Assembly (NCBI GenBank): GCA_022823625.1
Contig: JAJEHQ010000004.1
Coordinates: 8,851-72,850 of the forward strand
Source: Gammaproteobacteria bacterium
Lineage (GTDB): Bacteria; Pseudomonadota; Gammaproteobacteria; Arenicellales; JAJDZL01
Direction of reading: 5' to 3'
Length of the DNA stretch: 64,000 bases
In this document: positions 1 through 64,000 of the stretch, piece by piece
How the letters are laid out: the number at the start of each line of letters is the position of its first letter
Position numbering within the stretch: the first letter of the stretch is position 1
Notes under the pieces: generated by a model
Databases searched by the model: none
Told to the model about the DNA's origin: nothing
What the model saw: the letters and a program-made list of their open reading frames with translations, nothing else
Program-made: the position numbers and the translations under genes

Positions 1-167
1 ATCTTCTTGGTATCGCGTTTTGCAGAGTCGCGATTAGAATTTGCCGAGTGGTTCAAGTTTTGCTGATGGATGTTTTATGACCCATTTGATGCTTAATTTC
101 GGTGCGCGCTCTGGAGAACTTCCAGCGGTTACCACCGAAGCCAGCAGAATTCTGAGTGAAGTAGCAT

Positions 168-734
168 TCAGTCAATCGGTATGCGAATCACCACACCACC
201 CATCACATCACCGACCTCAATATCGCTGCGAGGGGAATCCTGGTGGTTGTTGTGACAACTCGCACATGCTTCAGCGACTGCGATGTCTGCGTACACTGCC
301 GCAAAATACCACAGGCCACCAAGTTTTTCTTCACCGTAAAAATTTTCCTCGGGATTATCTGCAACAAACTCGAGTCCTTCCCTTTCCAAATCCGTTACCG
401 GACCATTTTTCTTGTTGATCGGATCCAGTGAAACAAGGGAATAGGAAAATTCTTCCGTCAGATCTGAAACGTATTCTGAACCGAACCTGAACATCTGTGC
501 CGGAAGCGGTAAAGCCGCATCGTCATCAAAATATTCCGAAGCAGTGATGACCTTTTCTTCTTCCGTGAGACGCTGAACTACCTTCTGAGTGTACACAGCC
601 CGATCAGCGGAGATTACCAGATATAGCATATCTGCTACTTGTTCATGCGAAAGGCCTTCCGCAGAGACATCCATAGTAATTGTGAACATCAACGAAAGTG
701 CCGAGATACCCAATATATTGAAGCGCCTTTTCAT
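168..734 (-). CDS. Secreted c-type haem protein, DUF3365/Tll0287-like
   Basis: 188-aa ORF with a signal-peptide-like N-terminus (MKRRFNILGISALSLMFTITMDVSA). A single C-terminal CxxCH (CASCH) is followed by GDVMGGVVIRIP, the layout I associate with DUF3365. It is the last gene of a same-strand trio. Confidence 0.65.
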   Translation of the reverse strand: MKRRFNILGISALSLMFTITMDVSAEGLSHEQVADMLYLVISADRAVYTQKVVQRLTEEEKVITASEYFDDDAALPLPAQMFRFGSEYVSDLTEEFSYSLVSLDPINKKNGPVTDLEREGLEFVADNPEENFYGEEKLGGLWYFAAVYADIAVAEACASCHNNHQDSPRSDIEVGDVMGGVVIRIPID

Positions 735-923
735 CGTCTTTCTCGCTGTTTTGTTAAGCTAATTCAGATTTTAGTGAATATTTGGAAATAATTGATCCCT
801 AAGAAAACCATTTGGTGTCAGATCTTCGTTCAATTTCAACTTCTGGCAGAAACAGAACTGTCCCCGTTGTAGCAAATTTCAAAGAACCTCGCCAGACTTT
901 TATTGTTTGTTGGAAAATTGTGG

Positions 924-2453
924 CTAATCGTCCTGTTTCTCCCGTTCTCTGAGTAACGCCCATTCGATACTTTCAACATGAACATCTGCCCGGCCGCGAA
1001 AGTTGCGCTTGATCAGCTCGTCGTCAGCAAGGGAGTCCAATGCAAACTTGAGTCCGTGACAGTCGAGACAAACAGGACGGATCATTTTTTCGTTCGGTCT
1101 GAGGATATCGTTTTGATTGTGATCAGTCACAAGATTTCCCCGCCTTTCTACTTTTGCCATATGACACGTTGCACAACTGACCCCTGTACCAAGACTTGCT
1201 TCACCTGCAACTTCCGCCAGCCACAATGTGTAATGCGGGCTTTTACGATAAGCCTCGCTGTGCATGTCGTCGTGACAGGTCAGGCAAGCGTCAACTGCGG
1301 CGTACGCAACATTGACAGAATGGGGGTCGTGGCAGGAACCGCAACCTACTGATAGATCAGCCGCTTCACTTCGCATTGGCAACCGCGCTTCGGCGACCGT
1401 CATATACATTGGAACTGCCGGGTCGGAAAACCACTCTTTAATGAATGAAGGCGTAATGTGTGCGAGTCCGTAAGAGTTCAGTTTGCCGTCGATGTCGCGT
1501 GGGTTTGCAATCTTGGGGTGTTGACGCATGCCATGTCGACCTTTACGAAAAGTATTCTGCTCGAATTTGTGACAATCGGCGCAAATTTTTTGACTCGGTT
1601 TATCTTCCCAAACAGTCTCAACACCAGCTGAATCTGAGCCATTTGCAATTGCAGGCGCATGGCAGCTGGTACAGTTGATTGCGTTTATTGCGTGAGCCGA
1701 ATCAGCCCAATCACGAAGGATGGCGGGGTTTGATAGTGCAGCTGAAGGGGCTTGCGCATCGTGGTGCATCAGGCGCTCGTCTTCGGAATTGTATGCGAGA
1801 CGCGCTTGACGGGTAAGCTCGTGAACAGGTCTTTGCGTGAGCCAATCTGTTTGTGCATGCTTAACCAGAAAATCGCTGTAAAGCACCCGGTTGTCATGGT
1901 AGTTGTGGCAACCCGAACTTGCGCACGTATCGAATGAAAGATCTGCGTGACTGGTTCGAATCAATCGCACGTCCTGGTCCCCTTCAGAATGGCATGCAAT
2001 GCAAAAGTTCATCGCGACCGTGACTGCACTTTCTCGCGTTATTTCCGGTCGATGCTCGGTGTGACAGGTTGTGCATAAACGTGCATCGAGCTTGTCCCAG
2101 AATTGTGCCATTCTCGGATTACGAAACTTCTTGCGCGGGTGGCTGTCATCAGATTTAGCCAGTTCATCTTCATGGCAAGTTCTGCAGGCCTTGTTCATGG
2201 CTTTCACAGCGGCTGCTGGGCGGCTGAAAATTGGCGCTTTATGACAGGTTTCACAAGCAACCTCTATCTGGTGGTGAGCATCAGTGGTTTGCCCCACAAG
2301 CAGCAGCTCACGATTGCCGCCAACCGTCATCCAAACCCCAACAATCACAATCGCAATCAGTGTTACCAGGAACCAGCTCCAAATAAAAATGAATTTTTTC
2401 GATATTCCAAGCAACTGCTCAATACAGATAGACGATAAGGATATGGACAACAA
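924..2453 (-). CDS. Membrane-anchored multihaem cytochrome c (10 CxxCH + 1 CxxxxCH)
   Basis: 509-aa ORF with an N-terminal TM helix (FIFIWSWFLVTLIAIVIVGVW). Haem motifs seen: CETCH, CRTCH, CTTCH, CIACH, CASSGCH, CTSCH, CADCH, CGSCH, CLTCH, CATCH, CLDCH. Confidence 0.85.
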   Translation of the reverse strand: MLSISLSSICIEQLLGISKKFIFIWSWFLVTLIAIVIVGVWMTVGGNRELLLVGQTTDAHHQIEVACETCHKAPIFSRPAAAVKAMNKACRTCHEDELAKSDDSHPRKKFRNPRMAQFWDKLDARLCTTCHTEHRPEITRESAVTVAMNFCIACHSEGDQDVRLIRTSHADLSFDTCASSGCHNYHDNRVLYSDFLVKHAQTDWLTQRPVHELTRQARLAYNSEDERLMHHDAQAPSAALSNPAILRDWADSAHAINAINCTSCHAPAIANGSDSAGVETVWEDKPSQKICADCHKFEQNTFRKGRHGMRQHPKIANPRDIDGKLNSYGLAHITPSFIKEWFSDPAVPMYMTVAEARLPMRSEAADLSVGCGSCHDPHSVNVAYAAVDACLTCHDDMHSEAYRKSPHYTLWLAEVAGEASLGTGVSCATCHMAKVERRGNLVTDHNQNDILRPNEKMIRPVCLDCHGLKFALDSLADDELIKRNFRGRADVHVESIEWALLREREKQDD

Positions 2454-3603
2454 GAAGAGCGGGCAAGGGAAGCAGAAAAACTATGTGGGTTTTGACGGGT
2501 GCCATACGCATTTTTTTTGTTACAGGAACCCCCCATTTCCTTAATTCGGATGATCCTCCAATCAGAATGCCAGCAAGTGCGCCTGCAATCAGTGCCACCA
2601 GATAAAACAGCATCAGGGCAGTGTTCAAATTCGCACCGAGGCGAAATCCGGTATGGAGAAAAAGCGTGAGGACACAAACAAATCCAAGCAAGATATGCGT
2701 GAGTTGCCAGGTGGAATAGTTTCCGAATCGGGTCAGCAGTCGATTTTTAAGCACAATGACAATCAATAATCCCACCAGGGTGAAACCAAGAAGCAAGTAA
2801 CCAGTCCATTGTTGCCATAGGGAATCGTTCCACAAGTATTCAAGCAAGGTAGGACCAAATTGATTTGGAATCGGTACCCGGGGCGACAAAAGAGTTGCAA
2901 CAGCAAACAAACATCCAATGATCGACAGAACGAAATTTGCTTTCTGCCTGCGCGCTGTCTGAGCCCGAATCTTCAGGATTTGCCTGCGCTCTATTGAGGC
3001 GATTCGATTAATCACCTCTCTTCCGATGAGATCGAGACGACGCAGAATTTTCATTCGCGGCTGACATTGTTTGATTTGCGAATCGCTCAAGATTTCAGGA
3101 AGCAATCCGCAGGCATCCACTAAACATGCGATGGCGGCATCTGCGGGATTAGGAATATTGTCGGACAGCACCACATCCTTAATTTGAACTTTGATGTCTT
3201 CCTTCGAATCCAAATCAGTCGTTTGAAAGGTTCGGGAACGAAACAGCCATAGAATATTTCTGTCTTTCTGTTCCACCGCCCCACTTTGCGCGAGACTGGC
3301 CAATGCAAGTTCTTGGATGGGAAGTGATCGACTTGAAGCGAGTGTCTCGATCCAATGCTCGGTATCGGCGGATTTGGAATGTGCATTTATTTCAGACAAA
3401 ACGCGATCCATTAATACATTTCCCATTGGCGTTTCATCCAAAACGATTAGCGAGTTCAGGTCGGTGTCAATTCGTCCTGAAAGTGAAAGGTCAAGCAGAA
3501 CAGCACCTGCAAGAACACTGTTGATGTACTCGTTCTGATCGGCAACAAAAATTCCATCCTCGTTTTCCAAAAGCAGGAGTATGTTGTCGGTAATTGTCAA
3601 CAT
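2419..3603 (-). CDS. GPP34/GOLPH3-like domain fused to a 5-TM, four-histidine (putative di-haem b) membrane domain
   Basis: The N-terminal half matches the remembered GPP34 pattern (ILLLLENEDG, LAGAVLLDLSLSGRIDTD, VLDETPMGN, PADAAIACLVDACGLL). The C-terminal half has 5 hydrophobic helices, two with H-x13-H. The start is set at the ATG at 3603 (M56 of the track ORF), because the upstream 55 codons read into an IS inverted repeat. Confidence 0.7.
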   Translation of the reverse strand: MLTITDNILLLLENEDGIFVADQNEYINSVLAGAVLLDLSLSGRIDTDLNSLIVLDETPMGNVLMDRVLSEINAHSKSADTEHWIETLASSRSLPIQELALASLAQSGAVEQKDRNILWLFRSRTFQTTDLDSKEDIKVQIKDVVLSDNIPNPADAAIACLVDACGLLPEILSDSQIKQCQPRMKILRRLDLIGREVINRIASIERRQILKIRAQTARRQKANFVLSIIGCLFAVATLLSPRVPIPNQFGPTLLEYLWNDSLWQQWTGYLLLGFTLVGLLIVIVLKNRLLTRFGNYSTWQLTHILLGFVCVLTLFLHTGFRLGANLNTALMLFYLVALIAGALAGILIGGSSELRKWGVPVTKKMRMAPVKTHIVFLLPLPALLVVHILIVYLY

Positions 3604-3637
3604 AAGGGGGATTATATGCTTGACTAAAACAGCGAAA
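3603..3637. repeat. IS1595-type terminal inverted repeat (left)
   Basis: TAAGGGGGATTATATGCTTGACTAAAACAGCGAAA matches the reverse complement of 4517-4550, with a 19-nt perfect core CTTGACTAAAACAGCGAAA. Confidence 0.7.
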
Positions 3638-3848
3638 ATTTTGCCCAAAAATGCCTTAAAAACGAAAACTATTTCCTTTCTGAGACCGGTTGTTTCTTTC
3701 GACTGTCTTTGCTTTCGTCCCTGCCCATTCTCAATGGTGGTGTTAAAAGCTTCTGGCGCGCAATCCATTTCGCTCTTGTATGCTCACCTTCGTTGCCTTG
3801 GCACTGCGACGGTTCCACTTGATCTTGTAACATAACCAGCCTCCCCCG

Positions 3849-4471
3849 TCAATGCACGCGACCGTCAGCGCTACCCGTCAACTCCCCGTCCATCAGCTGT
3901 CGACCCATCAATCCCGCCGCAACCGAGGCCATCTGATCCGATGCATCAGGCTCACGAATGTTGTGCTGTCCAGCCTTCAGTCTGTCTGATTCATGCTTGT
4001 TGCCTTCCAAACCACCAATACAGGTCTCATCCACCCCAACGTGCCAGACATCGAAATCCCGCTGCCACTGAGCACATAACGAATCTTGTGCAGCATACGT
4101 CAGGCAGTTTTCTGCGTAATTCCCAGATCCCGGTGCAGTTTCATCGACGACATGCCCTTTTCGCTGGTCACCAGAAGATAAATGGCAATCGCCCACTTTT
4201 GCAGTGGCACAGGGGAGTCCTCCAGCAGCGTGCCGTGGCGAAACAAAAAATGCCTGCGACAGTCTCGACACTGGCGCGGCAGTGGTTTGCCACTTGGAAC
4301 TTCGTAGGTGTTGGTACCGCCGCAACGGTGACACCCTGCAACACCGGCCTCCCAGATGATCGACTCAAACCACTTGCGTGCCGAGGTTTCATCGGGAATC
4401 ACCTGTATCAGTTGGAACAGCGAAATACCGTTGCGATGCGACTTGCCGGGGACTTTTCTGTTCGGCGCCAT
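3849..4471 (-). pseudogene. IS1595-family transposase, disrupted
   Basis: The N-terminal zinc-ribbon part (CHRCGG...CRDCRRHF...QKTA) stops at a TGA at 4100-4102, exactly where family members have Trp (QKTAW.MLHKIR, which continues in frame after the stop). The DDE start VDETCIGG...NKH lies in another frame (ORF 3849-4334). The tail is degraded. Confidence 0.7.
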
Positions 4472-4516
4472 TTGGATTGCTCAATTGGTTGAACTAATGG
4501 GCAAACAATCAATTAT

Positions 4517-4550
4517 TTCGCTGTTTTAGTCAAGTATATATTCCCCTAAT
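4517..4550. repeat. IS1595-type terminal inverted repeat (right)
   Basis: TTTCGCTGTTTTAGTCAAGTATATATTCCCCTAAT is the inverted partner of 3603-3637. Confidence 0.7.
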
Positions 4551-5020
4551 TTTTACTTAGTTGGATTGACTGTTACCAGATTACGATAAATTACTGAAGC
4601 GGCTTTGTGGCTTTTCTTCATTGCAGGAAATGTGCAGTGAATCACAGTCAACCGCTTGATCTATAATGATTATTGACGTGTGGCGTTATATTAACCACAA
4701 ACGTTCCAGGAAGGAGCAACTACGATTGCAACCATGTTGTAAGTCTGGTAAGTTTTGATGTTGTAAGGAGTACGATGGAGTGGTCAACTAACCGTCAATC
4801 CACATTGATGATCTATAGCTGTAACGCTTATGAGACTTGGACAAACGCCAAGTCAGATCGGGATGTCGACCGACTATTGCTGTCGGCCCTTTCAAATTTT
4901 CACGAGTTGCAACAAAGTTAATCCATTCCAAAAACAGATTCAAATTTGATTGGCAATATACCAACCGGTACTCCCTATTCACCAAGCGATAAATCGCTAA
5001 TCTGATTTACGGATTCGGTT

Positions 5021-6157
5021 TTGAACTCGATTGACAATTCACGCAATGCACCTGTCTTTGTAACCGGTGCAGCCGGGCATGTGGGATCAAATCTCGTGCG
5101 AAGGCTGCTTAATGATAGCATTCCAATTCGTGTGTTGCTAAGACACGAGGACAACAATGAAGGACTGAAAAATCTGGATGTTGAGTGCCACTATGGTGAC
5201 ATTCGAGACTTAAAAGCCACCCGGAACGCAATGGAAGGTTGCCAAGGTGTCTATCATGTTGCAGCGAAAATTTCTACCATCGATGGTAATCGTGACCATC
5301 GTCGGGAAATATTCGAGACCAATGTTCTCGGCACCCGTAACATTTTGCGAGCGGCGCGTGAGACCGAAGCAGGTCGAGTGGTGGTTACAGGCTCATTCAG
5401 TGCAGTCGGTTATGATCTCGACGACCCCTCCTTACCGAGTGATGAGGCGATGCCATTCTATCCCATGGTACGCACGATGCCATATGAGCGCAGCAAGTCG
5501 CAAGTCGAGCACGAGTGCTGGCGTGCAGCTGCAAAAGGTCAGGAAGTCATTGTCGCAACGTGTTGTGCTGTAATCGGCGGCGCTGATTTTTTTCCATCGC
5601 GACTCGGAAAAACCTTGTGCGACTACACCAATGGGAAACTGCGTGCTTACATCGATGGTGGATTCGAGTTTGTCGCTGCACGCGACATCGTACAAGGACA
5701 TCTGTTATGCATGGAGTATGGGCGCCCCGGGGAAAAATACATATTCAGCAGCGAGTTCAAAACCATCTCTGAAATACTGGATTTATACGAGGAGGTTACC
5801 GGAATACCGCGTCCAGCTCGACGGATACCATCCGCCGTCATGCTGGCTTTCTCGGAAGTGGCGAGTTTCTATCTGAGCCGATACCGTCCGGATTTCAATC
5901 AGCGGTTTACCCCTGGTGCCATCCGTCTGCTGAAGTTACGTCGTCATGCCAGTCTCGAAAAAGCCAGGCGGGAACTGGGCTATCAGTCAACCAGTATTCG
6001 AGAGGCGATTAATGACGCCTATGCGTTTCACTACAACCGTCCGAACGCAATAATAAATCCTGATGCAAAATTTCCCACAGAGAAATCCGAATTCGCAACG
6101 GCGAGTACCATGACTAACAAGAATCTACAGGCAACGCCACAAGGAGGCTCAACTTGA
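5021..6157 (+). CDS. NAD(P)-dependent epimerase/dehydratase-family reductase, SdmB-like (sterol C-4 demethylation partner)
   Basis: 378-aa ORF with a Rossmann motif (VFVTGAAGHVGSNLV) and a TTG start. It is translationally coupled to the downstream Rieske gene. The sterol role is inferred from context. Confidence 0.65.
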   Translation: MNSIDNSRNAPVFVTGAAGHVGSNLVRRLLNDSIPIRVLLRHEDNNEGLKNLDVECHYGDIRDLKATRNAMEGCQGVYHVAAKISTIDGNRDHRREIFETNVLGTRNILRAARETEAGRVVVTGSFSAVGYDLDDPSLPSDEAMPFYPMVRTMPYERSKSQVEHECWRAAAKGQEVIVATCCAVIGGADFFPSRLGKTLCDYTNGKLRAYIDGGFEFVAARDIVQGHLLCMEYGRPGEKYIFSSEFKTISEILDLYEEVTGIPRPARRIPSAVMLAFSEVASFYLSRYRPDFNQRFTPGAIRLLKLRRHASLEKARRELGYQSTSIREAINDAYAFHYNRPNAIINPDAKFPTEKSEFATASTMTNKNLQATPQGGST

Positions 6158-7257
6158 GTTCGCTGCATAATTCACCACCAAGTTTTGAGCAAGCTGGAAA
6201 TTTGCGTCAGAAAGTTCGGGCAACCGGCATGGACCCCGACTATTGGTACGCAGTCGAAGAAGTGCGTCGAATCAAACCTGGAACCGTAGTCGAAGTTATT
6301 TTTTGGAAACAGTCTATTGCGCTATATCGTGCAGAAGATGGATCATTTTACGCACTCGAAAATCGATGCGCACATCGCCAGCTCAAACTCTCACTAGGGA
6401 ATGTTCAAGGCTGTCGGCTTGTCTGCGCATATCACGGCTGGGAATATGACCAGACCGGTCGACGGGCCGATATCCCACAAACGAAGTCGGGCGGAAACAA
6501 AGGTCTGAAGCCTTCAATCAAGAGTTATCCTGTCAAGGTTCGCTATGGTCTAGTCTGGCTGTTTCCCGGCAAGGCTGAACGCTCTGAACAACGAGAGATT
6601 CCGGATATTCCAGAACTTGAAGGGCCAAAACGCTGGGCCTGCGTACCCCTCAGCTTCACTTGGTCAGCCCATCACTCGATGATTATCGATAACGTCAGCG
6701 ATTTCACGCACGCCTATCTTCACCGCAAGTATCGTCCGTTTCAGGATGCCGTCCTCACCCAATATGAGACGGTTGGGGATAACGTTCATCTTGCTTATGA
6801 CACGAAGGTCGGACGCGGGCGGATTTCAGGACTTTTTGTGGAGCACGACAAGATTGATACCAACAGCATGACGCTTTGCTTCCAATACCCCTACCAGTGG
6901 TCGAATACCGATGAGTGGATAAAACACTGGTTATTTGTTTTACCAATCGACGAACGGACCACACGAGTATTTTTTCTGTTTTATTTCAAATCTTTAAAAA
7001 TACCCTTACTGCCCATAAGAATTCCCCGCTTTGCAATGAGCGCAGTCATGAAAATCTCAAACCGCATGATGATTGCTCCCTTGTTAACTCAGGACAAAGT
7101 TGCCGTCGAGGCAGAACAACTGGGTTACGAGGCACACTGGGACGCACCTCCCATTGAATTCAATCCGGTTGTACGCGAGTTTCAAAATTTAACTGTTCGC
7201 AAGTGGGAAGAATACTTGGCCCGTGAATCCATGGAAAACAGTTTCGATAATGCCTGA
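6154..7257 (+). CDS. Rieske [2Fe-2S] non-haem oxygenase, SdmA-like (sterol C-4 methyl oxidase, bacterial type)
   Basis: Rieske motif CAHR...x17...CAYHGW. The TTG start at 6154 overlaps the upstream TGA (TTGA). AAGGAGG lies at 6141-6147, six nt upstream. Confidence 0.7.
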   Translation: MSSLHNSPPSFEQAGNLRQKVRATGMDPDYWYAVEEVRRIKPGTVVEVIFWKQSIALYRAEDGSFYALENRCAHRQLKLSLGNVQGCRLVCAYHGWEYDQTGRRADIPQTKSGGNKGLKPSIKSYPVKVRYGLVWLFPGKAERSEQREIPDIPELEGPKRWACVPLSFTWSAHHSMIIDNVSDFTHAYLHRKYRPFQDAVLTQYETVGDNVHLAYDTKVGRGRISGLFVEHDKIDTNSMTLCFQYPYQWSNTDEWIKHWLFVLPIDERTTRVFFLFYFKSLKIPLLPIRIPRFAMSAVMKISNRMMIAPLLTQDKVAVEAEQLGYEAHWDAPPIEFNPVVREFQNLTVRKWEEYLARESMENSFDNA

Positions 7258-8350
7258 ACCGAACTTTATATCGATGTTGACAACGCTGACGAGCCTGAAC
7301 CTGCTTGAAGCGGCGGGCATGGTTTTGGTATTCGTTGGGGTACTGTTTTTGGGTTCTGTAGTGGTACCTGGACGCCGAATCAAAGGTCCGGATATGGAGG
7401 GCGATACGCGCGAATATAAACTCAATGGTCTTGCGCTGTTTCTGATTACGGTATTTGTGACAGCTATTGTCCAGTCAATGGGTTGGTTTTCGCTTTCGGT
7501 GCTGTATTCGCAGTTTGCCGCTTTGTTCGTGGCTGCAAACGTATTCGCATTTTTACTTGCTACATGGCTTTATTTCCGGGCTACCCGTAATCAGGAAACC
7601 ACTACTGGCTTTTGGCGCAGATATTTTTTCGGTGCGCTGTCCAATCCGACCTGGCTCGGAGTGGACATTAAGCTATTTAGCTATCGCCCCTCTCTCATTG
7701 GTCTCGCACTCTTTAATGCCTCATTCGCCGTCATGCAATACGAAACTTACGGTGAACTGACGCTGGCAATGGTGCTATATCAAATCTTCACTTTTTTGTA
7801 TGTATTCAACTATTTCCAGTTTGAACAGGGAATGGTTCACACATGGGACATGATCAGTGAGCGCTTTGGATGGATGCTGATTTGGGGAGATTATGTCTTG
7901 GTGCCATTTTTTTACTGTTTGGTGGGTTGGTGGCTGGTGCACCCGTCTGATGTGCTGCATCCTATTACCGCAGTAGCAATTGTGTTGTTATTTGGATTCG
8001 GTTTCTGGCTATTTCGCGGCGCCAATCAACAAAAGCACCGCTTCAAACGTAAAGCTGATATCAGGATTTGGGGTCAACCCGCCCGTACCTTGGAAGGTCG
8101 GTTGCTGATCTCCGGTTTTTGGGGTGTTGGACGCCACCTTAACTATACGGGTGAAATTTGTGTCTACTTTTCATTTGCCCTGACCACAGGATTCGAGTCT
8201 TGGGTACCCTACCTCTTGCCTGTATGGTTGACTGTACTGCTGTGTCACCGCTCACTACGTGATGAGCAACGCTGTCGTGCCAAGTATGGCGATCTGTGGA
8301 CGCGCTACAAACAACGAGTCCGTTATTCAATGTTACCGTTTGTCTACTAG
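7250..8350 (+). CDS. Sterol reductase, ERG4/ERG24 family (probable C-14 reductase)
   Basis: Polytopic membrane ORF with the family C-terminus GFWGVGRHLNYTGEI...HRSLRDEQRCRAKYGDLWTRYKQRVRYSMLPFVY. The ATG at 7250 overlaps the upstream stop (ATGCCTGA). The track ORF starts at a GTG at 7223. Confidence 0.8.
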   Translation: MPEPNFISMLTTLTSLNLLEAAGMVLVFVGVLFLGSVVVPGRRIKGPDMEGDTREYKLNGLALFLITVFVTAIVQSMGWFSLSVLYSQFAALFVAANVFAFLLATWLYFRATRNQETTTGFWRRYFFGALSNPTWLGVDIKLFSYRPSLIGLALFNASFAVMQYETYGELTLAMVLYQIFTFLYVFNYFQFEQGMVHTWDMISERFGWMLIWGDYVLVPFFYCLVGWWLVHPSDVLHPITAVAIVLLFGFGFWLFRGANQQKHRFKRKADIRIWGQPARTLEGRLLISGFWGVGRHLNYTGEICVYFSFALTTGFESWVPYLLPVWLTVLLCHRSLRDEQRCRAKYGDLWTRYKQRVRYSMLPFVY

Positions 8351-8377
8351 CGGCAGTAACAAATCAAGGAAGTAACC

Positions 8378-9766
8378 ATGACGACCCTTTCCTCAACACA
8401 TCACACACCGCCACCGGCTAAGAATATTCCGATGCTGACCGGTGGATTGCCCTTGATTGGTCATCTGACGGAGTTTTTAAAGGATCCGGTTTCGATGTTG
8501 ATCCGTGGGTGGCATGAGCAGGGAGAGTTGTTTCAATTTCGTCTCGGTACGCGTAAATTCGTCTTGTTTGCCGGTCCCGAAGCGCATGATTGTTATTTCA
8601 GGGCGCCCCGAGATCACATGAGCGCTAAAGACGTCTATCAATTCACAGTACCAATTTTTGGTCGTGGTGTAGCCTACGACGTTTCCCCCGAACTGATGTC
8701 TGAGCAGTTGGGATTTCTCTACCCGGAACTGCGCGAATCCGCGTTACGCAAGTTTTCTGACATTATGTTTGAGGAGACAATGAATTTTGCTGATGCCATG
8801 GGCCAACAAGGAGAATTGGATTTACCACAGGCGATGAATCAGCTTACGATCAATATTGCCAGTCACTGCCTCATAGGTCCTGAGGTCCGTAATCAGTTGA
8901 ACGCTGGGTTTGCGGAAAGCTATCACGATTTGCAGAATGGAATCAACACCCTAGGCTTTTTCTTTCCTCATTTACCGACACCGGCGCATCGAAGTCGCGA
9001 TCGGGCACGGAAATCCATTTCCGAAATGTTTGAACGAATTGTCATGGAGCGACGGCGTACGGGTGCTAGGTCGGATGATTTCATGCAGAAAGTTATGGAA
9101 AGTCGTTACAAAGATGGCCGTGCGGTTACCGACGAAGAGATTACTGGAATTCTACTGACCGTATTGTTCGCGGGTCAGCACACTAGCGCAGTTCTTGCAA
9201 CCTGGACCTGTTTGGAACTTTTGAATTCGCCGTCGTACATTGACAAATTGCGGAACGAGATGCAGGAAATTTATGCAAATGAAAACGCTTCAAACATTGA
9301 CACCTTAAAGCAACAATCGTTGATGGAGTACACCATACGCGAAAACGAGCGACTACATCCGCCATTGATTTTGTTGATTCGAAAAGTACTCAAACCTGTG
9401 CAATTCGGTGATCATTCCGTACCCGCCGGCACCCTCGCCATGGTATCACCGGCAGCTGCTCACCGCTTGCCTCACCTATTCGCCAATCCAGACCGGTTCT
9501 ATCCGGAAAGATTTGCATCACCGAACCGCGAAGACAAACAACACCGCTACACTTTGATAGGTTTTGGCGGCGGTAATCACATGTGTATGGGGAAGCATTT
9601 TGCCTACCTGCAACTTAAAACGATCTGGACTGTACTGCTTGATCGCTTTGATTTTTTTACCGATCGAGACATTCCTGCCCCGAATTATGGCAGTTGGGTG
9701 ACAGGTCCCAAGGAGCCTTGTCGGGTTCGTTACCAACATCGCTCAAAATCTGGCATTTTCCATTGA
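8378..9766 (+). CDS. cyp51: Sterol 14-alpha-demethylase (CYP51)
   Basis: CYP51 signatures are present: YQFTVPIFGRGVAYDV, I-helix FAGQHTSA, and Cys loop FGGGNHMCMG. There is no fused ferredoxin domain (462 aa). Confidence 0.85.
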   Translation: MTTLSSTHHTPPPAKNIPMLTGGLPLIGHLTEFLKDPVSMLIRGWHEQGELFQFRLGTRKFVLFAGPEAHDCYFRAPRDHMSAKDVYQFTVPIFGRGVAYDVSPELMSEQLGFLYPELRESALRKFSDIMFEETMNFADAMGQQGELDLPQAMNQLTINIASHCLIGPEVRNQLNAGFAESYHDLQNGINTLGFFFPHLPTPAHRSRDRARKSISEMFERIVMERRRTGARSDDFMQKVMESRYKDGRAVTDEEITGILLTVLFAGQHTSAVLATWTCLELLNSPSYIDKLRNEMQEIYANENASNIDTLKQQSLMEYTIRENERLHPPLILLIRKVLKPVQFGDHSVPAGTLAMVSPAAAHRLPHLFANPDRFYPERFASPNREDKQHRYTLIGFGGGNHMCMGKHFAYLQLKTIWTVLLDRFDFFTDRDIPAPNYGSWVTGPKEPCRVRYQHRSKSGIFH

Positions 9767-12700
9767 GCAATAGTCTAGGATTCTATGACGTCGCCATCGT
9801 CGGCGCTGGTCCTGTCGGGAGCGTATGTGCCCTCGCCTACGCAAAAAAGGGCGCTCAAGTTGCTCTGTTCGAAGCGAATCCGAAGGCCTCCAAACGACTG
9901 GCCGGTGAGTGGTTGCATCCGCCGGCTCTTCGAATTCTAAACGAGGTCGGGGTTGAGATTGAATCGCAAATCGAAAGCGTCCCCGGCAACGGGTTTGCTG
10001 TGTTTCCGGAAGACGGCTCGGAACCGATTATACTTCCTTATGCGAACGGGTCCCGCGGTTTGGCATGTGAACATTCAGCACTCGTCTCGCTTCTTCATCA
10101 AAGTGTACAAAATGAGTCTAATATCGACTTTTTTGTTCCAGTTAAGGTTCTTGAAGCCACATCTGGTCAGATATCCATAGCTCTCAACGGAACCAATACT
10201 ACTGTCAACGCCAACCGAATTGTCGGTGCCGACGGTCGCGCATCAACTGTTCGCAAGTCACTGGGATTGCAGACTGGTCGGGTAACCTGCTCGCGTATGG
10301 TGGGGGTGATCGTTGAAGGGGAAGACTTGCAACTGAAGGGTTATGGCCATGTTCTGCTGGGTGGGCCAGGTCCGATTCTCATGTACCAATTGGGGCATGA
10401 TCGCGTCCGGATAATCGTCGATGTGCCGTTGAATCACTGGATTCCGCGTGACCGTATTGGGCTGTTGTCGGAAGCTTACGCCGATCGGCTACCTGAACAA
10501 CTCAGATCTGGATTTGTCGAAGCACTCCAGAACGGAAAATTTCATGCTGCAAACAATGAAATTAGAGCGCGAACGACTCATGGGAATTCAAACCTTGTTC
10601 TTGTAGGCGACGCAGTCGGAAATTACCATCCTATGACTGCGGTCGGCATGACTCTCGGTTTTGGTGATGCTTTCGATTTGGCGATGCACGAGAACTTTCG
10701 AGCATTTTCCTCCAAACGTCACTTGGCAACTCGCGGCCCTGAGTTACTGGCGATGGGTTTGTACGAGATTTTTGCTGACTATCGACGCGAATCAGCGGAA
10801 CTAAGGAGAGCGATTTATAGTAATTGGCGAAAACATCCTTTAGCCCGCAAAGGAACTGTAAGTCTACTTGCTTGTGAAAACACGTCGGTTGTTCATCTTT
10901 CTTTCACTGTTTCCACGATAGTCGCCCTTACGCTCCTTAGACAACTCCCGCGTAACTTTGAAAGACTACCCTGGAACCGTGCATTCAAAGTCATGAATGC
11001 TACCACTGGACGGTTGGTATGGCTGGTGCGCGGCATTATCGCCCAACGTAGAGACCGAAATAGAGGTGGCGAAAAAGACTTTCTTGCCCGTGATTCATTA
11101 GCCCGCGCATTCCTAATTTCCATTCCAACGAGATCCGATGATTCCAGGTCAATTCTCCAAAAGATTCATTCTCCCGATGTCGGTCCTGCCTTGGAGAGGG
11201 CTACAGAGCGTTTGTTGAGTCTCCAGAATGACAATGGCAGCTGGGAAGGAGAAATGGTTTGGTGTCCCATGCTCACCGCCCAATACGCTCTGCTACACTA
11301 CATTCTCGATCAGCCGCTGGAGCCACAACGACGACAACTTATCCTGCTTAGTTTCGAGAAGACTCGTCTTGAACAAGGGGTATGGGGTATGCACGAGCAT
11401 TCCTCACCTCATCTTTTCGTTACCACCCTTGTGTATGTCACATCGAGACTGCTTGGAGTCAGTCAAGATGATCCTTTGATCGAACCAGCGAGGCAGTTCC
11501 TGCAGGCAGAAGGGGTTGTCAATATTCCAAGTTGGGGCAAGTTTTGGCTAGCGCTGCTTAATCTCTACGACTGGGACGGAGTCCATGCTGTACTGCCAGA
11601 ATTGTGGCGACTGCCGCGTTGGTTTGTATTACATCCCTCTAAGTGGTATTGCCACACCAGGCTAATTTACATGGCTATGGCAACAGTTTACTCACAACGA
11701 TACCAAGCACCGATTACATCCACGATCACCTCTTTACGAGAAGAACTTTTTCCCCAAGGTTTTGACAAGGTGAATTTTTCCGAAGCCCGAAACAGTTTGC
11801 GAGAAGCTGATTTATTCTGCCGGCCGAGTCTGTGGCTTCGAGCCGGGTATTGCCTGACAAGAGCGTATGAAAAAGTTCATCTAAAGCGCCAAAGGACTCA
11901 AACTGTCGACAGACTGCTCAAACGAATCAAGTGGGAGTTGCAAACCACTAACCACACAAGCATATCTCCTGTCAGCGGTTTGCTCAATATTCTTGCCTTG
12001 TGGTTGCATGATCGGAATGACTCTGACATGTTGCAGGCGCTATCGCAGTTGGATGGTTGGATTTGGGAGGACGAGGAACAAGGTACGCGAGTTACCGGTG
12101 CAAGGAGTGCTTCGTGGGATACCGGGTTTGCGTTGCAGGCGTTGGCGAAGGTAGCTGAATTAGACAAGGTTCAGAACGCACTCACACATGGCTCTGAATT
12201 TTTGAGCCAAGAGCAAATTGTCAACAGTTTTCAGGGATATCAAGAGGCGAATCGTGCCGACCCTAAAGGTGGTTGGTGTTTTGCGGGAGGATGGCATGGC
12301 TGGCCGGTGTCCGACTGTACTGCAGAGGCTGCACTTGGAATTCTTGCTGTCCATGGCAAAAATTCTGACACCAGCACGTTGAGTGAAGCCGTACAGTTCA
12401 TGTTACGGAGCCAAAATCGAAATGGTGGTTTTGGCAGTTATGAATCAAAACGTTCAATGCTTGGTCTGGAGTGGCTTAATCCAGCTGAGATGTTTGGCGA
12501 ATCAATGACCGAGCACTCCTTTGTCGAATGCACTGCATCGTGCCTTAGCGCACTTAGTGAATTCAAGAGTCATTTCCCACAACTTGCAGACCAGACCGTA
12601 ACGAACGCCATTTCTAGAGGCGAAGCCTGGCTTCGCCGAACGCAAGCGAATGACGGATCATGGCGCGGCGTGTGGGGCGTTCAGTACATTTACGGCACCT

Positions 12701-13143
12701 TGTTTGGGATTCGGGGTTTGCTTGCGGCGGGAGCGAATCCTGGCGACCCGGCACTGCGACTGGCCTGCCATTGGCTGTTAGAGCGCCAACGCAATGATGG
12801 CGGTTGGGGAGAAAGTCACCGAGGCTGCTTCACTGGCCAATACATCGGGCTTGTGGAGAGTCAAGTTATCCAGACCGCGTGGGCTCTCATCGCACTGCTT
12901 GAGGCAGGTGACTCCAACTGGCACGCGATTTCAAATGGAATTGGCTATTTGCTCAACACGCAAAATGTGGATGGAACATGGCCAAAGCAAAATATGGTTG
13001 GTGTGTTTTTTCGCACTGCTCTGTTGGACTATGTACTGTATCGACAATACTTTCCTTTGCATGCATTGTGCCTCTACCAGCAACGACGTAAGATGCGTCA
13101 GTCGGTGAAAGTTGACACTGATTGCTGCACAGTAGCAGACTGA
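9763..13143 (+). CDS. Squalene monooxygenase - oxidosqualene cyclase fusion protein
   Basis: One uninterrupted frame. N-terminal FAD domain: YDVAIVGAGPVGS, VGADGRAS, GDAVGNYHPMTAVGMT. C-terminal cyclase: VSDCTAEA plus QW repeats (RSQNRNGGFGSY, RTQANDGSWRGVWG, ERQRNDGGWGES, NTQNVDGTWP). The start is uncertain. The TTG at 9763 overlaps the CYP51 TGA, and the track ORF begins at a TTG at 9694. Confidence 0.8.
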   Translation: MSNSLGFYDVAIVGAGPVGSVCALAYAKKGAQVALFEANPKASKRLAGEWLHPPALRILNEVGVEIESQIESVPGNGFAVFPEDGSEPIILPYANGSRGLACEHSALVSLLHQSVQNESNIDFFVPVKVLEATSGQISIALNGTNTTVNANRIVGADGRASTVRKSLGLQTGRVTCSRMVGVIVEGEDLQLKGYGHVLLGGPGPILMYQLGHDRVRIIVDVPLNHWIPRDRIGLLSEAYADRLPEQLRSGFVEALQNGKFHAANNEIRARTTHGNSNLVLVGDAVGNYHPMTAVGMTLGFGDAFDLAMHENFRAFSSKRHLATRGPELLAMGLYEIFADYRRESAELRRAIYSNWRKHPLARKGTVSLLACENTSVVHLSFTVSTIVALTLLRQLPRNFERLPWNRAFKVMNATTGRLVWLVRGIIAQRRDRNRGGEKDFLARDSLARAFLISIPTRSDDSRSILQKIHSPDVGPALERATERLLSLQNDNGSWEGEMVWCPMLTAQYALLHYILDQPLEPQRRQLILLSFEKTRLEQGVWGMHEHSSPHLFVTTLVYVTSRLLGVSQDDPLIEPARQFLQAEGVVNIPSWGKFWLALLNLYDWDGVHAVLPELWRLPRWFVLHPSKWYCHTRLIYMAMATVYSQRYQAPITSTITSLREELFPQGFDKVNFSEARNSLREADLFCRPSLWLRAGYCLTRAYEKVHLKRQRTQTVDRLLKRIKWELQTTNHTSISPVSGLLNILALWLHDRNDSDMLQALSQLDGWIWEDEEQGTRVTGARSASWDTGFALQALAKVAELDKVQNALTHGSEFLSQEQIVNSFQGYQEANRADPKGGWCFAGGWHGWPVSDCTAEAALGILAVHGKNSDTSTLSEAVQFMLRSQNRNGGFGSYESKRSMLGLEWLNPAEMFGESMTEHSFVECTASCLSALSEFKSHFPQLADQTVTNAISRGEAWLRRTQANDGSWRGVWGVQYIYGTLFGIRGLLAAGANPGDPALRLACHWLLERQRNDGGWGESHRGCFTGQYIGLVESQVIQTAWALIALLEAGDSNWHAISNGIGYLLNTQNVDGTWPKQNMVGVFFRTALLDYVLYRQYFPLHALCLYQQRRKMRQSVKVDTDCCTVAD

Positions 13144-13337
13144 CCTCAAACTTACCGGAACACTAATTTCGAAATTGAGGTTAATCTATCCGGTACAACG
13201 CATCAGACGGAATTGTTTCAGGTGCAGCGTGGCTCGCATTGCTCAACGGACCCAGCGCTTTCCTTTCAATCTCACTAACTCAATTCGACAGATACTGACA
13301 GCATCGCCGTTAGGTACGGCGATTGTAAAAAGCTGAC

Positions 13338-14399
13338 TTAACTGTTTGAATGATGGGGTTTACGTGCCAAAAAGTAGTACATTGTCGTAAATGTACCGGT
13401 TTCACCACCTTTGACAATTGCATCAGCCGCTCTGTTCAAAATGGTGCTGACCATACGAGCGCCTTTAGGAAACAGTCGTACTCTCTCGCCGATTCTCAAC
13501 ACCAGGTTGGTAATCGCACGTCCCGCAGGTGTACGGGGAATACTCCGGAATGTGATGTCACGTCCTTGCAAGGGGCGATACCAAGGTATATCAGAGTTCG
13601 ATGCGCTAGCTAAGTCGCGCGCATCAAGGACCTCGAATCCAGCCTCGCACAATGCTTCATATACCCCTTTCGTGGTGGATATTCTGGGCAGCGCATTTCC
13701 AATCTCAATGTCTCTGACAATTCGCCTGTGTTCTGCATTTTGCGAATCAAACAATTCAGTTACGCACCAATCGTACCCGGCAAAACTCGCTCCTGGGCGA
13801 AGAACACGCAGTATTTCTCCAAACGCCGCTGTCTTGTCTGGCGCATGGGGCATGGACTCGATGGCGAAAGCACCATCAAAGCAATCATTGTCTTCAGGTA
13901 TCTTCATGTAATCGCCATGAATGAAGCGGCACAGCGACTTGATGTCCTCAGCCTGTGTAACTTCTTTGGCGCGCTTTATTTGGTACGCGTTGTTGTTAAG
14001 CCCTACAAATTTAGCCCCTGAATAGCGAGCCAATTCAGCCATTGGTCCCCCTACTCCGCACCCCACATCGAGAATATGCATTCCAGGTTTCAGGGACATT
14101 TGGTCCGCAATAAAATGCTGATGCCTCAGTAATGACGCCTTAAAACTCTCACCTCGTCGTCGAGGTGCAAAGTGAAATGAATTGCCCCAACCAAACTCGT
14201 AGAAGTCAGTTGCCAAGTTGTAGTAGTGGTTGACAAATTTCTGGTAGGTTTCTTTTCGATGTTCTTCGCCAGACTCATAGATTTTTTCATATTCATTGAC
14301 CACAGAATCGACTTCATCATCGGACAGGGCACCGAGCAGCCCAGAAGAATTCAGTTGTTTGTCAAATACCGATGGTAAATCTTTATTTTCTTCAGCCAA
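13338..14399 (-). CDS. Sterol C-24 methyltransferase (Erg6/SMT family), paralog A
   Basis: Region-I motif FYEFGWGNSFHFAP, SAM motif ILDVGCGVGGP, then NNNAYQI. TTG start. Confidence 0.85.
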   Translation of the reverse strand: MAEENKDLPSVFDKQLNSSGLLGALSDDEVDSVVNEYEKIYESGEEHRKETYQKFVNHYYNLATDFYEFGWGNSFHFAPRRRGESFKASLLRHQHFIADQMSLKPGMHILDVGCGVGGPMAELARYSGAKFVGLNNNAYQIKRAKEVTQAEDIKSLCRFIHGDYMKIPEDNDCFDGAFAIESMPHAPDKTAAFGEILRVLRPGASFAGYDWCVTELFDSQNAEHRRIVRDIEIGNALPRISTTKGVYEALCEAGFEVLDARDLASASNSDIPWYRPLQGRDITFRSIPRTPAGRAITNLVLRIGERVRLFPKGARMVSTILNRAADAIVKGGETGTFTTMYYFLARKPHHSNS

Positions 14400-14445
14400 G
14401 CGAATGATCCTACTGAGTTGAAATAACGAAAGTCATTGAGCAAAA

Positions 14446-14455
14446 CTTCTAGAAG
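14446..14455. promoter_or_regulatory. 10-bp perfect palindrome CTTCTAGAAG in the SMT-A leader (candidate operator)
   Basis: It lies ~47 nt upstream of the SMT-A start. A near-identical element sits at the same relative position upstream of SMT-B. Confidence 0.3.
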
Positions 14456-14844
14456 GCTATCAACGGATTGATTTACAGTTGGGTGGAACCTATACATTGA
14501 TTTTTAAATTGCTCATTCACTGCAAAAATCATAAATCCAATACTTGAATCTTCAGGGCATTCGAATTATGCGCTGTCAGACAGTAAAAGGTAAGTGCCAT
14601 TTTGTGCATTGGAATCGTGCAACAACTGAACCAAAGCGTGACTCAATTTGAGCAGATTCGAGGTTGGTGAATAACGGATATCCTTAAATATTTGACTAAC
14701 TGCAGAAAATTAAACTGTGGTATTTTACGGTTCTCATTCGCAACTCACCAATTTATTGCACCATCAACTTCTTAAATTAAATCAAATCTATACTCGAACA
14801 AAATTCTATTTTTCAGTGGCGGCTCAGTTCAATTCTACTCACCT

Positions 14845-15663
14845 CTAACGGATACGCTTTATCGCTGTTTGCGTAAAGTTGCTTTCATCAAGGTCAGTCT
14901 TAAACTCCAGATCCGACCAAAGCATGTCGGTGCTCTTACCGGTAAGATGGTTCACCATCATGATCTTGCTAGCTTGCCAGAAATTATTGAGATACTTTTC
15001 GTAGTTCTCAAGGGTCATCGTTTTTAGGTGTGCGTTTCTACGGTCAAAGAAATGAACCTGCTGGACACGAAGCTCTTCCCGGTCGTACCAAACCAGATGA
15101 CGCGAATAACCTGAATCGGCGCTGACTGGAACACGCTCCAATACTGCACACTGCAAATCGCCGCAGGGTTCGTCGCGCAAGAATTTATGCGTATATTTCT
15201 CAATTTCAACCGCGCCAAGATCCTCGTAAGCAAACTCACTACCCATAAAGGAACCTGACTGTTTTGACGAACTGATCCGTTTTACTCGTTTGAGCGCGGG
15301 TAGATAAAGCCATTGATCATCAGGCTCGAACTTATGGGCATGAACTAGAAAGGCTGTTCCTTTGACGTCACGCGGCTCATCAAACACAAACAGGGAACGG
15401 TCGCCATCCTCTTCAACTTCCAGCACTTTCAACCGCACTTTGCGCGAAGATTCCTTACCCTGTTTGTTTCGCAAAATCATGGTAAGACTTGCCGTGTAAT
15501 TAACAAATCCATACTGCTTTTGGCGGGCTTCCATTGCAATTTGAAACCCTATTTCCTCAGCATTCTGTGCACTCACGGTGAATGGCGTCATAACCAATGC
15601 AAATACAGCAAAATAGATGCTAAGTGATCCGAGGTTGTAATTACGATGAGAAAGACTTTGCAT
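14845..15663 (-). CDS. LolA-like outer-membrane lipoprotein-sorting family protein (periplasmic lipid carrier candidate)
   Basis: Signal peptide present. The core DGDRSLFVFDEPRDVKGTAFL...DDQWLYLPALKRVKRISSSKQSGSFMGSEFAYEDL matches the remembered LolA_like family, which usually partners MMPL/RND permeases. Confidence 0.65.
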   Translation of the reverse strand: MQSLSHRNYNLGSLSIYFAVFALVMTPFTVSAQNAEEIGFQIAMEARQKQYGFVNYTASLTMILRNKQGKESSRKVRLKVLEVEEDGDRSLFVFDEPRDVKGTAFLVHAHKFEPDDQWLYLPALKRVKRISSSKQSGSFMGSEFAYEDLGAVEIEKYTHKFLRDEPCGDLQCAVLERVPVSADSGYSRHLVWYDREELRVQQVHFFDRRNAHLKTMTLENYEKYLNNFWQASKIMMVNHLTGKSTDMLWSDLEFKTDLDESNFTQTAIKRIR

Positions 15664-16209
15664 TTTTACCTCCTAATCACTACAACAGAAGAGTGGTAAA
15701 GGCCTGGGATATAAGGAAGTTACTGACCGCGACCCGACTCTGGAACATAGTTCGCGTGTCAACTGGTGTGACGGGTGCACGATTATCTTGACGTTGAACT
15801 TTAGTTTTCATCCTCGGCCGTGAAACAACGTTCAATCGTTTACGTCATCAACGCCATTTTTCATCATTGGTACTTTTGGTGATGTTATCCTGTCAAAAGT
15901 CACAACTAATGGTGTCGACCATCAGAAATACTGCACCAAAACCTTCCGACGGTGACTGAATATCGGTACGAACTCACAAGTCTTTGGCATAGATTTAATT
16001 GTATCACCTTCGATGGTTCCAAACGGACGGGGACCTGACGCGTCAGAAAAAGGGGCAAATTCAAGCTTGGATGAAATTTATGTGTGGACATGGGTTTTCT
16101 GTCTTTGTGGTAGTTTATCTTATTGATTATGTTTAGAAATTACCACAAATGGAAGCCTATTTGAGTTTGGCGAGTAATTCAAGCTGGGGAATGCAATAAT
16201 AATTCCGAT

Positions 16210-17283
16210 TTAACTGTCTGGATTATGGGGTTTACGTACCAGGAAAAAATATAGTGGTGTAAATATTCCAGTCTCACCGGCTTCGATGAATGCATTCCCC
16301 GCCCTGCCCAGAAATGTGGTGATTTTGTGAGTCCCTTTCGGAACTCCCCGTACTTTCTCACCTATCCTTAACACCAATTTGGTGACTGCACGACCGGTAG
16401 GTGTGATTAGAATATTTCTAAGTGTGAAGTCTGTGAAGTGACGACCTTGAAAGATGTTATACCATGGTATATCGGAGCCAGATATGTGAGCAAGGTCACA
16501 CGTATCGAGAACTTCGAATCCAGCCTCGCAAAATGCTTCACAAATTTCTGCTGCGGTGGAAATTTTGGGTAGTGCGGTCCCAATCTCAATGTCTTCAATA
16601 ATCCGCGTGTGTTCAGCATTCTGCGAGTCAAAAAAGTCGGTTACACACCAATCGTGACCCGCAAAACAAGCCCCTGGACGCAATACACGAAAAACTTCCC
16701 GGAACGCTGCTGTTTTGTCTGGTGCATGCTGCATGGACTCGATGGCGATCGCGCCATCAAAGCAATCGTTGTCTTCGGGTATCTGCATGTAATCGCCATG
16801 AACAAAATCGCACAACGACCCAATATCCTCAGCTTGCGTGATTTGTCTTGCACGTTTAATTTGGTACGCGTTATTGTTAAGTCCCACAAAACTAGCCCCG
16901 GAATAGCGGGCCAATTCAGCCATTGGAGCTCCGATTCCACACCCTACATCGAGTATATGCATTCCCGGTTTCAGGGACATTTGGTCTGCAATAAAGTGCT
17001 GATATCGGAATTTCGACGACTTAAGACTCTCACCCAATCGTCGAGGTGCAAAATGAAAAGATCTGCCCCAGACGAACTCGAATAATCCAGTTACCAGGTC
17101 GTAATAATGATTGACATATCTCTGATATGTCTCTTTTCGATGTTCCTCGCCAGACTCATAAATTTGTTGGTATTCATTGGCCACGGAACTAATTTCATCC
17201 TTGGACAGGTCTCCGAACAAACTGGAAGAATTCATCGCTTTTTTTGGCGACCGTGACGATGGTTTATTTTGATCAGTAGCCAC
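16210..17283 (-). CDS. Sterol C-24 methyltransferase (Erg6/SMT family), paralog B
   Basis: Region I is LFEFVWGRSFHFAP (Phe where paralog A has Tyr), followed by ILDVGCGIGAP. The GTG start is preceded by GGGAGGAG. Confidence 0.85.
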   Translation of the reverse strand: MATDQNKPSSRSPKKAMNSSSLFGDLSKDEISSVANEYQQIYESGEEHRKETYQRYVNHYYDLVTGLFEFVWGRSFHFAPRRLGESLKSSKFRYQHFIADQMSLKPGMHILDVGCGIGAPMAELARYSGASFVGLNNNAYQIKRARQITQAEDIGSLCDFVHGDYMQIPEDNDCFDGAIAIESMQHAPDKTAAFREVFRVLRPGACFAGHDWCVTDFFDSQNAEHTRIIEDIEIGTALPKISTAAEICEAFCEAGFEVLDTCDLAHISGSDIPWYNIFQGRHFTDFTLRNILITPTGRAVTKLVLRIGEKVRGVPKGTHKITTFLGRAGNAFIEAGETGIFTPLYFFLVRKPHNPDS

Positions 17284-17326
17284 ATCTCCTCCCTGAGTTG
17301 ATACTTCGAATTAAATTGATCAAGAA

Positions 17327-17334
17327 TTCTAGAA
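17327..17334. promoter_or_regulatory. TTCTAGAA palindrome in the SMT-B leader (candidate operator)
   Basis: It lies ~44 nt upstream of the SMT-B start, within a ~55-nt leader similar to that of SMT-A (shared CTGAGTTGA...ATTGA.CAA...TTCTAGAAG). Confidence 0.3.
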
Positions 17335-17644
17335 GACAAATAGCGGGAGCGCTACTGCCTCAACTTTGTCATCAACAAGCTTTCTAATATATTGTTATTA
17401 CGAAAATAATTGCAATATTTTGGTGTCACAGGCTTGACAGCACCCAGCAAATTTCATCGAAACCCCTGGCATCTGTATGGAGTTCTGATGTGAAGGATAA
17501 CACGACACATATGCTGGCAAACTGGCTTTCACTCAAATAATGGATTTTATCCTATGGCACACTTTGCAATACTACGTTCGCCGCTGCGATGGCGGCCACA
17601 AGTTGAATTGTCGTGACAAAGTCAGAAAATTCCTCCTATAGAAT

Positions 17645-17839
17645 CTACAAGTATTCGTATTCCGTCCGACGACTGGATTCGATTTCTTTAAATCGTTCGT
17701 ACGCGAATTGGTTCACTGAAACAAACACTGTTCGTGATGTCAATTCTCCCCTGTAATACTCAGCGTGGGGGTTGTAGGTCCTGTGTGATTCGTCAGTTTG
17801 GTCAAAGTAAAATGCTTTACCAGAGACGGCATGAGTCAT
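17645..17839 (-). CDS. Hypothetical small protein
   Basis: 64-aa ORF with no recognisable motif, divergent from 17870-18226. Confidence 0.2.
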   Translation of the reverse strand: MTHAVSGKAFYFDQTDESHRTYNPHAEYYRGELTSRTVFVSVNQFAYERFKEIESSRRTEYEYL

Positions 17840-17869
17840 TTCGAAGCAACATAAATTCGTGGGAATTCT

Positions 17870-18226
17870 ATGAGAATTGAGGACATTTCACAAATTGCAC
17901 TTTATACATTTGTGGTGTTGATTTTTTATGTTCCAATCTTTATTGCGCTAATGAAAAAACACTCTCATAGAATTGCAATTCTTTCAATTAACTTCGTCGG
18001 TGGGATCGCACTTTGGCATACCATTGCCGGTTGGATGGCTCTGAAAAAATCAAATACTCTCGTTGAAATTAACATCCGAATGTTCCTGTTAGTCGCGGCC
18101 GGTGCAGCAATCTGCTGGCTAGTTTCACTAATTTGGTGTTTCGTCGACCCAAAGAAGTCTAAGACTATTTCGGCAGTTTCTGATAGCGGTGAAACTGATG
18201 ACGAAAAGAATGCAGGGAGCAAATGA
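17870..18226 (+). CDS. Small membrane protein, possibly superinfection-immunity (Imm)-like
   Basis: 118 aa with three hydrophobic helices. The stretch IALMKKHSHRIAILSINFVGG resembles the Imm-family N-terminus. The match is weak. Confidence 0.35.
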   Translation: MRIEDISQIALYTFVVLIFYVPIFIALMKKHSHRIAILSINFVGGIALWHTIAGWMALKKSNTLVEINIRMFLLVAAGAAICWLVSLIWCFVDPKKSKTISAVSDSGETDDEKNAGSK

Positions 18227-18614
18227 TGATGTCCATGTTTGGAATAGTCGTTGAGGGGGAGTAGGCATATTATCGAATGTGAAAAGACCGACCAAACCCG
18301 TCGGGTTGCTGGTGGTAACGGGTGTGAGTTGGAGAAAGCTGGATAACCACAGTTAGGGACCAGTGCCGGTCGTCAACACGTGGGCCGCGGATCTAATTTG
18401 CTAAAATTGCAGACAGGTTAGCAAAAAAAGTTGTCCCAACTCCACCATTGGTGGCGCAGCTAGCGATAAATTTCGCCATACCAATATGTCAGTTGCTCTG
18501 CCAAGACGCTTTTCATTGGAACGTTGCAGATCAAACACCTTTCTTTGTAATTGACAGGTTCGGATAAAAATTTTCGTTCTCTCTCTTTAACCTGCATTGA
18601 TTGATTGTTGGTGG

Positions 18615-18690
18615 GGGCCGTTAGCTCAGTTGGCAGAGCAGTTGACTCTTAATCAATTGGTCCGGGGTTCGAATCCCTGACGGCCCACCA
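18615..18690 (+). tRNA. tRNA-Lys (anticodon CUU)
   Basis: 76 nt folding by hand into a cloverleaf: acceptor GGGCCGT/ACGGCCC, anticodon loop CTCTTAA, T-loop TTCGAAT, encoded CCA. It is near-identical in layout to E. coli tRNA-Lys. Confidence 0.9.
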
Positions 18691-18876
18691 GTTTCTTTTT
18701 ATTGACAAATTTGGGCATCTGGCAATTCTCTTTGGTGCGAATTGATCAGTACAATGTTTCTGATGCTTATGATTTCGTCGGATATTACCTGCAACCTACA
18801 GTTAGAATATTCTTCCCAATAGGTTATCCACGCAACCAAGTGTAGGTGTCAATCATTTATCGAGTGAATATTTGAA

Positions 18877-21207
18877 ATGAATGTTTATGAATTTTTCAAC
18901 TTGGTAGTCAGATACCGCTGGTTAACAATTTTTCTTTCGTTGCTGATTGTGGTGGTGTTCGCTGCGGGAGTTACGCGAATTGTTACTGTCGACGTAGATT
19001 TTCGAAATCACTTCAACAAAGATGATCCGCATTTGGTTAAGCTCGAAGAAATGGAGGATCTGTTCGCGCTTTCAGATAGCGCACTTGTAGTGATCGCACC
19101 CTCGACTGAAACCATTTTTACCCGTGAGGCACTTGCCGCAGTCGAACAGTTGACCGAACAGCTTTGGCTGACTCCGTATGTAGTTCGCGTCGATTCTTTA
19201 GCAAACTACTCACATAGCGAAGGACTCGAAGACGAACTAATCGTTGAACAGCTATTCGAAGATGCGATTTCGCTGAGTGACGAAGAGTTGGAGCGAATTC
19301 AGAGGATCGCACTCGATACGACGGATATCGCCGGTCGTTTTATTTCACGAGACGGTCGTCTCGGTGGATTTGTTATTAGTCTTGCACTTCCCGATAGTGA
19401 TCGAGAAGCAGCAAAAATTGAAGTTGTCGACTTTCTAAATGGCCTTGCTGTTGAAGCTCGCACCAGCAATCCGGAATTTGAATATCACCTCTATGGTGAT
19501 CTCTTTCTTAATCGCGCCGTCCGTGACGCGATCAATAACGATATAGCCGTTCTAGCACCAATTGCGTTTGGCACGATGCTGCTGGTCGCGTTAATAGTAC
19601 TTCGATCAATTTGGGGAATGATTGCGATCGTTGCCATGTTGATGACCGTGTTGCTTTCTGCGCTTGGGTTTACTGGTTGGACGGGTATGCCTTTGTTTGG
19701 AGAGAGTGGTGCAGCGTTGTTTGTATTAATGGCGATTGCCATCGCTCATTCGGTTCATGTAATTGAGGTAATGGCAGATGGTATGCGCTCAGGGATGTCA
19801 CGCAGGTCTGCCGCGATTCATTCCTTGCAACTCAACGCGTGGCCTGTATTTCTGACTTCACTAACCACCGCTATCGGTTTTCTCAGCTTGAATTTCTCGG
19901 AAATGCCCCCGTTTCGAGTCATGGGCAACATCGTCGCATTCGGAGCGATGTGCGCATTCGTATTTTCGGTCACACTTTTGCCTGCATTGTTGTCGATTAT
20001 GCCCATGAGAACTCGGGTTGCACCAGCAGGAAAACTATACTTTTTTGATCATCTGGCAAAATTTGTTGTTTCCAATAGTACCCGATTGTTGTGGACTTTT
20101 GTCATCTTAACAGCCGTACTCGTTGTCGGAATTACGCGCATCGAGCTCAACGAAAATCATTTGGAAATTCTAGATGAAAGTTACGAGTTTCGACGGTCCA
20201 CCGATTTCATAGTGGAAAATTTCTCAGCATTGGAGCCATTCGAGTACTCGCTTAATTCAGGTCGCGATAGCGGTGTTACTGATGTTGAGTTTCTGCGTAA
20301 TGTCGACGCTTTCGCACAGTGGCTTCGAATGCAGCCGGAAGTTTCTTACGTTGTGTCATTTACTGACGTTCTTAAGCGGCTGAATGAAAACCTGCATGGT
20401 GACGACCCCAATTTTTATAAGCTGCCGGAGGATTCTGAACTTGCCGCGCAATACTTGCTGCTTTACGAATTCTCTTTGCCAGTTGGACGCGATCTAAACA
20501 ATGTCATTGATGTCGAACGTTCCAAAACTCGCTTAACAGCTGTTATTAAAGGTTTGTCGATTGGTGAGAAGATTGAACTCGACGAACGTGCGAAATCCTG
20601 GCTGCATCAAAATGCTCCAGGTATGGCAACCGGAGCAACCGGAGTTACGATAGTCGGTGCATATTCGATTATGCGAAACATAGAAAGAATGCTGATCGGA
20701 ACTATCATTGCGATGTCCATAGTTTCGTTGCTACTGATATTTGTCTTTAGAAGTTTCCGGTTTGGTCTGATTAGCCTGATACCCAATTTCGTTCCAGCCA
20801 TCATGGCTATGGGTGTATGGGGATACGTCGTCGGACAGGTTGATATATCGGCTTCGGTTGTTACAGCAATTGCTTTTGGTATCATCGTGGACGATACGAT
20901 ACATCTTATGACAAAATACCTGAGAGAGCGGGCTAGCGGGAAGTCGCCTGAGGATGCTATCCGGCCGGTATTTCGAATAGTGGGCCGTCCGCTATTGACA
21001 ACAACAGCAATTTTTGCCTTGGGATTCATGGTGTTTGGAACGTCAGCACTGTCTGCCAATCAGACACTCGGTGTGTTGGTGGGACTAACTGTTGTAATTG
21101 CGCTGGTGGCGGATTTATTGCTGTTTCCGCCGTTGCTAATGACCTTGGACAAAACCAGGGGTAAACTGAGTGATTTTAAGAAAGGATCTTCTCATCACGC
21201 ACGCTAG
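18877..21207 (+). CDS. RND-superfamily MMPL/HpnN-type permease (candidate sterol exporter)
   Basis: 776 aa with the 1+5 / 1+5 TM pattern and two large soluble loops typical of RND permeases. The sterol role is inferred from context only. Confidence 0.7.
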   Translation: MNVYEFFNLVVRYRWLTIFLSLLIVVVFAAGVTRIVTVDVDFRNHFNKDDPHLVKLEEMEDLFALSDSALVVIAPSTETIFTREALAAVEQLTEQLWLTPYVVRVDSLANYSHSEGLEDELIVEQLFEDAISLSDEELERIQRIALDTTDIAGRFISRDGRLGGFVISLALPDSDREAAKIEVVDFLNGLAVEARTSNPEFEYHLYGDLFLNRAVRDAINNDIAVLAPIAFGTMLLVALIVLRSIWGMIAIVAMLMTVLLSALGFTGWTGMPLFGESGAALFVLMAIAIAHSVHVIEVMADGMRSGMSRRSAAIHSLQLNAWPVFLTSLTTAIGFLSLNFSEMPPFRVMGNIVAFGAMCAFVFSVTLLPALLSIMPMRTRVAPAGKLYFFDHLAKFVVSNSTRLLWTFVILTAVLVVGITRIELNENHLEILDESYEFRRSTDFIVENFSALEPFEYSLNSGRDSGVTDVEFLRNVDAFAQWLRMQPEVSYVVSFTDVLKRLNENLHGDDPNFYKLPEDSELAAQYLLLYEFSLPVGRDLNNVIDVERSKTRLTAVIKGLSIGEKIELDERAKSWLHQNAPGMATGATGVTIVGAYSIMRNIERMLIGTIIAMSIVSLLLIFVFRSFRFGLISLIPNFVPAIMAMGVWGYVVGQVDISASVVTAIAFGIIVDDTIHLMTKYLRERASGKSPEDAIRPVFRIVGRPLLTTTAIFALGFMVFGTSALSANQTLGVLVGLTVVIALVADLLLFPPLLMTLDKTRGKLSDFKKGSSHHAR

Positions 21208-21407
21208 CAAAGCTTAAGCGCAATTTGCAGAATCTCGCCGCGCTTACATCGAAATTACACATTCGATTTGGAGATGAGGTGCACACTTTAAAAGTGCTGA
21301 TTACTACACCCTGATTCATTTCAAGAGCAACTGTGAGGTTTCGAGAGTCAAAGCTCTCTTTATTGTCAAATTGAGACTTGGCCTCGACCGAATGACAACC
21401 TCTTCAC

Positions 21408-23417
21408 TCAGGCAGGAAAATCCTTCCATCGTTCTGCAATATGAATTTTCAGTTTTTTACTGACTGACAGGGAGGAATAGGCGTTGAATTTAAACTTGAA
21501 ATTCGGATCTGACAATTCGAGCCTGAAGTGATGTGCGATCATCAACAGATTGACAGCCATATGCTTCACCACCCAGCGTACCCCGAGGCACATATGGGTG
21601 CCCAGTCCAACTGGAGCAAATGAAGTACTGCGATGCGCGTTGGTGGGCGGAAGATAACGGTCAATGTCAAATTTGAATGGTTCTGGGAACGCCTCTTCCA
21701 TAAAATGTGCGGCCCCCATTACAATGAAAACATGTTCTCCAACGGGTAACTCGATGTCATCGACCAACCACGAATTTGACACGTTTCGAGGAATTAAATA
21801 GACGACAGGGTAAATTCGCTGACACTCAAGCACAAAGCGGTGAGTAACGTCGAAATCCGATAAATCTAAGGTCTCTGGGTCTGGATCGCCATTGGAAAAA
21901 ATGGCATCGGCTTCGCTGCGAATTTTTGCATACAAGTCGGGTTGTGTTACCATGGCGTAGATGGCGCAACCCATGAGATCGGAAAAGTACTGGCTTGCAA
22001 GCATCGGCGACGAGAGCATGAACCTCAAATTCGCCTCGGGGAAGAATTGCGGATCGCTGGCATACAAAGAAAGTGTTTCATCAGCAAGTTCCCAAGGTTG
22101 ACCAACCCGTTGTTCAGGCGTATGGTTCTGCTGAACTCTTTTGACAGCATCATCAACAGCTTTGCGACCGCGTTTCATTCGCGAAGTATTGAACAACAAT
22201 CTTGTCACAAACTTGGGTGGATTGAAAACGATGTGGATCATTTGAACCGCGTTCTTCCACTTCATTACATCCTCAAAAATATCGTTCGTTTCCGTACTCG
22301 TAAGAAGTGGCATGATTTGAGCATTAGATAATTTCCGTGAAGTTTCATACACTTGCACATGTGAACCCACTTTCCAATGACTCTTCATGTGGTTACGAAT
22401 CATATCGAAAACAGAATTCATCTCACTCTCAAGTTTCCTGACCGAATAGGCTCGCTGCAAAGCTCTACGCAAAGTGAAGTGATCGGATCCGTCTAGACTG
22501 ACTAGCACCCCGATACCGCCGTATTCATTTTCCACACCTTGATAAAACTTCTTCGATGTCAGGTACTGGCGCCCATTACGATGAACCCAGCGGTTGATAT
22601 CGATACCGGCAAGGAAAGTCATTGGCTGAGTTAAAGGTATGTTAATCCGAAAAACCGAACCATACTCTTTGGCGAAATCTGCAAGCATCGCAGGTATATT
22701 ACCGTTCCAAACGTGTCGATTCGATAGAATCTTAAGCAGTGGAACGGATGGTATTTTTTTCTTGAAACTGGGACGCTGCAGTAACGGAACAGCAATAGAA
22801 TCTTTAACAGCAGCAGCAATTGAGCGACCGATCAGTTCCATCTGACAGATTTGCTCAATTCGTTTTTCTGCTTTTTCATCAATTTCAAAGATGAAGTGAA
22901 ACAAACCACACGAATTAACAAGGCCGACAATGATGATGTCTCTCGGGAGGGGAATTGTGTTAGAAAAAATAGCATCGCTAATTCGCGACTTGATTAACTG
23001 ACTAGCTGTATGTTCTTGAGAGTATCCATGCCACGTCGCGGGAGCCAGCGTCCAGAACTCGCCTTCATGATGCTTCAGAATTTCCAATTTAACCAGACGG
23101 TCAAGCGTGGAATCAATTATGTCCTCCGCGTGGACAGCGAGTCGTTCGATCCAGTAGCGGGCATTGTGAGGAGTCTTGTCCTTCGAGATTGCCTTCAGAC
23201 AAAGATCTAAAACTGGATCACCAGTTTCTGTCGGGTCCAATACAAAAAGTGATTCAATGTCTGTATCAATTCGCGACTGTAGGGAAAGGTCTGCGAGTGC
23301 GGCTCCAATGACAGCGCAATTTAGGGACCAGCCGGGTACTTGATAAAAATAACCGGTCTGCTCGTTTAAAAGCATTAAAACCAGCTCTTCAGGCAAATTC
23401 AAACGTCGGGTCGCCAT
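21408..23417 (-). CDS. GPP34/GOLPH3-like domain - cytochrome P450 fusion
   Basis: Residues 1-~200 show the GPP34 pattern (LPEELVLMLLNEQTG, IGAALADLSLQSRIDTD, VLDPTETGDPVLD, PRDIIIVGLVNSCGLF). Residues ~215-669 are a full P450, with ExxR at ECQR and Cys loop FAPVGLGTHMCLG. Confidence 0.75.
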   Translation of the reverse strand: MATRRLNLPEELVLMLLNEQTGYFYQVPGWSLNCAVIGAALADLSLQSRIDTDIESLFVLDPTETGDPVLDLCLKAISKDKTPHNARYWIERLAVHAEDIIDSTLDRLVKLEILKHHEGEFWTLAPATWHGYSQEHTASQLIKSRISDAIFSNTIPLPRDIIIVGLVNSCGLFHFIFEIDEKAEKRIEQICQMELIGRSIAAAVKDSIAVPLLQRPSFKKKIPSVPLLKILSNRHVWNGNIPAMLADFAKEYGSVFRINIPLTQPMTFLAGIDINRWVHRNGRQYLTSKKFYQGVENEYGGIGVLVSLDGSDHFTLRRALQRAYSVRKLESEMNSVFDMIRNHMKSHWKVGSHVQVYETSRKLSNAQIMPLLTSTETNDIFEDVMKWKNAVQMIHIVFNPPKFVTRLLFNTSRMKRGRKAVDDAVKRVQQNHTPEQRVGQPWELADETLSLYASDPQFFPEANLRFMLSSPMLASQYFSDLMGCAIYAMVTQPDLYAKIRSEADAIFSNGDPDPETLDLSDFDVTHRFVLECQRIYPVVYLIPRNVSNSWLVDDIELPVGEHVFIVMGAAHFMEEAFPEPFKFDIDRYLPPTNAHRSTSFAPVGLGTHMCLGVRWVVKHMAVNLLMIAHHFRLELSDPNFKFKFNAYSSLSVSKKLKIHIAERWKDFPA

Positions 23418-23711
23418 AGTGTTACAATTGGTCCATGATCAATTTGTAGGTGGTTGATTTCACTCTGAAAAGTAACTATGTAGAGTAATTCAAATTATAC
23501 TCCTATTGGATTACTCGTAACTTATTCAAATTCAAAGCATTACCATAATTTCAATCTTTGAGTTCCTACTAGATTTGATACTTGCAGGGTATCGAGAACC
23601 AAAATTTACTGATCGTTTCATTGATCGATATAGTTTGCTTCATTTATTCTAAAGTGACGGCGTAAAAGCACTTGTATTTTGTTTGCAATCCAAAAAAAGC
23701 AGCGCGGTCAA

Positions 23712-24581
23712 CTATAATTCAATAATCATTGAAACCGGTTTGTGATCGGACCCCACTTCTTTCGAATGAATTTTTACGGACTTGATTCGATCGCTCAGCG
23801 AGTAGCGAACAAAACAATAGTCCATCCGCACATCTTTCCCTCGTCGCTCCGCTGTCGTTCCAGACATTTCGGAATTACCCGCCACCTTCCAGGCATCGAC
23901 AAAGCCCTCCGGATTAATCACGCGTCCACCATAATCAGATTTGATTCCGACAACTCGGGCGTACTCTTCGGAATCTGGTGTAAAGTTAAAGTCGCCCATC
24001 AAAATTGATTCGCGAGGCAGCGTAGATACATCAGCCTGCCCGGCAAAGTCGGTATTTGCAGATTTACCGGCAATGGGTCCACCCTCTCTCACCGCACGTT
24101 GATCAACATCAAGCAGTCTCTCAATCTGTTGCAATCTCACTTCGGTACTAATGTGAGTAAGGTGAACCGAATAAACTCTGATCCGATGACCGTTGCATTC
24201 GATAACCCCCTCCAGTGCACTTCTCTGGATACTGAGTGGACCAACTGAGGCGAATTTGGGTAGTAGATGATTTCTGGAGGTGATGATTGGACTTCGCGCA
24301 AGCAGCATGTTGCCAAACTGCTGACGCCGATTGATCACTTCTCCATCGGGAAGTATATCGTCCGCAGAAATATCAACACCAGCACCATAGACCCAGTGGT
24401 GATATTTGAGCCGCTTGGTAAGTTCCCTGACCTGATCAACATTGCCTGATCGAGGAAAAAATCGCTCCACCTCCTGAAGGGCGATAACGTCAGCGCTTTC
24501 CACAGCATGCGCAATGCGATCCAGGTCGTAAACTCCATCCAACCCGCGTCCGAACTGAATGTTGTACGTCATAAACTTCAT
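23712..24581 (-). CDS. Endonuclease/exonuclease/phosphatase (EEP) family protein
   Basis: MKFMTYNIQFG...VIALQEV...GSDHKPV are the hallmark EEP motifs. Confidence 0.75.
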   Translation of the reverse strand: MKFMTYNIQFGRGLDGVYDLDRIAHAVESADVIALQEVERFFPRSGNVDQVRELTKRLKYHHWVYGAGVDISADDILPDGEVINRRQQFGNMLLARSPIITSRNHLLPKFASVGPLSIQRSALEGVIECNGHRIRVYSVHLTHISTEVRLQQIERLLDVDQRAVREGGPIAGKSANTDFAGQADVSTLPRESILMGDFNFTPDSEEYARVVGIKSDYGGRVINPEGFVDAWKVAGNSEMSGTTAERRGKDVRMDYCFVRYSLSDRIKSVKIHSKEVGSDHKPVSMIIEL

Positions 24582-24655
24582 GCTGATTGTCCTGGATGTC
24601 CTGGAAGTGAACCAGTTGCGATTCGCTGATCAATGAACATAGCAAAGATTCAGAT

Positions 24656-25429
24656 TTACTCGAAAGAGGCTACACCGAACAAGTTAGCTTCCAAATCTGA
24701 CAAAATGGCAAAGGTACCAATACCTGGTTCCTGAATTGGACCATGTACGACTCCGCCGCCCAACCGTTTACATGTATCCAACTTTTTGTCTAGCTGTTCG
24801 ACATGAAAATAAGGCACCCAGACTTGCTGACCGCCTGTCTGTTCGACTCGATCGTGCAAACCGCCCACCAAGCATTCGCCATCCTTGAAATGCCAATACG
24901 GCTTTTTTTGCTTGGAGTCCTCTGCTTCCCATCCGAACGCATTGCCATAAAAATCAATTGACTTTTTCACATCTGTGCTTGCCAATTCAACCCAGCAGAC
25001 CGCACCGGGAACGTCCCCAACCTCCGACCCGCCATGCTCCAGAGGCTGCCACAAATGAATCACTGCACCGTTTGAGTCCGTACAAACACCCATACGACCC
25101 GCAGTCATGACATCCATCGGCTCCCTGCAAATGCTTCCTCCGGCAGCGGTCACTTGATCAATCGCTTCTTCAACATTAGGTACTAGAATGTACACGCCCC
25201 AATTCCAGGGGACACCCTCAGGTTTTGGAAAATTACAGGGACCTACTCCTGCAACCGGCACCCAGTTCAATGCTTTGTCGGTTGTGTTCAGGCAGGCGAG
25301 TGAATATACCAATTGTCCATCATCGTGCTGATCGATGTATTGCCAATCGAAAATTTCAGAATAAAACCTGCGGCCAGATTCAAAATCGTTCAAGAACGTG
25401 TCTGTCCATTTGATGTGGTTGAATTTCAT
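24656..25429 (-). CDS. VOC/glyoxalase-family protein (two tandem modules)
   Basis: 257 aa with repeated glyoxalase-like modules (FYSEIFDW..., FYGNAFGWE...). Confidence 0.55.
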   Translation of the reverse strand: MKFNHIKWTDTFLNDFESGRRFYSEIFDWQYIDQHDDGQLVYSLACLNTTDKALNWVPVAGVGPCNFPKPEGVPWNWGVYILVPNVEEAIDQVTAAGGSICREPMDVMTAGRMGVCTDSNGAVIHLWQPLEHGGSEVGDVPGAVCWVELASTDVKKSIDFYGNAFGWEAEDSKQKKPYWHFKDGECLVGGLHDRVEQTGGQQVWVPYFHVEQLDKKLDTCKRLGGGVVHGPIQEPGIGTFAILSDLEANLFGVASFE

Positions 25430-25477
25430 GACTACCTCATCCGAAAGGTATTAAACAATTTAGTATTCCGTTGTTTA

Positions 25478-26680
25478 TTAGTCCGGTGCAACGACCTGCA
25501 CCCAGTGCTTTACAGGTATTTCTGACTGGGATTCCAAATGCATCAGGCAGCCAATATTGGCGGTTGCTATGCACTCTGGCTGGCCATCATTTAGCGCAGT
25601 GAGTTTGTTGTTCAACAGTTGTTGTGAGATTTCCTGCTGCATCAAAGAATAGACGCCAGCCGAACCGCAGCAAAGATGACTATTGGCAACGTGCGTTGTT
25701 TCCACCCCATGCTGATTCAGAATTTTTTCAACTGTATTGACATTTTTCTGTCCATGCTGCAGGGTGCAGGGAGACTGGAATGCGACTTTTCCAAACCGTT
25801 TCCTTTCGGAAGGTACAGCCGCTTCAACCGAAACCTCCGAAAGGTCTAAAGTCAACTCGGATACGCGCCTTGCCTTTTCAGCATACTCTGGATCGCGTTT
25901 CAGTAAATCACCGTAATCCTTGATCGTCACGCCACAACCACTCGCGGTTGAAACAATCGCTTCAGCGCCAGATTCAATTTGCGGCCACCAGGCATCAATA
26001 TTTTTTCTGGCATATCGCTCAAAAAACTCTCGATTCCCCAAATGGAGCCCCAAGGCACCGCAGCAGGCATCGTTCGTTCGAATGGCACTGATCGAGTTCG
26101 CATCCAGATAACGCGCTGCGGCTACGTTAATTTCCGGTTTGGTCACTCGCTGGACGCAGCCCTGGTGAATGATCATTCTGCGTGAGTGAGTTGTTGCAGG
26201 CCATCGTCCGACCGGCTCTTTAGAAGGAATTTTCGTTCTAAGGCTTGCCGGAAGTACGGGGCGGCTCAAGCACGCAAAAAACATCATCACCTTCATCAGA
26301 GTGACATTGGGTACTACCAGTTGAAGCATCGCTCGCATCATCCGGTCAACAAATTTACGATTGACCTCATGATCAACTAACTCGCGTCCGATATCCAACA
26401 GTTTCCCATACTCTACACCTGAGGGACAGGTTGTTTCACATGCCCGACAGGTCAGACAACGGTCCAGATGAAGTTGCGTTCGCTCAGTGGCCTGCTCTCC
26501 CTCCAGTACCTGCTTCATCAGATAAATTCGCCCGCGCGGGCTGTCAAGCTCATTGCCCAATAACAGATAAGTCGGACAGGTTGCTGTGCAGAATCCACAG
26601 TGCACGCATTTTCGAAGAATGGCTTCTGCTTCCTGCCCCTGTGGGGTATTTAAAATGGCGTCTGTCAAGTGCGTTTGCAT
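25478..26680 (-). CDS. glcF: Glycolate oxidase iron-sulfur subunit
   Basis: Two ferredoxin-type clusters (CVHCGFCTATCP and CLTCRACETTCP) plus CCG domains. It follows glcD and glcE. Confidence 0.85.
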   Translation of the reverse strand: MQTHLTDAILNTPQGQEAEAILRKCVHCGFCTATCPTYLLLGNELDSPRGRIYLMKQVLEGEQATERTQLHLDRCLTCRACETTCPSGVEYGKLLDIGRELVDHEVNRKFVDRMMRAMLQLVVPNVTLMKVMMFFACLSRPVLPASLRTKIPSKEPVGRWPATTHSRRMIIHQGCVQRVTKPEINVAAARYLDANSISAIRTNDACCGALGLHLGNREFFERYARKNIDAWWPQIESGAEAIVSTASGCGVTIKDYGDLLKRDPEYAEKARRVSELTLDLSEVSVEAAVPSERKRFGKVAFQSPCTLQHGQKNVNTVEKILNQHGVETTHVANSHLCCGSAGVYSLMQQEISQQLLNNKLTALNDGQPECIATANIGCLMHLESQSEIPVKHWVQVVAPD

Positions 26681-26704
26681 AGAATCAGTCGAAGGCGTCG
26701 GGTT

Positions 26705-27787
26705 TCAGCAGTTCCCATACAGAATTCCAGGGTTCAAAATTCCTTTCGGATCAAATGCTGATTTCAATCTTGTGTGAATGCCCATTGCGGGTTCTGCAAT
26801 CGGGGCGAAACGACCGGTTGGCCAATCTGAATCCGGTTTGAACATTGTGGCGTGACCCCCAACTCTTCGCGCCGCATCAAACATCGATTCTGGGCTGCTG
26901 TCGTTATAAATCCAGCGCAGTGCACCACCCCAGTCCAACAAACATTCGCCACCCAATTCCAAAGAAGGGGCGGTCGCACTAACCGACACTCTCCAGAGAG
27001 ATTGATTGCGGTTAAAGAAATTGAGCTGATGCTCCTTCAGCTGTTGCCAATATTCTGCACCATCCCGGTCCGTTTCACCACCCAATTCAGAGGTGGCTGC
27101 GCGAACTCCGTTTTCCGTCCCTGAAAATCGAATCCTAAGTAAGCCTGCGCAGTGACTTAGACCCGAAATTGGCATCGGCAGTCCCATCAGGCGCACCATT
27201 TCGACATGAGCCGCACGTTTATCGAGTTCAAGCACCCGTGTCGTCTCTACCTCCGGCTGGGGCAAGACTTTCAGTGAGGCTTCACAAATGACACCTAGAG
27301 CGCCAAGCGCACCGACCATCAGGCGAGATACATCGTAGCCGGCAACGTTCTTGATCACCTGTCCGCCAAAAGACAAGTATTCTCCCTTGCCGTTAATGCA
27401 GTTGATGCCCAAAACAAAGTCTCGGGCAGAACCCGCAAATGGTCTCCTAGGACCGGAAAATCCACAAGCGATTGTTCCGCCCAGTGTTGCATCTTCTCCA
27501 AACCATGGTGGCTCAAACGCAAGAATTTGCCGCTCCTCAGCCACAACTTTTTCGATCTCGGATAACCGTGTCCCCGCTCTTGCTGTGATGACCAACTCTG
27601 ACGGTTCATATGAGGTAATCCCGGTGTGTTCACTGACATCAAGCGTTGTTCCAATGACGGGGTTGCCATAGAAAGACTTCGTTCCACCACCTCGAATCCG
27701 CAGTTTCTCTGAGTTTTGGTAAGCTGCTTTAACCGCTTTTACCAGCTCGCCAGAAACATCGGTTCCTACCACGTCAAAATCTCTCAA
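26705..27787 (-). CDS. glcE: Glycolate oxidase FAD-binding subunit
   Basis: Collinear with remembered E. coli GlcE (GGGTKSFYG, ITSYEPSELVITARAGT, NVAGYDVSRLMVG). The TTG at 27787 is chosen as the start. The track ORF extends to 27841 and would overlap glcD by 68 nt. Confidence 0.8.
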   Translation of the reverse strand: MRDFDVVGTDVSGELVKAVKAAYQNSEKLRIRGGGTKSFYGNPVIGTTLDVSEHTGITSYEPSELVITARAGTRLSEIEKVVAEERQILAFEPPWFGEDATLGGTIACGFSGPRRPFAGSARDFVLGINCINGKGEYLSFGGQVIKNVAGYDVSRLMVGALGALGVICEASLKVLPQPEVETTRVLELDKRAAHVEMVRLMGLPMPISGLSHCAGLLRIRFSGTENGVRAATSELGGETDRDGAEYWQQLKEHQLNFFNRNQSLWRVSVSATAPSLELGGECLLDWGGALRWIYNDSSPESMFDAARRVGGHATMFKPDSDWPTGRFAPIAEPAMGIHTRLKSAFDPKGILNPGILYGNC

Positions 27788-29252
27788 GATTACTATGCGG
27801 TAGATTGCCCTTGTGAACATGCATAGCGCCAAATTCCGCACAACGTGCCAATGTGGGTACTGCTTTACCAGGATTCAGAAGCGTATCGGGGTCTAACGCC
27901 GCCTTGACCTGATGAAATTGCTCAAGCACCGCATCTTCAAACTGCAGACACATCGGTCGCAGCTTCTCAACGCCAACGCCGTGTTCACCCGTAACAGTGC
28001 CACCGACTTCAACGCAAAGTTCGAGAATTTGATTGCCTAGCTCTTCAGTTTTTTCAAGTTCACCCTCGTTGTTTGCATCATACAGAATTAACGGGTGAAG
28101 ATTTCCGTCCCCTGCGTGAAATACATTTGCCACGCGCAGTCCAAATTCCTTTGAAAGTTCAGCTGTTCTAACCAGCACCCGACCGAGTTCGCGCCGCGGT
28201 ATGGTTCCGTCTATGCAGTAATAGTCAGGAGAAATTCGACCAACAGCCGGAAATGCGGCCTTGCGACCGGACCAGAATCGATCGCGAGTCTCTGCATCCT
28301 CGGCTACCCAAGTACCCATCGCACCTTGTGTACGAAAAATTTCTTCGACTTCACCAATTTGATCTGCCACTTCTTCTGCCGTCCCGTCCAACTCACAAAG
28401 CAGAATAGCTGCAGCATCAACCGGATAGCCTGCATGTACAAAGTCTTCGACTGCGGAGATCGCATAGTTGTCCATCATTTCAAGTCCAGCCGGCAAAATT
28501 CCAGCACCAATGACGGCCGCAACCGCATCTCCTGCATTCTCCACCCTGTCAAACGCAGCCATTACAACCTGGGCTACCGGAGGGATGGGTAACAGTTTGA
28601 CCAGAACTTCAACGACTACACCGAGCATGCCTTCGGACCCTGTCATCAGTGCGAGCAAGTCAAAACCGGGTGAATCCAAGCCTTCGCTGCCGACAGTCAT
28701 CAATTGCCCATCGACAGTCACCACTTTCAACTGCAAAATGTTGTGGACAGTCAAGCCGTATTTCAGGCAGTGAACACCACCGGAATTTTCAGCAACATTA
28801 CCACCAATTGAACAGGCGATCTGAGATGAGGGATCGGGCGCATAATAAAATCCCAAGTGGCGTACCGCATCGGAAATCGAGAGGTTCGTAACGCCGGGCT
28901 GAACCCTTGCAGTTCTAGCAGCGACGTCAACTTCGAGGATGTCGTTCATTCGCGTCAGGCTGAGCAGAACTCCATTTGGTAAAGGTAGTGCGCCGCCCGA
29001 TAACCCAGTGCCAGCACCACGGGTTACGACCGGCACCTTTCGATTCGAGCAGGCTTTCATCACATCCTGAACCTGCGATATGCTGGATGGCAGCACAACC
29101 ATAAGCGGAAGTTCACGGTAGGCTGTCAAACCATCACACTCGAATGGCCTGAGCGTTTCGGTTTCAGTCAGAACTGCATCTGCACCAACAATAGAGACCA
29201 GTTCGGTAGCGAGTTGCTCTGAAGAGTCGATTATTTCTGTTGCAGCAACCAT
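27774..29252 (-). CDS. glcD: Glycolate oxidase subunit GlcD (FAD-linked oxidase)
   Basis: 492 aa of the FAD_binding_4 type (VVTRGAGTGLSGGALP), first gene of glcDEF. Confidence 0.85.
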   Translation of the reverse strand: MVAATEIIDSSEQLATELVSIVGADAVLTETETLRPFECDGLTAYRELPLMVVLPSSISQVQDVMKACSNRKVPVVTRGAGTGLSGGALPLPNGVLLSLTRMNDILEVDVAARTARVQPGVTNLSISDAVRHLGFYYAPDPSSQIACSIGGNVAENSGGVHCLKYGLTVHNILQLKVVTVDGQLMTVGSEGLDSPGFDLLALMTGSEGMLGVVVEVLVKLLPIPPVAQVVMAAFDRVENAGDAVAAVIGAGILPAGLEMMDNYAISAVEDFVHAGYPVDAAAILLCELDGTAEEVADQIGEVEEIFRTQGAMGTWVAEDAETRDRFWSGRKAAFPAVGRISPDYYCIDGTIPRRELGRVLVRTAELSKEFGLRVANVFHAGDGNLHPLILYDANNEGELEKTEELGNQILELCVEVGGTVTGEHGVGVEKLRPMCLQFEDAVLEQFHQVKAALDPDTLLNPGKAVPTLARCAEFGAMHVHKGNLPHSNLERF

Positions 29253-29343
29253 TTTTTATCCAAATGCATGGGTGGCAGGGGCAAAATTATTATATCCTTG
29301 AGGTATCATTCCGGTCTGCGCCACCAACGGATGAATTGGAGAC

Positions 29344-29982
29344 ATGCAGCGAAGATATACACTGACCGATCGGTTAATCGGACATGCTGACGGCATGCTG
29401 CAAACGCTTGGCACAAAACCACAGGCGTCTCGACCGTCTCCCGCGGCCGATATGAGAACAGAATATTTGAATCCCACCGAACAAAAGGAGTCGGTTCGGC
29501 TGATGCGGGTCAATCACACTGGCGAAGTCTGTGCTCAGGCACTGTATCAGGGGCAGTCATTAACTGCACGATCCGCTGAATTGCGCATCACGTTTCAACA
29601 GGCTGCCAAAGAGGAAAATGATCACCTTTCCTGGTGTGCGGATCGAATCGAGCAAATGAATGGTAAAACCAGCCGACTGAATCCTTTGTTTTACACGGGT
29701 TCTTATGCGATCGGTGCATTTGCAGGCCTTTTGGGTGATAGGGTCAGTGCGGCTTTTCTGGCAGAAACCGAATATCAGGTCGTCGAACATCTGGATCGAC
29801 ATTTGGATCGACTGCCCATTCCAGACAGCAACAGCCGAAGCATCCTCTCTCAAATGCGAGAAGATGAACTAGCGCATGCAAAGACCGCAGAGCAGGCAGG
29901 CGCTATTCCACTGCCAAAGCCAGTCAAGGGTGCTATGCGCGTCATGTCGAAAGTAATGACTGGATTGAGCTACTGGGTATAA
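29344..29982 (+). CDS. coq7: Demethoxyubiquinone hydroxylase (di-iron Coq7 family)
   Basis: RVNHTGEVCAQALYQGQ, EENDHLSWC, AETEYQVVEHL and REDELAHA are the di-iron carboxylate repeats of Coq7. Confidence 0.85.
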   Translation: MQRRYTLTDRLIGHADGMLQTLGTKPQASRPSPAADMRTEYLNPTEQKESVRLMRVNHTGEVCAQALYQGQSLTARSAELRITFQQAAKEENDHLSWCADRIEQMNGKTSRLNPLFYTGSYAIGAFAGLLGDRVSAAFLAETEYQVVEHLDRHLDRLPIPDSNSRSILSQMREDELAHAKTAEQAGAIPLPKPVKGAMRVMSKVMTGLSYWV

Positions 29983-29991
29983 TAGCTTTCT

Positions 29992-30443
29992 TCAGCCTTG
30001 CTCCAAATCAATCGCTGATCGCATCCACATCCTACTGATGCTATGGCACAAAAAGGTATCACGAATTAGCCTGCTTTCATCTGTTCCGATGAATCGAAGT
30101 CGCTTTGCTCGCCCTATTGTAAGGATGAATAACACTTCATCGGAATGATGCCACGTTTGACCGGATGTATCATGCAAAGGAGCAGGTAGTTTGCCGTCGG
30201 GTTTCATGACTCTCCAGTTCGGTTGACCTTCTGAATTCACACCATGACAAACCGCACAGTGCTGCATACACACTATGTGTCCGAGTTGGATTAACTGTGA
30301 ATCGGTTGGGTCTGCAAAACATTTTCACCGAAGTCAGGGAAAGCAATTGTAAGAAAAGTGGTTATCGTTGCTGCTGACAGAATGCGGATACACCCATGCA
30401 CCAAAAATGCTGAAATATTTGGATAAGGTTCTCGGATATTCAT
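29992..30443 (-). pseudogene. Small membrane-anchored c-type cytochrome, apparently frameshifted
   Basis: A 50-codon ORF (30294-30443, hydrophobic N-terminus) ends at a TAA at 30291-30293. The haem domain (CAVCHG...LPAPLHDTSGQTWHHSDEVLF) continues in a different frame at 29992-30273. Confidence 0.45.
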
Positions 30444-30492
30444 GGGTTGTTTAAGTTCGTCGTGCCAAAATTTCCTGGACTAGCTCATCAAT

Positions 30493-31353
30493 TCATTCTG
30501 ACAATCGCTCATTTTTCTGATTCGTCAGAGAAGTTTCTTTGTATGTATTCACTAGAAACTTGAAATTGTTAGGTAAACTCAGTAAAAATAGATAGTTATC
30601 CATGGCTCTGTTTTGAATGTGACTTCCCTGCTCCCATCTGCATAGCGAAGCTGCCCCAATACCTGTAATTTTGGAAAATTCACGGATCGTTTGATTCAGA
30701 TTCAGTCGAATTTGACGAACTTCTTTGGGTGTCATGATTTTATGACCTCCAACAGTCTTTATTTTTTGGGGCGCAAATGTCTTTTGTTCAGATTGCAACC
30801 AATCAATTGATTGGTAGTGTAATCGTGCAATGGGGACCGGTTCGAAATTCGGAATTTTGTCTGTGATATTGACTACAGGTTTGTTCGTGTTGTCAATTCG
30901 ATTACGAATAGCTTGTAAATTATTTAATACTCTGAGCAAGCGAAGATAAAAGTCCATCGCTTTGTTTTGTATCAATGTACCGTTTTCCCATCTGCTGATT
31001 GAAGCCTGACCAATTCCAGTGGTTTTTGAGAATTCTTTTATAGTCAAGCCTGCACTTTTTCTCAATGTGCGTACTTCGTTTGGTGTGAACACCTGTAAAA
31101 ATTTGCAAATAGCATCGTGACACAACCGGTCACCTTCATGGTCCGTATACATGAAGTTACACTCTGTGCATTTATATACAGGTACCTCGGCGTGCAATTC
31201 TGTTTGCTTTTCCAAAGTTCCATAGTTGAAAAACTTAGTTTCATGTCTGGTTTGAACTTTGTCAGAACCGCACAATGCACATTGTTTATTTCGGGCAATA
31301 GTCCAATTTTTTGGTTTCTTGTCGGTATTCTTCATAAGTAAGATTCCAATCAA
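30493..31353 (-). CDS. MqsA-like antitoxin: zinc ribbon plus two tandem XRE-type HTH modules
   Basis: CALCGS...x37...CTECNF zinc ribbon, then two homologous HTH units (TPNEVRTLRKSAGLTIKEFSKTTGIGQASISRWENG and TPKEVRQIRLNLNQTIREFSKITGIGAASLCRWEQG). Confidence 0.6.
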   Translation of the reverse strand: MIGILLMKNTDKKPKNWTIARNKQCALCGSDKVQTRHETKFFNYGTLEKQTELHAEVPVYKCTECNFMYTDHEGDRLCHDAICKFLQVFTPNEVRTLRKSAGLTIKEFSKTTGIGQASISRWENGTLIQNKAMDFYLRLLRVLNNLQAIRNRIDNTNKPVVNITDKIPNFEPVPIARLHYQSIDWLQSEQKTFAPQKIKTVGGHKIMTPKEVRQIRLNLNQTIREFSKITGIGAASLCRWEQGSHIQNRAMDNYLFLLSLPNNFKFLVNTYKETSLTNQKNERLSE

Positions 31354-31715
31354 TTCGTTGAATAGTGAAAACTGCGACCAATCAAACCCATCCTTCCATT
31401 GGCAATTTCAAGTTTGATGTAAATATCGCGATTGACCGAATCCCCTGGCACGATCATCACGTAGCCAGTTGCACCTTCTGGATGGTCCAGAACAATCTCT
31501 TCAATCGGATGTCCCCTTCTAACAAGCTCTTTGATAAATTCCCAGCATTCTGTAGGCGAAAACACCGCTCCGGTTTCAGGATTCTCAACATTGTCAGGAT
31601 GCCATTTTGTAGGACGTTCTGATGTAAACTCCGTGAAAACCTGACCTTGTTTCAACAAATCCAAAATAATGAATCGCACGAAAGGATTAGCATACCTGCG
31701 CTCCCTCATTTGCAA
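31350..31715 (-). CDS. Putative toxin partner (MqsR-like position and C-terminus)
   Basis: 121 aa with a 4-nt overlap onto the antitoxin start. Toxin-first order as in mqsRA. The C-terminus IYIKLEIANGRMGLIGRSFH resembles the MqsR end VYLKITVIHDVLIVSFKEK. The family assignment is weak. Confidence 0.4.
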   Translation of the reverse strand: MQMRERRYANPFVRFIILDLLKQGQVFTEFTSERPTKWHPDNVENPETGAVFSPTECWEFIKELVRRGHPIEEIVLDHPEGATGYVMIVPGDSVNRDIYIKLEIANGRMGLIGRSFHYSTN

Positions 31716-31777
31716 TCCTTTTTCATATCATATGATAACATAAATCAAAATTCAATCTAATATGTGGTGATTATGAA

Positions 31778-32800
31778 TTGTGTGGCGTTTTAGCCAATGT
31801 GTTGCTACAATCTGATTCTTACTTTGACTACATTCACAATCTTTATTCAAGCATGATTCAACGAGAAATTGCCTTCAACAACGATTCTAGCGTCGAAGAT
31901 GAACTCATGCGTAGAGAAGCCTTCAATCATGTGCAGACTTTGTTTGAGACTCATGGATGCCTGACATCTCAGTTGATTCTGGCAGGTTTCTCATACAAAG
32001 GAGAGCGGATAGCCCTTGTCAACCCTGGTCAAGGAATTCATAAACCAAAGCAGATGCGTCATCTGCTTTCAATTAGAACCGTTTACCCTCGGAGGCGCGC
32101 TTATTATGATGATCAAACGCAAGCGTGTGCACAGTTTTACGCAGGGAGTAACTCTGTTGACTATTCTTTCATGGGTACCGACCCAAACGCACGACAGAAT
32201 CTTCATCTTCGAGAGGTATATAGAAACAAGATTCCAATCATCTATTTTCTAGGATTTAATCGGAGTCACTACATTCCAATTTTTCCAACCTTTATTACTG
32301 ACTGGGACCCACGAACACTTAAGGTCAGACTGGAATTCGCTGTTCCCAACCAGCACTCTGTTATTGTATTTCCTGAAGCGGGCGAACGTCGCTATGCGAT
32401 GCGCATACATAAACAAAGACTTCACCAAGCTTCTTTTCGAGACGTTCTAATCAAAGCCTACAGCAGTCAATGTGCCATTACAAGATTGGCTGTTCCACAA
32501 CTTCTGGATGCTGCGCACATTGTTCCTGACACAGACGAAATGTTAGGTCAGCCCATTGTTTCGAACGGTCTGCTCCTCTCGAAAACCCACCACGCCGCCT
32601 TCGATCAAAACCTGATTGGAATTGATGCAGATTACTGCATGCATGTGTCGGAACAATTTCTCCAACAAAACGATGGCCCTATGCTTGAATCTCTGAAGCA
32701 ACTCAACGGTAACAAAATTATCCTTCCCAGACGCAGAGAAAATTATCCTTCCCGAGATCGACTAGCACAACGTTTTGATAAGTTTAAATCCGCAGCATAA
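31778..32800 (+). CDS. HNH endonuclease with an N-terminal non-catalytic (possibly modified-DNA reader) domain
   Basis: C-terminal HNH_2-like core CAITRLAVPQLLDAAHIVP...NGLLLSKTHHAAFDQNLIGID. The N-terminal ~200 aa show a pattern (GIHKPK..LSIRT...YDD...Y.F.GTDPN...N..LR....IPIIYF.G) seen in Type IV-like HNH nucleases. The start is uncertain, with an alternative ATG at 31853. Confidence 0.6.
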   Translation: MCGVLANVLLQSDSYFDYIHNLYSSMIQREIAFNNDSSVEDELMRREAFNHVQTLFETHGCLTSQLILAGFSYKGERIALVNPGQGIHKPKQMRHLLSIRTVYPRRRAYYDDQTQACAQFYAGSNSVDYSFMGTDPNARQNLHLREVYRNKIPIIYFLGFNRSHYIPIFPTFITDWDPRTLKVRLEFAVPNQHSVIVFPEAGERRYAMRIHKQRLHQASFRDVLIKAYSSQCAITRLAVPQLLDAAHIVPDTDEMLGQPIVSNGLLLSKTHHAAFDQNLIGIDADYCMHVSEQFLQQNDGPMLESLKQLNGNKIILPRRRENYPSRDRLAQRFDKFKSAA

Positions 32801-33032
32801 GGAATGTTTCAATAGCGCACTGTTCGGTCAATCGTTGCGCCACAGAACAGACCAAATACGAGGATAAATCTGCAACAGCTGCAATACAGGAATAGGAACT
32901 CTAAGAGACGACCTAAATATGTTGATGCGAGCGATTAAGTGGTTGAAACAATTTAATCTATACGAAGTTTCGCCACTCTGCTATATAATTCCCCTTTAAA
33001 AACCGCAAAAATTTCTGAATAACTCGGGTTTT

Positions 33033-34355
33033 TCACTCTTCGGGGACATCCTGCAGTGTGCCATCCACTGTCAGAAATTGGCTACCTGACCCAGAATAAA
33101 ATGTAGAGTGACCACTTGAGTGCAAAATATTAAGCATATTGGGTACTCTACGACCCTCACTCTGCAGTCGTTCAACCACATTGTCCGGACCAAAGTAATC
33201 AAGCAATTCAAATGGACCCATTTTCCAGTTGAACCCCCAGCGCATTGCTCGGTCAACATTAACAATATCGTTTGAAATTTCCGGCACTAGGTCAGCAGCA
33301 TAGCAAAGCGTCTCAGATACCAGGTGCCACACAAAATTGCCTTCAGCATCAGAGTTGAACATCAGTACCGCAGCGTCCTGATCAACCGATGTTCCGGCAG
33401 CATCATTCCAGCCCCCGCTTGCTGGATCATACATCTGTTTCAATCGACTGCCATCTTCGTTTTTCAGCATTCGATAGAACCCACCGCCAGTTTTTCGGCC
33501 CAACTGCCCTGAGTCGAACATCGCTCGCTCTTCTGGCGGGAAAGCGAGGTATTTCCGCCCAGTATCATCCGCAGGAAGATTGTTGTCAAGGTTGGCGGCA
33601 ACTAGGTGCATGACATCCAAACCAACCAGATCGATCAGTCCATACAGGCCGGTTGATGGAATACCGAGTGCGGTTGACATAAGTGCATCAATCCGCTCAA
33701 CTGAAACTCCATTCTGACGGGCTTCGCGACCTTTATGAAAACCAGCCAGCATCCAAAAACATCCGATCCGATTGCCAATGAAATTGACGGTGTCCTTGGC
33801 ATACACCACTCCTTTGCCCAACTGATTTCTAGCGAATACCGCCAATGAATCAATCACATCGGACTCCGTATCCTCACTCGGTACAACTTCAAGCAGCCGC
33901 ATGACTTTAACTGGATTAAAGAAATGCGTTACCGCGACATCTTTTCGGAACCGCTCCGACATGCCTTCACAGATTGAATGAAGTGGAATGCCTGAAGTAT
34001 TCGTTGTGACGATTGAGTTGTCTTTTCTGATCGACTCAATACGGGTAAACATGTTGCGCTTCGCTTCAAGGTCTTCAACAATTGCTTCGCAGATCCAGTC
34101 AGACTCGGCAGCGAGTTTAAGGGATTCATCAAAGTTACCAGTTGTGATGAGATCCGCTGCACCGGGATCATCTAGCATGGGTGCACGGCCCACCAGCATA
34201 TTCCCCTTGCCTCGATCGGCCAATTCCTGAGAGATGTCCAGAAGGTTGGTCTTACAACCGGCAGATGCACAAGCCGCCGCAATGCCGCTTCCCATCGTAC
34301 CAGCACCTAAAACAGTAACTGAGTTAATTTCTCGAATGCTCACGCTTTTCCTCAA
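33033..34355 (-). CDS. 3-hydroxyacyl-CoA dehydrogenase family protein
   Basis: NAD motif VTVLGAGTMGSGIAAACASAG and collinear 3HCDH N- and C-terminal domains. Confidence 0.8.
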   Translation of the reverse strand: MRKSVSIREINSVTVLGAGTMGSGIAAACASAGCKTNLLDISQELADRGKGNMLVGRAPMLDDPGAADLITTGNFDESLKLAAESDWICEAIVEDLEAKRNMFTRIESIRKDNSIVTTNTSGIPLHSICEGMSERFRKDVAVTHFFNPVKVMRLLEVVPSEDTESDVIDSLAVFARNQLGKGVVYAKDTVNFIGNRIGCFWMLAGFHKGREARQNGVSVERIDALMSTALGIPSTGLYGLIDLVGLDVMHLVAANLDNNLPADDTGRKYLAFPPEERAMFDSGQLGRKTGGGFYRMLKNEDGSRLKQMYDPASGGWNDAAGTSVDQDAAVLMFNSDAEGNFVWHLVSETLCYAADLVPEISNDIVNVDRAMRWGFNWKMGPFELLDYFGPDNVVERLQSEGRRVPNMLNILHSSGHSTFYSGSGSQFLTVDGTLQDVPEE

Positions 34356-34377
34356 TTGAATGAATGTTGATTAATTG

Positions 34378-35601
34378 TCAAACCGACTGCGAAATTGGCT
34401 TTTGTACTTTCCATATGGGTCGTTCGTCAATTGGCCAGTGAAGAATTGCTGCGATGACACCCAGTGCAACACAAATCCACCAGACCAAATCATAGGATTG
34501 AGTGGCATCAAACAGCGCGCCACCAAGCCAAACACCAAGGAAACTTCCCACTTGGTGACTAAGAAAAACAAAACCGAATAAGGTTCCCATGTAGCGTGGC
34601 CCAAAAACCTGACCAACGATACCCGATGTCAGTGGAACAGTTGCGAGCCAAAGTATACCCATCGCTGAAGCAAATATTAACGCGCCAGCCGGTGATGGCG
34701 GCAGCAACACGAAAATGGAGATGACTACGGCACGTCCAAAATATATGAAACTCAAAATGTTTTTCTTGGTTGTCTTTCCTCCCAGGTAGCCCGCAATCAG
34801 TGTGCCAAACAGATTGAAAAGACCGACAAGCGATAACGCCCACGCTCCGATATTGGCAGATAGACCAACATCTGTCAGGTAAGCCGGAAGGTGAATACCA
34901 ATGAATGTGACCTGAAATCCGCAGACAAAAAATCCCGCTGTCAGATAGACATATCCAGAATGTCTGGATGCCTGAGTTATAGCTTCTCGCAGTGTTTGAT
35001 CCGGCCCCGAAACTTCTGGTTTTCCTGAAAGAAAAAAAGACAGGGAAAGCACTGCCAGGACAAGACAGGCCAATAGAAACAGTGTATGCTGCCAGCCATA
35101 GTTCAAAATCAGCATGTTGCTAATGGGTACCAGCAGAAACTGACCGATTGAACCGGCCGCGGAGACGATTCCCAATGCCAATGATCGATGTCGTTCTTGA
35201 ACGGAACGGGAAACCACTGCAAGAACTATGGCAAAGGTAGTGCCTGAAAGGCCGAAACCGATCAATGCGCCATTCGAGAAATAGAATCCGAGTGGAGTCG
35301 AAGCGAAAATCATCAGCCCCAAGCCGGCCACATAACATAGACCGCCAACCACTATCACCCGACCTGAACCGTACCGGTCTGCAATTGCTCCAAATAAAGG
35401 TTGGGAAAAACCCCAAACAATGTTCTGAACCGCAGCTGCGAACGCAAAGATACTTCGTCCCCAGTCATACTGCTCGGTAATTGGGACAAGAAACACACCC
35501 ATTGTGGAACGAATGCCGAACCCGACAAGAATGATCAGACAGGCGCAAGTCACAATAACAAGTGGATGAACCCAGTTGAATTGGGGTTTATTGGTATCCA
35601 T
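34378..35601 (-). CDS. MFS transporter
   Basis: 12-TM pattern. The ATG at 35601 (MDTNKPQFNW...) is preferred over the longer track ORF. Confidence 0.75.
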   Translation of the reverse strand: MDTNKPQFNWVHPLVIVTCACLIILVGFGIRSTMGVFLVPITEQYDWGRSIFAFAAAVQNIVWGFSQPLFGAIADRYGSGRVIVVGGLCYVAGLGLMIFASTPLGFYFSNGALIGFGLSGTTFAIVLAVVSRSVQERHRSLALGIVSAAGSIGQFLLVPISNMLILNYGWQHTLFLLACLVLAVLSLSFFLSGKPEVSGPDQTLREAITQASRHSGYVYLTAGFFVCGFQVTFIGIHLPAYLTDVGLSANIGAWALSLVGLFNLFGTLIAGYLGGKTTKKNILSFIYFGRAVVISIFVLLPPSPAGALIFASAMGILWLATVPLTSGIVGQVFGPRYMGTLFGFVFLSHQVGSFLGVWLGGALFDATQSYDLVWWICVALGVIAAILHWPIDERPIWKVQKPISQSV

Positions 35602-35923
35602 AAACTCGTGTCTGGTTGAAAAGAGGCAACTTTTTCGCTGACATGTAAGCCGGGAATAATACCAACCCGTCATCAACGAACAATTACGAAGCCTGACGGC
35701 GAGAGACAAAAGGTGCGGTCAATTGCGCTACGATGAGACAAATTATAGTAAGTCGGACTAAGAAATTAGTAACGCTAGACGAGTCAGTGATGAGTCATGG
35801 CGACAAACTACTCCCCGACACGCACCATACGCTAAAATTCACAATTCGAATCAATACCCCCTATGGAGTGGCGATTCTGCCACATTTGAATGTAATCTCA
35901 TATTGACTGAATTCCGGTAGACC

Positions 35924-37219
35924 ATGACAAATAAGTTCATGAAGTTCGATACGCTGTCCCTTCATGCCGGACAGCATCCAGATTCTGCAACCCGGGCACG
36001 AGCTACACCCATCTATCAGACTGCTTCCTATGTATTTCAGGATGCCGACCACGCAGCCTCGGTGTTCAATATCGAACGTACCGGACACGTTTACTCACGC
36101 GTTTCCAATCCCACCAATGCAGTTTTGGAGGAACGCATCTGCGCTTTGGAAGGAGGTGTCGGCGCGATTGCGACAGCGAGTGGTCAGGCTGCATTTCACC
36201 TTGCGCTGGCAACCATTCTTTCTTCGGGCTCTCATGTCGTGTCCTCTCAATCAATTTACGGAGGCTCACACAATCTGTTGAGTTATACCATGCCGCGTTT
36301 TGGCATCGAAACGACATTTGTTCACCCGCGGGATGTTGATGCAATCCGCGATGCCATTCGACCTAACACACACCTGATCTTTGGGGAAGTTGTCGGTAAT
36401 CCCGGCTGTGAAATTCTAGATGTTGAAAAAGTTTCTGAAATTGCACATGAGCATGGAATTCCGCTCTTAATTGACTCCACATTTACCACGCCATATCTTT
36501 GCAAGCCATTTGATTTAGGTGCTGATATTGTGTTCCATTCTGCCACAAAGTTTTTGAGTGGCCATGGCGTGGTGATCGGAGGACTGCTGGTTGACGGCGG
36601 TAAATTTGATTGGATTAGGTCAGGAAAATTCCCCACATTGACTGAACCCTATGACGGGTTTCACGGACTCAATTTTGCTGAAGAATTTGGGCCTGCTGCC
36701 TACATCACAAGAGCGCGCAAGGAAGGTGCAAGAGATTTCGGTGCTTGCATGAGTGCTACCACCGCCTTTTACGTATTGCAGGGCCTTGAAACTCTGCCGC
36801 TCAGGATGGAGAAACATGTTTCAAACACCCGAAAAATTGTTGAATTTTTGACTTCACATTCGGCTGTTGACTGGGTGAGCTATCCCGAACTTCCGGAACA
36901 CCCGGACTATGAACTCGCTAAACGACTGCTCCCAAAAGGAGCCGGAGCAGTCTTTGCATTCGGTGTCAAAGGTGGCCGTCAGGCGGGGCATCAATTGATT
37001 TCAAAACTGAAACTCTTTTCCCATCTCGCTAATGTTGGTGATGCAAAGTCGCTCGTCATTCAACCCGCTTCCACAACTCACCATCGAATGGATGCGCAAG
37101 CTCTGGAGGCGGCAGGCATATCGGAAGGCCTGGTGCGCCTTTCAGTCGGACTTGAAGACCCCGATGACCTGATCTCTGATTTGAACGCGGGCCTCAAAGC
37201 TTCCCAGCGCAATCTTTGA
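35924..37219 (+). CDS. metY: O-acetylhomoserine sulfhydrylase / aminocarboxypropyltransferase (PLP)
   Basis: FDTLSLHAGQ...TPIYQTASYVF...SRVSNPTN...SATKFLSGHG are typical of MetY/Cys-Met metabolism PLP enzymes. Confidence 0.85.
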   Translation: MTNKFMKFDTLSLHAGQHPDSATRARATPIYQTASYVFQDADHAASVFNIERTGHVYSRVSNPTNAVLEERICALEGGVGAIATASGQAAFHLALATILSSGSHVVSSQSIYGGSHNLLSYTMPRFGIETTFVHPRDVDAIRDAIRPNTHLIFGEVVGNPGCEILDVEKVSEIAHEHGIPLLIDSTFTTPYLCKPFDLGADIVFHSATKFLSGHGVVIGGLLVDGGKFDWIRSGKFPTLTEPYDGFHGLNFAEEFGPAAYITRARKEGARDFGACMSATTAFYVLQGLETLPLRMEKHVSNTRKIVEFLTSHSAVDWVSYPELPEHPDYELAKRLLPKGAGAVFAFGVKGGRQAGHQLISKLKLFSHLANVGDAKSLVIQPASTTHHRMDAQALEAAGISEGLVRLSVGLEDPDDLISDLNAGLKASQRNL

Positions 37220-37256
37220 TTGACAGCAACCAGATCACACAAGTATTGATTCGGTC

Positions 37257-38045
37257 ATGCAGGTTCAGGTGAACAACTCGTCGGTCTATGCATTTACTGG
37301 CGGTCGCGAAATTAACCCGGAGCGTCCGACCGTACTTTTTGTGCACGGCGCCTCGTTAGATCACACAGTTTGGACTTTGCCGGCGCGGCATTTTGCACGG
37401 CGCGGCTACAACGTGCTGGCTATCGATCTGCCAGGGCATGGCCTCTCAGAAGGTGATTGCCAGCCCGAAATTTCAGGTTATGCCGACTGGCTGATTGATT
37501 TTCTGGATGCAACAGGAATTGATGAGACAGCACTGGTCGGTCACAGCATGGGTTCACTGATAACTTTGGATTGTGCTGGACGCTACCGCGATCGAATTCG
37601 AGCCCTGGTGCTGGTTGGCACCGCAGTTCCAATGCCAGTCACCGACCAGTTGTTGGATGCCGCCAAGAATAATGTACATGAGGCGATTGAAATGCTAACA
37701 GCCTGGGGACATAGTCCTGGTGCCCATTTTGGCGGCAATGAAACGCCCGGTATGTGGATGATCGGTGGGCTTATTCGTCTTTTTGAGCGAGGCGGTATTG
37801 GTGTCCTGCACAATGATCTTTTGGCTTGCAACAATTACACAATCGGTATGGAAACAGCCCGCCAGGTGAAATGTCCTACAATGCTGATATTAGGACAACA
37901 TGACATGCTGACACCTGCAAAAGCAGCCAAAGCTCTGGCCGCGCAAATGACAGATTCGACAACCGTTGTACTTGAAAAAACGGGACACACCATCATGTCC
38001 GAAAAACCTGATGCATTGCTTGATTGCCTAATCAAGATTGTTTAG
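37257..38045 (+). CDS. Alpha/beta hydrolase
   Basis: HG oxyanion motif (FVHGAS) and nucleophile elbow GHSMGS. Confidence 0.75.
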   Translation: MQVQVNNSSVYAFTGGREINPERPTVLFVHGASLDHTVWTLPARHFARRGYNVLAIDLPGHGLSEGDCQPEISGYADWLIDFLDATGIDETALVGHSMGSLITLDCAGRYRDRIRALVLVGTAVPMPVTDQLLDAAKNNVHEAIEMLTAWGHSPGAHFGGNETPGMWMIGGLIRLFERGGIGVLHNDLLACNNYTIGMETARQVKCPTMLILGQHDMLTPAKAAKALAAQMTDSTTVVLEKTGHTIMSEKPDALLDCLIKIV

Positions 38046-38078
38046 TCTGAAACCTCCACTCAACCCTCTCAGCTGATC

Positions 38079-39179
38079 ATGGATAACACCCTCTCAGTCA
38101 TCTCAAACTGGGTAACCCAAATTTGGGTGCAGATCATTATTGTGCTGGTCATCACGTTGATTGCCAGTCGCATCCGCCATGTGATCCTCAATGGTGTCGA
38201 ACGAAAACTCTCGACAATCGAAAATATTTGGAGTACTTCGATTGTCGAGGCGCTTCGTCAACCTGCTGCTTTAATCATATGGATTGCTGGTGTCTCTTTC
38301 TCACTTGATCTTGTTCGAGCTGAATATCAAACCCCGATTTTTGATTCGATTCCTACGCTTAGAATTGTCGCGGTCATCGCAACACTGACCTGGTTTCTGA
38401 TGAAACTCGGTCGTTTTTATGAGCGCCACTATATTGAGAAAAAAGTCGCTGAAAATTCGAGTTACGATCGAACGACGGTTGAATTCGTCGGCAAGATTTT
38501 GCGAGCATCAGCTGTTGTTCTAGGTGCACTGGTCGCCATGCAAAGTCTAGGCTTGAGCATAGCCGGAATCGTGGCATTCGGCGGCGTCGGCGGAATTGCC
38601 ATAGGATTTGCTGCTCGTGAACTGGTAGCCAATTACTTCGGAGCAATCATGCTTTTTCTGGATAAACCTTTCCAGGTTGGAGACACCATTACTTCTCCAG
38701 ATAGAGAAATTGAAGGGACTGTCTTAGAAATTGGCTGGCGTCAAACGATCATTCAACGCTTCGATACGCGTACGCTCTACGTTCCAAATGCTGCATTTGC
38801 CACCATCTCTGTACGCAATCACACCCGGCAGATAAATCGACGAATCTATGAATATGTGGGAATCCGGTACGACGACTCTGCTCAACTTGAGGCTATTGTT
38901 TCAGACATCAGAGATATGGTAGAGAATCATCCTGAAATTGACCAAAGCAACTCTATCATGGTTAATTTCGATCGGTTCGCCGCGTCCTCTCTCGATATAT
39001 TCATTTACTGTTTCACTCGGACAACAGCATGGGCCGAATTCCAAGCTGTCAAGCAGGATGTGCTGGTGAAAGCGATGGATATCATCACCTCACACGGTGC
39101 TGAAATTGCATTTCCGACAACAACCGTTAATCTACCAACTGAAACCCCACTTCGGGTAATTACCAAAGAGGACGATTAG
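38079..39179 (+). CDS. Mechanosensitive ion channel (MscS family)
   Basis: N-terminal TM helices plus the MscS beta-domain motif PFQVGDTI...GTVLEIGWRQTIIQRFDTRTLYVPNAAF. Confidence 0.8.
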   Translation: MDNTLSVISNWVTQIWVQIIIVLVITLIASRIRHVILNGVERKLSTIENIWSTSIVEALRQPAALIIWIAGVSFSLDLVRAEYQTPIFDSIPTLRIVAVIATLTWFLMKLGRFYERHYIEKKVAENSSYDRTTVEFVGKILRASAVVLGALVAMQSLGLSIAGIVAFGGVGGIAIGFAARELVANYFGAIMLFLDKPFQVGDTITSPDREIEGTVLEIGWRQTIIQRFDTRTLYVPNAAFATISVRNHTRQINRRIYEYVGIRYDDSAQLEAIVSDIRDMVENHPEIDQSNSIMVNFDRFAASSLDIFIYCFTRTTAWAEFQAVKQDVLVKAMDIITSHGAEIAFPTTTVNLPTETPLRVITKEDD

Positions 39180-39397
39180 TCATTTCGGTCAATACGCAGA
39201 ACCGACAATGCCTCGAGAGTACATGGTCTCAGTTGCATGGCTAACCGAATTATTGGTCCGATAGGGTAGGCCCTACATCACAACAGTGCGACAAGACTAG
39301 GCTGAAGTTCTGCTCCCAATTATTGCTTTTTTCCGTCGCAAGTGTCGGATTTCAAACGCACATCTTTTAAGAGTCCCTGCCTGACTTTTTGATATAG

Positions 39398-39408
39398 TAG
39401 GCACTAAA
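39398..39408 (+). repeat. TAGGCACTAAA copy 1
   Basis: Exact 11-mer, 122 bp upstream of copy 2. Confidence 0.8.
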
Positions 39409-39519
39409 TATGAATTTATGATGCATGTCTACCGTCTGCATCATGGTTCAAAACGGCTTTAATTCTCGAATTGTCTGCACATCACCTGCAGATGTCTGCT
39501 ACAATAAGCAATTATTTCA

Positions 39520-39530
39520 TAGGCACTAAA
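39520..39530 (+). repeat. TAGGCACTAAA copy 2 (left flank of IS)
   Basis: Exact 11-mer immediately before the GC-rich IS block. Confidence 0.8.
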
Positions 39531-41263
39531 AAGATCCCTTGCACATTTCCACCACCACCTCTGTCTACAAAGGCAAAACACACCGCTGCCACCTGCTGCG
39601 GGAAACCTACATCGACGAAAACGGAAAACGACAGAAAAACACCATCGCCAATCTGACCCGCCTCGGCGATTCAGGCGTTGCGCTTCTCAAAGCCCATCTC
39701 GCCGGCAAAGCGCTGATCGAGCCCAGCGAAGCGTTCAGCATCACCGAAAGCCGCATCCATGGACCGGTCATGGCGGTGGAAAAAGCGTTCGAGATGCTGG
39801 AGCTGCCACAGCTTGTCAGTTCGACCGCCTCGCGCGAGCGCGACCTTGTGCTCGCGATGATCGCAGCAAGAATCATTCGTCCGAACACCAAGCTGGCGAC
39901 CGTCAGGTGGTGGAACACCACCACGATCGGCGAGCGCTTTGCAGTCAGCGACGCCGAGGTCGATGAACTGTATGCGGCGATGGACTGGCTGATGGACCGG
40001 AAAAACCGCATCCAGGGAAAGCTCGCGAAAAGGCTGCTGGAAGCCGGCGATCTGGTGCTGTATGATTTGAGTTCCAGTTATTTTGAAGGCAGCTGCTGTG
40101 CGCTTGCGCGTTTCGGTTACAGCCGCGACCGCAAGCGCGGAAAGATGCAGGTCAACTATGGACTGCTGTGCGACCGTTACGGGCGGCCGGTCTCGATCTC
40201 GGTGCATCCGGGCAATGTGGCTGACACGGCCACCGTCACTGCTGAGCTGAGACGTCTGCACCAGCGCTTTTCGCTTTCCAAGGTTGTGCTGATGGGCGAC
40301 CGCGGCATGATTGCCCGGGCCCAGATTGAAGCGCTCAGACAGTATCCTGACTTTGCCTGGATAACTGCGCTGAAGGCGCAGACGATCCGAAAACTGATGC
40401 GAGACGGTGTCATTGACGCTGAAGACACCGAAAGCCTGATTGAACTGCAGCATCCGCAGTATCCAGATGAGCGGCTGGTGGTGTGTCGCAATCGGGCGCT
40501 TGCGGAACGCCGCGCGCACAAGCGTGAGTCGCTGCTTGCGGCAACCGAGGCACAGCTGCAGCAGATTCGTCAGGCGGTTGAGGAAAAACGGCTTCAAGGC
40601 GCCGATCAGATCGGCTTGAAGGTCGGTGAGCAGATCAACCGCTACAGGATGAAAAAACACTTCATCTGCGAGATTGGCGATGAATCGTTTGGTTTTCGTC
40701 GAAACCATCAGAAGATTGAAGCGGAAGCCAATCTCGATGGCATCTACGTCATTCGCACATCGGTGTCAAACGCGGAGATGAGCGCACCGGAGTGCGTACG
40801 CGGATACAAGTCGCTGTGTCAGGTTGAACGGGCGTTTCGCACCATCAAGACGATGCATCTTCAGGTGCGGCCGATTCATCACCGCCTGGCTGACCGGGTG
40901 CGGGCGCATCTGTTCATCTGCATGCTTGCCTACTATGTTTCCTGGCATATGTGCGAAGCGTGGCGGCCGCTGACTTTTGCGGATGAGCGGCTTCGAGCCG
41001 ATGCGCAGACCCGCGACCCGGTGGCGGCGGCAGTCCGTTCTGATGAGGCATTGCGGAAAGCTGCCACAAAAACCTTGCCTGACGGCACCGCGGCACACAG
41101 TTTTGACACGGTGATGGAGAATCTTCAGACGATTGCCTGGAATCAGTGCAGCGCTGCCGGCGGCGATGTGGAATTTGACGTGGTTACCCGAGCCAGCGCA
41201 TGGCAGGAAAAAGCACTCGCGATGCTTGATGAAATCGAACAATTGCGCACCAAAGTGGATTTG
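39531..41263 (+). mobile_element. IS1634-family (IS4-superfamily) insertion sequence
   Basis: A single large transposase ORF in a sharply GC-richer block than the flanks. It is bracketed by the direct 11-mer TAGGCACTAAA (39520-39530 and 41264-41274). The exact ends are uncertain. Confidence 0.65.
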
Positions 41264-41266
41264 TAG
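39539..41266 (+). CDS. IS1634-family DDE transposase
   Basis: 575 aa. The N-terminus YKGKTHRCHLLRETYIDENGKRQKNTIANLTRLG is typical of IS1634-type transposases, and the DDE region appears intact. TTG start. Confidence 0.75.
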   Translation: MHISTTTSVYKGKTHRCHLLRETYIDENGKRQKNTIANLTRLGDSGVALLKAHLAGKALIEPSEAFSITESRIHGPVMAVEKAFEMLELPQLVSSTASRERDLVLAMIAARIIRPNTKLATVRWWNTTTIGERFAVSDAEVDELYAAMDWLMDRKNRIQGKLAKRLLEAGDLVLYDLSSSYFEGSCCALARFGYSRDRKRGKMQVNYGLLCDRYGRPVSISVHPGNVADTATVTAELRRLHQRFSLSKVVLMGDRGMIARAQIEALRQYPDFAWITALKAQTIRKLMRDGVIDAEDTESLIELQHPQYPDERLVVCRNRALAERRAHKRESLLAATEAQLQQIRQAVEEKRLQGADQIGLKVGEQINRYRMKKHFICEIGDESFGFRRNHQKIEAEANLDGIYVIRTSVSNAEMSAPECVRGYKSLCQVERAFRTIKTMHLQVRPIHHRLADRVRAHLFICMLAYYVSWHMCEAWRPLTFADERLRADAQTRDPVAAAVRSDEALRKAATKTLPDGTAAHSFDTVMENLQTIAWNQCSAAGGDVEFDVVTRASAWQEKALAMLDEIEQLRTKVDL

Positions 41267-41274
41267 GCACTAAA
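41264..41274 (+). repeat. TAGGCACTAAA copy 3 (right flank of IS; its TAG is the transposase stop)
   Basis: Exact 11-mer in direct orientation. Confidence 0.8.
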
Positions 41275-41765
41275 CGCTAATTTCGAACAGAATGATTCAT
41301 GCGCTAAGCGCTTGATTTAAAGATGGGATAATATACCCTAAGGGTCAGAACTTCAGACTAGGGCACTTCCGCAATACAAACCCCTGTTCCAGACTTAGCT
41401 GAGTATCAGCTAACTTACCAAACCCGATAATTCTTTCATAATTCGGCTCTTCAACGGCTGCAGCGGATTGAATCATTTCGGCAGCATGTAAGCCGCGAGT
41501 TAGATAAGGAGCCTGTGCGCGAAATTCATCATGGCTCGGACACCGATACAAATGTCCCCCATAGACAAAACCGGAAATTAAGACCGCAACCTGTTTTAGT
41601 CATCGCTTCGCAATTTCAAACCTGCAATTTGGGAGGATTTTATATAAGACTTTTGCGATTGATAGATATCATATTGTTTTACTTAGAGTAAATATGAACA
41701 TGATTTCACTTAAAACGGATTATTCTACCAATTATCATCAATTATTAATCTATTGGTCATGTCTT

Positions 41766-41804
41766 ATAATTCTAATTGTCATTATAAATAATTCTAATTG
41801 TCAT
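41766..41804 (+). repeat. Two direct copies of ATAATTCTAATTGTCAT with 22-bp period
   Basis: Exact 17-mers at 41766-41782 and 41788-41804, ending 14 nt before the ATPase start codon. Confidence 0.8.
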
Positions 41805-41818
41805 AAGCAACCATCGAA

Positions 41819-43039
41819 ATGTATGAGCGTTTCGTAGAACGAAAAATAAACGAAGCACTTTCGGATACACCAGTGGTTTTGGTTACCGGGCCGCGTAGAG
41901 CTGGCAAGACGACTTTAGTACGTAAGCTGGAAGAAGAGCGCCGAACCTATGTAACTCTGGACGATCAGATAGCTTTCAACGCAGCCAAGTTCGACCCGGT
42001 TGGTTTTGTCCGTGGATTGGACATAGCCACCATCGACGAAATTCAAAGAGTTCCTGAATTGCTACTAGCAATCAAAAAGTCAGTTGATGAAGATTATCGA
42101 CCAGGAAGGTTCTTATTGACCGGTTCCGCGAATGTAATGACCCTCCCAAGAGTAACAGACAGTCTGGCTGGAAGAATCGAAATCATTCAAATGTTGCCCT
42201 TGGCTCGTGCCGAAATAGAAAATATTACTCCGACATTTCTGGAACGCCTGTTTGACGGTAATCATGCACTGAATGGTCCCTCTATAGTTGGCGATGATCT
42301 TGTCCGACTTGTGCTGCTTGGAGGGTATCCAGAAGCTATCGTGCGGGATAGCGAGCGCAGGCGACAGGCTTGGGTGTGGTCTTATCTGTCTTCGATCTTA
42401 TCCCGAGACTTGAGTGATGTCGGAACTGTTGAGAAGATAGCTGATCTTCCAAAATTTGTCAGGATACTGGCTCAGCATTCAGGACAGTTGGCCAACTATT
42501 CTAAGTTAGGCTCTGGTATTGGTGTCAGCTATAAGACGGGGCAGCGCTATACAACACTGCTGGAACAAGTATTCTTGGTTTCGACATTGCAACCATGGCA
42601 TACGAATGTGCTGAAACGCATTGTTAAGACTCCCAAAATACATTTTCTTGACTCCTGTCTGCTTGCCGCGGTTCGCGGGTTGAATTTCGAACGAATTAAG
42701 ACCAATCGTGTCGAATATGGTGCACTACTTGAGAGTTTCGTGTACTCGGAAGTCCTTAAACTGATTACCGGTACAGACTTACAGCTATCTACTTATCATT
42801 TTCGGAATCAGCAAATGTGTGAAGTGGACTTGGTGTTGGAGCGAGACGATGGTATGATTGCTGGCATTGAAGTCAAGGCATCGGCAACGGTTAACTCGCA
42901 CGACTTTGCCGGTCTAAGGAGTTTAGCCACGGCGTGTAAGGGACATTTTGCAAATGGCATTGTTCTCTACGACAACGATAGTTACGTACCATTCGCGGAC
43001 AATATGGTAGCCGTTCCAATATCGTCCCTTTGGATGTAA
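41819..43039 (+). CDS. AAA-type ATPase with DUF4143-like C-terminal domain
   Basis: Walker A GPRRAGKTT. The length and layout match the common AAA_14/DUF4143 orphan ATPases. Confidence 0.7.
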   Translation: MYERFVERKINEALSDTPVVLVTGPRRAGKTTLVRKLEEERRTYVTLDDQIAFNAAKFDPVGFVRGLDIATIDEIQRVPELLLAIKKSVDEDYRPGRFLLTGSANVMTLPRVTDSLAGRIEIIQMLPLARAEIENITPTFLERLFDGNHALNGPSIVGDDLVRLVLLGGYPEAIVRDSERRRQAWVWSYLSSILSRDLSDVGTVEKIADLPKFVRILAQHSGQLANYSKLGSGIGVSYKTGQRYTTLLEQVFLVSTLQPWHTNVLKRIVKTPKIHFLDSCLLAAVRGLNFERIKTNRVEYGALLESFVYSEVLKLITGTDLQLSTYHFRNQQMCEVDLVLERDDGMIAGIEVKASATVNSHDFAGLRSLATACKGHFANGIVLYDNDSYVPFADNMVAVPISSLWM

Positions 43040-43316
43040 TAGTGATCTAGTCGACTTGATTATGTCAACAGGACTTTCAGTAATTCGGATAAACGGAGAA
43101 ACAGGTGGGAAACAGTCCCGGTCGCAAAATCGCGTTGCTGAATTGAAATAAATTACCCTCTAAAATTAATCCACTCAACTACGGCAGATTTAAATTCATC
43201 AAAGCTTCTTTATTAAATGCGTCCTAATGAAAGGTCTAACTTGCCTGCCATAAAGCATTCTTCCCGGGTGATGCGACATACTGGCATACAGATGTGTCAC
43301 AAATTCAAGCCATCGC

Positions 43317-44189
43317 CTATGACTGCTGCCTTCCAATTTTTACTTCTCGATGAAGAATATAGAGTGTGCTCATAATGATGATCGACGCACCAATCAGTGC
43401 CGAAATCTGCGGGATTTCATCAAATACAAAGTAACCAACTATCACCATGAAAATGATTCGGGTGTACAAAAAAGGTGAGACAAATTGTGCATCGCCCAAC
43501 GCATAACCGCGTACGTCCATATAGTTTCGAAGTGCCGACATCGCCGCAATCATGGTGAGAAGTCCCCATTCTGTCCAGTTGGGAGTCTGCCAGACAATGA
43601 TGGCAGGCGGTAAGCTGCCCACTGCCAAAATCATTGAGAAATAGAGCACGATAGTGCCAGGGTTTTCGGTTGAAGACAATTGTTTGCCCGTAACCAAAGT
43701 CAGCGAAAACGCAACAGATGCAAAAATTGGTGCGAACCACTTGATGCTTAATGGCTCCGGTAGATAGCCAATCACCAGCATTGCCCCCAAAAATCCGATG
43801 ATTGATGCCATGATCCGCCGAACGCCAACTTTTTCTTTCAGCATTGGGATGCTTAGAGCAGTCACAAACAGTGGCGTTGTAAAAAAGAGCGCTGTGACTG
43901 TCGTTAGAGGCAGGATCTGGAGTGAATAAAACCCTAGGTTTATGGCGACAACGCCAATCACCCCTCGTACAATATGCAGTTTAAGCCGCTTGGTGCGTAT
44001 ACTGAAATCTGAGCGTGGTAACGAGAATGCAAGAATAAGGAGTGAACCGATGACACCGCGTATGAATACCGCCTGCGCGGAGTGTATCGACCCGGCTAGT
44101 TCATGAACGCCGGAACTCATGGCCGTTGCAACTACGGCAGACCCGACGATCCAGGTGGCTCCCCGGAGATTGTTGGCAGCGCTAGCCAT
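43317..44189 (-). CDS. DMT-superfamily (EamA) transporter
   Basis: 290 aa, 10-TM, with two-EamA-repeat architecture. Confidence 0.7.
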   Translation of the reverse strand: MASAANNLRGATWIVGSAVVATAMSSGVHELAGSIHSAQAVFIRGVIGSLLILAFSLPRSDFSIRTKRLKLHIVRGVIGVVAINLGFYSLQILPLTTVTALFFTTPLFVTALSIPMLKEKVGVRRIMASIIGFLGAMLVIGYLPEPLSIKWFAPIFASVAFSLTLVTGKQLSSTENPGTIVLYFSMILAVGSLPPAIIVWQTPNWTEWGLLTMIAAMSALRNYMDVRGYALGDAQFVSPFLYTRIIFMVIVGYFVFDEIPQISALIGASIIIMSTLYILHREVKIGRQQS

Positions 44190-44233
44190 TTAATCTATCA
44201 CTTCAGTCCCTGACATCACAGGAGAATTTCAAC

Positions 44234-45013
44234 ATGGAACTCGGTCTCAAAGGAAAAAACGCGTTTGTGTGCGCCTCTAGTAAAGGTATCGGCAAGGGCT
44301 GTGCGCGTGCTTTAGCCGCAGAAGGCGCAAACGTCTGGCTTAACGGCCGAGACCCGAACACTCTGGAAGCGACCCAGCGTGAAATAGGAGCCATTGCCAA
44401 GGGAGATGTTGCCATCATTTGCTGCGACATCACGACAGAATCAGGTCGCGACAAGGCCTTGAATGAAACACCTGATCTTGATATTCTCGTCAATAACGCC
44501 GGTGGTCCGCCGGTTGGTGATTTTCGGGAATGGACTCTGGATGACTGGCGTTCTGCCCTCAACAACAACATGCTCACGCCGATTGATCTCTTCCAGCGCG
44601 TTATTGATGGCATGATTGAAAGACGATTCGGACGGGTCATCAATGTAACGTCATCATCTGTGAAAGCGCCAATTCAACACCTTGACCTGTCCAACGGTGC
44701 GCGCTCAGGTCTGACTGGTTTTTTCGCTGGCGCATCGCGGCAGGTCGCTCCTTTCAATGTCACTGTCAATGCGATTCTGCCAGGCCGCTTTGACACCGAC
44801 CGACTTCGTACCAGCATGACGCGAGCTGCCACTGAAGCTGACGAATCGATTGAAGACCTGCTGGAAAAGGGCAAACAGCACATACCAGCCAGACGCTTCG
44901 GTTCACCGGATGAATTTGGCGCACTATGCGCCTTTCTTTGCAGTACTCACGCAGGTTATATAACCGGGCAGAACATATTGATCGACGGCGGTCTGGTTGC
45001 CCTTAGTCCCTGA
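44234..45013 (+). CDS. SDR-family oxidoreductase
   Basis: Cofactor motif [10 protein letters not shown], then NNAG, with classical SDR length. Confidence 0.8.
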
Positions 45014-47420
45014 CTAAACCCAGTGGCAACTCCAGTCGCACGTTTTCTGGCAACAGGCATAGCTCGTCATTACAAGCCTGCAGTTGAAGATTCAGCTGCA
45101 GAGCACTGTCAGGCTCGCCCACTGCTTTGAATTCAACCGGAATCTGTACTGTCCCGCTCCAGGCCGATAGTGGGTCTGTTTGAAACGATAGATAAGCTTC
45201 ATCTGCCGGCGGATAAGTCACATTTTCTAACTGCCAATCTTCAGACACACTTGAGACCTGTGTGGCTATCAAGTTATCAGCCAATGGCTGATTGGACTGA
45301 ACATGCCAGCCATCTGCAAGGGCCACTTCGACGATTGTCTGTATTTGATTGTCGCTTCGATCCACTGCGCGAACCGTCGCTCTAACACTGCCAGAACCAG
45401 CAAATTCCAAAGGGCCAATTAACCCGTCCCGATGATCCTGCAAGGCTTTCAGTGCATAGCCATAGCTCGTTGGAATCTGCACAATTTCTGCTGCGAATGT
45501 TTGGAATAGTTGATCCGCAAGTCGGGCGTAAATTTGCTGACCTGTACGGCGATGCAGCTTGGACAGCGAACTTGCCGCAACAGAATTGCCCGATGGTAGC
45601 GATTCATCAAAGCGATCTTTGTGTCTGGCAATCAAATCCGCCGCATCGTTTTCTGAAACGAAAAAGAAACCACCTTTCTGCCGGTCCCAGAATTTCTCCA
45701 CCATCGAATCGACTATAGACTGACTCCGCTTAAGCCACAACTCGTCACCAGTTTCATCATACAAGGTAAGCAAGGACTGAGACAAATACGCATAGTCTCG
45801 AAGTTTGCCGGATTCGCTTAGTTTGTCATCACGTAAAATCCGAAAAAGATGTTTTTCATTCGGGTCCCAGGTGTGCATCCAGAGGCGTTCTGCAGCAGTG
45901 ATTGCGGCATTTAGGTATCGCGATTCATCCAAAATTGAACCAGCCTGGGCAAGCGTTGTAATCATCATGGCATTCCATGCCGTGATCACCTTGTCATCAA
46001 GATAGGGTTTGGGTCTGAGCTCTCGAGAGGCTCGCAGCTTTTCAACACCGACCGATAGTTTGTCTAGATAAGATTCGACATTAATTTCAGCCGCGGACGC
46101 ACGGTCTTCTGGAAGTTCGGAGAGAAATAAAATATTTCTTCCTTCAAAGTTGCCAACTTCAGTCACACCATAGTGATTGAGCACAATTTCAGCATCAGTG
46201 CCAACCGATTCGACGATTTCATCCACTGTCCAGAGAAAAAATGTTCCTTCACGTCCTTCGCTGTCTGCATCGGTTGCTGACCAAAACAGTCCTTGTTCGC
46301 CTCGCATGTCGCGCAGCACATATTCCAAAGTCTGCTCCGCAACCCGTCTGTACAATTTCTTTCCAGTCTGTGCAAAGGCTTTAAGGTAAGCTCGGGCCAG
46401 ATGCGCCTGGTTGTAGAGCATTTTTTCAAAATGCGGCACCAACCATTCATTGTCGACCGAATAGCGATGAAACCCGCCTCCAACGTGATCGCGGATGCCG
46501 CCCATCGCCATCGCAGTCAGCCTGTTTTCTGCCAATTGCAACGCAGTTTCATTGTTGTCCCGAATCGCAACATCCAACAACAGAAACAGTTCTGATTCCA
46601 ATGGGAATTTTGAGCTTGGCGGCGAAAACTCATCAAGCGCCTGGTCTTCCAAAAAGAGCTCGGTAACGAAATGGTCTATTTGCAGTTTTCCAATCTCTAT
46701 ATCCTGACTTGATGTCGCACCAAATGACTGGACTGCCTCGGTTACCTGGTTGGCAATTTTTTCGAGCTCCGCCTTGTCATTTTTCCAAACCAAATGTACC
46801 TCATTCAGCAATACCTCGAAATCTTCAGGTGGCACATAAACCAGTCCGAGAAAAGGTTTGCCCTCTGGTGTGACAAACATATGCAGAGGCCAGCCACCAT
46901 TGCCGCCCATAATCTGGACTGCAAGCAAATAAAGTTCATCAACATCGGGATTGATTTCCCGGTCCACTTTGATGGCGATGTAGTGCTCATTCAGCAGCTT
47001 GGCAATCTTTAGATTGTCATAGCTTTCCTCTTCCATCACGTGACACCAATGGCACGAAGAATAACCAATCGAAATTAACACCGGGCGGTCAAGCTGTCTA
47101 GCCAGCTCGAAAGCTTCTTTATCCCAGGCATGCCAGTTGACGGGATTATGAGCGTGCTGATTCAAATAGGGGGACAATTCCAATATCAGACGATTGACGT
47201 AATGGGGCGTACCATCCTCCTGAAGGTGCTTGGTTCGAATTTCGTGGTCTGTACTTCGGGATTTCCAAACCTGATCAATAGCCTGTCGAATTTCCATCGG
47301 CATTTCGGGAGCGCCTGGTAGTGGCAGAAATTGAGAATCGGCTAGTGCAGAAAGAGACCACAATAAACCGAGCAGAGGGACCAGACCAGAACATCCTGAT
47401 CGTAAAAGGAAAAAACGCAT
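45003..47420 (-). CDS. Secreted thioredoxin-domain (DUF255/YyaL-like) protein with DsbD-N-like C-terminal domain
   Basis: Signal peptide present. [16 protein letters not shown]...[16 protein letters not shown] is the DUF255 hallmark. An alpha-toroid middle region follows, then a C-terminal beta domain ending [12 protein letters not shown]. Confidence 0.75.
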
Positions 47421-47422
47421 TG

Positions 47423-48001
47423 TCAGAGTGCCCGATAGCGATTAAACGCAATCATGGCATCAACTCGCCCCCAAATCACTCCTAGAATCAGTCCTGTCGT
47501 GTGAGCAATATTGGCCACATTCGGGATTAGATTGAGCCAACAGGCAATAAACCAGATCATCATCAACGGTATGACGGCTCTTGGTATCACTCCAGCATAA
47601 CCGATGGGATTGAACTTCATCTGCATCCAAATATAGCCCACGAATGCGTACACAACGCCAGACATACCACCGAATGCCGGTCCAGAATACCAATATTGCG
47701 CCAAATTGGAAACTGATGCAGCGACTGCAAAAATGAACAGGTAAACCAACCATCCGCGGCGCTTTTCGATTGCTCCACCACAAACCCAGACCCACAGCAA
47801 ATTGAAAACTAGGTGATAGATGTCGAAATGAATAAATGCGGGCGTGATCAATCGCCACAGCTCACCTGATCGAATTTCATCCAATACCCCGAATGATGAG
47901 GCGGTGATCAGCGTCTTGGTTACGATCACGGCAGACTCACCAAAACCACTCAAAAGAGTGACAAAAATCGACATTCCTATCAGGCCAATAGTGATCTGCA
48001 T
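47423..48001 (-). CDS. Rhomboid-family intramembrane serine protease
   Basis: [10 protein letters not shown] (H..N motif), catalytic GGMSGVVYA, and a downstream His in NIAHTTG. Confidence 0.8.
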
Positions 48002-48034
48002 GTCTTTACCTAAGTCCGATTTTTCGATCTAAAC

Positions 48035-48403
48035 TCAATCATCAATTAATTCGATTCTGTCTGACGCACCTAATGTCACCACCCTACCGTCAAGAGTAGT
48101 AAATGTTCGGCCCTTGATGTCTTTTTGACGCGCCTTATAGCTGAATGGTTCTTCCTGTTGAGCATTGATTACGCGTATGGTGAGTATCGTGTTATCAGAC
48201 TGCCACTTGAAGAAGTAGACAATTCCGGAGGACACCGCGAGGATACCCGCCACTGTATAGACCACCCATTTTGAGGGTTTGTTCGGAAAAGCAGTGCTGT
48301 GTTTCGCTTTCTGTACAGCTTGGGACACGGGCCTGAATCGAGCCTGGTAAACAAGCAAAACAACCACGATCACCGCGATCGTAAATAGGAATTTCGTTAA
48401 CAT
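48035..48403 (-). CDS. Hypothetical two-TM membrane protein
   Basis: 122 aa with two hydrophobic helices and no recognisable motif. Confidence 0.4.
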   Translation of the reverse strand: MLTKFLFTIAVIVVVLLVYQARFRPVSQAVQKAKHSTAFPNKPSKWVVYTVAGILAVSSGIVYFFKWQSDNTILTIRVINAQQEEPFSYKARQKDIKGRTFTTLDGRVVTLGASDRIELIDD

Positions 48404-48644
48404 GAAAGTTCAGGCGTTTGGATTCAGACAAAAGACCGGGTGGACTGGCTTTCTTCTATTTTATGACAATCGGCTTTGTCAATCGTTTCTGCAAGAGCGA
48501 ATCCTACCAACAATCCATAGTCCTCTAAAGGTGACAAAGCGTAGGATAATTACGCCAACAACTTTGATCCCATGCCATGACTTCAGATTTCACGTCGATC
48601 AATAACCCGCGAATTCACCAATACCATCCAGACAAGCACTTTCC

Positions 48645-49859
48645 ATGCAGCGGTTGAAAATTACGATCGCGTTGATCTGTGTTGCTCACGTCCTAGGTAT
48701 GGTGCCGTTCGCGGTATATCCTACACTGATTCCGACCTTACAAATTGAGTGGGCAGCCTCTAACACTGAAATCGGTTGGGTGGCCGGGATTTACTTTGGA
48801 GGTTACCTGCTCGGTGTTTTTCTACTCGTACCCCTAACAGACCGTATTGATGCCCGAAAAATTTATCTCTATTCGATGGCATTAACAATGCTTGCACCTT
48901 TGGGATTTGCGTTTCTTAATACGGGTGTTGCCACCGCCAGCTTTTGGCGTTTTGTTCAGGGAGTTGCATTAGCCGGTACCTACATGCCAGGACTCAAGTC
49001 TCTGGTCGATGCAGTTCCTAACCACCTTCAAAGTAGAACTGTCGCAGTTTACACCATGTGTTTTGGTGTTGGTGTTGCTGTGTCGTTTCTGACTGCCGGT
49101 CTTTTGGCGGACATGATGACCTGGCAGTACAGCTTTGCTGCTTCCTCGATCGGAGCTTTGCTGGCGTTCTTCATCGCACTTTTGTTTCTCCCACAGTCAT
49201 CACCACTTCGGGCAAACGAAAAGTTTACTTTGCTGCCAGACCTTAAACCGGTGTTTAAAAATCGTAAGGCAATCGGATTCAGCATTGCCTACAGCGTGCA
49301 CAACATGGAGTTGTTTGTTTTTCGGTCATGGACGGTTACTTTTCTGGTTTTTGCGATGTCGGGTCGAGATTTACTGACTTTTGGCAGCAACTGGAATCCG
49401 GCCTTTATTGTCGCATGTGCCACGTTTATCGCCCAACCGTTCAGTGTGATTGTCAATGAAATTGCGGGTCGGATAAATCGTATCAAGGTCATAATTTCGG
49501 TCATGCTGTTAGCTGTGCTGACCGGGATTGCTCTTGGTTTCTCCAGCCAACTGTCAATGATTCTGATTCTGTGCCTGGTGTGTCTTTATGCAATCCTGTC
49601 GATCGCTGACTCCGCATCAATTTCATCCGCCGTCATTGCTTCAGCAGATGCCAGAGTTCGAGGCACAACCATGGCTGTACATACTTTGATTGGTTTTGTT
49701 GGCGCGTTCATTGGTCCCATAATTTTTGGTGTGGTACTGGACCTGGCTGGCGGCGGCCATAGTCCTACCGCCTGGGGTGCGGCATTTCTAACACTCGGTG
49801 TTATTGTTATGATTGGCCCACTGGCGATGCTGAAAATGTCGAATCGCGAACCAGTTTGA
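48645..49859 (+). CDS. MFS transporter
   Basis: 404 aa with a 12-TM pattern. Confidence 0.75.
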   Translation: MQRLKITIALICVAHVLGMVPFAVYPTLIPTLQIEWAASNTEIGWVAGIYFGGYLLGVFLLVPLTDRIDARKIYLYSMALTMLAPLGFAFLNTGVATASFWRFVQGVALAGTYMPGLKSLVDAVPNHLQSRTVAVYTMCFGVGVAVSFLTAGLLADMMTWQYSFAASSIGALLAFFIALLFLPQSSPLRANEKFTLLPDLKPVFKNRKAIGFSIAYSVHNMELFVFRSWTVTFLVFAMSGRDLLTFGSNWNPAFIVACATFIAQPFSVIVNEIAGRINRIKVIISVMLLAVLTGIALGFSSQLSMILILCLVCLYAILSIADSASISSAVIASADARVRGTTMAVHTLIGFVGAFIGPIIFGVVLDLAGGGHSPTAWGAAFLTLGVIVMIGPLAMLKMSNREPV

Positions 49860-49960
49860 ACTGCGCAAGAATAATTTTTTCGGGACAATGCGCGGATAAC
49901 AGAACATTTAGACAAAAAACCAGTCTGTTTTACTAGCCAACTATTTTCTGGAAATCCAAG

Positions 49961-51115
49961 ATGAACAAAAAAAACGAACTCAAACTAATGCACCCTGCTC
50001 ACATTCTGTCGTTGATCCTAACATTCGCAATCTTCTGGATCGCAATTCCCACCCTCGAGGCACAGACTTCTCCTAGATTCAAGGACTGGCCAAATACGGA
50101 CTTCGAAAACAGTGTAATCGAACTCTCCGAAATTCGATCAGGCGGTCCTCCGAAAGATGGCATTCCGTCAATTGATCATCCAGAATTTGTATCAGTTGAA
50201 TCCGCTATGGAATGGCTGAATCTTAGAGAACCGGTCATTGTTTTGGATATTTTGGGCGAGGCCAAAGCCTATCCCTTACAGATTCTGATCTGGCACGAGA
50301 TCGTCAATGACATGCTAAACGACCGATTCGTCGCCGTGACATTCTGCCCGCTTTGCAATGCATCCATCGTATTTGACCGAAATCTTGATGGTGAAATACT
50401 TGACTTCGGTACAACCGGAAATCTGCGAAAAAGTGATCTGGTAATGTATGACCGGCAGTCTGAGTCCTGGTGGCAGCAAATAACAGGTAGTGGTATCGTT
50501 GGGCACTATGCAGGGATTGATCTGGATTTACTGCCATCTCAAATCACGTCCTTTGAACAGTTCGCCCTAGCTTACCCTGAAGGTCAGGTACTGTCCAGGG
50601 ATACAGGCTTCAGAAGAAACTATGGAGACAACCCATACCGCGGCTACGATGACATCAACAACGTTCCTTTTTTACTCAGCGATCCCGCGGACTCCCGTCT
50701 GCCCGCTATGGAAAGAGTCGTCAATGTATCAGTCAATGGTAAACATCGGGTTTATCCATTCTCCGTAATTGACGAAGAGCCGGTCATTAATGACAGGTTC
50801 AACGGTGTTTCAATTGTAATTTTCAGCATGGACGATGCGGCTTCTGCACTCGATGAACGCAGTATTGCAGACTCACGAATCATCCCTTCTGCCACTGTCT
50901 TTAGACGTCAGTTAGATGAACTTCAGCTGGATTTTGAAAAACGTGACGACGGGAACTTTTATGACGTGCAGACTGGATCGCAATGGAATCTTTTCGGACA
51001 GGCTGTCGCCGGGCCGCTGCACGGTAAGGAATTAGTCGATGTCACCAATGGCGTACACTTTGCTTTTGCGTGGCTGGCATTTCACCCAGAGTCGGAAATC
51101 TATAGCAGCCTTTGA
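49961..51115 (+). CDS. DUF3179 domain protein (secreted)
   Basis: Signal/TM N-terminus and the motif TFCPLCNASIVFDR...FGTTGNLRKSDLVMYDRQSESWWQQ. Confidence 0.75.
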   Translation: MNKKNELKLMHPAHILSLILTFAIFWIAIPTLEAQTSPRFKDWPNTDFENSVIELSEIRSGGPPKDGIPSIDHPEFVSVESAMEWLNLREPVIVLDILGEAKAYPLQILIWHEIVNDMLNDRFVAVTFCPLCNASIVFDRNLDGEILDFGTTGNLRKSDLVMYDRQSESWWQQITGSGIVGHYAGIDLDLLPSQITSFEQFALAYPEGQVLSRDTGFRRNYGDNPYRGYDDINNVPFLLSDPADSRLPAMERVVNVSVNGKHRVYPFSVIDEEPVINDRFNGVSIVIFSMDDAASALDERSIADSRIIPSATVFRRQLDELQLDFEKRDDGNFYDVQTGSQWNLFGQAVAGPLHGKELVDVTNGVHFAFAWLAFHPESEIYSSL

Positions 51116-51317
51116 ATGGCATCAACTCATGATCCGAAAAAAATTGGTAATCTCAATATCCGCTCAGTAGACGCAAAGAGTTCAAGCACCGTTTGACGTC
51201 AGTTTTTGTGGCACAACTGGTGTCTAACCAAACTTTCAGGAAAGCCGACAAGCAAGCCTTACCCACAAGTGGGGCTTGCGATTCTGTCAGTTTCACGCAC
51301 CTGGAATAAATCGTACA

Positions 51318-52730
51318 ATGTGCGTTTTTGCGTTATTCTCGCACCACGTCATTCCGTACAAAATAAAAACCACTGCTTTGGTCATCTCCAAGCTCGAACT
51401 CTGGCCTATCATTCGCCTTGCAGCACCCGTGCTACTAGCCCGTGCAGGCGCAATACTGATCATCACCGTTGATGTTGCAATGTGTGGCTATGCAGGTACT
51501 AGGGAAATTGCATTCTATGGACTTGCAAACGGGCTTCATGTTTCGCTGATTCTCATAGGAATTGGATCGGTACTGCCTGTTGCAATTCTGACAGCAAGTT
51601 ATGAAGGGAATGGAAATTTTGCAAATTGCGGTGCGATCTGGCGTGTCGGACTGGTGCACGCACTTGCTATCGGAATTTCGCTCGGAATTCTCATGCTGTA
51701 TGGTGAGTACTTCTTCCGTCTGGTCGGCCAGAGTGAAGAGTTATCAGTCGGAGCCGGACGGGTACTGGCCATGCACGGCCTGGGACTGGCTGGACTTCTT
51801 TGCTTCATCACAACCTCTTTACTGCTTGAAGGATTGCAGCGACCGATACCTGCAATGGTTGTCACATTGGGCTCAAATTTGCTGAACCTTTATCTCAACT
51901 GGATGTTCATTTTTGGCAATCATGGTGCACCCGCAATGGGTGCAGAAGGCGCTGCACTCGCGACTAGTATTGTTCGCTGGGCTGGCTTTCTGATTTTATT
52001 GGGTTATGTGTTTTACGCTGTTGATAGATTCCGCTACGGCGTTGTCGGGAAGCTACGTCAATTTCGGGAATTTTCAAAAAATCTTCGCCAACTTGGCTAT
52101 CCAACAGCACTTGGTCATGGTATGGAATCCGCATCATTTCTGGTTATGACACTGTTTGCCGGTTATATGGGGGTTCTTGAAACCGCAGCCTGGACAATCG
52201 GGATGAACCTTATCACAATTGCGTTTATGATCGGATTGGGCTATTCGATGGCTGCTACTGTTCGCGTGGCTAATTTCCTGGGTCAGGGCAGTCCACAAAA
52301 AGCAGCTCTATCCGGTTGGACAGCTATGATTCTAGGTGCGATTTCTCTGAGTTTGATTGCAACGTTATTTTTTGCTGCACCTGAATTCCTGTCCCGGCTT
52401 TACAGCCAGGACCCGGAGGTTTTGACAATTGCCGTTCCGATGGTGATCGCCGCGGCATTTATTCTGGTTCTAGATGGCCTTCAGGCGGTCTCTGTTGGTG
52501 TGCTGAGGGGATATCAGGACATGTGGTTCATTACGCGCACACTGATTACTGCGTTTTGGGTGGTGATGATTCCATTTGCATGGCTATTCGGGATTCACAT
52601 GGGTGCTGGCCCAACCGGACTCATGTGGTCAGTGGGTGTGGCTTGCTCTGTCGCAATCTTTATAATGGTTTATCGTTTTCGGCGCCTGATCGTGAAATCC
52701 CTACAGGCTCACGGAATCGCCCACACTTAG
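51318..52730 (+). CDS. MATE-family efflux transporter
   Basis: 12-TM pattern with MATE-like repeats. The ATG at 51318 is preferred, and the track ORF starts at a TTG at 51276. Confidence 0.7.
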   Translation: MCVFALFSHHVIPYKIKTTALVISKLELWPIIRLAAPVLLARAGAILIITVDVAMCGYAGTREIAFYGLANGLHVSLILIGIGSVLPVAILTASYEGNGNFANCGAIWRVGLVHALAIGISLGILMLYGEYFFRLVGQSEELSVGAGRVLAMHGLGLAGLLCFITTSLLLEGLQRPIPAMVVTLGSNLLNLYLNWMFIFGNHGAPAMGAEGAALATSIVRWAGFLILLGYVFYAVDRFRYGVVGKLRQFREFSKNLRQLGYPTALGHGMESASFLVMTLFAGYMGVLETAAWTIGMNLITIAFMIGLGYSMAATVRVANFLGQGSPQKAALSGWTAMILGAISLSLIATLFFAAPEFLSRLYSQDPEVLTIAVPMVIAAAFILVLDGLQAVSVGVLRGYQDMWFITRTLITAFWVVMIPFAWLFGIHMGAGPTGLMWSVGVACSVAIFIMVYRFRRLIVKSLQAHGIAHT

Positions 52731-52744
52731 ACGACTGAACGGAC

Positions 52745-54154
52745 TCAACCGTTTCTGCCTCCCCACATTTTCAGCCAGTCCGGCATGGATTTTTTGCGGT
52801 TTTCGACTCTTTTGAAATTCCGTTTCTTGGGCCCGATGTAGAGCTGACGCGGGCGGCCGATTCTATGACTGTCATCGCCGGTAAACATTTCCTTCCAGTG
52901 CGCGACCCAACCCGTTGTTCGAGCAATGGCAAACAGCACTGTGAACATCTGTGTTGGAAAACCCAATGCCCGCAATATGATGCCAGAGTAAAAATCAACA
53001 TTCGGATAAAGCTTTTTCTCAATGAAATATTCATCTTCTAAAGCAATGCGCTCCAATTCCAGAGCGATAGGCAATACCGGATCTTTAATTCCCAATTCGT
53101 TCAGCACTTCGTGACATGTTTCTTTCATGACTTTGGCACGTGGGTCAAAGTTCTTGTACACCCGGTGCCCGAATCCCATCAAACGAAAATTGTCATTCTT
53201 ATCCTTTGCCCTGGCAATAAATTTCGGAATGTTTCGTTTATCACCGATATCACCCAACATGTTGAGTACTGCTTCGTTTGCTCCACCATGAGCCGGACCC
53301 CACAGCGATGCAATACCTGAAGCAACGCATGCAAATGGATTTGCACCAGAAGAACCTGCCAGACGTACCGTCGAAGTTGAAGCATTCTGCTCATGATCGG
53401 CGTGAAGAATCAAAATACGGTCTACTGCGCGCGCAAATATGGGGTTGATTTCATAATCCTCAGTTGGTACGGCAAACATCATTCGTAGCAAGTTTTCCGC
53501 GTAGCTCAATTCGTTCTTTGGATACATAAATGGCTGACCCAACGAATATTTGAATGCAAAGGCGCCAATGGTTGGCATCTTTGCAATCAGTCTGTGGGCG
53601 GCAATCATTCTCTGAAGTGGATCATGGATATCCGTATCTTCATGATAAAACGCAGATAAAGCGCCGACCACACCAACCATGACTGCCATCGGATGAGCGG
53701 AACGTTTGAAGCCGCGATAGAATGATGTCAATTGCTCATGCAGCATCGTATGCATCGTGATTGATTTTTCGAACTCGCGCTTTTCAATCTGGGCGGGCAA
53801 CTCTCCGTGCAACAGCAGGTAGCAGACGTCCAGATATGACGCTTCGGCAACCAGTTGCTCAATGGGATAACCTCGATGGAGCAAAATACCCTTTTCACCA
53901 TCGATAAATGTGATGCCTGACTGACAGGAACCCGTTGATGTAAATCCAGGATCATATGTAAACATACCCGTCTTGGCGTACATTTTCGATATATCGATAA
54001 GACTCGGGCCTTCCGTGCCGTCAAGAATCGGAAATTCGTATGACTGACCAGTGCGATTGTCAGTCATGGTTACGGAATTTTTGTCAACTGCCCTCGCGGG
54101 TAGAGTAACGACATTTTTTTGTTCTTGAGCCATAGTTTCACCGATATCTGTCAA
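52745..54154 (-). CDS. gltA: Citrate synthase (type II)
   Basis: [10 protein letters not shown] and [15 protein letters not shown] are present, and the protein is collinear with GltA. Confidence 0.9.
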
Positions 54155-54475
54155 TCATTCCACTTGACGCATTCGTGGACGAACTATTGTACTACGAGAC
54201 TTTTCGATGAGTCCGCATCCAGCATTCAAGCAGTCCGGTATTTATCCGGACACTAAGTGTTCTGTGTCTTTGGTTCGGCACATGGATAGATGGACTGGAA
54301 AAAATCACTGCCAAAAATGATCGATTCAGCCTGCGGTTGTTCGCTATAGACGGGAGTTGTCAATGTGAGACGAATAGAGTCAATGGTTCACAAGAAAATT
54401 TGATGGCGGCGGACGACCGATTTCCCATTGCTATTGAATTAAAATCCTTACATCCTATCACTTGGGCACACTTAA

Positions 54476-55102
54476 CACAGGCGACGAAATGATATTCAAT
54501 CATTTCGCAAGCAAATTGGTCTGAGACAATTTGAGAACAATGTGGTTGAGTGGTTCAAGGCTGCATCGGTTTGCGGTGGTTATACGCGCAGTGCATTAGC
54601 GAGGCAGTTGTGCGAGCTGATCGATTGGCGCAACAGCAAGGGCGAGTTATGAGAAGCGCAGGCGCGCAAGATACTGCCAAAACTAGCGAGCGAGTTGTCG
54701 GTCCAGTTGCCTGCGTCGTCAGTAGCGGTGCCGTTATCATCTCAGCTGCCTGATGTAATCACTGCTTGGTGTGTGTTTGACTTGCAGCGGGTGGCGAAGG
54801 CAGAACCTGAACGATTGGCATCAGAGGTGGTTGAAGCCTATGAATTGGAGTTGCGGCAGTTGCTGCTGCATGAGGTGGTGGACCGGCACTGTCCGATTCG
54901 TCCGCCGCCGCACCTGACGATTCTGGACTATGTGGTGGGGTTGGGCAGGATTGCCGGCTTCAGCCCGACAATAAGACAGCCGCTACCAGGCACCAAGAAG
55001 ATATGGCAGGCAAAAGTGAAATTAATGATCTCGATACAGGCAATCAACTACTACAAAGCAACGTTGCAGAATGAAGCCGACAGCAATCAACACACTGCGT
55101 AA
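54476..55102 (+). pseudogene. Remnant of a Tn5/IS4-like element gene (N-terminal HTH-like part joined to C-terminal tail, core missing)
   Basis: One frame carries an in-frame TGA at 54650-54652. The N-terminus RSALARQLCELIDWRNSKGEL*EAQARKILPKLASE is DUF4338-like. The C-terminus LGRIAGFSPTIRQPLPGTKKIWQAKVKL resembles the Tn5 transposase tail (ARLGGF...G...W.G). It is GC-rich and no DDE core is present. Confidence 0.5.
54676..54753 (+). repeat. 78-bp IS-derived segment, copy A
   Basis: Roughly 85-90 percent identical (aligned by hand, one 3-nt indel) to the reverse complement of 59063-59137. Confidence 0.75.
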
Positions 55103-55121
55103 AGTGCGTCCAAGTGATCGG

Positions 55122-56162
55122 TCAAAAACTGTATCGAATCGATGCAGTACTCGATGAGTCGTTGTTATCGATAAAAGCGTGATCGTTGACCGTTGCTTTG
55201 GCTTTAGATTGATTGAAGCCCAGATTGGCAGACAAGCCACGCGCAATATCGTATTGAATTCCAATAGCAGCAGACCGTTCTTTATTGTTGGCAATCTGGC
55301 CGGAATGACCCTCCAGAGAGAAACTCAGCTGCCCGAATTTTTTTCGAACCCCGACTGATGCATAGCGTCGTTCAACAGACGTACGAGCGATAGAAAAATT
55401 CTCCCGACCGACCCCGCAATCGAAAACTGTACTGCCATAGACCAATTCTCCAACTATTCCGATACCCCTTGTGCTGTATTGATCTGCTCCATTGGGAGAG
55501 ATGTACGTTCCCTTGTTCAATCGAAGTGTTAAACGATAATCCCGGGTACCGTATGGTCGTTGATACACCGCGCCAAAGTCGTAATGACTTTCGTCATCAA
55601 CTACAGAACTGAATACCCACGGACCAAAACGTCCTACATAGCCGCCTCCCCGCTCATCCAACTCACCCAGGAAATTGTCAAACTCCAGGTCCGCGTTTCC
55701 CGCTCCCCTGAAGCGCCGGGTTTGCTCCCGTACGACTCCCGATACGTTCCCAGCTAGAAACCTGCCCCAATAACTCCCAATTGATATAGAGGCGTTATCC
55801 ACATAATCGCTGTCGGTTGATAACCCGGAATCTAAATTATCGCGGTCCGTATACTGACCGAAATAGGATAAACCAAGATGCCAACGGTTTGGCAGTTGGG
55901 TTAGCGCGTTGATCTGAAAGTTCCCAGTGAAGTCGGTACTTGAATTTTTGTTTTCCCGATCTCGGTTCAGAGCGATGTCCAAGACACCACTTGCTGCGAC
56001 GGTGAAATTCCCAATCTGGGTAGCGAACGGCTTTTCCAGTGAGGATAGACGCTCAAAATTCAACGAGGTGGTCTGTGTTTCATCTGGAACATCTGCCTCG
56101 GTGATGCCGTATGCCAGTGCAAAGCTCAGTAGAATCCACCTGATTCTGTTTGCCTTGATCAT
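55122..56162 (-). CDS. Outer-membrane beta-barrel (porin-like) protein
   Basis: Signal peptide, alternating amphipathic strands rich in G/Y/S/N, and a C-terminal ...ASIRYSF with terminal Phe. Confidence 0.6.
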   Translation of the reverse strand: MIKANRIRWILLSFALAYGITEADVPDETQTTSLNFERLSSLEKPFATQIGNFTVAASGVLDIALNRDRENKNSSTDFTGNFQINALTQLPNRWHLGLSYFGQYTDRDNLDSGLSTDSDYVDNASISIGSYWGRFLAGNVSGVVREQTRRFRGAGNADLEFDNFLGELDERGGGYVGRFGPWVFSSVVDDESHYDFGAVYQRPYGTRDYRLTLRLNKGTYISPNGADQYSTRGIGIVGELVYGSTVFDCGVGRENFSIARTSVERRYASVGVRKKFGQLSFSLEGHSGQIANNKERSAAIGIQYDIARGLSANLGFNQSKAKATVNDHAFIDNNDSSSTASIRYSF

Positions 56163-56165
56163 TGT

Positions 56166-57551
56166 TCAACTTCTCGGCAGAAACGTGTTGGCATAGGCGT
56201 GCTTCGCAATTTGTCTGCCTGCCCACATTGCGTGATCGTGATCCAGTTTCCAGTGAACACCGCCGTAAATTCGGCTGAGTCCGTTTTCCTCCGCCATATG
56301 ACTCAAACTTGACCACCGGCGGGTTACACCAGACAATTGTGGCCACAACACTTCGTCTGGAGACCTGCCAGAAAAAGCAATTTTGTCCTGTCCGATCAGT
56401 AGACCGAGCATTTCCGCAGCCGTTGCTCCGAATGTGGAATGGCCAGACGTGTAAGCTGGAAATTCCGGTGTCGGGATATGGCTTCGCCAACCCGAATCCA
56501 GAAATACTCGAGGATCCGGATTATTGAAATCTTCAGCCATGACCCGAATGGCACTTTCAGGACGAATAATATCGTTGTGATATTTTGTATCCCAAGCACT
56601 GATCGAAGCATCGCATTGGCTCATTCCGAGCAGAGCGAATGCCTTGGCTAATTCAATAAACGGCAATTCTCGATGCTGCAATAATTGCATGCTGATATAG
56701 AGCATATGTCCCGGAGGTGTGATTCCCCAGGGGCCGTCTTCCCAAAACAACGCAATTTCCGATTCTTCAGCGGTTCTGGTTTCGCTGTGTGCCGCACCGA
56801 TGCGGCGCAATGTGTCGAACTCTTCTGCAAATTCCGGGCTTTCAGGGTCGTAAAAATCCGATAAACGAAACTGTGACCCACTCTTCATTGCCCACGGCTT
56901 GATTCGTCCGTGTCCGGGATACAAGCCCCGTGAGAAAGTTGAAAACGCTGGACCTGGCGTCGCACCGTAAAACGGTCCTGTTGGAATCCAGCAAAGAGCA
57001 TCTTGTCGACGTGGATAATCGTCAAGATAGTAATGTACTTTACTGGGTTCTGATCCGTCTCGAGTACGCTGATCAAGCACTCTGAAGGCCGCAGTTCGGC
57101 CCCATTCCACCCCCAGTGACTTTGCTTCGCCGTCTGCAAAGCGATTCAGAAATTCATTTCGTTCAAGAACAAACGGTTGCTGGAATGCTTCGGCTGCGGC
57201 GATTGAAAAAGCGACGCCGTAGGCAACTTCCGGGTGTGCGCCAGACGGACCGTCTCCAATTCGAAACGGCTCACTGTAAGATTTCGTAACACCGTTTGCA
57301 GCTAAAAAACCGGTAGCGGTAGATAGACCGTAGTTATACGCGGCACGGGGTGGAACAACTCGCTGATCGCGAACCTGTTGCAGGGTCGCATCGATCCAGT
57401 GAAAAACAGTATTGTTGTTTCCCGGTTCAAGGATTTGGGTTGTGTAGGAAGACCTGTGTCCGTGCTGCGCTACTCTCGGTGCAACACATCCGGCTAATGG
57501 CAAATACGGTACCGCTAAAGTTGACAGCCCGAGAAATTTTCTTCTTTGCAT
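56166..57551 (-). CDS. Vanadium-haloperoxidase / PAP2-superfamily protein, Tat-signal lipoprotein
   Basis: The three PAP2/VHPO motifs are present: KYHNDIIRP (Kx6RP), YTSGHSTFG (SGH), SRIYGGVHWKLD (SRx5Hx3D). The N-terminus is MQRRKFLGLSTLAVPYLPLAGC, with twin-arginine RRKFL plus the lipobox LAGC. Confidence 0.7.
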   Translation of the reverse strand: MQRRKFLGLSTLAVPYLPLAGCVAPRVAQHGHRSSYTTQILEPGNNNTVFHWIDATLQQVRDQRVVPPRAAYNYGLSTATGFLAANGVTKSYSEPFRIGDGPSGAHPEVAYGVAFSIAAAEAFQQPFVLERNEFLNRFADGEAKSLGVEWGRTAAFRVLDQRTRDGSEPSKVHYYLDDYPRRQDALCWIPTGPFYGATPGPAFSTFSRGLYPGHGRIKPWAMKSGSQFRLSDFYDPESPEFAEEFDTLRRIGAAHSETRTAEESEIALFWEDGPWGITPPGHMLYISMQLLQHRELPFIELAKAFALLGMSQCDASISAWDTKYHNDIIRPESAIRVMAEDFNNPDPRVFLDSGWRSHIPTPEFPAYTSGHSTFGATAAEMLGLLIGQDKIAFSGRSPDEVLWPQLSGVTRRWSSLSHMAEENGLSRIYGGVHWKLDHDHAMWAGRQIAKHAYANTFLPRS

Positions 57552-57993
57552 AGGTGTGTGTCTTTCGTGGTTCTTTATGTATTGACCATTAATTGTTTTG
57601 TCTGAACATGTTTAATCTCCAAAACGAGAAGGCTGACCATTCATTGATGAATAGCGACTCAAAAAAAATTCCTTATTTTCAACAGAAATTGGAAACAAGG
57701 AAATTGAAAAAGATTGCAAATATTATATTATTGCGTGAATGCACTAGAACCGGTTTCAGCGCACCCTGATCCGCAGATAAAAATCACACGAAAAGAAATA
57801 TCCTTGTATAAACATAGCTTTAGAAGTTTATCTTTCCACGGTTCACGTAGAGTCGACAACTGGTGCGGTGGGAAGTAGGACGCGGGGGAAAGTGTTGCTG
57901 GCAGTTTTCACCATAAGCTAGTGCCTCACTCGACACCGTATACTCTGTATCCAGTTTTATGCCGCTCATCAAACCAGACGTGCGGTTTTCCAC

Positions 57994-58621
57994 TCAGTTT
58001 GATTCGATCGAAAGAGTATCGATTGCGAACCAAAGGGAATCAAGAAATTCCATCAACCCTGCTTTTTGCTTCCACGGTTGTTTCGTTTTGGCCGGAGCAG
58101 CATCACAAAGCTCCATGGCCTCGCGCTTCTTCTCGAAATCGATTTCCGCATAAATATTGGTGGTGTCAAGACGGACATGGTCCAGCCAGGCACGGATTGT
58201 GTAGAGATCAACTCCCGCCGAAGAAGATGACAGACACTGCTGCGCCGGATGCAGTGTGGGGTTACTTTCCGATCGGCTAAACAGCCCACCTTTTGGGCAT
58301 TGCGTTCGACCAGACGATACACGCCGTAACGGGTGTACGGCTGTCTGCGCTGACTGACAAACAACATATCGGAAGGTTGTTTACATCCATCAGATGAGCC
58401 AGCATCTTTGTGGTTCTTGGCTACAGCGGGCATTACCGGACTTTACCACCTTTGCCGTGCAGTACAACCAGGGCATGCCGGTTATTTTGCTTATCCAGAC
58501 AAAAGTCTGTGACTCGTACCCGGGCAGCTTCCGAGACCCGCGCACCAGTGTTGTACAGAAACAGCAGCATTGCATGTTCGATCCAGCCACGATATCTTTT
58601 GACGTCAGTTGCCGCTATCAA
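57994..58621 (-). pseudogene. Tyrosine recombinase/integrase, 5'-truncated and frameshifted
   Basis: The catalytic-domain pieces lie in three frames: LLFLYNTGARVSEA...LHGKGGKVR, then LFVSQRRQPYTRYGVYRLV...VTPHCIRRSSVCHLLR, then AGVDLYTIRAWLDHVRLDTTNIYAEIDFEKKREAM (catalytic Tyr). The stop is at 57994-57996. Confidence 0.7.
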
Positions 58622-58659
58622 TGCTTCAATTTAGGACTTATGAACATAACTTGACAAAA

Positions 58660-59059
58660 TCAAGCAGCATATCTTCTTGACGGGTCATCTAGGTTGCCAA
58701 TGCAAACGCCTCTCATCCGTCCAATTGCCCGAGTCCCCAAGGCTAATCTATTTAATGCGGCATTGATGTCCGCATTGTCCGAGTGACCGCATGACACACA
58801 GTGAAACCTTGCCTGTGTCCTGCGGTTGTCCCTGTCAATGTGACCGGGTGTTACAGAAAAGTTGTTTCTGTTACCGCCAATCCGCTGTTAAAGGTCGCGC
58901 ATTCACCCGTTTTGGCTCCCCCAATGAGCACTTCCGACCCGAAGACCTGGCAATGCTCCGCCACCCCGCACGGTGGTAACTGCAACCGCTATGAGACGGA
59001 TCAATATGGGTATGCGCAAACACCAGTGTCTCACCGTATGCAACTGTGGATTCTCAGCA
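58660..59059 (-). pseudogene. TnpB/OrfB (IS605/IS607-type) C-terminal remnant
   Basis: Zinc-ribbon tail RRTQARFHCVSCGHSDNADINAALNRLALG in a 75-codon frame bounded by an upstream TAA. The upstream part is degraded. Confidence 0.55.
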
Positions 59060-59062
59060 TGG

Positions 59063-59137
59063 TCAGGCAGCTGAGACGAATGGCCCGCTACTGAAGACTC
59101 AGGCAACTGGACGGACAACTCGCTTGCTAGTTTTGGC
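59063..59137 (-). repeat. 75-bp IS-derived segment, copy B (inverted)
   Basis: Inverted partner of 54676-54753. It encodes ...PKLASELSVQLPESSVAGHSSQLPD versus ...PKLASELSVQLPASSVAVPLSSQLPD in copy A. Confidence 0.75.
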
Positions 59138-59262
59138 TTCCACTCGTCGGCAAATCAGCAAAAGCTCGGTGAGTTGCTGGAACAGTGTGTGCCGCCGAGG
59201 CCAAGGCGTATCAGGAGCAGCGGTGGTTCAAAGAGGCCCGCTGCAGTCATCCCTGTGTTTAA

Positions 59263-59442
59263 TCTGGGATCAATCATTTAGAGCACTGCGGACTGGACCG
59301 GGTCCGGGATCACGGCCGGCACGGATTTGCCCGCGCCGTGGCGCTTTCGGTACTGGTGGCCAACATCAAGCAGCTGGGCACGATCCTGCGCGACAGGGAG
59401 CGCAAAAGACTCGCCGGACGGCAGCGCCTGCACGCTGCCTAG
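59263..59442 (+). pseudogene. C-terminal fragment of an IS5/IS1182-type DDE transposase
   Basis: EHCGLDRVRDHGRHGFARAVALSVLVANIKQLGTIL matches the conserved ...GLDR.R.RG......V.L.V.A.N... tail. It is GC-rich, with a stop immediately upstream. Confidence 0.5.
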
Positions 59443-59815
59443 CCCGTTCACTCCCTTACTGGAACAAATATCCGGGAGTTCTGGAGGAACCGCTGTCGAC
59501 AAATTTCATGATTTTGTCTGATTGAGGCCGTTACCCGCCAAATTTCGCTCTGGCATCTGGTTGTTCGTCGTGTTCGATTTCACTGTTAGTCAACTTCGAC
59601 TGATTTCTCGGTTAAAATCGGATTGGGGGGTCTGGCAGACACTAGATATCATTTCACAGCCGCTGTTAAGTATGTTCAAGTGATTACCTTAATTCTGTAA
59701 GCGAGTCCCTGTTTGGCTCATAATTCTCTTCAGTGAAAATCAACAGAGCATCTTCAGCGAACGTGACTATGCACCTATATCTGCAACGAATCAATTCCGT
59801 CACCGATCAGATTCA

Positions 59816-60667
59816 ATGAGTTTGAAACTAAATGAAGGGTTCATCAAAACAGCAAACCTAAGACTGGGCGCGCTGATTTCCGATAACCGCGACGATCCGC
59901 CAGTGATTGCACTGCACGGCTGGCTCGATAATGCAGCAAGTTTTTCTCCGCTAGCGAATTTCTTATCCGATATTCGACTAATCGCGATCGATTTTCCTGG
60001 ACACGGTAAGTCTGAGCACCGTACCGGAGCCAACGCCTATCATTTTGTAGATTATGCTGCTGATGTCATTCTAGCAGCAGATGCATTGGGACTCGAACAG
60101 TTCACTATATTGGGTCACTCATTAGGAGCTGGAGTGGCAGCGATGATCGCTGCCACTGTACCCGAAAGAATCAAGCGTCTTGCAATGGTCGAAGGCCTAG
60201 TCCCAGTTACCGCGCCGCCAGAGAATATATCTGACCAACTTAGACGTCATATCAACGACACAAGGAAATCAGCATCGGCTCCTAGAATTTATGCGACTAT
60301 TGATGAAGCTGCCATCGCCCGAAAACGAGCGGGTGATCTATCAAGTTACGCTGCATCGCTTATAGCAACGCGCAACACTGTTGAAACACCGGAGGGCTAT
60401 ATCTGGCGGACTGACCGACGACTCACCATGCCATCTCCAGTCTACCTCACGGAAGATCACGTCCGCGCCTATCTGAGCAAGATCGAGTGCGATTCCCTGC
60501 TGATTCGATCAAACAACGGAATTCTAAAGCAGTGGCCAGATCTTGCTGGCCGAGAATCATATTTGCAAACTGCAAGAATCATTGATATTGAAGGGGGGCA
60601 TCACTGTCACATGGACGATCCTGAAAGTGTGGTCAAGCATTTGTCTCCGTTCCTCAATCGTACATAA
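59816..60667 (+). CDS. Alpha/beta hydrolase
   Basis: HGWLDNA oxyanion region, nucleophile elbow GHSLGA, and a C-terminal GGHHCHMD. Confidence 0.75.
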   Translation: MSLKLNEGFIKTANLRLGALISDNRDDPPVIALHGWLDNAASFSPLANFLSDIRLIAIDFPGHGKSEHRTGANAYHFVDYAADVILAADALGLEQFTILGHSLGAGVAAMIAATVPERIKRLAMVEGLVPVTAPPENISDQLRRHINDTRKSASAPRIYATIDEAAIARKRAGDLSSYAASLIATRNTVETPEGYIWRTDRRLTMPSPVYLTEDHVRAYLSKIECDSLLIRSNNGILKQWPDLAGRESYLQTARIIDIEGGHHCHMDDPESVVKHLSPFLNRT

Positions 60668-60753
60668 TTTCAGAATGACAAAAAAGTCAGATAAGCACAT
60701 GAGCGAAGTTCGCGTTAAAGGTCTTAGTTTTTGATTTCAGCAGGAAGAGATAT

Positions 60754-60900
60754 TTGAAAGCACTGTTCAACCGCATTGGCAGGAAGCGCTTTAGGAAACT
60801 TGGTATCGTCGTCTTTCTCTTTTTCCTGATCAAGGGTCTACTGTGGTTAATCGTTCCAGCAGTAATCATTTGGTTTGGATTTTTTGCTGACTCCACTTAA
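60754..60900 (+). CDS. Candidate 48-aa single-TM small protein (below the ORF-track cutoff)
   Basis: TTG start. A basic N-terminus (KALFNRIGRKRFRK) is followed by a hydrophobic helix (LGIVVFLFFLIKGLLWLIVPAVIIWFGFF). There is no other support. Confidence 0.2.
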   Translation: MKALFNRIGRKRFRKLGIVVFLFFLIKGLLWLIVPAVIIWFGFFADST

Positions 60901-61044
60901 TTTACCTTTAGATTGGAATCACCCAATCGCTAGGAATTATCCCGTGAACCGCAGCAGAACATCACTCTCTTGAATTCGGGCTAAGGGTGTCCATATATAA
61001 TTGAAATACCCAACCAACCTGAGCTTGAGTCCGAATTTGAGGTT

Positions 61045-61392
61045 ATGGCAGCAAAAAAGAAAAAGATGTATCGTGTCGTTTTTCACAACCAGTCGAAAGT
61101 GTACGAACTGTATGCCCGGCAGGTGTTACAGAGCGATATGTATGCATTCATCGAGATTGCAGACCTCGTCTTCGGTGAACAATCAAAACTCGTTGTCAAT
61201 CCTGGAGAAGAACAACTCAAGAGCCAGTTTGGTGGAGTCAGCCGAACGTTTATTCCAATTCATTCCGTGATTCGGATTGATGAGGTTGAAAAAGAAGGTG
61301 CGGCAAAAGTACACCTGACCGATGAAAAGGGCGTTGTAACACCCTTCCCGATTCACTACAAGCCGCCGCCTGAAGGGGTTTCAAGCGACTAA
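61045..61392 (+). CDS. DUF1820 family protein
   Basis: YRVVFHNQSKVYELYARQV...YAFIEI..LVFGE....VVNP.EE.LK..F.GV.RTFIP.HSVIRIDEV matches the remembered family pattern. Confidence 0.7.
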   Translation: MAAKKKKMYRVVFHNQSKVYELYARQVLQSDMYAFIEIADLVFGEQSKLVVNPGEEQLKSQFGGVSRTFIPIHSVIRIDEVEKEGAAKVHLTDEKGVVTPFPIHYKPPPEGVSSD

Positions 61393-61438
61393 TTGAAAAC
61401 TCGGCTTCAGTAGTGAAGCCATTACATGGTGTATTGAT

Positions 61439-61801
61439 TCAACTGAATTTTGGTGAGTCTTTTTCGTCTTTTTTTGGCGGCTCCAACTCACCCAAGGTCT
61501 GTATCGTCTGCTCAAGAAAGTAATCTTCTTTTCCGTCTTCCGGCCGACACAACTCATTCACACCGTGAGCGACTGAACGATACAACTCCTTTTGCTGTTC
61601 GTCTATCTTGCTGATGGCGGAAACCGTGTCGATAAAGTGACTGCGAACGTTAGCGCGATAGTCGTCATACTCTTGCTGTAGTGCAGCCAATTTGGCATCA
61701 CTGTTATTCTTACGGTTTCGATAGTTGGAGTAAACAAAACCGGCGATGACTCCAACTATCACACCTACAATAAGAAGAATCAATCCGCTGCCTGATTCCA
61801 A
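61439..61801 (-). CDS. YhcB/ZapG-like (DUF1043) inner-membrane protein
   Basis: N-terminal TM helix (LILLIVGVIVGVIAGFV) followed by a coiled-coil LAALQQEYDDYRANVRSHF. Confidence 0.7.
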   Translation of the reverse strand: MESGSGLILLIVGVIVGVIAGFVYSNYRNRKNNSDAKLAALQQEYDDYRANVRSHFIDTVSAISKIDEQQKELYRSVAHGVNELCRPEDGKEDYFLEQTIQTLGELEPPKKDEKDSPKFS

Positions 61802-61876
61802 CTGTTACCTGCCAATCTAAATTTGGAAATTCGTCAGTAAAAAAGGGGGCTGTGTTCCCCCTCTTTATACTCAATT

Positions 61877-63835
61877 TCAGACATTCGCCGCGGGGTTTGA
61901 AATTCCTATCGGTTCATCATCCGCATATTTGATCATCTGAACGTAGGGCTCCTTCCAGACTGTCCACTCGCCAGTCTCCCGGTCGAATTTCGAATTGACA
62001 AAACACTTCCAGTTTTCATCATCAATGTCCTGAAAGTCCATTCGATAGTAATAACCGGGATAACGCGTCTCTTCGCGAAACTGAATATGCTTCATATGAG
62101 CATAAGCAGTGATTAAGCGATGATAGTTTTCCCATGCTCTCAACAGTTCGTGGAGATCTTTCGCGCGCATTTTCAACGAGTCCTCACGCAACATTTCTAG
62201 TTTCTTTTCCGCAATTTCAAGCATTTTCGCATTCGTCTGGTACCACGTTGTCACACCCGCTACATATTCATCCATGATTTTCTGTAGCCGGAACTGGAAC
62301 ATCTTGGGTGTAATGTAATGCGGATTGATATCAATCGTAGTAGTGTAATCTTTATGTTCAAGATAGGTCTTGACTGGTCGATAAATCTCCTCAACAATTT
62401 CATCAATAGTTCGACTCAGCTCTGGTTTCCAGTCTTTGTTGTCCAGCGCGAACTTGACCATTGACTTGGCGGCGATTCGACCTTCTGCATGCGATCCGGA
62501 AGAAAATTTATGGCCTGACGCACCAACTCCATCACCTGCAGTAAACAGGCCCTTGACAGTTGTCATGCGATTGTATCCCCAGTGATAGTGATCGGGCGTA
62601 CCGGGCAAGTCTTCCGGTCCTGAGCACCAGATTCCCGCACAACCAGCGTGGGAACCGAGGAGATAAGGTTCGGTCGGCATCAACTCAGACATCTCCTTGT
62701 CCGGCTCAATGTTCTCGCCAGCCCAAACACCACACTGACCAATCGTCATATCCAGAAAATCTTCCCAGGCTTCAGCTTCAAGATGCTTGATTTCCTGAGG
62801 TGTCATTGTCTCCGCCAGCTTTGCCATTGCAGTTGGGGTATCGATGAAGATTGGACCGCGGCCTTCGCGCATTTCTTTCATCATCAAATGATTACGCAAA
62901 CACGTACCCATCTTCGGGCCATTGGCGTATTCATCGTAGCCGTGATCAGCAAGAATGGAGTAATTCTTCACCTGATAATCTTCACCATACGCATTCATCG
63001 CCTGAGCCTTGAACAGCAGGAACCATGCGCCCACAGGACCATAGCCGTCTTTGAATCGTGCCGGTACAAATCGATTTTCCATCAATGTCAGATGTGCACC
63101 ACACTCTGCTGCTATTGAGTAAGTCGATCCCGCATTCCAGACCGGGTACCAGGCACGGCCAGTGCCCTCACCCACTGAACGGGGACGAAAAACGTTCACT
63201 GCGCCGCCTGCGGCGAGTAAACAGCACTTGAACTTGTAGATGAATACTTTATTGTCGCGAACGCTAAAGCCTGCCGCACCCGCAACTCGACTGGGATCAT
63301 TAATATCGGAAATCAATTGCACGATAAAGACCTGCTCATTGATGTTATCGATACCCAGCGCTTTCTTGGCCGCTTCTGCAACAATCCACTTGTAAGATTC
63401 GCCATTGATCATGATCTGCCAGCGACCAGAACGTACTGGTTTACCACCTTCGGTCAACATCTTGCCTTCGTCACCTGACTGTTTCCAGATGGGCAACCCC
63501 CACTCTTCAAAATTGTGCACTGAATCGTCAACGTGACGACCGACATCGTAGACGAGGTCTTCCCGGATGATTCCCATCAGGTCACCACGTACATATCGAA
63601 CATAGTCAGCCGGATCGTTTTCTCCCATGTAGGTATTGATAGCGGAAAGCCCTTGTGCTACCGCCCCTGAGCGGTCCATAGCGGCCTTGTCAACAAGCTT
63701 GATGTTGAGGGCTTTGCCCTCTGCCCATCGCATAATTTCAAATGCGCAGCCGCAAGCGGACATTCCACCGCCGATTATTAGGATGTCAACTTCTTCTTCA
63801 ACTATTTCCGGATTACCGAACTCAAAGTCTGCCAT
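61877..63835 (-). CDS. aprA: Adenylylsulfate (APS) reductase alpha subunit
   Basis: DILIIGGGMSACG FAD motif, the AprA-typical RSGAVAQGLSAINTY and DYVRYVRGDLMGIIREDL, and a length of 652 aa. Confidence 0.85.
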   Translation of the reverse strand: MADFEFGNPEIVEEEVDILIIGGGMSACGCAFEIMRWAEGKALNIKLVDKAAMDRSGAVAQGLSAINTYMGENDPADYVRYVRGDLMGIIREDLVYDVGRHVDDSVHNFEEWGLPIWKQSGDEGKMLTEGGKPVRSGRWQIMINGESYKWIVAEAAKKALGIDNINEQVFIVQLISDINDPSRVAGAAGFSVRDNKVFIYKFKCCLLAAGGAVNVFRPRSVGEGTGRAWYPVWNAGSTYSIAAECGAHLTLMENRFVPARFKDGYGPVGAWFLLFKAQAMNAYGEDYQVKNYSILADHGYDEYANGPKMGTCLRNHLMMKEMREGRGPIFIDTPTAMAKLAETMTPQEIKHLEAEAWEDFLDMTIGQCGVWAGENIEPDKEMSELMPTEPYLLGSHAGCAGIWCSGPEDLPGTPDHYHWGYNRMTTVKGLFTAGDGVGASGHKFSSGSHAEGRIAAKSMVKFALDNKDWKPELSRTIDEIVEEIYRPVKTYLEHKDYTTTIDINPHYITPKMFQFRLQKIMDEYVAGVTTWYQTNAKMLEIAEKKLEMLREDSLKMRAKDLHELLRAWENYHRLITAYAHMKHIQFREETRYPGYYYRMDFQDIDDENWKCFVNSKFDRETGEWTVWKEPYVQMIKYADDEPIGISNPAANV

Positions 63836-63853
63836 GAGTAATTCCTAACGGAC

Positions 63854-64000
63854 TTAGTTTTGAATAAATTGACTCATATCACACGAGTGTGTTCCCTTGG
63901 TGAACAGCACTGAATGATCATCAATTTCGTTAAATACTGCTGAAGGTTTGTTGGCATAGGGTTCTGCCGACCCTTCTGGTGTCGTTCGAATGGGGAACTC
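63854..64000 (-). CDS. aprB: APS reductase beta subunit, C-terminal part (truncated by window edge)
   Basis: An open frame runs into the window edge and ends 18 nt before aprA. It contains FPIRTTPEG, which I recall from AprB tails. The call rests on position plus a short motif only. Confidence 0.5.
   Translation of the reverse strand, partial: EFPIRTTPEGSAEPYANKPSAVFNEIDDHSVLFTKGTHSCDMSQFIQN

Follow-up and report, generated by a model that had tools for sequence, protein, structure and literature searches.

A GPP34 domain heads a predicted di-haem b membrane module in a conserved three-gene cytochrome cassette

Introduction

The ferric reductase domain comprises six transmembrane (TM) helices and carries bis-histidine pairs on TMs 3 and 5, with spacings of 13 and 12–13 residues. 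Geobacter CbcL and systems of the NrfH/CymA/NapC type pair a membrane haem protein with an adjacent or fused periplasmic multihaem c wire; the quinol pool supplies their electrons, and their b subunits are of other, HydC/FdnI-like families. In eukaryotes, GPP34 proteins are Golgi adaptors that have no enzyme activity. The β-hairpin of GOLPH3 sits at the membrane surface, and its PI4P pocket consists of W81, R90, R171, and R174. We know of no redox or partner-docking role for GPP34 in bacteria.

MsrQ, an FRD-type haem b protein, is fed by a trans-acting cytosolic reductase and binds FMN and ubiquinone (PMC12525009). A DUF4405 protein with four central histidines, which is related to PepSY/FoxB and MsrQ, binds haem b experimentally (PMC11334425). 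GPP34 is enriched in sponge symbionts, where its recurrent fusion or adjacency to P450s and rare fusion to Rieske proteins link it to enzymes acting on lipophilic substrates; the GPP34-P450 architecture has been published as GPP34_L (PMC11706023). Among Cache_heme proteins, the stand-alone members form the largest group and have been assigned proposed redox roles, and a tested protein that lacks the axial cysteine binds NO (bioRxiv 10.64898/2026.02.01.703092).

Here, we analyze a gammaproteobacterial window, a stretch of DNA 64,000 nucleotides in length. An earlier note had described in this window a GPP34-like domain joined to a membrane module and followed by a multihaem cytochrome c and a single-haem DUF3365 protein, and read the arrangement as a transmembrane electron conduit whose cytoplasmic face is a domain of lipid-binding type. 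The observation is confirmed, with corrections, and the interpretation is partly supported.

Results

All of the features that the earlier note described are present, on the minus strand (Table 1). The longest open reading frame of gene A opens at ATG 3768 (449 amino acids) and equals the database gene call. This start is probably not used; ATG 3603 is favored because about 90–95 homologues or full-length clusters are 391–394 amino acids long and open with MLTF. The longest frame of gene B opens at TTG 2453. Its orthologues begin 7–14 nt past the stop codon of A, and TTG 2414 is most likely the start. The two genes would therefore be separated by 4 nt, and the 35-nt overlap reported previously is probably an artefact of ORF calling.

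Table 1 Coordinates of the cassette and of the second GPP34 fusion in the window.
Feature	Position (nt)	Strand	Remarks
Gene C, secreted single-haem Tll0287-like/DUF3365 protein (sCache_heme, Cache_heme)	168..734	minus	188 aa
Haem motif CASCH of gene C	252-266	minus	sole CxxCH of gene C
Gene B, periplasmic 11-haem cytochrome c, N-terminal helix anchor	924..2414	minus	496 aa from TTG 2414 (most likely start)
Gene A, GPP34-5TM fusion protein	2419..3603	minus	394 aa plus stop
5-TM module, predicted di-haem b cytochrome	2422..2940	minus	residues 222-394; N-terminus in, C-terminus out
H387 codon, TM5 periplasmic side	2443..2445	minus	proposed outer-haem ligand with H317
H373 codon, TM5 cytoplasmic side	2485..2487	minus	proposed inner-haem ligand with H303
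H317 codon, TM3 periplasmic side	2653..2655	minus	proposed outer-haem ligand with H387
H303 codon, TM3 cytoplasmic side	2695..2697	minus	proposed inner-haem ligand with H373
Basic linker helix of gene A	2941..3012	minus	residues 198-221, runs on into TM1
GPP34 (GOLPH3/Vps74-fold) domain of gene A	3013..3582	minus	residues 8-197, cytoplasmic
GPP34-cytochrome P450 fusion (context)	21408..23417	minus	669 aa

The N-terminal part of gene A is a GPP34 domain, as had been proposed. Pfam GPP34 (PF05719) matches it over 189 of 201 profile positions (E = 1.8e-35; 123.3 bits, cut-off 29.1), and a PDB profile search matches it to GOLPH3 (3kn1, E = 6e-17). Foldseek with the AF2 model (pLDDT 83) retrieves the GOLPH3 structures 9qpq and 3kn1 (E = 1e-7, TM-score 0.66–0.67). 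The domain shares with GOLPH3/Vps74, GPP34_S, and GPP34_L not only the fold but also R44, D66, and W84, which are found family-wide, and the β-hairpin (residues 110–128 in the model). It carries the clade motifs R-I-D-T-D (44–48), D-A-C (163–165), and D-L-I-G-R-E (191–196); the invariant polar residues are R44, D46, T47, D66, C165, and R195. Most family members keep F-L-W-x-F with flanking Arg at the hairpin tip, which fits a position at the membrane surface like that of the GOLPH3 hairpin. The linker helix has a median net charge of +4 across the family and lies within a single modelled helix that spans residues 192–239. The absence of a signal peptide and the positive-inside rule place GPP34 on the cytoplasmic face, in agreement with the original proposal.

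Hydropathy delineates five hydrophobic helices in gene A (about residues 222–243, 266–288, 299–320, 326–350, and 370–394), which are present in the AF2 model too, and the loop charges obey the positive-inside rule. The two H-x13-H motifs noted previously are H303-x13-H317 on TM3 and H373-x13-H387 on TM5; H317 is the first residue of an invariant H-T-G-F-R-x-G-x-N motif. All four histidines are invariant in sets of 29 and 89 homologues with identities down to 38%. They are likewise invariant in the wider 5TM family, which an exhaustive HMMER search with a TM profile put at 737 representatives and in which invariance was checked on a 52-member sample. Both motifs occur in 77 of 80 genome loci, the three misses being truncated alignments. 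The motifs are therefore not due to chance. Of the three results by which the earlier note would have been refuted, neither variable TM histidines nor a failed GPP34 search was observed.

No haem b family of Pfam matches the gene A protein above threshold. The window protein matches neither DUF4405 (PF14358) nor cytochrome b561 (PF01292), the two profiles that had been suggested for the membrane part. DUF4405 matches 8 of 9 isolated modules of relatives below its cut-off of 26.7 (14.9–21.5 bits; E = 3.5e-4 to 0.04), Ni_hydr_CYTB gives sub-threshold matches in 6 of the 9, and the best b561 match in a relative reaches 23.4 bits (cut-off 30.1; E = 5.9e-5). Ferric_reduct (PF01794) aligns over TMs 2 and 3 of gene A, also below threshold (15.9–18.7 bits, cut-off 28; E = 0.014 with the whole protein as query and 0.002 with the TM part), and Foldseek with the TM part returns just insignificant b561 matches.

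In architecture, gene A resembles NOX and ferric reductases: TMs 1–5 have the same topology, H-x13-H lies on TM3, and the second histidine pair lies on TM5. However, the protein has five rather than six TMs and ends after TM5. It also resembles the DUF4405/PepSY-like (FoxB)/MsrQ group, in which four central conserved histidines on two helices are predicted to hold two stacked b haems; H303, H317, H373, and H387 are the central, most conserved TM histidines of gene A. Unlike members of that group, gene A has five rather than six TMs, falls below all curated Pfam cut-offs, and has its own signature (H-T-G-F-R-x-G-x-N plus a C-terminal V-Y-L-Y). On the basis of the histidines, we infer that the module binds haem b.

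Gene B contains the 10 CxxCH motifs and the single CxxxxCH (CASSGCH) that had been counted previously, and orthologues conserve them. Across 70 homologues, the 11 motif histidines are accompanied by exactly 11 further invariant histidines, which fits a wire in which every haem is bis-His ligated. The homologues form more than 2000 clusters. The structure model is poor (pLDDT 63), and Foldseek returned nothing significant with it. An NrfA-type or octahaem nitrite reductase was rejected: the match is local (residues 405–467, 24.5 bits), the NCBIfam nitrite reductase profile scores 18.6 against a cut-off of 595, and CxxCK is absent from the window protein and six orthologues. A DmsE/MtrA-type decahaem cytochrome was likewise rejected (TIGR03508, 65.5 bits, cut-off 192.2), and the Cytochrom_NNT (NapC/NirT) profile does not match gene B.

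Gene C, which had been described as a secreted DUF3365 protein, begins with a signal-like sequence and passes the threshold of the Tll0287-like profile PF11845 (E = 5.5e-19; 69.5 bits, cut-off 24.1). Like other Tll0287/sCache_heme proteins, it is a stand-alone secreted domain with a strict CxxCH; it differs from them in that the gene for an 11-haem cytochrome always precedes its own.

A, B, and C constitute a self-contained conserved cassette, consistent with the earlier view that they form a unit. B follows A in 73 of 76 species-level loci and C follows in 65 of 72. The flanks are unrelated, and any other neighbor family is shared by at most about 10 of the 80 loci. This synteny, together with the spacing, suggests that the three genes are co-transcribed.

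Comparison with the wider 5TM family revealed what the membrane module usually carries. Most of the 737 representatives are 640–690 amino acids long with the module at the C-terminus, behind a NirB-like FAD/NAD(P)H reductase and a BFD [2Fe-2S] domain. In the 52-member sample, Fer2_BFD lies directly upstream of the module in 44 sequences, and Pyr_redox_2 and Rubredoxin_C occur in 27–29; the representative P0112 exemplifies this architecture and has its own TM1. In four reductase-type loci (L008, L009, L010, and L093), an orthologous B (39–47% identity) adjoins the 5TM gene, with an orthologous C (52–66%) following where the sequence permits. Globin genes are present in reductase-type operons. 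The TM modules of the GPP34 type form one clade adjoining the reductase types, with GPP34 in the place of the reductase head. In a split cassette (L011/L012), separate genes for the 5TM module, B, C, and a standalone GPP34 lie on one strand. Among the neighbors at 80 loci, GPP34-type cassettes have no conserved candidate for a trans-acting reductase. The loci found are all from MAGs, several of which bear sponge-type names, and the clade apparently belongs to host-associated (sponge) Gamma- and Alphaproteobacteria, a habitat that it would share with GPP34_S and GPP34_L (PMC11706023).

Discussion

We propose that A, B, and C form one electron-transfer chain across the inner membrane. The five-helix bundle of A would hold two non-covalent b haems stacked between TMs 3 and 5, H303/H373 ligating the inner haem and H317/H387 the outer. 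B would be a periplasmic 11-haem wire tethered by its N-terminal helix, and C a periplasmic Cache-fold mono-haem c at the far end of the chain, serving as redox partner or small-ligand site. In the dominant form of A, which is also the ancestral one, the NirB-like FAD/NAD(P)H reductase and BFD-type [2Fe-2S] domain precede the bundle, and because this main form bears a reductase head, electrons would by default run from cytoplasm to periplasm: from NAD(P)H through FAD, [2Fe-2S], two haems b, and 11 haems c to the haem c of gene C. In one clade, the reductase head was swapped once for GPP34. This domain would lie close to the inner haem, on the membrane's cytoplasmic face, and would not sense PI4P or other lipids; it would dock a redox partner encoded elsewhere, by analogy with MsrQ, to which a cytosolic NADH oxidoreductase supplies electrons in trans. 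We favor this explanation as a whole, docking included, at somewhat better than even chances. Against it speak the absence of a conserved candidate reductase beside GPP34-type cassettes, the lack of an above-threshold haem b profile match in the window protein, and the missing axial Cys of gene C.

The chain resembles known systems in part. As in the DUF4405/FoxB/MsrQ group, electrons would enter on the cytoplasmic side and pass to redox proteins outside the cytoplasm, but the partners are a multihaem c and a Cache_heme protein rather than flavinylated proteins, MsrP, or siderophores, and either GPP34 or NirB-like/BFD serves as cytoplasmic head. As in NOX, the reductase-type relatives have a covalently attached NAD(P)H/FAD dehydrogenase that would supply the predicted di-haem bundle with electrons; it is N-terminal, of the NirB/Pyr_redox_2 type, and accompanied by an extra [2Fe-2S] domain, whereas that of NOX is C-terminal and FNR-type. 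The predicted acceptor is a cytochrome c chain, compared with O2 or Fe(III) for NOX and ferric reductases, and in the window protein GPP34 stands where the dehydrogenase is missing. The coupling of a membrane haem protein to a neighboring periplasmic multihaem c recalls CbcL and NrfH/CymA/NapC-type systems; however, the donor in the main 5TM family would be cytoplasmic NAD(P)H, not quinol.

The earlier note had suggested that GPP34 is a reusable membrane or lipid-sensing adaptor. GPP34 could sense lipids or sterols, or act as a membrane adaptor, gating or localizing the conduit according to lipid state, and be reused for other redox enzymes, the nearby P450 among them. The domain is a true GOLPH3 fold with its hydrophobic hairpin retained, the window holds a full sterol pathway as well as the GPP34-P450 fusion, and the P450 and Rieske associations of GPP34 involve lipophilic substrates (PMC11706023). 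However, none of the four PI4P-pocket positions is kept in the window protein (Q23, A32, L94, and Q97). Across 89 homologues, W81 is replaced by R or Q, R90 by Ala in 84, and R171 by A, G, or D, while R174 is Arg in 64; three of the four pocket residues, as aligned, are gone family-wide. Sterol genes lie within 6 kb of the cassette at only two of the 80 loci (L013 and L014), which represent this species and a single close relative, and an IS1595-type remnant parts the cassette from them. No lipid-pathway neighbor is conserved around the cassette loci, and a membrane anchor would be superfluous for an integral membrane protein. The second haem-protein fusion within 20 kb, to which the note had drawn attention, is real and likewise has GPP34 N-terminal to the haem protein, but the two GPP34 domains are 30% identical (sharing RIDTD, D..W, C, and LIGR residues) and no conserved linkage between the fusions was found. 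From these alignments and neighborhoods, lipid sensing by the GPP34 of gene A is not supported, and we consider this explanation unlikely.

A second alternative turns on gene C. Cache_heme would sense redox state or NO from outside, electrons would carry the signal by way of B and the b haems to GPP34, and the resulting change in its state would make GPP34 the cytoplasmic output adaptor, much as eukaryotic GPP34 is an adaptor without enzyme activity. Among 63 orthologues of gene C, CxxCH, M36, M81, and H164 are invariant; no cysteine outside CxxCH is conserved, and 39 of the 63 have exactly two cysteines. The Cys/His-ligated Tll0287 redox subtype was rejected for gene C, the axial Cys being missing; in this respect gene C differs from Tll0287 and the P. 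putida protein, has M36, M81, and H164 as candidate sixth ligands, and resembles the tested NO-binding Cache_heme protein (bioRxiv 10.64898/2026.02.01.703092). The globins of reductase-type operons also hint at NO or O2 chemistry. Against a relay, M36 or M81 could provide ordinary His/Met ligation, an 11-haem protein would be elaborate for signaling, the NAD(P)H reductase-headed cassettes suggest catalytic throughput, and no signaling output domain or regulator is conserved near the cassette. Such a relay seems quite unlikely.

GPP34 and the inner haem could instead form a quinone or flavin site, making A a self-sufficient quinol- or flavin-mediated dehydrogenase that feeds the periplasmic cytochromes. 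The lack of a cis-encoded reductase and the position of GPP34 at the membrane surface adjoining TM1 would accommodate such a site, for which R44, D46, T47, D66, C165, and R195 could provide ligands. In function, A would then be like CymA, NrfH, or CbcL, or like MsrQ, which has FMN and ubiquinone sites (PMC12525009). Yet GPP34 has no sequence or structure likeness to flavin- or quinone-binding folds, is separate and soluble in split cassettes, and has the same invariant residues when fused to P450, where no quinone site is needed. We regard this possibility as distinctly improbable. The published symbiont hypothesis of a secreted, PI4P-binding GPP34 effector that manipulates host phagosomes draws on the enrichment of GPP34 in sponge symbionts (PMC11706023) and on the MAG origin and sponge-type names of the loci, but has practically no prospect for the gene A subfamily, whose predicted architecture already contradicts it: GPP34 lacks a signal peptide and the PI4P pocket, is covalently joined to a 5-TM inner-membrane module, and faces the bacterial cytoplasm within a redox cassette.

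The earlier note had met no description of the combination; neither the GPP34-5TM fusion nor the A-B-C cassette was found in the literature searched, whereas the GPP34-P450 fusion is published. The GPP34-5TM architecture is not mentioned in that survey, where it would count as a "short" GPP34 because Pfam sees one domain only (PMC11706023). Gene A differs from GOLPH3/Vps74, GPP34_S, and GPP34_L in its unconserved PI4P pocket, its fusion to an integral membrane cytochrome, and its place in a three-gene redox cassette. The reading of the locus as a transmembrane electron conduit is strongly supported by comparison, because reductase-headed and split relatives carry the same module, B, and C. Since most relatives have an NAD(P)H reductase joined to the module, the GPP34 domain of gene A appears to belong to a membrane machine for electron transfer.

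Architecture and conservation of the GPP34-5TM cassette

Genes A, B, and C are co-oriented on the minus strand, and all of the elements that the earlier note placed at this locus are present as judged by ORF, Pfam, hydropathy, and motif evidence. The histidines of the five-helix TM module of gene A are arranged as H303-x13-H317 on TM3 and H373-x13-H387 on TM5. The database gene call for gene A is a longer ORF from ATG 3768 (449 aa); approximately 90 homologues of 391-394 aa that begin MLTF... support ATG 3603 as the likely start. The reported 35-nt overlap between genes A and B, which assumes initiation at TTG 2453, is probably a longest-ORF artefact, because gene B orthologues are 491-497 aa in length and start 7-14 nt past the stop codon of A. 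These features match an in-frame TTG at 2414 that yields a 496-aa gene B product beginning 4 nt past the TGA of A. A scan of the minus strand for promoters and terminators found none, with fewer sites than in shuffles.

Features of the cassette locus, its neighbors in the window, and two reductase-type comparison loci (window positions unless a locus is named)
Feature	Position	Strand	Description
Gene A	2419-3603	-	394 aa; Pfam GPP34 (PF05719, E 1.8e-35) at residues 8-197, then five hydrophobic helices
Gene B	downstream of A	-	N-terminal hydrophobic helix, then 10 CxxCH and one CASSGCH
Gene C	168-734	-	188 aa; signal-like N-terminus, one CASCH; Tll0287-like/DUF3365 (PF11845, E 5.5e-19)
IS1595-type transposase zinc-ribbon fragment	4100-4471	-	123-aa ORF between cassette and sterol cluster
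SdmB-like dehydrogenase	5021-6157		sterol cluster
SdmA-like Rieske oxygenase	6154-7257		sterol cluster
ERG4/ERG24 sterol reductase	7223-8350		sterol cluster
P450, CYP51-like by context	8378-9766		sterol cluster
Squalene epoxidase-cyclase fusion	9694-13143	+	single 1149-aa ORF
Sterol methyltransferases (Sterol_MT_C), two	13338-14399; 16210-17283	-	sterol cluster
LolA-like protein	14845-15663		sterol cluster
MMPL/RND transporter	18877-21207		sterol cluster
GPP34-cytochrome P450 fusion ('GPP34_L')	21408-23417	-	669 aa; GPP34 domain 30% identical to that of gene A
Extra genes 3' of the Tll0287-like gene	L010 2949-3858; L093 11003-12688		Cytochrome_CBB3-type mono-haem cytochrome c, globin; Fer2-FNR in L093

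The homologue search returned approximately 95 clusters of full-length gene A relatives. The four TM histidines are invariant in alignments of 29 and 89 homologues (down to 38% identity), together with the motif H317-T-G-F-R-x-G-x-N, G268, G341, and P241. A scan of GTDB representatives (one genome per species) identified 171 relatives, and 80 genome loci were kept; both H-x13-H motifs occur in 77 of these, the remaining three being truncated alignments. Judged from sequence, the features of gene A are more than chance. Residue 29 of the GPP34 domain is Ser in the window and Cys in 79 of 89 homologues.

The A-B-C neighborhood is likewise conserved. In metagenomic loci with Pfam-annotated neighbors, the GPP34-TM gene is followed by one for a multihaem cytochrome (~490-580 aa) in 6/6 cases and then by a Tll0287-like gene (153-190 aa) in 5/6. 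Among genome loci with enough sequence, a same-strand gene B orthologue is directly downstream in 73 of 76, and a gene C orthologue likewise in 65 of 72. Clustering of ORFs across the 80 loci revealed no other neighbor family in more than ~10 loci and neither a conserved trans-acting reductase nor any fourth cassette gene. By gene order, the cassette is conserved and its surroundings are not. Across genome loci, identity to the window proteins is 52-68% for gene B (two near-identical MAGs and one short partial match set aside) and 56-81% for gene C; both parts of gene A are less conserved (TM part, 42-73%; GPP34 domain, 35-73%). In one lineage (loci L002 and L003), a DUF4153 membrane protein is encoded between A and B (9690-11474) and a Fic-domain gene lies between B and C (13282-14265).

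The TM module belongs to a large reductase-linked family

P0112, a 680-aa homologue from the first search, aligns to gene A only over residues 251-394 (41% identity, all four histidines kept). It comprises, in order, a NirB-like Pyr_redox_2 FAD/NAD(P)H reductase, Rubredoxin_C, a BFD-like [2Fe-2S] domain, its own TM1, and the same TM2-5. When 1.84 billion representatives were searched exhaustively by HMMER with a TM-module profile, 737 proteins matched at E <= 1e-3 (representatives clustered at 50% identity), 507 of them at E <= 1e-10; a word-indexed search with the TM profile gave only 16 matches, so that the family is visible only by exhaustive HMMER. Most members are 640-690 aa in length with the module at the C-terminus. 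In 52 sampled members, Fer2_BFD lies directly upstream of the module in 44, a NirB-like reductase is present in 27-29, and GPP34 is present in 3; a few contain FNR-type reductase or cNMP-binding domains instead. The four histidines are invariant in all 52.

When nine reductase-type modules (from relatives with a reductase head) were isolated, eight gave sub-threshold matches to DUF4405 (E 3.5e-4 to 0.04), seven of which cover TM2-3 and one TM4-5. Six of the nine also matched prokaryotic cytochrome b561 below threshold (best E 5.9e-5), and the window module (E 0.002) and one reductase-type module gave sub-threshold matches to Ferric_reduct. Each of these three families comprises membrane cytochromes with haem b. 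A purified DUF4405 protein binds haem b, and AlphaFold models, which show four central histidines, tie it to PepSY/FoxB and MsrQ (PMC11334425). The TM module shares the four histidines of DUF4405-type cytochromes but fails the threshold of every curated profile. Because sub-threshold haem-b matches recur and the four histidines are present, the module is thus predicted to be an unmodelled relative of the DUF4405/PepSY/FoxB/MsrQ class. A Foldseek search with the full-length model matched GOLPH3/Vps74 only, with cytochrome b561 at E ~1.3. Comparison of TM2-3 with TM4-5 by hhalign placed the His pairs in register (E 0.009, probability 4%), which is no more than suggestive of an internal duplication.

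The basic linker before TM1 has a median net charge of +4 in the family. Net charges are +3 for the TM2-3 loop and +5 for the TM4-5 loop, and the other loops are near neutral. These charges follow the positive-inside rule, which places GPP34 in the predicted cytoplasmic location that the earlier note had assumed. In this orientation, the inner face of the membrane would be close to H303 and H373 and its outer face close to H317 and H387. NOX-type ferric reductase domains have the same inner/outer arrangement of TM3/TM5 His pairs.

Reductase-type and split cassettes

Reductase-type members are paired with the 11-haem cytochrome and a Cache_heme protein in all loci examined, as far as the sequence extends; in L008 and L009, P0112 is followed by the start of a gene B orthologue. 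Locus L093 encodes a 663-aa NirB-BFD-5TM protein, then a multihaem cytochrome, a Tll0287-like protein, cytochrome c, a bacterial globin, and a Fer2-FNR reductase. L010 contains a BFD-5TM gene, truncated by the end of the contig, and then genes for a 509-aa multihaem cytochrome, a Tll0287-like protein, a mono-haem cytochrome c, and a globin. Proteins of reductase-type loci are 39-47% (B) and 52-66% (C) identical to those of the window. Loci L011 and L012 present a split form in which a standalone 201-aa 5TM protein, B, C, and a standalone 219-aa GPP34 are encoded on one strand (identities to the window: B, 59%; C, 65%; GPP34, 34-36%).

In a neighbor-joining tree of TM modules (no bootstrap), GPP34-type modules and one standalone module form a single clade that sits beside reductase-type members. 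The simplest history would be a single swap of the reductase/[2Fe-2S] head for GPP34, after which fusion and fission kept GPP34 with the cassette. We also considered whether the nearest standalone GPP34 proteins always reside in split cassettes and rejected this idea. P0097 (loci L094-L096, 6656-7654), a standalone GPP34 that is 47% identical to the domain of gene A, is encoded 10 nt after a gene for a STAS-domain (anti-sigma antagonist-like) protein, with no haem cassette there. Because P0097 lies outside a haem cassette, close GPP34 relatives occur in other contexts too.

Genes B and C in a proposed electron chain

Gene B contains 11 haem motifs and, across 70 homologues, exactly 11 further invariant histidines. 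Because these numbers match, we infer that the protein carries eleven bis-His haems and would act as a wire rather than an enzyme. Its AF2 model is poor (pLDDT 63), and Foldseek returned no match below E 4. Gene C keeps CxxCH, M36, M81, and H164; since it has no extra cysteine, it is not of the Cys/His type of Tll0287. A PDB sequence search with gene C gave no matches. Position 68 of gene C is Tyr in the window and His in 95% of orthologues. Redox roles have been assigned to stand-alone Cache_heme members, and NO binding was seen in the tested member that lacks the axial Cys (10.64898/2026.02.01.703092). In reductase-type operons, the accompanying globin, cytochrome c, and FNR-like genes raise the possibility that the wider family takes part in NO or O2 chemistry.

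In the main family, the polypeptide itself sets out the order of the cofactors, by which electrons would pass from NAD(P)H through FAD and [2Fe-2S] to two b haems across the membrane, and from there to the tethered 11-haem protein and then to the Cache_heme protein. The transmembrane electron conduit put forward in the earlier note is, as a prediction, strongly supported by these comparisons.

The adjacent sterol cluster is probably incidental to the cassette

Besides the GPP34-P450 fusion, the window encodes a complete bacterial sterol pathway. The biosynthesis cluster, which spans 5021-17283 plus 18877-21207, resembles the SMT clusters of sponge symbionts (Brown et al. 2023, PMC10070321). 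Within it, one polypeptide contains two consecutive sterol-pathway enzymes, with FAD_binding_3/SE at residues 31-409 and an oxidosqualene/squalene-hopene-type cyclase at residues 501-1129.

A link of the cassette to the sterol genes and P450 is not supported. Among the 80 loci, only L013 and L014 (97-98% identical to the window) have sterol genes no more than 6 kb from the cassette; because this adjacency is confined to the window species and one close relative, we rejected a functional link. Cassette and cluster are separated by an IS1595-type remnant, apparently a decayed insertion sequence as judged from the overlap of ORFs on the two strands (3849-4492). On these two grounds we treat the adjacency as incidental. 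In L004, from a related Arenicellales MAG, the genes of window 23712-34355 (glcDEF-like, COQ7, 3-hydroxyacyl-CoA dehydrogenase, glyoxalase, and Exo_endo_phos) flank the cassette directly, which suggests that the sterol cluster and GPP34-P450 were inserted into, or rearranged within, the region in the window's lineage.

Possible roles of the GPP34 domain

The GPP34 variant of the cassette in the window encodes no electron donor in cis. The GPP34 domain of gene A retains its fold (Foldseek E 1e-7 to GOLPH3), and the hairpin tip reads F-L-W-x-F with flanking Arg in most members. Its invariant residues (R44, D46, T47, D66, W84, P151, C165, G194, and R195) are common to the P450-fused GPP34 of the window. 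P450s and Rieske proteins normally take electrons from [2Fe-2S] donors (ferredoxins), and the 5TM module is likewise normally fed by a [2Fe-2S] donor. For these reasons we favor a role for GPP34 as an adaptor at the membrane surface to which a redox partner acting in trans would dock; of the whole model, this step is the weakest. A precedent is MsrQ, which receives its electrons from a cytosolic NADH oxidoreductase (PMC12525009).

GPP34 occupies the position of the FAD/[2Fe-2S] head and also occurs in fusion with, or next to, P450s and Rieske proteins. Bacterial GPP34 could on this basis be an unrecognised partner domain for haem and Fe-S enzymes that binds a cofactor itself or plugs oxygenases into the conduit, a reading we consider unlikely. 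In the latter case, GPP34-GPP34 or GPP34-partner contacts would link cytoplasmic oxygenases such as GPP34-P450 to the membrane conduit. If true, periplasmic redox chemistry would be coupled to cytoplasmic (e.g. sterol-modifying) oxygenases in sponge symbionts, the view of symbiont GPP34 as a secreted PI4P effector would be overturned, and an ancestral function of the GOLPH3 fold would be hinted at. The lipid-sensing adaptor of the earlier note is not supported, as the PI4P pocket has lost three of its four residues across the family and keeps none in the window protein.

Distribution and significance

Fusions of GPP34 to P450 ('GPP34_L') and, more rarely, to Rieske and ABC proteins have been published and reported as sponge-symbiont-specific (PMC11706023). 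Proteins in that study were classed by Pfam domains and transmembrane forms were never mentioned, so GPP34-5TM proteins of ~392 aa would count as 'short' GPP34. The same authors proposed that GPP34 is secreted by symbionts and binds PI4P of the host (PMC11706023). This proposal does not fit the GPP34-5TM subfamily, because its GPP34 is predicted to belong to an inner-membrane redox machine that faces the bacterial cytoplasm.

All 80 genome loci are from MAGs, assigned to Arenicellales (including a 98%-identity match to the window), Defluviicoccus, Pseudomonadales, Ca. Azotimanducaceae, and Ca. Poriferihabitaceae. Judging by names such as RHO, COS, and SB06xx, these bins presumably come from sponge metagenomes, and the family seems to be confined to host-associated lineages. 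At least seven MAGs contain paralogous GPP34-5TM cassettes on different contigs: three in JAJDVM, JAJDYI, JAJEBT, and CAZRSJ, and two in JAJDUK, JAJEGJ, and JAJEIQ. Multiple copies and a host-associated range suggest a role in symbiosis physiology.

The literature searched contained no description of the GPP34-5TM fusion, of the large reductase-linked family, or of the reductase-5TM/multihaem/Cache_heme cassette. Transmembrane cytochromes of the FRD/DUF4405-like kind that feed periplasmic cytochromes are known background for the conduit; the unusual part is a eukaryote-type adaptor domain at the position normally held by a reductase. Bacterial GPP34, hitherto known from comparative genomics alone, thereby gains a concrete, testable molecular context. 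The domain swap (reductase, GPP34, or none with a separate GPP34) is a natural experiment on GPP34 function. The analysis also exposes a large predicted reductase-[2Fe-2S]-di-haem family, which would be a candidate NAD(P)H-driven electron route into the periplasm of aerobic marine Proteobacteria.

Follow-up and report, generated by a model that had tools for sequence, protein, structure and literature searches.

The locus raises the question of whether its sterol-related genes constitute a real bacterial pathway, what that pathway would make, and whether such an arrangement is new. The sterol block occupies positions 5021-23417 of the 64-kb stretch of DNA that was analysed (hereafter, the window); it is chromosomal and belongs to an uncultured, Arenicellales-like member of the Gammaproteobacteria found in the metagenome of an Ircinia sponge. 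We found that it is a real bacterial gene cluster for side-chain-methylated sterols, and we are largely confident that it represents the sponge-symbiont type of sterol biosynthesis cluster published as 'msb' or 'CSG'. An earlier note on the same DNA had recognized genes for squalene epoxidation and cyclisation, CYP51, a C-14 reductase, an SdmA/SdmB-type pair, two Erg6-type sterol methyltransferases (SMTs), an RND transporter, a LolA-like protein and an extra P450. All genes of that list are present at the positions assigned to them and passed profile or structure-sequence tests; each matched its expected family in profile searches, so that the functional calls hold gene by gene (Table 1).

Table 1. 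Features of the sterol block and its left flank, in window coordinates.
Feature	Position	Strand	Evidence
IS1595-derived remnant, 940 bp (left flank; context, outside the pathway)	3607-4546		31-nt inverted repeats 3607-3637 and 4516-4546
SdmB-like NAD(P)-dependent 3-beta-HSD/decarboxylase-type reductase, C-4 demethylation partner	5021-6157	+	Pfam Epimerase, 3Beta_HSD
SdmA-like Rieske oxygenase, 4-methylsterol monooxygenase type	6154-7257	+	Pfam Rieske and VanA_C
ERG24-type sterol C-14 reductase	7250-8350	+	Pfam ERG4_ERG24, E 1.3e-74
CYP51 sterol 14-alpha-demethylase	8378-9766	+	AGQHTS and FGGGNHMCMG in translation
Fused squalene monooxygenase/oxidosqualene cyclase (SMO/OSC), 1126 aa, one uninterrupted ORF	9763-13143	+	Pfam SE, FAD_binding_3, SQHop_cyclase_N/C
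SMT1, Erg6-type sterol C-24 methyltransferase	13338-14399	-	Pfam Sterol_MT_C, 67 bits (cut-off 21.7)
LolA-like periplasmic protein, N-terminal signal peptide	14845-15663	-	Pfam LolA_like, E 5e-60; PDB 3BK5, E 8e-78
SMT2, divergent paralogue of SMT1	16210-17283	-	Pfam Sterol_MT_C, 62 bits (above gathering score)
Small predicted membrane protein, 118 aa	17870-18226	+	Conserved only in close relatives
tRNA-Lys (CTT), embedded	18615-18690	+	ARAGORN; Rfam, 71.6 bits
MMPL/HAE3-type RND inner-membrane transporter	18877-21207	+	Pfam MMPL
GPP34 (GOLPH3-like) domain fused to a divergent cytochrome P450	21408-23417	-	Pfam GPP34, E 6e-32; p450, E 6e-34

The genes at 5021-13143 (+) form an operon of five genes whose stop and start codons overlap or are only a short distance apart (overlaps of 4 bp between sdmB and sdmA, 8 bp between sdmA and erg24, 4 bp between cyp51 and osc). 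SdmB and SdmA are the top NCBIfam matches of the first two products, at 277 bits against an equivalog cut-off of 600 and at 407 bits against a cut-off of 600, respectively. As with the cyclase, these scores are the best matches yet fall under the curated cut-offs, which are tuned on Methylococcaceae-like sequences. The SdmA-like translation carries CxH...CxxH and DxxHxxxH. The reductase has the delta(14)-sterol reductase 4QUV as its top PDB match (E 1.5e-72), while the top PDB matches of the demethylase are all CYP51 proteins, 7JJ1 first and that of Methylococcus capsulatus (6MCW) close behind, both at E about 1e-102; no ferredoxin is fused to it.

In the fused enzyme, squalene monooxygenase occupies residues ~1-410 and oxidosqualene cyclase residues ~475-1110. 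The protein matches human squalene monooxygenase SQLE (E 3.6e-26). Had the cyclase domain grouped with squalene-hopene cyclases, the sterol reading would have been in doubt; we determined that it is of the oxidosqualene type, scoring 407 bits against human lanosterol synthase (LSS) and 191 bits against squalene-hopene cyclase, and likewise 717 bits with TIGR03463 (osq_cycl) versus 292 with the hopene cyclase family of NCBIfam. The translation contains VSDCTAE, which lies within HGWPVSDCTAE in the alignment to human LSS and places V at 453 and H at 449 of the human numbering. Since histidine at 449 is shared with cycloartenol synthases, any name for the protosterol is tentative. An identical product of this gene is on record in two metagenome assemblies, KELL22-1 (ENA) and one from Logan.

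The two SMT proteins are 69% identical, and their genes form a DNA repeat of 74% identity with a spacing of 2881 bp. SMT1 has the canonical Region I (YEFGWGNSFHF) and shares 60-70% identity with SMTs at most other loci, whereas the variant Region I of SMT2 (FEFVWGRSFHF) was confined to the present lineage in a motif census of 56 SMTs. Two relatives (L004 and L010) carry a third SMT gene where the window has the IS1595 remnant.

From these family assignments we infer the following order of steps. The fused enzyme would epoxidise squalene and then cyclise it to a lanosterol-type protosterol, CYP51 would remove the 14-alpha methyl group, the ERG24 enzyme would reduce the resulting delta-14 bond, and the SdmA/SdmB pair would remove the C-4 methyl group or groups; both SMT paralogues may add one or more methyl groups at C-24 of the delta-24 side chain. 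To call the pathway near-complete, as was done before, is an overstatement: squalene synthase and the late nucleus-modifying enzymes (C-8/7 isomerase, C-5 desaturase, delta7 reductase, delta24 reductase) are absent from the ORFs of the window, and the P450s and the Rieske enzyme likewise have no ferredoxin or reductase there to partner them.

We found the same gene set repeated in dozens of genomes, and its co-localisation is far beyond chance. A survey of 80 species-representative genomes that encode the fused cyclase placed the five core genes together inside 10 kb in 64 of them and in identical order in 59, across many phyla; an SMT is also present in 56. The closest genomes are the gammaproteobacterial MAG jk18x25bins.87 (98% identical) and Arenicellales chromosomes (89-93%), while identity across phyla (Proteobacteria, Nitrospirota, Binatota, Acidobacteriota, Actinomycetota) is 61-78%. 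It is from this cross-phylum distribution alone that HGT of the cluster family is evident, and Kelly et al. (2022, PMC9531527) already report it for such clusters, found there in 115 of 537 Ircinia symbiont MAGs and in 10 phyla. The view that bacterial sterol loci are rarely this complete in one place is borne out neither by the survey nor by published loci (PMC7074536, PMC9531527, PMC10070321). Equally outdated is the treatment of side-chain alkylation as classically eukaryotic, bacterial SMTs from such clusters having proved active in vitro in 2023 (PMC10070321).

The msb (Melophlus sterol biosynthesis) locus of a gammaproteobacterial sponge symbiont (Mohanty et al., 2020, PMC7074536) shares six genes with the window in the same order: msbA (NAD(P)-oxidoreductase), msbB (Rieske oxygenase), msbC (sterol reductase), msbD (C-30/14-demethylase), msbE (bifunctional squalene epoxidase/cyclase with the diagnostic Val) and msbF (SMT). 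In both, squalene synthase is encoded elsewhere; the likeness is one of gene order and description. Unlike msb, the window has a second SMT paralogue, the LolA-like gene, the RND pump, the tRNA and the GPP34-P450, and no linked glycosyltransferase locus is known for it. When gene order is compared, the window also agrees with genes 9-16 of the Aplysina aerophoba symbiont cluster JGIcombinedJ30088_10000835 (SMT, unannotated gene, SMT, SMO/OSC, CYP51, ERG24, sdmA, sdmB), the LolA-like gene standing in place of the unannotated one; in vitro activity has been shown for SMTs of that cluster, one of which yielded 24-isopropyl sterols (Brown et al., 2023, PMC10070321). With the CSGs of Kelly et al., the window has in common the ERG24-CYP51-LSS core, flanked by SMT and 'DFR' (= SdmB). 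The pipeline of that study left SdmA and SdmB unannotated, and the passages searched contain no discussion of the GPP34-P450, the LolA-like gene, the fusion of the cyclase or the transporter. The name of MAG jk18x25bins.87 follows the scheme seen there (jk18), and the source assembly of the window is labelled KELL22-1; the published data apparently include the present dataset. The cluster type being already published from sponge-associated bacteria, the block is not novel, and only some accessory genes look undescribed.

In turn, the M. capsulatus sterol operon (sdmAB, bstABC; Lee et al., 2018; Zhai et al., 2024, PMC10942540) shares with the window the Rieske plus SDR type of C-4 demethylation, a closely similar CYP51 and an MMPL-superfamily RND transporter beside the sterol genes (BstA in M. 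capsulatus), with a presumed outer-membrane route. It differs in that the window has SMTs, which M. capsulatus lacks, a fused SMO and OSC and a CYP51 devoid of a ferredoxin fusion, and in place of BstB (PhnD-like) and BstC (TatT-like), both missing, it has the LolA-like protein. The window pump is HAE3-like and unlike BstA (31 bits against a 1400-bit cut-off). Its NCBIfam scores (HAE3 179 bits, HpnN 117, BstA 31) are all under the cut-offs, and the last two rule it out as a HpnN or BstA orthologue.

In 21 of the 80 loci the pump lies no farther than 10 kb from the cyclase, and its gene neighbourhood makes it a candidate sterol exporter. The LolA-like gene, which 12 of the 80 loci carry beside the cyclase cluster, encodes a candidate periplasmic sterol carrier. 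The 118-aa protein is 85-98% identical in three relatives (L003, L004, L027) and has no significant Pfam match. As for the extra P450, its presence had been noted correctly, but its fusion to an N-terminal GPP34 domain had been overlooked. We found 949 homologues at E <= 1e-10, and the two-domain architecture is the same in all 120 of them that were listed; at E <= 1e-30 the family comprises 243 clusters at 50% identity. Its I-helix reads ASQYFS, compared with AGQHTS in CYP51, and the canonical I-helix threonine is missing from the family. On unrelated contigs its neighbours include SMT, RND and sdmAB genes, and among the 80 loci 18 combine the pump with the GPP34-P450, 3 have the pump without the P450, 8 the P450 without the pump, and the other 51 lack both. 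The family is large and uncharacterised and is repeatedly found beside an RND pump near sterol genes; its member in the window is a candidate for sterol tailoring.

One may ask whether the main role of the SMTs, the GPP34-P450 and the transporter is to modify sterols acquired from the sponge host, the de novo branch being minor or inactive. Brown et al. (PMC10070321) described a Chlamydiae MAG with an active SMT in which other sterol genes are missing and discussed mixed host/symbiont pathways; moreover, GPP34-P450, SMT and RND sets occur apart from the cyclase in some symbionts, and squalene synthase is lacking in the window. Yet the SMO/OSC, CYP51, ERG24 and SdmAB operon is intact, free of frameshifts and directly adjoins the SMTs, and Kelly et al. 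(PMC9531527) report that the ERG24, CYP51 and LSS genes of the CSGs are under purifying selection. We therefore regard this alternative as rather unlikely.

It is a little less probable still that the cluster serves not membrane sterols but a specialised triterpenoid or steroid product, for example sarasinoside-like saponins, whose aglycone it would make. The homologous msb locus was linked to sarasinoside biosynthesis in Melophlus (Mohanty et al., PMC7074536), and the extra P450, together with the KshA-like and FAD oxidases in clusters of other symbionts, would suit heavy tailoring. However, the 64-kb window holds no glycosyltransferase or sugar-nucleotide gene, and the cluster occurs in many sponge genera and phyla with conserved synteny; a general lipid is therefore a better fit than one metabolite family.

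The IS remnant and the tRNA had been taken to suggest that the block is transferable. Both features are real, and movement of the cluster family from phylum to phylum is clear (see also PMC9531527), but recent mobility found no support. The remnant, about 475 bp upstream of sdmB, has intact terminal repeats (94% complementary) and a truncated transposase N-terminus (ORF 4100-4471, -; Pfam Zn_ribbon_IS1595, 27.4 bits versus a cut-off of 25.4), and the tRNA-Lys lies inside the block. Nevertheless, this is just one small non-autonomous fragment on one side only, the block and its immediate surroundings lack a full-length integrase gene (the window has a single integrase-like ORF, at 58053-58433 and thus about 35 kb off, which is a sub-threshold fragment of 126 aa), and neither a tRNA-derived direct repeat nor a duplicated tRNA 3' end was found. 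GC content is unremarkable (47.5-50%, the mean of the window being about 48%). The tRNA is syntenic beside the RND gene in four relatives (L003, L004, L005, L027), and Arenicellales chromosomes have the genes of the right flank (EEP, glyoxalase, GlcF/E) in common with the window; in L004 and L005 both are syntenic, at identities similar to those of the cluster genes, which indicates vertical inheritance within the order and makes a recently acquired, IS-delivered or tRNA-integrated island improbable. That the sterol genes are sponge DNA mis-assembled into a bacterial contig is hardly credible: the SE, ERG24, SMT and GPP34 families are best known from eukaryotes, but the genes are intron-free with overlapping operon junctions, they are accompanied by the bacterial-only SdmA/SdmB, a bacterial tRNA and, on the flanks, bacterial genes (GlcDEF, COQ7, multihaem cytochrome c), and the arrangement is the same in closed bacterial chromosomes of 2-5 Mb.

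For a sponge-symbiont sterol cluster as we read it, the product would bear a side chain that could be 24-methyl, 24-ethyl or 24-isopropyl on a 4-methyl or 4-desmethyl nucleus. The RND pump, the secreted LolA-like protein and the GPP34-P450 most likely serve further tailoring of the sterol and its delivery to the outer membrane or its export from the cell, and the GPP34-P450 fusion is the sole fresh lead that the locus offers.

The sterol block opens with five plus-strand genes, extending from 5021 to 13143, whose stops and starts overlap or almost abut in the ORF map (see the table). Every gene that the earlier note had listed for the block was recovered in the ORF map and Pfam scans, and profile and PDB sequence matches indicated that the functions it had proposed were largely right.

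Genes of the sterol block, with the basis of each assignment
Feature	Coordinates	Strand	Evidence or remark
SDR, Epimerase/3-beta-HSD type	5021-6157	+	Pfam; SdmB-like
Rieske and VanA_C oxygenase	6154-7257	+	Pfam; SdmA-like
ERG4_ERG24 reductase	7250-8350	+	Pfam
P450, CYP51	8378-9766	+	AGQHTS and FGGGNHMCMG in translation
Fused SMO/OSC, single 1126-residue ORF	9763-13143	+	squalene-epoxidase/FAD domain and both squalene-cyclase domains
SMT1	13338-14399	-	Sterol_MT_C
LolA_like	14845-15663	-	Pfam; secreted
SMT2	16210-17283	-	Sterol_MT_C
tRNA-Lys(CTT), between small membrane ORF and RND gene			ARAGORN and Rfam
RND, MMPL family	18877-21207	+	Pfam
Second P450 with N-terminal GPP34 (GOLPH3-like) domain	21408-23417	-	Pfam

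For the fused squalene epoxidase/oxidosqualene cyclase (SMO/OSC) we retained the start at 9763, overlapping the CYP51 stop, which is the version on record; the TTG start at 9694 given by a mechanical ORF call was rejected, as look-up of the resulting product matched nothing. The N-terminal half of the fusion matches human squalene monooxygenase (E 3.6e-26). Squalene-hopene cyclases (SHC) carry a DxDDTA motif, and the catalytic motif of oxidosqualene cyclases is DCTAE; the translation of the cyclase half reads VSDCTAE, aligned with D455 of human lanosterol synthase (LSS). Grouping with SHC is also disfavored by the scores, which reach 717 bits for the NCBIfam model TIGR03463 (under its own cut-off of 851 bits) versus 292 for the hopene cyclase model TIGR01507, and 407 bits for human LSS versus 191 for SHC in the PDB. 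The earlier OSC assignment thus holds, the sequence placing this cyclase with the oxidosqualene cyclases. At the human LSS positions T381/C449/V453, which we take to govern lanosterol product specificity, the alignment places Val at 453 and His at 449; the former is lanosterol-type but the latter cycloartenol-synthase-type, so that the exact protosterol is uncertain.

The top 56 PDB matches of the P450 encoded upstream are all CYP51, the best (E ~1e-102, over residues 11-455) including the Methylococcus capsulatus enzyme at E ~1e-102, and these matches, with the I-helix (AGQHTS) and Cys-ligand motifs, identify the protein as a CYP51 sterol 14-alpha-demethylase. The ERG24 product (252 bits on Pfam ERG4_ERG24) has as its nearest PDB entry 4QUV, a solved bacterial delta-14 sterol reductase (E 1.5e-72); this match and the adjacency of CYP51 point to C-14 rather than ERG4/DHCR7-type specificity. 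The Rieske gene, with a CxH...CxxH [2Fe-2S] motif, lies inside the sterol cluster and overlaps the SDR gene by 4 bp. The best NCBIfam models for the two proteins are SdmA NF052579 (407 bits) and SdmB NF052578 (277 bits), both under the equivalog cut-offs of 600 bits each; the pair is therefore best described as SdmA/SdmB homologues, not certified equivalogs, with a predicted role in C-4 demethylation. Orthologous genes in sister clusters are 43–47% identical to MCA1016/1017 (Brown et al., PMC10070321).

Downstream of the cyclase, SMT1 and SMT2 flank the LolA-like gene on the minus strand. Both possess the class I SAM methyltransferase core and score well above the gathering score of PF08498 (67 and 62 bits, respectively, vs 21.7), and the two, 69% identical to each other, mark a 2.9-kb duplication. 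The Region I motif of Erg6 is YEYGWGxSFHF. SMT1 retains a canonical version, YEFGWGNSFHF, and SMT2 a variant one, FEFVWGRSFHF, found only in the window's lineage among 56 SMTs of related loci, with a Phe at the position of Erg6 Tyr81. The divergent SMT2 could be a candidate for adding the second and third methyls towards 24-isopropyl sterols. A metagenome scan for the tested propylating SMT of A. aerophoba as a match to SMT2 gave only one unrelated contig (55% identity), and the sole JGI-sourced protein among the 120 listed matches (57% identity) derives from a different sample; neither yielded an identity between SMT2 and an assayed SMT. No helpful structure of a true Erg6-type SMT was found in the PDB. 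In close relatives, a third SMT gene, 64–66% identical to SMT1, lies directly upstream of sdmB (3539-4540 in locus L004, 776-1777 in L010); the equivalent site in the window is occupied by an IS1595 remnant (3607-4546). SMT copy number thus ranges from one to three in a single bacterial order. As a recently diverged pair, SMT1 and SMT2 offer a lead for structure-function work on methylation number.

An identical cyclase product is on record in the ENA assembly KELL22-1_SAMN22237341 and in one Logan assembly. In a scan of one genome per GTDB species, the fused enzyme had 341 relatives; those closest to it lie in the gammaproteobacterial MAG jk18x25bins.87 (98%) and in Arenicellales chromosomes (89–93%). 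Homologues with 61–78% identity occur in MAGs labelled Alpha- and Gammaproteobacteria, Nitrospirales, Binatia, Acidimicrobiales, Thermodesulfobacteriota, Vicinamibacterales, Bryobacterales, Longimicrobiales, Porisulfidus and Poriferihabitaceae. Many of these MAGs are recognisably from sponges, the relatives including Porisulfidus, Poriferihabitaceae and Spongia bins. A sponge-associated host is indicated by the KELL22-1 source assembly and by the name of the nearest MAG, formed as in an Ircinia study. In a tblastn matrix over 80 retained loci, one per species-representative genome with a fused SMO/OSC, where a feature was counted if within 10 kb of the cyclase, all five core genes were present in 64 loci and in the same order in 59; the SdmA/SdmB-type pair was likewise kept in 64. 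SMT genes were found in 56 of the 80, the full-length GPP34-P450 in 26, the RND pump in 21 and the LolA-like gene in 12. The complete set is carried only by the window's lineage.

The novelty that the earlier note had seen in the block does not survive comparison with the literature. Already in 2020, the same six-gene order, bifunctional epoxidase/cyclase included, was published as the msb locus for a gammaproteobacterial symbiont of Melophlus (PMC7074536). Kelly et al. (2022) described "clusters of steroid genes" (CSG; ERG24-CYP51-LSS with flanking SMT and "DFR") in 115 of the 537 MAGs of Ircinia symbionts, the CSG MAGs spanning ten phyla, together with evidence of HGT and purifying selection (PMC9531527). 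Their MAG names take the form jk18x..bins..; the genome with 98% identity therefore derives from that study, as very probably does the window. In turn, Brown et al. (2023), who mention fused SMO/OSC proteins, demonstrated in vitro sterol methylation by SMTs from clusters of this kind, and three of these enzymes introduced as many as three carbons; genes 9–16 of their A. aerophoba cluster are SMT, an unannotated gene, SMT, SMO/OSC, CYP51, ERG24, sdmA and sdmB, an order also seen in the window (PMC10070321). The window shares with the msb and A. aerophoba clusters the order sdmB-sdmA-ERG24-CYP51-fused SMO/OSC with a neighboring SMT. Given these published clusters, the central finding is a rediscovery: the cluster type is already known and the window leaves the published picture unchanged, contributing one more well-assembled case, whose accessory set is the fullest among the 80 loci.

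Eukaryotic contamination of the contig was considered and rejected on its Pfam content and the distribution of relatives. The suggestion of the earlier note that the block is transferable started from two features that are real, the tRNA and the IS remnant on the left flank. The latter measures 940 bp, is bounded by 31-nt terminal inverted repeats (3607-3637 and 4516-4546) and encloses a truncated IS1595 zinc-ribbon ORF; it is a lone, non-autonomous fragment, present on only one side of the block. Local mobility as a genomic island is not supported and was rejected: neither within the block nor next to it did we detect an integrase gene, no repeat of the tRNA end was found, GC content is ordinary, and the block is syntenic in the relatives' loci L004 and L005, as are the right-flank EEP, glyoxalase and GlcF/GlcE genes, which there match the window about as closely as the cluster genes do. 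The tRNA adjoins the RND gene in four relatives' loci (L003, L004, L005 and L027). Inheritance of the block inside Arenicellales appears to be vertical; transfer of the cluster across phyla is older and already published. Located 16–35 kb to the right of the cluster are a DDE_Tnp_1 (IS4-like) transposase gene (39539-41266) and a 126-aa phage-integrase fragment (58053-58433). Neither shares a family with the IS1595 remnant, and the two do not enclose the sterol block.

Several other genes of the window deserve mention. At 168-3603 on the minus strand lies a three-gene operon encoding a second GPP34-domain protein (2419-3603; PF05719, E ~2e-35), a multihaem cytochrome c (924-2453) and a Tll0287-like haem protein (168-734). 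The GPP34 protein ends in a histidine-rich membrane segment of 4–5 helices; since ~100 cluster representatives measure ~393 aa, its 449-aa ORF call is probably over-extended into the IS repeat, with the true start likely at Met56 (position 3603). The trio was considered as an electron supply of the sterol cluster and dismissed, as the same three genes recur in sponge-symbiont MAG contigs (Defluviicoccus, Gammaproteobacteria) without nearby sterol genes. A low-GC region (40.5% at 30001-32000) contains a MqsA-type antitoxin/HTH gene, a small upstream ORF and an HNH_2 endonuclease gene (30493-32800), which may form a small toxin-antitoxin or defence islet. Finally, a 461-aa ORF (56166-57551, minus strand), adjoined by a 346-aa ORF without Pfam match, shows weak matches to PAP2 and the vanadium-chloroperoxidase second domain (E ~1e-5, under cut-offs) and may encode a haloperoxidase-like enzyme of a sponge symbiont.

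The families to which the enzymes belong, and assays published for homologues, lead us to infer four enzymatic steps, namely cyclisation, C-14 and C-4 demethylation and C-24 alkylation. Squalene, made elsewhere in the genome, would be epoxidised and cyclised by the fusion protein; CYP51 and ERG24 would then remove the 14-alpha methyl and reduce the delta-14 bond, SdmA and SdmB would remove the C-4 methyl group(s), and SMT1 and SMT2 would alkylate C-24, after which the RND pump and the secreted LolA-like protein could carry the product across the periplasm. To call this pathway "near-complete", as had been done, is too strong, given that no squalene synthase, C-8/7 isomerase, C-5 desaturase or delta-7/delta-24 reductase was found among the window ORFs. 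The window also lacks a redox partner to serve the Rieske enzyme or either P450. The Rfam scan yielded no riboswitch or RNA besides the tRNA, and promoter and terminator scans remained at background level.

As for the accessory genes, the RND pump is of the HAE3/MMPL type and distant kin of HpnN and BstA, scoring 30.7 bits on the BstA model vs a cut-off of 1400. The LolA-like protein matches PDB 3BK5 (E 8e-78). No PhnD-like (BstB) or TatT-like (BstC) ORF was found in the window. In transport the two proteins would be analogous to BstABC of M. capsulatus but they belong to different families, so that the set may work like Bst but is not a member of it. Their putative transport role rests on gene neighborhood. 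A paper on bacterial sterol transport (PMC10942540) and a review of lipid trafficking (PMC11713862) make no mention of LolA. They are nevertheless candidates for a sterol export route unlike the Methylococcus Bst system. A 118-aa small membrane protein, encoded between SMT2 and the tRNA (17870-18226), is conserved (85–98%) only in the closest Arenicellales relatives and gave no significant Pfam match.

The "extra P450" of the earlier note carries an N-terminal GPP34 domain (PF05719, E 6e-32) that had been missed. A word-indexed search returned 949 homologues at E <= 1e-10, the best 120 of which are without exception two-domain proteins of ~675 residues that bear no annotation beyond "cytochrome P450"; an exhaustive search gave 243 clusters at 50% identity (E <= 1e-30), dozens of them full-length fusions, with identity down to ~25%. 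Near the cyclase, 18 of the 80 loci have both the RND pump and the GPP34-P450, 3 the pump only, 8 the P450 only and 51 neither. On independent sponge-metagenome contigs, the GPP34-P450 gene adjoins SMT, sdmAB, RND, KshA-like Rieske and amine-oxidase-type FAD genes. In loci of other symbionts (L084/L085, 13975-16642; L093, 3237-7709) it is accompanied by genes for a KshA_C-type Rieske oxygenase and an Amino_oxidase/NAD_binding_8 FAD enzyme, further candidate sterol-tailoring genes that are absent from the window.

The haem-ligand motif GLGTHMCLG and the ExxR motif are intact in the GPP34-P450. Its I-helix follows the family pattern AS.Y(F/L).. (ASQYFS in the window) in place of the AGQHTS of CYP51, so the canonical I-helix threonine, and with it the conserved acid-alcohol pair, is missing, and Tyr477 and Asp480 are invariant in our family alignment (A1). 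These features suggest non-canonical P450 chemistry; the enzyme may convert sterols in a non-standard reaction, possibly one that targets the alkylated side chain. Foldseek searches of the PDB with the AlphaFold model (pLDDT 70) retrieved only generic class-II P450s (BM3, CYP97, CYP24A1, CYP51), thus function is not assignable from the fold. In a weak alignment of the GPP34 domain with GOLPH3 (3KN1/9QPQ; E 0.013), two of the residues that we take to line the PI4P pocket of human GOLPH3 (W81, R90, R171 and R174) fall opposite other residues, R90 opposite Ile37 and W81 opposite Pro28, though so weak a match cannot decide the point. Our literature search found no paper tying GPP34 to bacterial sterols.

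Taken together, we tentatively propose, with somewhat less than even confidence, that the GPP34-P450, the HAE3-type RND pump and the LolA-like protein constitute a module for sterol tailoring and export, so far undescribed, that sponge symbionts share by horizontal transfer and in which GPP34 would serve as a lipid- or membrane-targeting domain; in this reading the P450 may act in a non-standard manner, and SMT2, outside the module, could perform the second and third methylations. This accessory module is the only part of the block worth new experiments, and the fresh lead within it is the GPP34-P450, a large uncharacterised family linked to sterol genes. If the proposal is true, bacterial GPP34 proteins would for the first time gain a functional context.

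Follow-up and report, generated by a model that had tools for sequence, protein, structure and literature searches.

A probable bifunctional squalene epoxidase-oxidosqualene cyclase at the end of a sterol operon in a gammaproteobacterial sponge symbiont

In classical bacterial sterol producers such as Methylococcus capsulatus, squalene epoxidase (SQMO) and oxidosqualene cyclase (OSC) are encoded by adjacent but separate genes. In the 64,000-nt stretch of gammaproteobacterial DNA analysed here (the window), the two enzymes share one reading frame. Is this a real gene fusion, and what would the joining of two consecutive enzymes mean for the pathway? The answer we favour is that the gene at 9763..13143 very probably encodes a natural bifunctional squalene epoxidase-oxidosqualene cyclase (SE-OSC) of ~125 kDa, and that it stands last in a sterol operon of a gammaproteobacterial sponge symbiont. 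An N-terminal FAD-dependent squalene epoxidase would be joined to the cyclase by a short linker of fixed length, and the enzyme would carry squalene through to the first ring system of the sterols, both activities being predicted from sequence. The features concerned are listed in Table 1.

Table 1. Coordinates of the sterol cluster and of the parts of the fused gene in the window
Feature	Position (nt)	Strand	Residues (aa)	Remarks
NAD-dependent epimerase/3-beta-HSD family oxidoreductase, SdmB-like (msbA equivalent)	5021..6157	+		Pfam Epimerase and 3Beta_HSD; syntenic in 67/80 loci
Rieske oxygenase, SdmA-like (msbB equivalent)	6154..7257	+		Pfam Rieske and VanA_C; syntenic in 69/80 loci
ERG4/ERG24-family sterol C-14 reductase homologue (msbC equivalent)	7223..8350	+		Pfam ERG4_ERG24, E 1.3e-74; syntenic in 68/80 loci
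CYP51-type P450, sterol 14-alpha-demethylase homologue (msbD equivalent)	8378..9766	+		Pfam p450, E 1.8e-61; upstream of the fusion in 71/80 loci
TTGA start/stop overlap	9763..9766	+		Fused-gene TTG 9763-9765 on CYP51 stop TGA 9764-9766
Fused squalene epoxidase-oxidosqualene cyclase gene, msbE type	9763..13143	+	1126 in total	Likely TTG start; TGA stop 13141-13143
Squalene-epoxidase module	9763..11124	+	1-454	Pfam, PDB 6C6N match, Foldseek, stand-alone epoxidase alignment
FAD Rossmann-fold GxGxxG motif, YDVAIVGAGPVG	9784-9819	+	14-19 (GAGPVG)	
GADGRAS motif	10225-10245	+	155-161	
GD motif, GDAVGNYHPMTAVGMT	10606-10653	+	282-297	
C-terminal helices of the epoxidase module		+	294-449	AlphaFold secondary structure
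Inter-domain linker, PTRSDDSRSILQKIHSPD	11125..11178	+	455-472	Pro/Ser/Arg-rich; sequence variable, length nearly invariant
Junction-spanning peptide of the fused protein, …FLISIPTRSDDSRSILQK…				
Oxidosqualene-cyclase module	11179..13140	+	473-1126	Pfam, 1W6K match, Foldseek, motifs
Canonical QxxxGxW (QW) repeats, four	11224-11244, 12643-12663, 12787-12807, 12961-12981	+		
Catalytic Asp motif VSDCTAEA	12307-12330	+	849-856	
Degenerate QW repeat QNRNGGF	12412	+		
Sterol C-24 methyltransferase homologue (msbF equivalent)	13338..14399	-		Pfam Sterol_MT_C and methyltransferase domains; convergent with the operon

A first reading of the letters alone (the sequence-only reading) described a frame open from 9694 to the end of the cyclase, and this is what was found: ORF 9694..13143 on the forward strand runs without interruption and holds complete SE and cyclase Pfam domains, so that the two enzymes form one polypeptide. 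The motifs quoted in that reading were also located, namely YDVAIVGAGPVG, GDAVGNYHPMTAVGMT, VSDCTAEA and four canonical QxxxGxW repeats. Counted from the first TTG, at 9694, the frame has 1149 codons. This start was dropped in favour of the TTG at 9763, since this homologous position carries ATG or GTG start codons in the orthologues and coincides with a conserved NTGA overlap. The start is thus likely TTG 9763, which gives neither 1149 aa nor the ~1,130 aa proposed earlier, but a protein of 1126 aa.

Could the fusion be an artefact of assembly, frameshift or gene calling, with two adjacent genes in reality as in Methylococcus or Gemmata? The separate genes of the classical producers would be in line with this, and so would one close relative, L081, where the two genes are separate and 5 nt apart. 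However, the frame is open not only in the window but in 79 of 80 related genome loci that were independently assembled. These loci are MAGs of ~10 phyla, mostly with sponge-symbiont labels, and chromosome-level assemblies of several phyla are included. The sole exception (L025) is a truncation beside an IS110 transposase, not a split. The database search for orthologous fused ORFs, suggested earlier as a check, gave full-length matches to >120 non-redundant protein clusters of 1113-1181 aa; more distant fused clusters also exist, at 37-47% identity. Moreover, the sequence on either side of the junction is conserved, and the junction itself keeps its length. Because the single ORF is conserved in 79/80 independent assemblies, the artefact explanation was rejected, and we regard it as hardly credible.

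The fused gene is part of a compact five-gene operon syntenic in ~67/80 loci, in the order SdmB-like, Rieske/SdmA-like, ERG24-like, CYP51 and fusion, where the SdmA name follows PMC10070321. All junctions between its genes are tight or overlapping; the SdmB-like gene, for example, overlaps the start of the Rieske gene by 4 nt. A scan of 4300-14600 for promoters and terminators gave counts below the shuffled expectation. The overlap of the fused gene with the stop of CYP51, pointed out before, was confirmed, and an NTGA overlap is kept in 66 of the 70 loci with CYP51 upstream. Such conservation fits translational coupling, and the fused gene is probably coupled to CYP51 in this way. A sterol methyltransferase (SMT) homologue is found no more than 10 kb away from the fusion in 59/80 loci, in many of them directly downstream on the opposite strand. 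In the window the cluster is followed by a second methyltransferase, a LolA-like protein and an MMPL transporter.

Are both modules complete? In the N-terminal 410 aa, Pfam SE scores 87.7 bits (cut-off 20.1) and FAD_binding_3 88.8 bits (cut-off 22), both above the gathering thresholds, as for a squalene epoxidase/monooxygenase (PF08491 SE), a group A flavoprotein monooxygenase. The key Gly and Asp residues of its FAD motifs are invariant among 90 aligned homologues. Human SQLE (PDB 6C6N) matches aa 9-357 with E 6e-27, the phmmer alignment ending at aa 357, which corresponds to chain residue 381 of 458. The fold comparison with 6C6R reaches further (Foldseek TMt 0.80 over 438 columns) and takes in the C-terminal helical part, and the stand-alone epoxidase P0146 (477 aa) aligns with aa 7-461. 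These matches indicate a complete FAD-dependent module, for which a squalene-epoxidising activity is predicted. No electron donor for it was identified within the window.

SQHop_cyclase_N scores 160.7 bits and SQHop_cyclase_C scores 203.2 bits, both above threshold and both within the last 630 aa. Human lanosterol synthase 1W6K aligns through its residues 82-721 with aa 481-1107 (E 9e-121; Foldseek TMt 0.82), and alignments with stand-alone bacterial cyclases begin at aa 470-476. The module is nearer to OSC than to squalene-hopene cyclase (SHC), with 407 bits for 1W6K vs 192 bits for SHC 1GSZ. Its catalytic Asp lies in a VxDCTAE-type motif instead of the DxDD found in SHC. Among the same 90 homologues D851 and C852 do not vary, and neither do the FAD motifs and the four QW repeats.

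Which product would the cyclase make? At the positions of human T381, C449 and V453 it has Ala, His and Val. Two of these three classical product-determining positions are not lanosterol-like, and therefore the product is not certain. The enzyme might form cycloartenol, parkeol or another protosterol, or the epoxidase might supply 2,3;22,23-dioxidosqualene. His at 449 is indeed the cycloartenol-synthase state, and the cassette is linked to unusual sponge sterols and sarasinosides (PMC7074536). However, only V453 was found to be predictive in bacteria, and Val there tracks lanosterol rather than cycloartenol, completely so in the bacteria tested (PMC4919349). The corresponding V849 is invariant in all 90 aligned homologues, and Mohanty et al. 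2020 came to the same lanosterol-type assignment for MsbE (PMC7074536). Another product is thus unlikely; the cyclase is probably of the lanosterol-synthase type, with lanosterol as its predicted product.

How are the two modules joined? A linker of ~60 residues (nt 11010-11200) had been proposed, yet that range is mostly taken up by C-terminal helices of the epoxidase, and the linker proper has about 18-24 aa. In the AlphaFold model aa 450-473 form a coil, and pLDDT falls below 50 at aa 459-465 only. The spacing of two conserved anchors, ARAFLxS and GPAL, is 35 aa in 68/79 sequences (34 aa in the subclade of the window), while cyclase loops elsewhere vary by up to 49 columns. This near-constant length, together with a whole-chain AlphaFold pTM of 0.88, speaks for a definite arrangement of the two domains, more than for a passive tether. 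It might be argued that one chain is made and two proteins result, by proteolysis of the linker or internal initiation of the cyclase. The linker is rich in Pro, Ser and Arg with predicted disorder at aa 459-465, and the cyclase of L081 does initiate independently, 13 residues ahead of the conserved GPAL. However, in-frame ATG, GTG and TTG codons are all absent from the window gene between aa 431 and 476, and the first TTG after this gap, at aa 477, is not preceded by a Shine-Dalgarno-like sequence. There is no sign of a protease site either, and the constant length argues for a tether function. Two separate products are therefore very unlikely compared with a single bifunctional chain.

There is a further question, what would such a chain gain from being one? 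SQLE and OSC are monotopic membrane proteins acting on a substrate that partitions into the bilayer. The fused protein shows no evident transmembrane helix (its highest Kyte-Doolittle mean over 19 aa, found at aa 374-392, is 1.72), and we assume a monotopic membrane association for it. Both modules would then sit on the same membrane leaflet, where 2,3-oxidosqualene from the epoxidase would be captured locally by the cyclase. The advantage could lie in proximity and a constant 1:1 ratio of the modules, or just in their being inherited together when the cassette is transferred. The published msb/CSG cassette, which the operon matches, has probably spread horizontally among many symbiont phyla. 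A stronger version is that the fixed linker and the predicted packing reflect an intramolecular hand-over of 2,3-oxidosqualene, which would limit leakage and second epoxidation and, with the overlapping-gene design, would be the reason why this cassette, and not unfused versions, swept ~10 phyla of sponge symbionts. This is a tentative idea, and a rather doubtful one. The alternative is that there is no kinetic channelling: the fusion would be kept for a compact mobile cassette, co-transfer and 1:1 expression, and separate modules would do equally well. Such an explanation is quite conceivable, if short of probable. Both enzymes are expected to be monotopic, with a substrate that enters the bilayer anyway; the tight or overlapping junctions are in line with it; and the cassette, found in ~10 phyla, shows an identity of only 61-65%, its gene trees departing from the species tree (PMC9531527). 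The anchor spacing of 35 aa in 68/79 sequences beside far more variable cyclase loops, and the high whole-chain pTM, are what stands against it.

The split relative L081 also bears on this question. It retains the same operon, including the P450/SE start-stop overlap, with separate genes for SE (477 aa) and OSC (666 aa). Its cyclase lies in another frame, its epoxidase has its own tail, and its conserved anchors stand 15 residues further apart than those of the fusion. Since L081 runs the same operon with split genes, fusion is not required for the function of the pathway. The 79 fused genes and the window are monophyletic against distant fused outgroups in 100/100 NJ bootstraps. As to the direction of change, fusion or fission, L081 is basal to this clade in 44/100 replicates and nested in it in 56/100. 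In representative-level NJ trees, which carry no support values, fused and unfused sequences are interspersed. Over 23 kb the window is collinear with a Gammaproteobacteria MAG and 98% nt identical to it; locus L001 is 98% identical.

Why does this gene matter? Steranes ascribed to sponges, 24-isopropylcholestane among them, are read as the oldest biomarkers of animals, and sterol synthesis by bacterial symbionts has a bearing on that reading (PMC10070321); it likewise concerns where the sterol glycosides of sponges come from (PMC7074536). The pathway is entered through the fused enzyme, and a compact single-gene route from squalene to protosterol could suit engineering. With two presumably monotopic membrane enzymes in one chain, the protein also offers a natural case in which to test substrate channelling. 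Fused and split relatives are now available for comparison, and L081 would be the natural control if the hand-over holds true.

The window is no new kind of system. The sequence-only reading implied that the fusion was novel, while msbE in the same operon had been described in 2020 (PMC7074536) and fused SMO/OSC homologues were mentioned in 2023 (PMC10070321); fusion and operon are already known from bacterial symbionts of sponges. What is new here is the linker of ~18-24 aa with its near-invariant length, the pTM of 0.88, the split relative and the distant fused clusters at 37-47% identity. Outside this group, the best solved relatives by sequence and fold are human SQLE (6C6N/6C6R) and lanosterol synthase (1W6K), which share the catalytic motifs. 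They are separate ER proteins, with Foldseek identities of 22-23% and 32% to the modules, and Foldseek found no solved structure with both modules in one chain. M. capsulatus, like L081, has the same enzyme families for consecutive steps in adjacent genes, but as two polypeptides instead of one; the M. capsulatus pair functions as separate proteins in E. coli (PMC12146001). In the searchable literature, no biochemical characterisation or enzyme assay of a natural SE-OSC fusion was found, and the fusion is absent from the main texts of Santana-Molina et al. 2020 and Hoshino & Gaucher 2021. Brown et al. 2023 (Nat Commun 14:1859, PMC10070321) mention 'fused SMO/OSC homologs' of the same architecture, from metagenomic sterol clusters with functional bacterial sterol methyltransferases, and place the cyclases in the bacterial Group 1 OSC clade. 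The fusion appears there in Methods only, where N-termini were trimmed for the tree, and was neither analysed nor assayed.

Two described loci come closest. MsbE belongs to the msb locus (GenBank MT026193) of a gammaproteobacterium that lives as a symbiont in the sponge Melophlus sarasinorum (Mohanty et al. 2020, Mar Drugs 18:124, PMC7074536), which shares the order of the window: NAD(P) oxidoreductase, Rieske, sterol reductase, CYP51-like, fused gene and sterol methyltransferase. MsbE resembles the window gene in gene order and fused architecture, and both hosts are Gammaproteobacteria. The flanks of the msb locus are without sterol genes (PMC7074536), while in the window the second methyltransferase, LolA-like and MMPL genes follow. 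The other is the 'cluster of steroid genes' (CSG), an ERG24-CYP51-LSS operon in Ircinia symbiont MAGs of ten phyla, for which horizontal transfer was inferred (Kelly et al. 2022, Microbiome 10:164, PMC9531527). This spread over ~10 phyla is the same picture as that of the window's cassette. The gene is labelled LSS/ERG7 only in that paper, and in the parts covered here the epoxidase half goes unmentioned; the 'LSS' alignment of 3765 nt fits the size of the fused gene, and its omega of 0.17 means purifying selection. The core order and flanks are as in the window, with DFR-like and 'hypothetical' genes ahead of the core and an SMT behind it on the opposite strand. The CSG spans 5910 +/- 74 bp, and ERG24 to fusion (7223..13143) spans 5921 bp in the window. 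Thus, the window has the features of the msb/CSG type: both modules in one ORF, the last position after CYP51, a convergent SMT and a span of ~5.9 kb.

The open frame described by the sequence-only reading is present: it spans 9694..13143 on the + strand, 1149 codons counted from the first TTG, and its G+C content of 0.49-0.50 is flat along the gene. In Pfam searches, FAD_binding_3 and SE (87.7 bits; cut-off 20.1) fall within the N-terminal ~410 residues, SQHop_cyclase_N (160.7 bits) and SQHop_cyclase_C (203.2 bits) within the C-terminal ~630, and every motif quoted in that reading was located (see the table). Could the single frame be an artefact? The database check proposed at the time proved positive, as a search of 5.8 billion proteins gave more than 120 non-redundant full-length homologues (1113-1181 aa, 62-93% identity), all carrying both domain sets. 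A genome scan with one genome per species gave 341 relatives, and the locus counts used here refer to the best 80 of them. These are MAGs, several chromosome-level and many named as sponge-associated, from Gammaproteobacteria (including Arenicellales and Candidatus Porisulfidus), Alphaproteobacteria, Nitrospirales, Binatia, Acidimicrobiia, Acidobacteriota, Gemmatimonadota, Nitrospinaceae, Thermodesulfobacteriota and others. Of the 80 loci, 79 have an uninterrupted frame that runs from the N-terminus of the epoxidase to the C-terminus of the cyclase; the sole exception, L025, is truncated at residue 351, immediately downstream of an IS110-family transposase. Because of the full-length homologues and the intact loci, an artefact is ruled out and the single fused ORF is confirmed.

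Positions of the fused gene's motifs and linker and of neighbouring genes in the window
Feature	Position	Strand	Remark
Multihaem c-type cytochrome	924..2453	-	509 aa; Cytochrom_c3_2, Cytochrome_C7, paired CXXCH motifs; near left end
GPP34-domain protein	2419..3768	-	449 aa; upstream of sterol operon
SdmB-like NAD-dependent oxidoreductase	5021..6157	+	operon gene 1
Rieske oxygenase	6154..7257	+	operon gene 2
ERG24-type reductase	7223..8350	+	operon gene 3
CYP51	8378..9766	+	operon gene 4
Epoxidase motif YDVAIVGAGPVG	9784-9819	+	located in sequence
Epoxidase motif GDAVGNYHPMTAVGMT	10606-10653	+	located in sequence
Linker	11125-11178	+	aa 455-472; ~18 residues, sequence variable, length nearly fixed
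Cyclase motif VSDCTAEA	12307-12330	+	located in sequence
Canonical QxxxGxW repeats		+	four, cyclase half; located in sequence
Sterol methyltransferase (SMT)	13338..14399	-	convergent with operon
LolA-like protein	14845..15663	-	periplasmic or outer-membrane lipoprotein sorting; past cluster
Second SMT homologue	16210..17283	-	Sterol_MT_C, E 5e-17; past cluster
MMPL/RND transporter	18877..21207	+	past cluster
GPP34-P450 ORF	21408..23417	-	669 aa; GPP34 (Golgi phosphoprotein 3 / GOLPH3-like) aa 8-205, E 6e-32; cytochrome P450 aa 231-653, E 6e-34

The fused gene is the last of five closely packed genes on one strand, and roughly 67 of the 80 loci share this gene order, with 62-80% protein identity for each gene in most. 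As had been noticed, TTG 9763-9765 overlaps TGA 9764-9766, the stop of the upstream P450. The homologous position is ATG, GTG or TTG in the orthologues, and this NTGA overlap recurs in 66 of the 70 loci with CYP51 upstream; therefore the gene starts at 9763 and its product has 1126 aa. The overlap gives a sound comparative basis to the proposed translational coupling with CYP51, and the coupling itself is what we infer from it.

Where does the epoxidase end and the cyclase begin? The linker of about 60 residues suggested earlier is mostly epoxidase. Human SQLE matches aa 9-357 of the fused protein by sequence alignment and 438 of ~450 residues by structure alignment, while the stand-alone bacterial epoxidase P0146 (477 aa) matches aa 7-461. 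Alignments with stand-alone bacterial cyclases start at aa 470-476, within their own first 10-25 residues. An AlphaFold model built with a 90-sequence alignment (mean pLDDT 84.8, pTM 0.88) has helices as far as aa 449, then coil from aa 450 to 473, with junction pLDDT below 50 at aa 459-465 only. ARAFLxS and GPAL serve as conserved anchors: 68 of 79 orthologues have 35 residues between them, the window's subclade (8 sequences) has 34, and just four sequences lie further off, by one to four residues. These alignment limits, the coil and the anchor spacing together place the linker, which has no in-frame start codon. Against this nearly constant length, one loop of the cyclase differs between sequences by as many as 49 alignment columns. 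The fixed length of the linker and the high pTM of the whole chain speak for modules arranged in a defined relative geometry.

The reading with most support is that of a true bifunctional enzyme, which would convert squalene to a lanosterol-type protosterol and would be translated from the distal end of the polycistronic sterol operon. The FAD motifs of its epoxidase half are invariant in 90 homologues. The cyclase half is nearest to human lanosterol synthase (E 9e-121 by sequence, TMt 0.82 by structure), and its catalytic motif is of the oxidosqualene-cyclase type, not the DxDD of hopene cyclases. It has Val at the position equivalent to human V453, where in bacteria tested so far Val tracked lanosterol and Ile cycloartenol (PMC4919349). 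A lanosterol-type product is thus probable, not certain, because Ala and His occupy the other two classical product-determining positions. The fused protein has no predicted transmembrane helix. Motifs, synteny, conservation and an intact two-module architecture are shown; the two enzyme activities, the identity of the product, the membrane topology and possible channelling are inferred, and the earlier interpretation is, overall, partly supported.

Then is the fusion needed? In L081, a closely related locus with the same operon minus ERG24, epoxidase (477 aa, 8001-9434) and cyclase (666 aa, 9440-11440) are separate genes, 5 nt apart in different frames, and the P450/epoxidase start-stop overlap is kept. 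The split is real, since 12 full-length, nearly identical copies of the 477-aa protein occur across several assemblies. Compared with the fusion, 15 extra residues between ARAFLxS and GPAL hold the stop and the new start. In NJ bootstraps L081 is sister to the fused clade in 44 of 100 and nested inside it in 56. Since the remoter outgroups in this comparison are fused too, secondary fission is mildly favoured; unfused cyclases interspersed with distant fused ones in the representative-level tree count against a settled polarity. This natural split control argues that covalent linkage is dispensable. The question becomes whether the benefit is kinetic, by local oxidosqualene capture and avoidance of bis-epoxidation, or genetic, in that the parts of a mobile cassette would move together and keep a fixed stoichiometry. 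What remains to be asked about the fusion is biochemical rather than genomic.

The architecture reaches beyond the sponge clade. Clustering at 50% collapses that entire clade into one representative, and at least 8 further full-length fused representatives have 37-47% identity; Pfam verified the architecture in three (P0121, P0125, P0130). P0217, P0228 and P0260, from outside the window, form a separate family (~1080-1200 aa) with N-terminal squalene epoxidase and C-terminal squalene/phytoene synthase (SQS_PSY, E 1e-43 to 1e-47), a further fusion of consecutive triterpenoid synthesis steps. A short cyclase-like fragment lies between the domains: phmmer matches ~100 aa of each of the three to the cyclase of the window, and P0228 alone has a SQHop_cyclase_C match in Pfam.

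Some cassettes are incomplete. At L025 (8577..12331, chromosome-level Arenicellales MAG) none of the four upstream operon genes is present, SMT and LolA-like genes are retained, and the cassette appears to be decaying. Six loci, including Acidimicrobiales MAGs (L031, L038, L041, L048, L056, L067; about 9960-10000 each), carry a solitary fused gene, with CYP51, ERG24, Rieske and SdmB absent within 10 kb. They retain TTCCGATGAGC just upstream of the start, elsewhere the CYP51 3' end, which looks like a trace left when the gene was acquired from a complete cassette. The gene upstream of the fusion in L038 encodes a TrpD-like glycosyl transferase.

Over 23 kb the window is collinear with contig JAJDXD010000110.1 of a gammaproteobacterial MAG, at 98% nucleotide identity. 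Past its cluster, the second SMT, LolA-like and MMPL/RND genes may constitute a module for modifying and exporting sterols. Joining a eukaryote-type lipid-binding domain to a P450, C-terminal to it, next to a sterol cluster is unusual.

In an NJ tree of 79 orthologues most sequences cluster with others of their class, the Gammaproteobacteria are dispersed, and the phylum order matches no species tree. Sequences from different phyla, at 61-65% identity, are no less similar than those within Gammaproteobacteria. Both agree with the published suggestion of horizontal transfer. The fused system is biologically attractive and bears on the sponge-biomarker debate, but the novelty implied by the earlier reading does not hold. 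The fusion is known to specialists, from Mohanty et al. 2020, who described the msb locus of a gammaproteobacterium living in symbiosis with the sponge Melophlus sarasinorum, and from Brown et al.; the cassette is in Kelly et al. 2022. The literature searched contains no assay of a natural SE-OSC fusion. Additions of the present analysis are the junction map with its near-constant linker length, the split relative L081, the fused representatives outside the sponge clade and the tree of the 79 orthologues. The msb locus is said to be without sterol-related flanks, whereas the window has the three genes named above. In Kelly et al. (PMC9531527), 115 of 537 Ircinia MAGs, spanning ten phyla, carry an ERG24-CYP51-LSS "cluster of steroid genes", gene trees indicate horizontal transfer, and the "LSS" gene has an omega of 0.17. 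The length of that cluster, 5910 +/- 74 bp, compares with 5921 bp from ERG24 to the fusion in the window, and the flanks are alike; an "LSS" alignment of 3765 nt is consistent with the fused gene, although the paper names it for the cyclase alone.

Follow-up and report, generated by a model that had tools for sequence, protein, structure and literature searches.

Bacterial genomes with two sterol C-24 methyltransferase (SMT) genes, and the way such pairs complicate sponge and eukaryote biomarkers, are already described (Brown et al., 2023; Brown & Welander, 2025; Kelly et al., 2022). A single SMT can carry out as many as three methylations, which makes copy number a poor predictor. Division of labour has a bacterial precedent in Sandaracinus, where the “1 of 2” enzyme ethylates and the “2 of 2” enzyme methylates; the divergent second copies of three other bacterial pairs were inactive on desmosterol or 24-methylenecholesterol. 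Every ethylating bacterial SMT tested so far can methylate desmosterol too, and a bacterial SMT dedicated to the second step is therefore not known. The pair considered here is a new variant of this published arrangement, not a new phenomenon.

A sterol gene cluster with two SMT genes

The window (the whole stretch of DNA analysed, 64,000 nt) includes two SMT genes within the following neighbourhood:

2419..3768, minus: GPP34-domain protein at one cluster edge (Pfam GPP34, 123 bits)
5021..6157, plus: 3-beta-HSD/epimerase-family protein, SdmB-like, C-4 demethylation (Pfam 3Beta_HSD/Epimerase; synteny)
6154..7257, plus: Rieske oxygenase, SdmA-like, bacterial C-4 demethylation (Pfam Rieske and VanA_C; syntenic with sdmA homologs)
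7223..8350, plus: ERG4/ERG24-family sterol reductase, C-14 reductase by synteny (Pfam PF01222, 252 bits)
8378..9766, plus: P450 in the sterol 14-demethylase (CYP51/ERG11) position (Pfam p450, 209 bits; synteny)
9694..13143, plus: fused squalene monooxygenase-oxidosqualene cyclase (SQMO-OSC), 1149 aa (Pfam SE/FAD_binding_3 and SQHop_cyclase_N/C)
13338..14399, minus: SMT-A, intact ORF, 353 aa, TTG start
14845..15663, minus: LolA_like / TP_0789-like periplasmic lipid-carrier gene, 272 aa (Pfam PF17131, 203 bits)
16210..17283, minus: SMT-B, intact ORF, 357 aa, GTG start
18877..21207, plus: MMPL/RND-type transporter (Pfam MMPL, 114 bits)
21408..23417, minus: GPP34-cytochrome P450 fusion, 669 aa, at a cluster edge (Pfam GPP34, residues 8–205, and p450, residues 231–653)

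The first-pass annotation had described two diverged SMT paralogs on the same strand, 1.8 kb apart and flanking a LolA-like gene. ORFs, Pfam and BLASTP agree with this; both genes are on the minus strand, and the gap between them is 1,810 nt. Its hand estimate of 70–80% core identity was also close, the computed value for the methyltransferase core (Erg6 residues 74–230) being 79.6%. BLASTP gives 246/355 identities (69%) overall, with 62% in the C-terminal part. Both proteins match Pfam Sterol_MT_C (PF08498, cut-off 21.7 bits), SMT-A at 67.3 bits and SMT-B at 62.1, as well as class I methyltransferase domains (Methyltransf_11 in SMT-A), and searches recovered more than 2,200 homologs for each. 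SMT-A shares 64–70% identity with over 100 bacterial SMTs; SMT-B shares only 55–61% with generic bacterial SMTs and 88–90% with its own orthologs. There is no solved SMT structure; AF2 models reached pLDDT 81 and pTM 0.83 for SMT-A and pLDDT 80 and pTM 0.82 for SMT-B, an equal fold confidence.

The gene set in the window (SdmB, SdmA, ERG24, CYP51, SQMO-OSC, SMT-A, LolA, SMT-B, MMPL, GPP34-P450) has the SMT pair adjoining the SQMO-OSC, CYP51, ERG24, SdmA-like and SdmB-like genes, and judged by domain content and synteny the pair is inside a complete bacterial sterol-biosynthesis cluster. The P450 in the CYP51 position is syntenic with ERG11 homologs in Supplementary Data 1 of Brown et al. (2023), and published clusters contain the same SQMO-OSC fusion, the gene for which is convergent with SMT-A here. 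The LolA-like protein matches PDB 3bk5 (“putative outer membrane lipoprotein-sorting protein”, E = 8e-78), and the position of its gene is conserved in genomes L003, L004, and L084. The MMPL gene, conserved beside sterol clusters in these three and in L167, L169, and L170, likely encodes its partner in lipid export. The GPP34-P450 fusion is conserved in L003, L004, L084, L017, L167, L023, L015, and L169; it is found as well where a cluster has just one, canonical SMT, and so is not specifically tied to SMT-B.

A 95%-identical ortholog is found on a 2.3-Mb “Arenicellales bacterium” MAG contig, and an identical SMT-A is present in an Ircinia sponge metagenome set. The cluster belongs to a sponge-associated gammaproteobacterium of the Arenicellales, a symbiont whose hosts are probably Ircinia sponges. 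Because the organism is a sponge symbiont, the connection to 24-alkyl sterane biomarkers that had been drawn for this locus is apt.

Residue states of the two paralogs

Residue numbers below are those of yeast Erg6; the Erg6 sequence used for the alignment matched 28/28 residue/number pairs in the literature. Region I, the sterol-binding motif, is located as follows:

14169..14210, minus: Region I of SMT-A, translation TDFYEFGWGNSFHF
17050..17091, minus: Region I of SMT-B, translation TGLFEFVWGRSFHF, with Y81F, D79G, F80L, and G84V

These translations are exactly the peptides first reported, and the Tyr-to-Phe difference noted between them holds in the alignment to Erg6 (Y81 in SMT-A, F81 in SMT-B). 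It is one change among several. The Region I core is FYEFGWG in SMT-A and LFEFVWG in SMT-B, with D79G, F80L, and G84V beyond Y81F, and outside Region I the differences from SMT-A to SMT-B include G132A, F192I, P198Q, and Y223H. SMT-A has Y81, F83, G84, F192, Y223, N249, and T359; SMT-B has G79, L80, F81, F83, V84, A132, I192, Q198, H223, and T249. Both “second-methylation gate” tyrosines, 81 and 223, are gone in SMT-B (F81, H223), and gate positions 81, 192, and 223 are altered in SMT-B only.

The Region I signature of SMT-B is fixed across all B orthologs. Among the ~200 SMTs examined, TGLFEFVWG occurs nowhere outside the B clade, nor were V84 and A132 seen outside it. G84, Val in SMT-B, is 100% conserved among 142 other bacterial SMTs, and the residues substituted in SMT-B that are otherwise 99–100% conserved in bacteria are Y81, G84, F80, Y223, L290, R308, and G351. 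D125, G127, G129, P133, E195, G217, W85, H90, F91, W286, and others are kept, as are the GxGxG SAM motif and the C-terminal domain. For Region I (consensus Y/F-E-x-G-W-G-x-x-F-H-F), SMT-A matches in full (YEFGWGNSFHF), while SMT-B (FEFVWGRSFHF) keeps W85, G86, F89, H90, and F91 with Val at the invariant G84. For Region II (DxGxGxxGP), SMT-A is an exact match (DVGCGVGGP), and SMT-B (DVGCGIGAP) retains GxGxG and P133 with Ala at 132 (Val in one ortholog).

Brown & Welander (2025) list 25 residues that are conserved in every functional SMT. SMT-A has 24 of these, the exception being P359T, and SMT-B has 23 (G84V, G132A). The rule is empirical and is satisfied by 4/11 inactive SMTs, so that failing it lowers the chance of activity without excluding it. 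Every SMT tested, active or inactive, has kept G84 and P359, which puts both paralogs outside the tested sequence space.

SMTs are oligomeric, and SMT-B might be inactive on sterol side chains, either a structural or regulatory pseudo-enzyme or a copy in slow decay, with SMT-A doing all of the methylation. This seems unlikely. It would fit with V84 and A132 replacing glycines that belong to the 25-residue set, the first of them present in every tested SMT, but G132A is conservative and follows GxGxG; SMT-B still has the SAM motif, E195, H90, W85, and the C-terminal domain, and its AF2 model is as confident as that of SMT-A.

Origin and possible function of SMT-B

In a neighbor-joining (NJ) tree the B clade has 100% bootstrap support and is nested in a group of the A clade, P0002/3, and B (95%), with P0004 falling outside (88%). 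About a dozen derived residues are common to SMT-A, SMT-B, and near relatives, and dS is ~1.0 between A and B vs 0.2 between orthologs. By its sequence relationships, SMT-B arose through a recent duplication of the A type, specific to one Arenicellales lineage. The first-pass annotation's view that the pair is built the same way as that of plants does not survive this, since SMT-B is a recent duplicate in a small A-like clade (NJ bootstrap 95–100%) with no ancient split of the SMT1/SMT2 type.

SMT-B has evolved about twice as fast as SMT-A. Tajima tests count 13–16 unique changes in SMT-A vs 49 in SMT-B (p ~1e-5), and 203 conserved columns include 34 B-only vs 5 A-only changes. Within clades and on stems, dN/dS is 0.10–0.13 for SMT-A and 0.21–0.25 for SMT-B (computed over four orthologs), and the B stem, at 0.22, shows no burst. 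Substrate Regions I–IV contain no excess of the B-only changes (8/34 vs 34/169, Fisher p = 0.65); together with the lack of a stem burst, this fits general relaxation as well as re-tuning. The doubled dN/dS and the 34 changes at otherwise conserved sites across the protein could also be read as signs of inactivity, as could the “No activity” result in vitro for the second copies of the A. aerophoba/Nitrospira, Theonella/Chromatiales, and coral-reef Nitrospira pairs. Against this, SMT-B is under clear purifying selection and is not a dead copy, and its reading frame is intact in every genome carrying an ortholog.

Both genes are kept in the diverged genomes L003, L004, and L084. This bears on a further reading, which we also consider improbable, to about the same degree as inactivity: that the two are redundant or sub-functionalised, performing the same C-24 methylation with differences in nucleus preference (e.g., 4,4-dimethyl vs 4-desmethyl), expression, or kinetics. 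The duplication is recent, the cores are 80% identical, F81 alone leaves product number unchanged in several SMTs, and each gene has its own AT-rich upstream spacer (445–590 nt), compatible with separate regulation; against this stand the strong rate asymmetry, the replacement in SMT-B of residues that are 99–100% conserved, and the rarity with which simple redundancy lasts in diverged genomes where both copies are kept.

The reading we favor, tentatively and somewhat short of an even chance, is a lineage-specific duplication in which SMT-A performs the first methylation and the divergent SMT-B takes a different sterol, perhaps the 24-methylene product. We infer every catalytic assignment for the two proteins from their sequences. 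SMT-A, the conserved enzyme adjoining the fused squalene epoxidase-cyclase, would most likely catalyse the usual initial SAM-dependent C-24 methylation, with 24-methyl or 24-methylene sterols as the products. SMT-B would be a working enzyme held by selection, its SAM-binding and catalytic residues retained and its putative sterol pocket altered at F81, I192, and H223, with V84 and A132 as further changes; given these residues, its substrate is most likely a sterol other than that used by SMT-A. The simplest conjecture is that it would take up the 24-methylene product and convert it to 24-ethyl(idene) sterols.

A plant-like sequence of methylation and then ethylation is possible but weakly supported. 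The effect cited for it, a second methyl transfer gained by yeast Erg6 with Y81F, agrees with the literature (Nes et al., 1999, cited by Brown & Welander, 2025). Erg6 second-methylation mutants are published at six positions (Y81F, Y192F, G217L, G218L, T219L, and Y223F), and SMT-B is altered at three of them (81, 192, and 223). The Chlamydiae “2 of 2” SMT has F81, yet only methylates.

Neither paralog is predicted to make 24-isopropyl sterols. Phe at 81 and/or 83, as in propylating SMTs, is present in both (F83 in SMT-A, F81 and F83 in SMT-B), but Gly249, necessary though not sufficient for 24-isopropyl products in published work, is replaced by Asn in SMT-A and Thr in SMT-B. The G249N and G249T mutants in the literature lose the C30 products; they remain able to ethylate but never propylate.

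Quite improbable, and more so than inactivity or redundancy, is an unconventional alkylation by SMT-B, at another side-chain position or on a side chain already modified by the GPP34-P450, leading to unusual sponge-type sterols and not simply to the 24-ethyl series. TGLFEFVWG is confined to the SMT-B type among the ~200 SMTs examined, other symbionts have independent divergent second SMTs that lack Tyr81 and are inactive on the two standard substrates, and the authors of that work suggest that such enzymes may need other substrates; the uncharacterised P450 fusion is also conserved in the same clusters. It occurs beside single canonical SMTs too, however, and in the SMT literature consulted no SMT methylates beyond C-24/C-28 chemistry. 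Slightly less probable again is that SMT-B represents a new functional class of bacterial SMT (marked by TGLFEFVWG, H223, and A132) that alkylates a non-standard, possibly GPP34-P450-modified side chain. If it did, a sponge symbiont would be able to make unconventional side-chain-alkylated sterols now credited to the sponge host and used as animal biomarkers.

Comparison with described SMT systems

A closely similar cluster is that of an Aplysina aerophoba symbiont, JGIcombinedJ30088_10000835 (Brown et al., 2023), recovered here in essentially the same form as L167, a Nitrospira sp. MAG contig (GCA_026713625.1). It too is a sponge-symbiont cluster, and its genes and their order are almost the same: a single gene stands between the second SMT and the main one, followed by the fused SMO-OSC, CYP51, ERG24, sdmA, and sdmB, with GPP34-P450 and MMPL nearby. 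Each cluster has one conservative SMT (42% vs 39% identity to Erg6) and one divergent SMT (35% vs 34%), and the divergent copy lacks Tyr81 and Tyr223 in both clusters. The L167 “2 of 2” enzyme, the one inactive second copy recovered here, showed no activity in vitro; it is nevertheless only 39% identical to SMT-B and not its ortholog, a point against the inactive reading of SMT-B. The Nitrospira-type copy is an old deep branch with SEFMVYGWG, Q223, and I249, whereas SMT-B groups with SMT-A. In L167 a 97-aa KshA_C fragment separates the two SMTs, the second of which lies on the opposite strand; the present pair has a LolA-like gene and a shared strand. The L167-type main SMT, with F81 and G249, makes 24-isopropyl sterols; SMT-A has Y81 and N249.

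Two SMTs in one genome or cluster are also found in other bacterial phyla, in Sandaracinus sp. (“1 of 2” adding two carbons and “2 of 2” one) and a Chlamydiae sp. MAG (three and one), which are set beside SMT-A and SMT-B by description (Brown et al., 2023; Brown & Welander, 2025). In these the multi-methylating enzyme also does the first step, so neither pair has strict step-1 and step-2 specialists.

Plants likewise have two paralogous SMTs in one organism, proposed to methylate C-24 and then C-28. Plant SMT1 and SMT2 stem from an ancient split and act on distinct nucleus substrates (cycloartenol vs 24-methylenelophenol). SMT-A and SMT-B, unlike them, come from a recent duplication within one bacterial order. 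Nor is the plant difference a Y81F switch: soybean SMT1 needed an engineered Y81F for more 24-ethyl output.

Compared with the yeast Erg6 gain-of-function mutants, SMT-B is naturally non-Tyr at 81 and 223 and has Ile at 192, but its H223 and I192 differ from the substitutions tested (Y223F, Y192F), and V84, L80, and G79 lie beyond that set. Introducing Y81F made no difference to the SMTs of T. brucei and P. brasiliensis.

Of the SMTs with experimental results, LXNJ01014139 (L087), from a Petrosia ficiformis metagenome, is the one closest to SMT-A, at 68% identity. It has the same residues at 81, 83, 84, 192, 223, and 249, with P359 where SMT-A has T359, and likewise lies in a sponge-symbiont cluster with SMO-OSC. 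The enzyme is active and is listed among those that carry out one methylation, adding one carbon.

The SMT pair and its sterol cluster

A sterol cluster holds two intact SMT-family genes (sterol C-24 methyltransferases), both under selection: the canonical SMT-A, and SMT-B, a fast-evolving, recent duplicate. The first-pass annotation had described two SMT paralogs 1.8 kb apart on one strand, with a LolA-like gene between them and about 70-80% core identity by hand count. Both ORFs were located, on the minus strand; identity was measured at 80% in the catalytic core (69% overall, 62% in the C-terminal part), and the translated peptides of Region I, the sterol-binding motif, match those first read exactly. 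The main features are:

2419-3768, minus strand: GPP34-only protein, at the edge of the sterol cluster opposite the GPP34-P450 fusion
9694-13143, plus strand: squalene monooxygenase-oxidosqualene cyclase (SMO-OSC) fusion, 1149 aa, a single ORF
13338..14399, minus strand: SMT-A, complete ORF, 353 aa
14845..15663, minus strand: LolA_like gene (periplasmic lipid carrier), 272 aa, in the 1.8-kb gap between SMT-A and SMT-B
16210..17283, minus strand: SMT-B, complete ORF, 357 aa
18615-18690, plus strand: tRNA-Lys(CTT), inside the cluster, flanked by the genes for a small membrane protein and the MMPL transporter
18877-21207, plus strand: MMPL/RND transporter, in the sterol cluster
21408-23417, minus strand: GPP34-cytochrome P450 fusion, at one edge of the sterol cluster

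Both proteins have Pfam sterol methyltransferase C-terminal and class I SAM-methyltransferase domains, far over the cut-offs, and their AF2 models are equally confident (pLDDT 80-81, pTM 0.82-0.83). A PDB search found no SMT structure, the nearest folds being TleD, RebM and GPP C-methyltransferase. In scans of the pair's surroundings, no promoter, terminator, repeat or Rfam signal rose above chance except one tRNA.

The pair is placed inside a full bacterial sterol cluster, in the order GPP34 protein, SdmB-like 3-beta-HSD, SdmA-like Rieske oxygenase, ERG24-type reductase, P450 in the CYP51 position and SMO-OSC fusion; then, on the other strand, SMT-A, the LolA-like gene and SMT-B; and then the small membrane protein, tRNA-Lys, MMPL/RND transporter and GPP34-P450 fusion. 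The CYP51-like gene and the SMO-OSC fusion overlap by 73 nt, at the end of the former and the start of the latter; gene callers on related contigs begin the fusion at 1126 aa. In Brown 2023 (Supplementary Data 1) ERG1 and ERG7 match one gene, which already implies the fusion. The LolA_like carrier and MMPL/RND transporter accompany the sterol cluster in all related genomes, and one MMPL protein of a compared locus (L170, 2266-4572) also matches the Pfam Sterol-sensing domain; together these suggest a dedicated sterol export route to the outer membrane. Elsewhere in the window, a region of low GC (30001-32800, 0.405) encodes an MqsA-like antitoxin/HTH protein and an HNH endonuclease; it may represent a small islet, mobile or defensive, with no tie to the cluster.

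Origin and divergence of SMT-B

Against the same hundreds of bacterial SMTs, identity is 64-70% for SMT-A and 55-61% for SMT-B; the closest non-orthologs of SMT-B are A-type proteins. In a neighbour-joining tree (100 bootstraps), SMT-B and its orthologs (the B clade, 100%) are nested in a shallow clade (95%) together with the A clade and its nearest relatives, with one more A-like protein just outside (88%). The nesting is supported by some 12 derived residues common to A, B and their near relatives. Horizontal acquisition of SMT-B is unlikely: at 0.456, its GC fraction differs little from those of SMT-A (0.475) and the window (0.476), and it groups with SMT-A in the tree. Synonymous divergence (dS) between the two is ~1.0, vs ~0.2 for the most distant ortholog pairs, so the duplication predates the sampled genomes, yet is limited to one lineage; the B-LolA-A arrangement is kept in four related contigs. 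SMT-B is thus a recent, lineage-specific duplicate, older than the genomes sampled.

The two copies have diverged at different rates. Relative-rate tests gave 13-16 unique changes in SMT-A vs 49 in SMT-B (p ~1e-5), and in 203 columns at least 90% conserved elsewhere, 34 changes are B-only and five A-only. Within clades and along inferred stems, dN/dS is 0.10-0.13 for SMT-A and 0.21-0.25 for SMT-B; purifying selection on SMT-B is about half as strong. At the resolution of a parsimony ancestor and NG86, the B stem showed no positive-selection burst, the value there (0.22) being the within-clade one.

Residues are numbered by yeast Erg6, from a reference sequence that agreed with 28/28 residue/number pairs in the literature. 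SMT-A is canonical in Region I (F80, Y81, E82, F83, G84) and has F192, Y223 and N249. One departure, its residue 339, is Thr at Erg6 position 359, where 99% of other bacterial SMTs have Pro; T359 is fixed across the A-clade orthologs, themselves under strong purifying selection. SMT-B has G79, L80, F81, F83, V84, A132, I192, Q198, H223 and T249, a signature common to all its orthologs. In 142 other bacterial SMTs, conservation is 100% at G84 and F80 and 99% at Y81, G132 and Y223; among ~60 further, more diverse SMTs from loci in genomes and metagenomes, only the B clade has V84 and A/V132. Clustering of the SMT-B changes in substrate Regions I-IV was ruled out, with no enrichment there (Fisher p = 0.65).

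SMT-B retains its SAM-binding and catalytic residues and is altered in the pocket at the known gate positions (81, 192, 223). Redundancy of the two copies, or sub-functionalisation by nucleus substrate, is judged unlikely.

Related loci and the GPP34-P450 fusion

Contigs named KELL22/SAMN22237341 and a Logan assembly encode a protein identical to SMT-A; a relative at 97% lies in GCA_022820165.1, and another at 95% is on a 2.3-Mb contig bearing the title "Arenicellales bacterium". From their naming, MAGs labelled jk18x... appear to trace to Kelly et al. 2022, who studied the microbiomes of Ircinia sponges in the Caribbean and reported SMT, ERG24, CYP51 and LSS genes to be enriched in the symbionts; the organism is therefore a sponge-associated gammaproteobacterium. 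Three other compared loci differ in their SMTs:

L168 (sister lineage), 7087-7650 and 11221-12552: ERG2/sigma-1-receptor-like gene and a second, longer ERG4/ERG24-family reductase, adjoining the SMT
L023 (Thermodesulfobacteriota MAG), 6537-7460 and 10001-10897: SMT pair from an independent duplication
L015 (another Arenicellales MAG), 10001-11008: long-branch SMT with F81 and T223

L168 has a single SMT in a rearranged cluster, reshuffled around transposases; its longer reductase is possibly a C-24(28) reductase, absent from the window's cluster. Both L023 copies have Cys81 and the Region I sequence TDFCERGWGKSIHF.

The GPP34-P450 fusion also occurs in L167 (6045-8072), L169 (7282-12022), L170, L015 (two genes near the SMT) and L023. 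It lies in or beside sterol clusters with MMPL and LolA-like genes in Arenicellales, Nitrospirota and Thermodesulfobacteriota symbionts, an Acidimicrobiia contig being the exception. The fusion has been described as exclusive to sponge symbionts, with a proposed role in evading phagocytosis (PMC11706023, 2025); the main text of that paper makes no mention of sterols, so the genomic link may be unreported so far. A narrower association, with full-length fusions within 10 kb only beside SMTs lacking Tyr81 (4/4 lineages vs 0/~40), was rejected: a genome with a single canonical SMT has two fusions 13-20 kb off in the same cluster, and an apparent "co-loss" genome has two further copies nearby. The pattern is an artefact of the 10-kb flank.

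Possible functions and comparison with published SMTs

C-24-alkylated steranes are interpreted as eukaryote fossils, and 24-isopropyl steranes as sponge fossils. Active SMTs are also encoded by uncultured bacteria, some of them sponge symbionts (Brown et al., 2023): of 24 metagenomic bacterial SMTs expressed, many were active, and three each made 24-isopropyl sterols alone. Two SMTs were present in several genomes or clusters, copy number was judged an unreliable predictor by the authors, and all SMTs using 24-methylenecholesterol also methylated desmosterol. Across functional SMTs 25 residues are conserved, with G84 and P359 in all proteins tested, and in Erg6 Y81F, Y192F, G217L, G218L, T219L and Y223F each permit a second methylation (Brown & Welander, 2025).

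The reading tentatively favoured is that SMT-A would carry out the first C-24 methylation and SMT-B would have a shifted substrate or product specificity, adding the second carbon in the simplest version. Since neither has G249, neither would be expected to make 24-isopropyl sterols. Unconventional alkylation by SMT-B is quite improbable; it would suit a Region I signature (V84, L80, G79) that, with A132, lies beyond all SMTs tested to date.

Already published are bacterial SMT pairs and their origin in sponge symbionts, the cluster with fused SMO-OSC, the part played by residue 81 and the consequence for biomarkers; by itself the locus leaves the current picture unchanged. What is new, besides that signature, is the B clade as an independent, young duplicate. 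The locus is a clean natural experiment, a young duplicate pair in one genome with one copy canonical and the other substituted at positions that mutagenesis ties to extra methylations, as well as at "invariant" glycines. It bears on rules proposed for predicting products (the 25 conserved residues, F81/F83, residue 249) and on whether C29 sterols can come from an Ircinia symbiont.

Among tested enzymes, a Petrosia SMT (LXNJ01014139) is closest to SMT-A, 68% identical and alike in key residues. Supplementary Figure 1 of Brown & Welander 2025 sorts enzymes by activity; judged by row order and counts, the group labels being imprecise in machine-read text, the Petrosia protein falls in the block with the SMTs given in the text as one-methylation enzymes, as the last row before "No activity". 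In the latter group are three second copies, from the pairs of A. aerophoba, Theonella/Chromatiales and coral-reef Nitrospira. SMT-B might likewise be inactive, or regulatory; its retained catalytic residues and continuing purifying selection speak against this, and it is considered rather unlikely.

The A. aerophoba contig has almost the same gene order as the window (Brown 2023, Supplementary Data 1). Its cluster was recovered through the codon-optimised "1 of 2" sequence in the preprint supplement, which translates to a compared protein, P0124; the contig encoding this is L167, from a Nitrospira sp. MAG, which also carries a second SMT. That protein is 35.16% identical to Erg6, exactly the published "2 of 2" value; it shares 89% identity with the second SMT from a further genome of the Nitrospirales, vs 39% with SMT-B, and it has Region I SEFMVYGWG, Q223 and I249. 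It is therefore a different, older paralog type than SMT-B, and the inactivity of "2 of 2" cannot simply be transferred. Divergent second SMTs without Tyr81 and Tyr223 have thus arisen independently in symbionts of two phyla.
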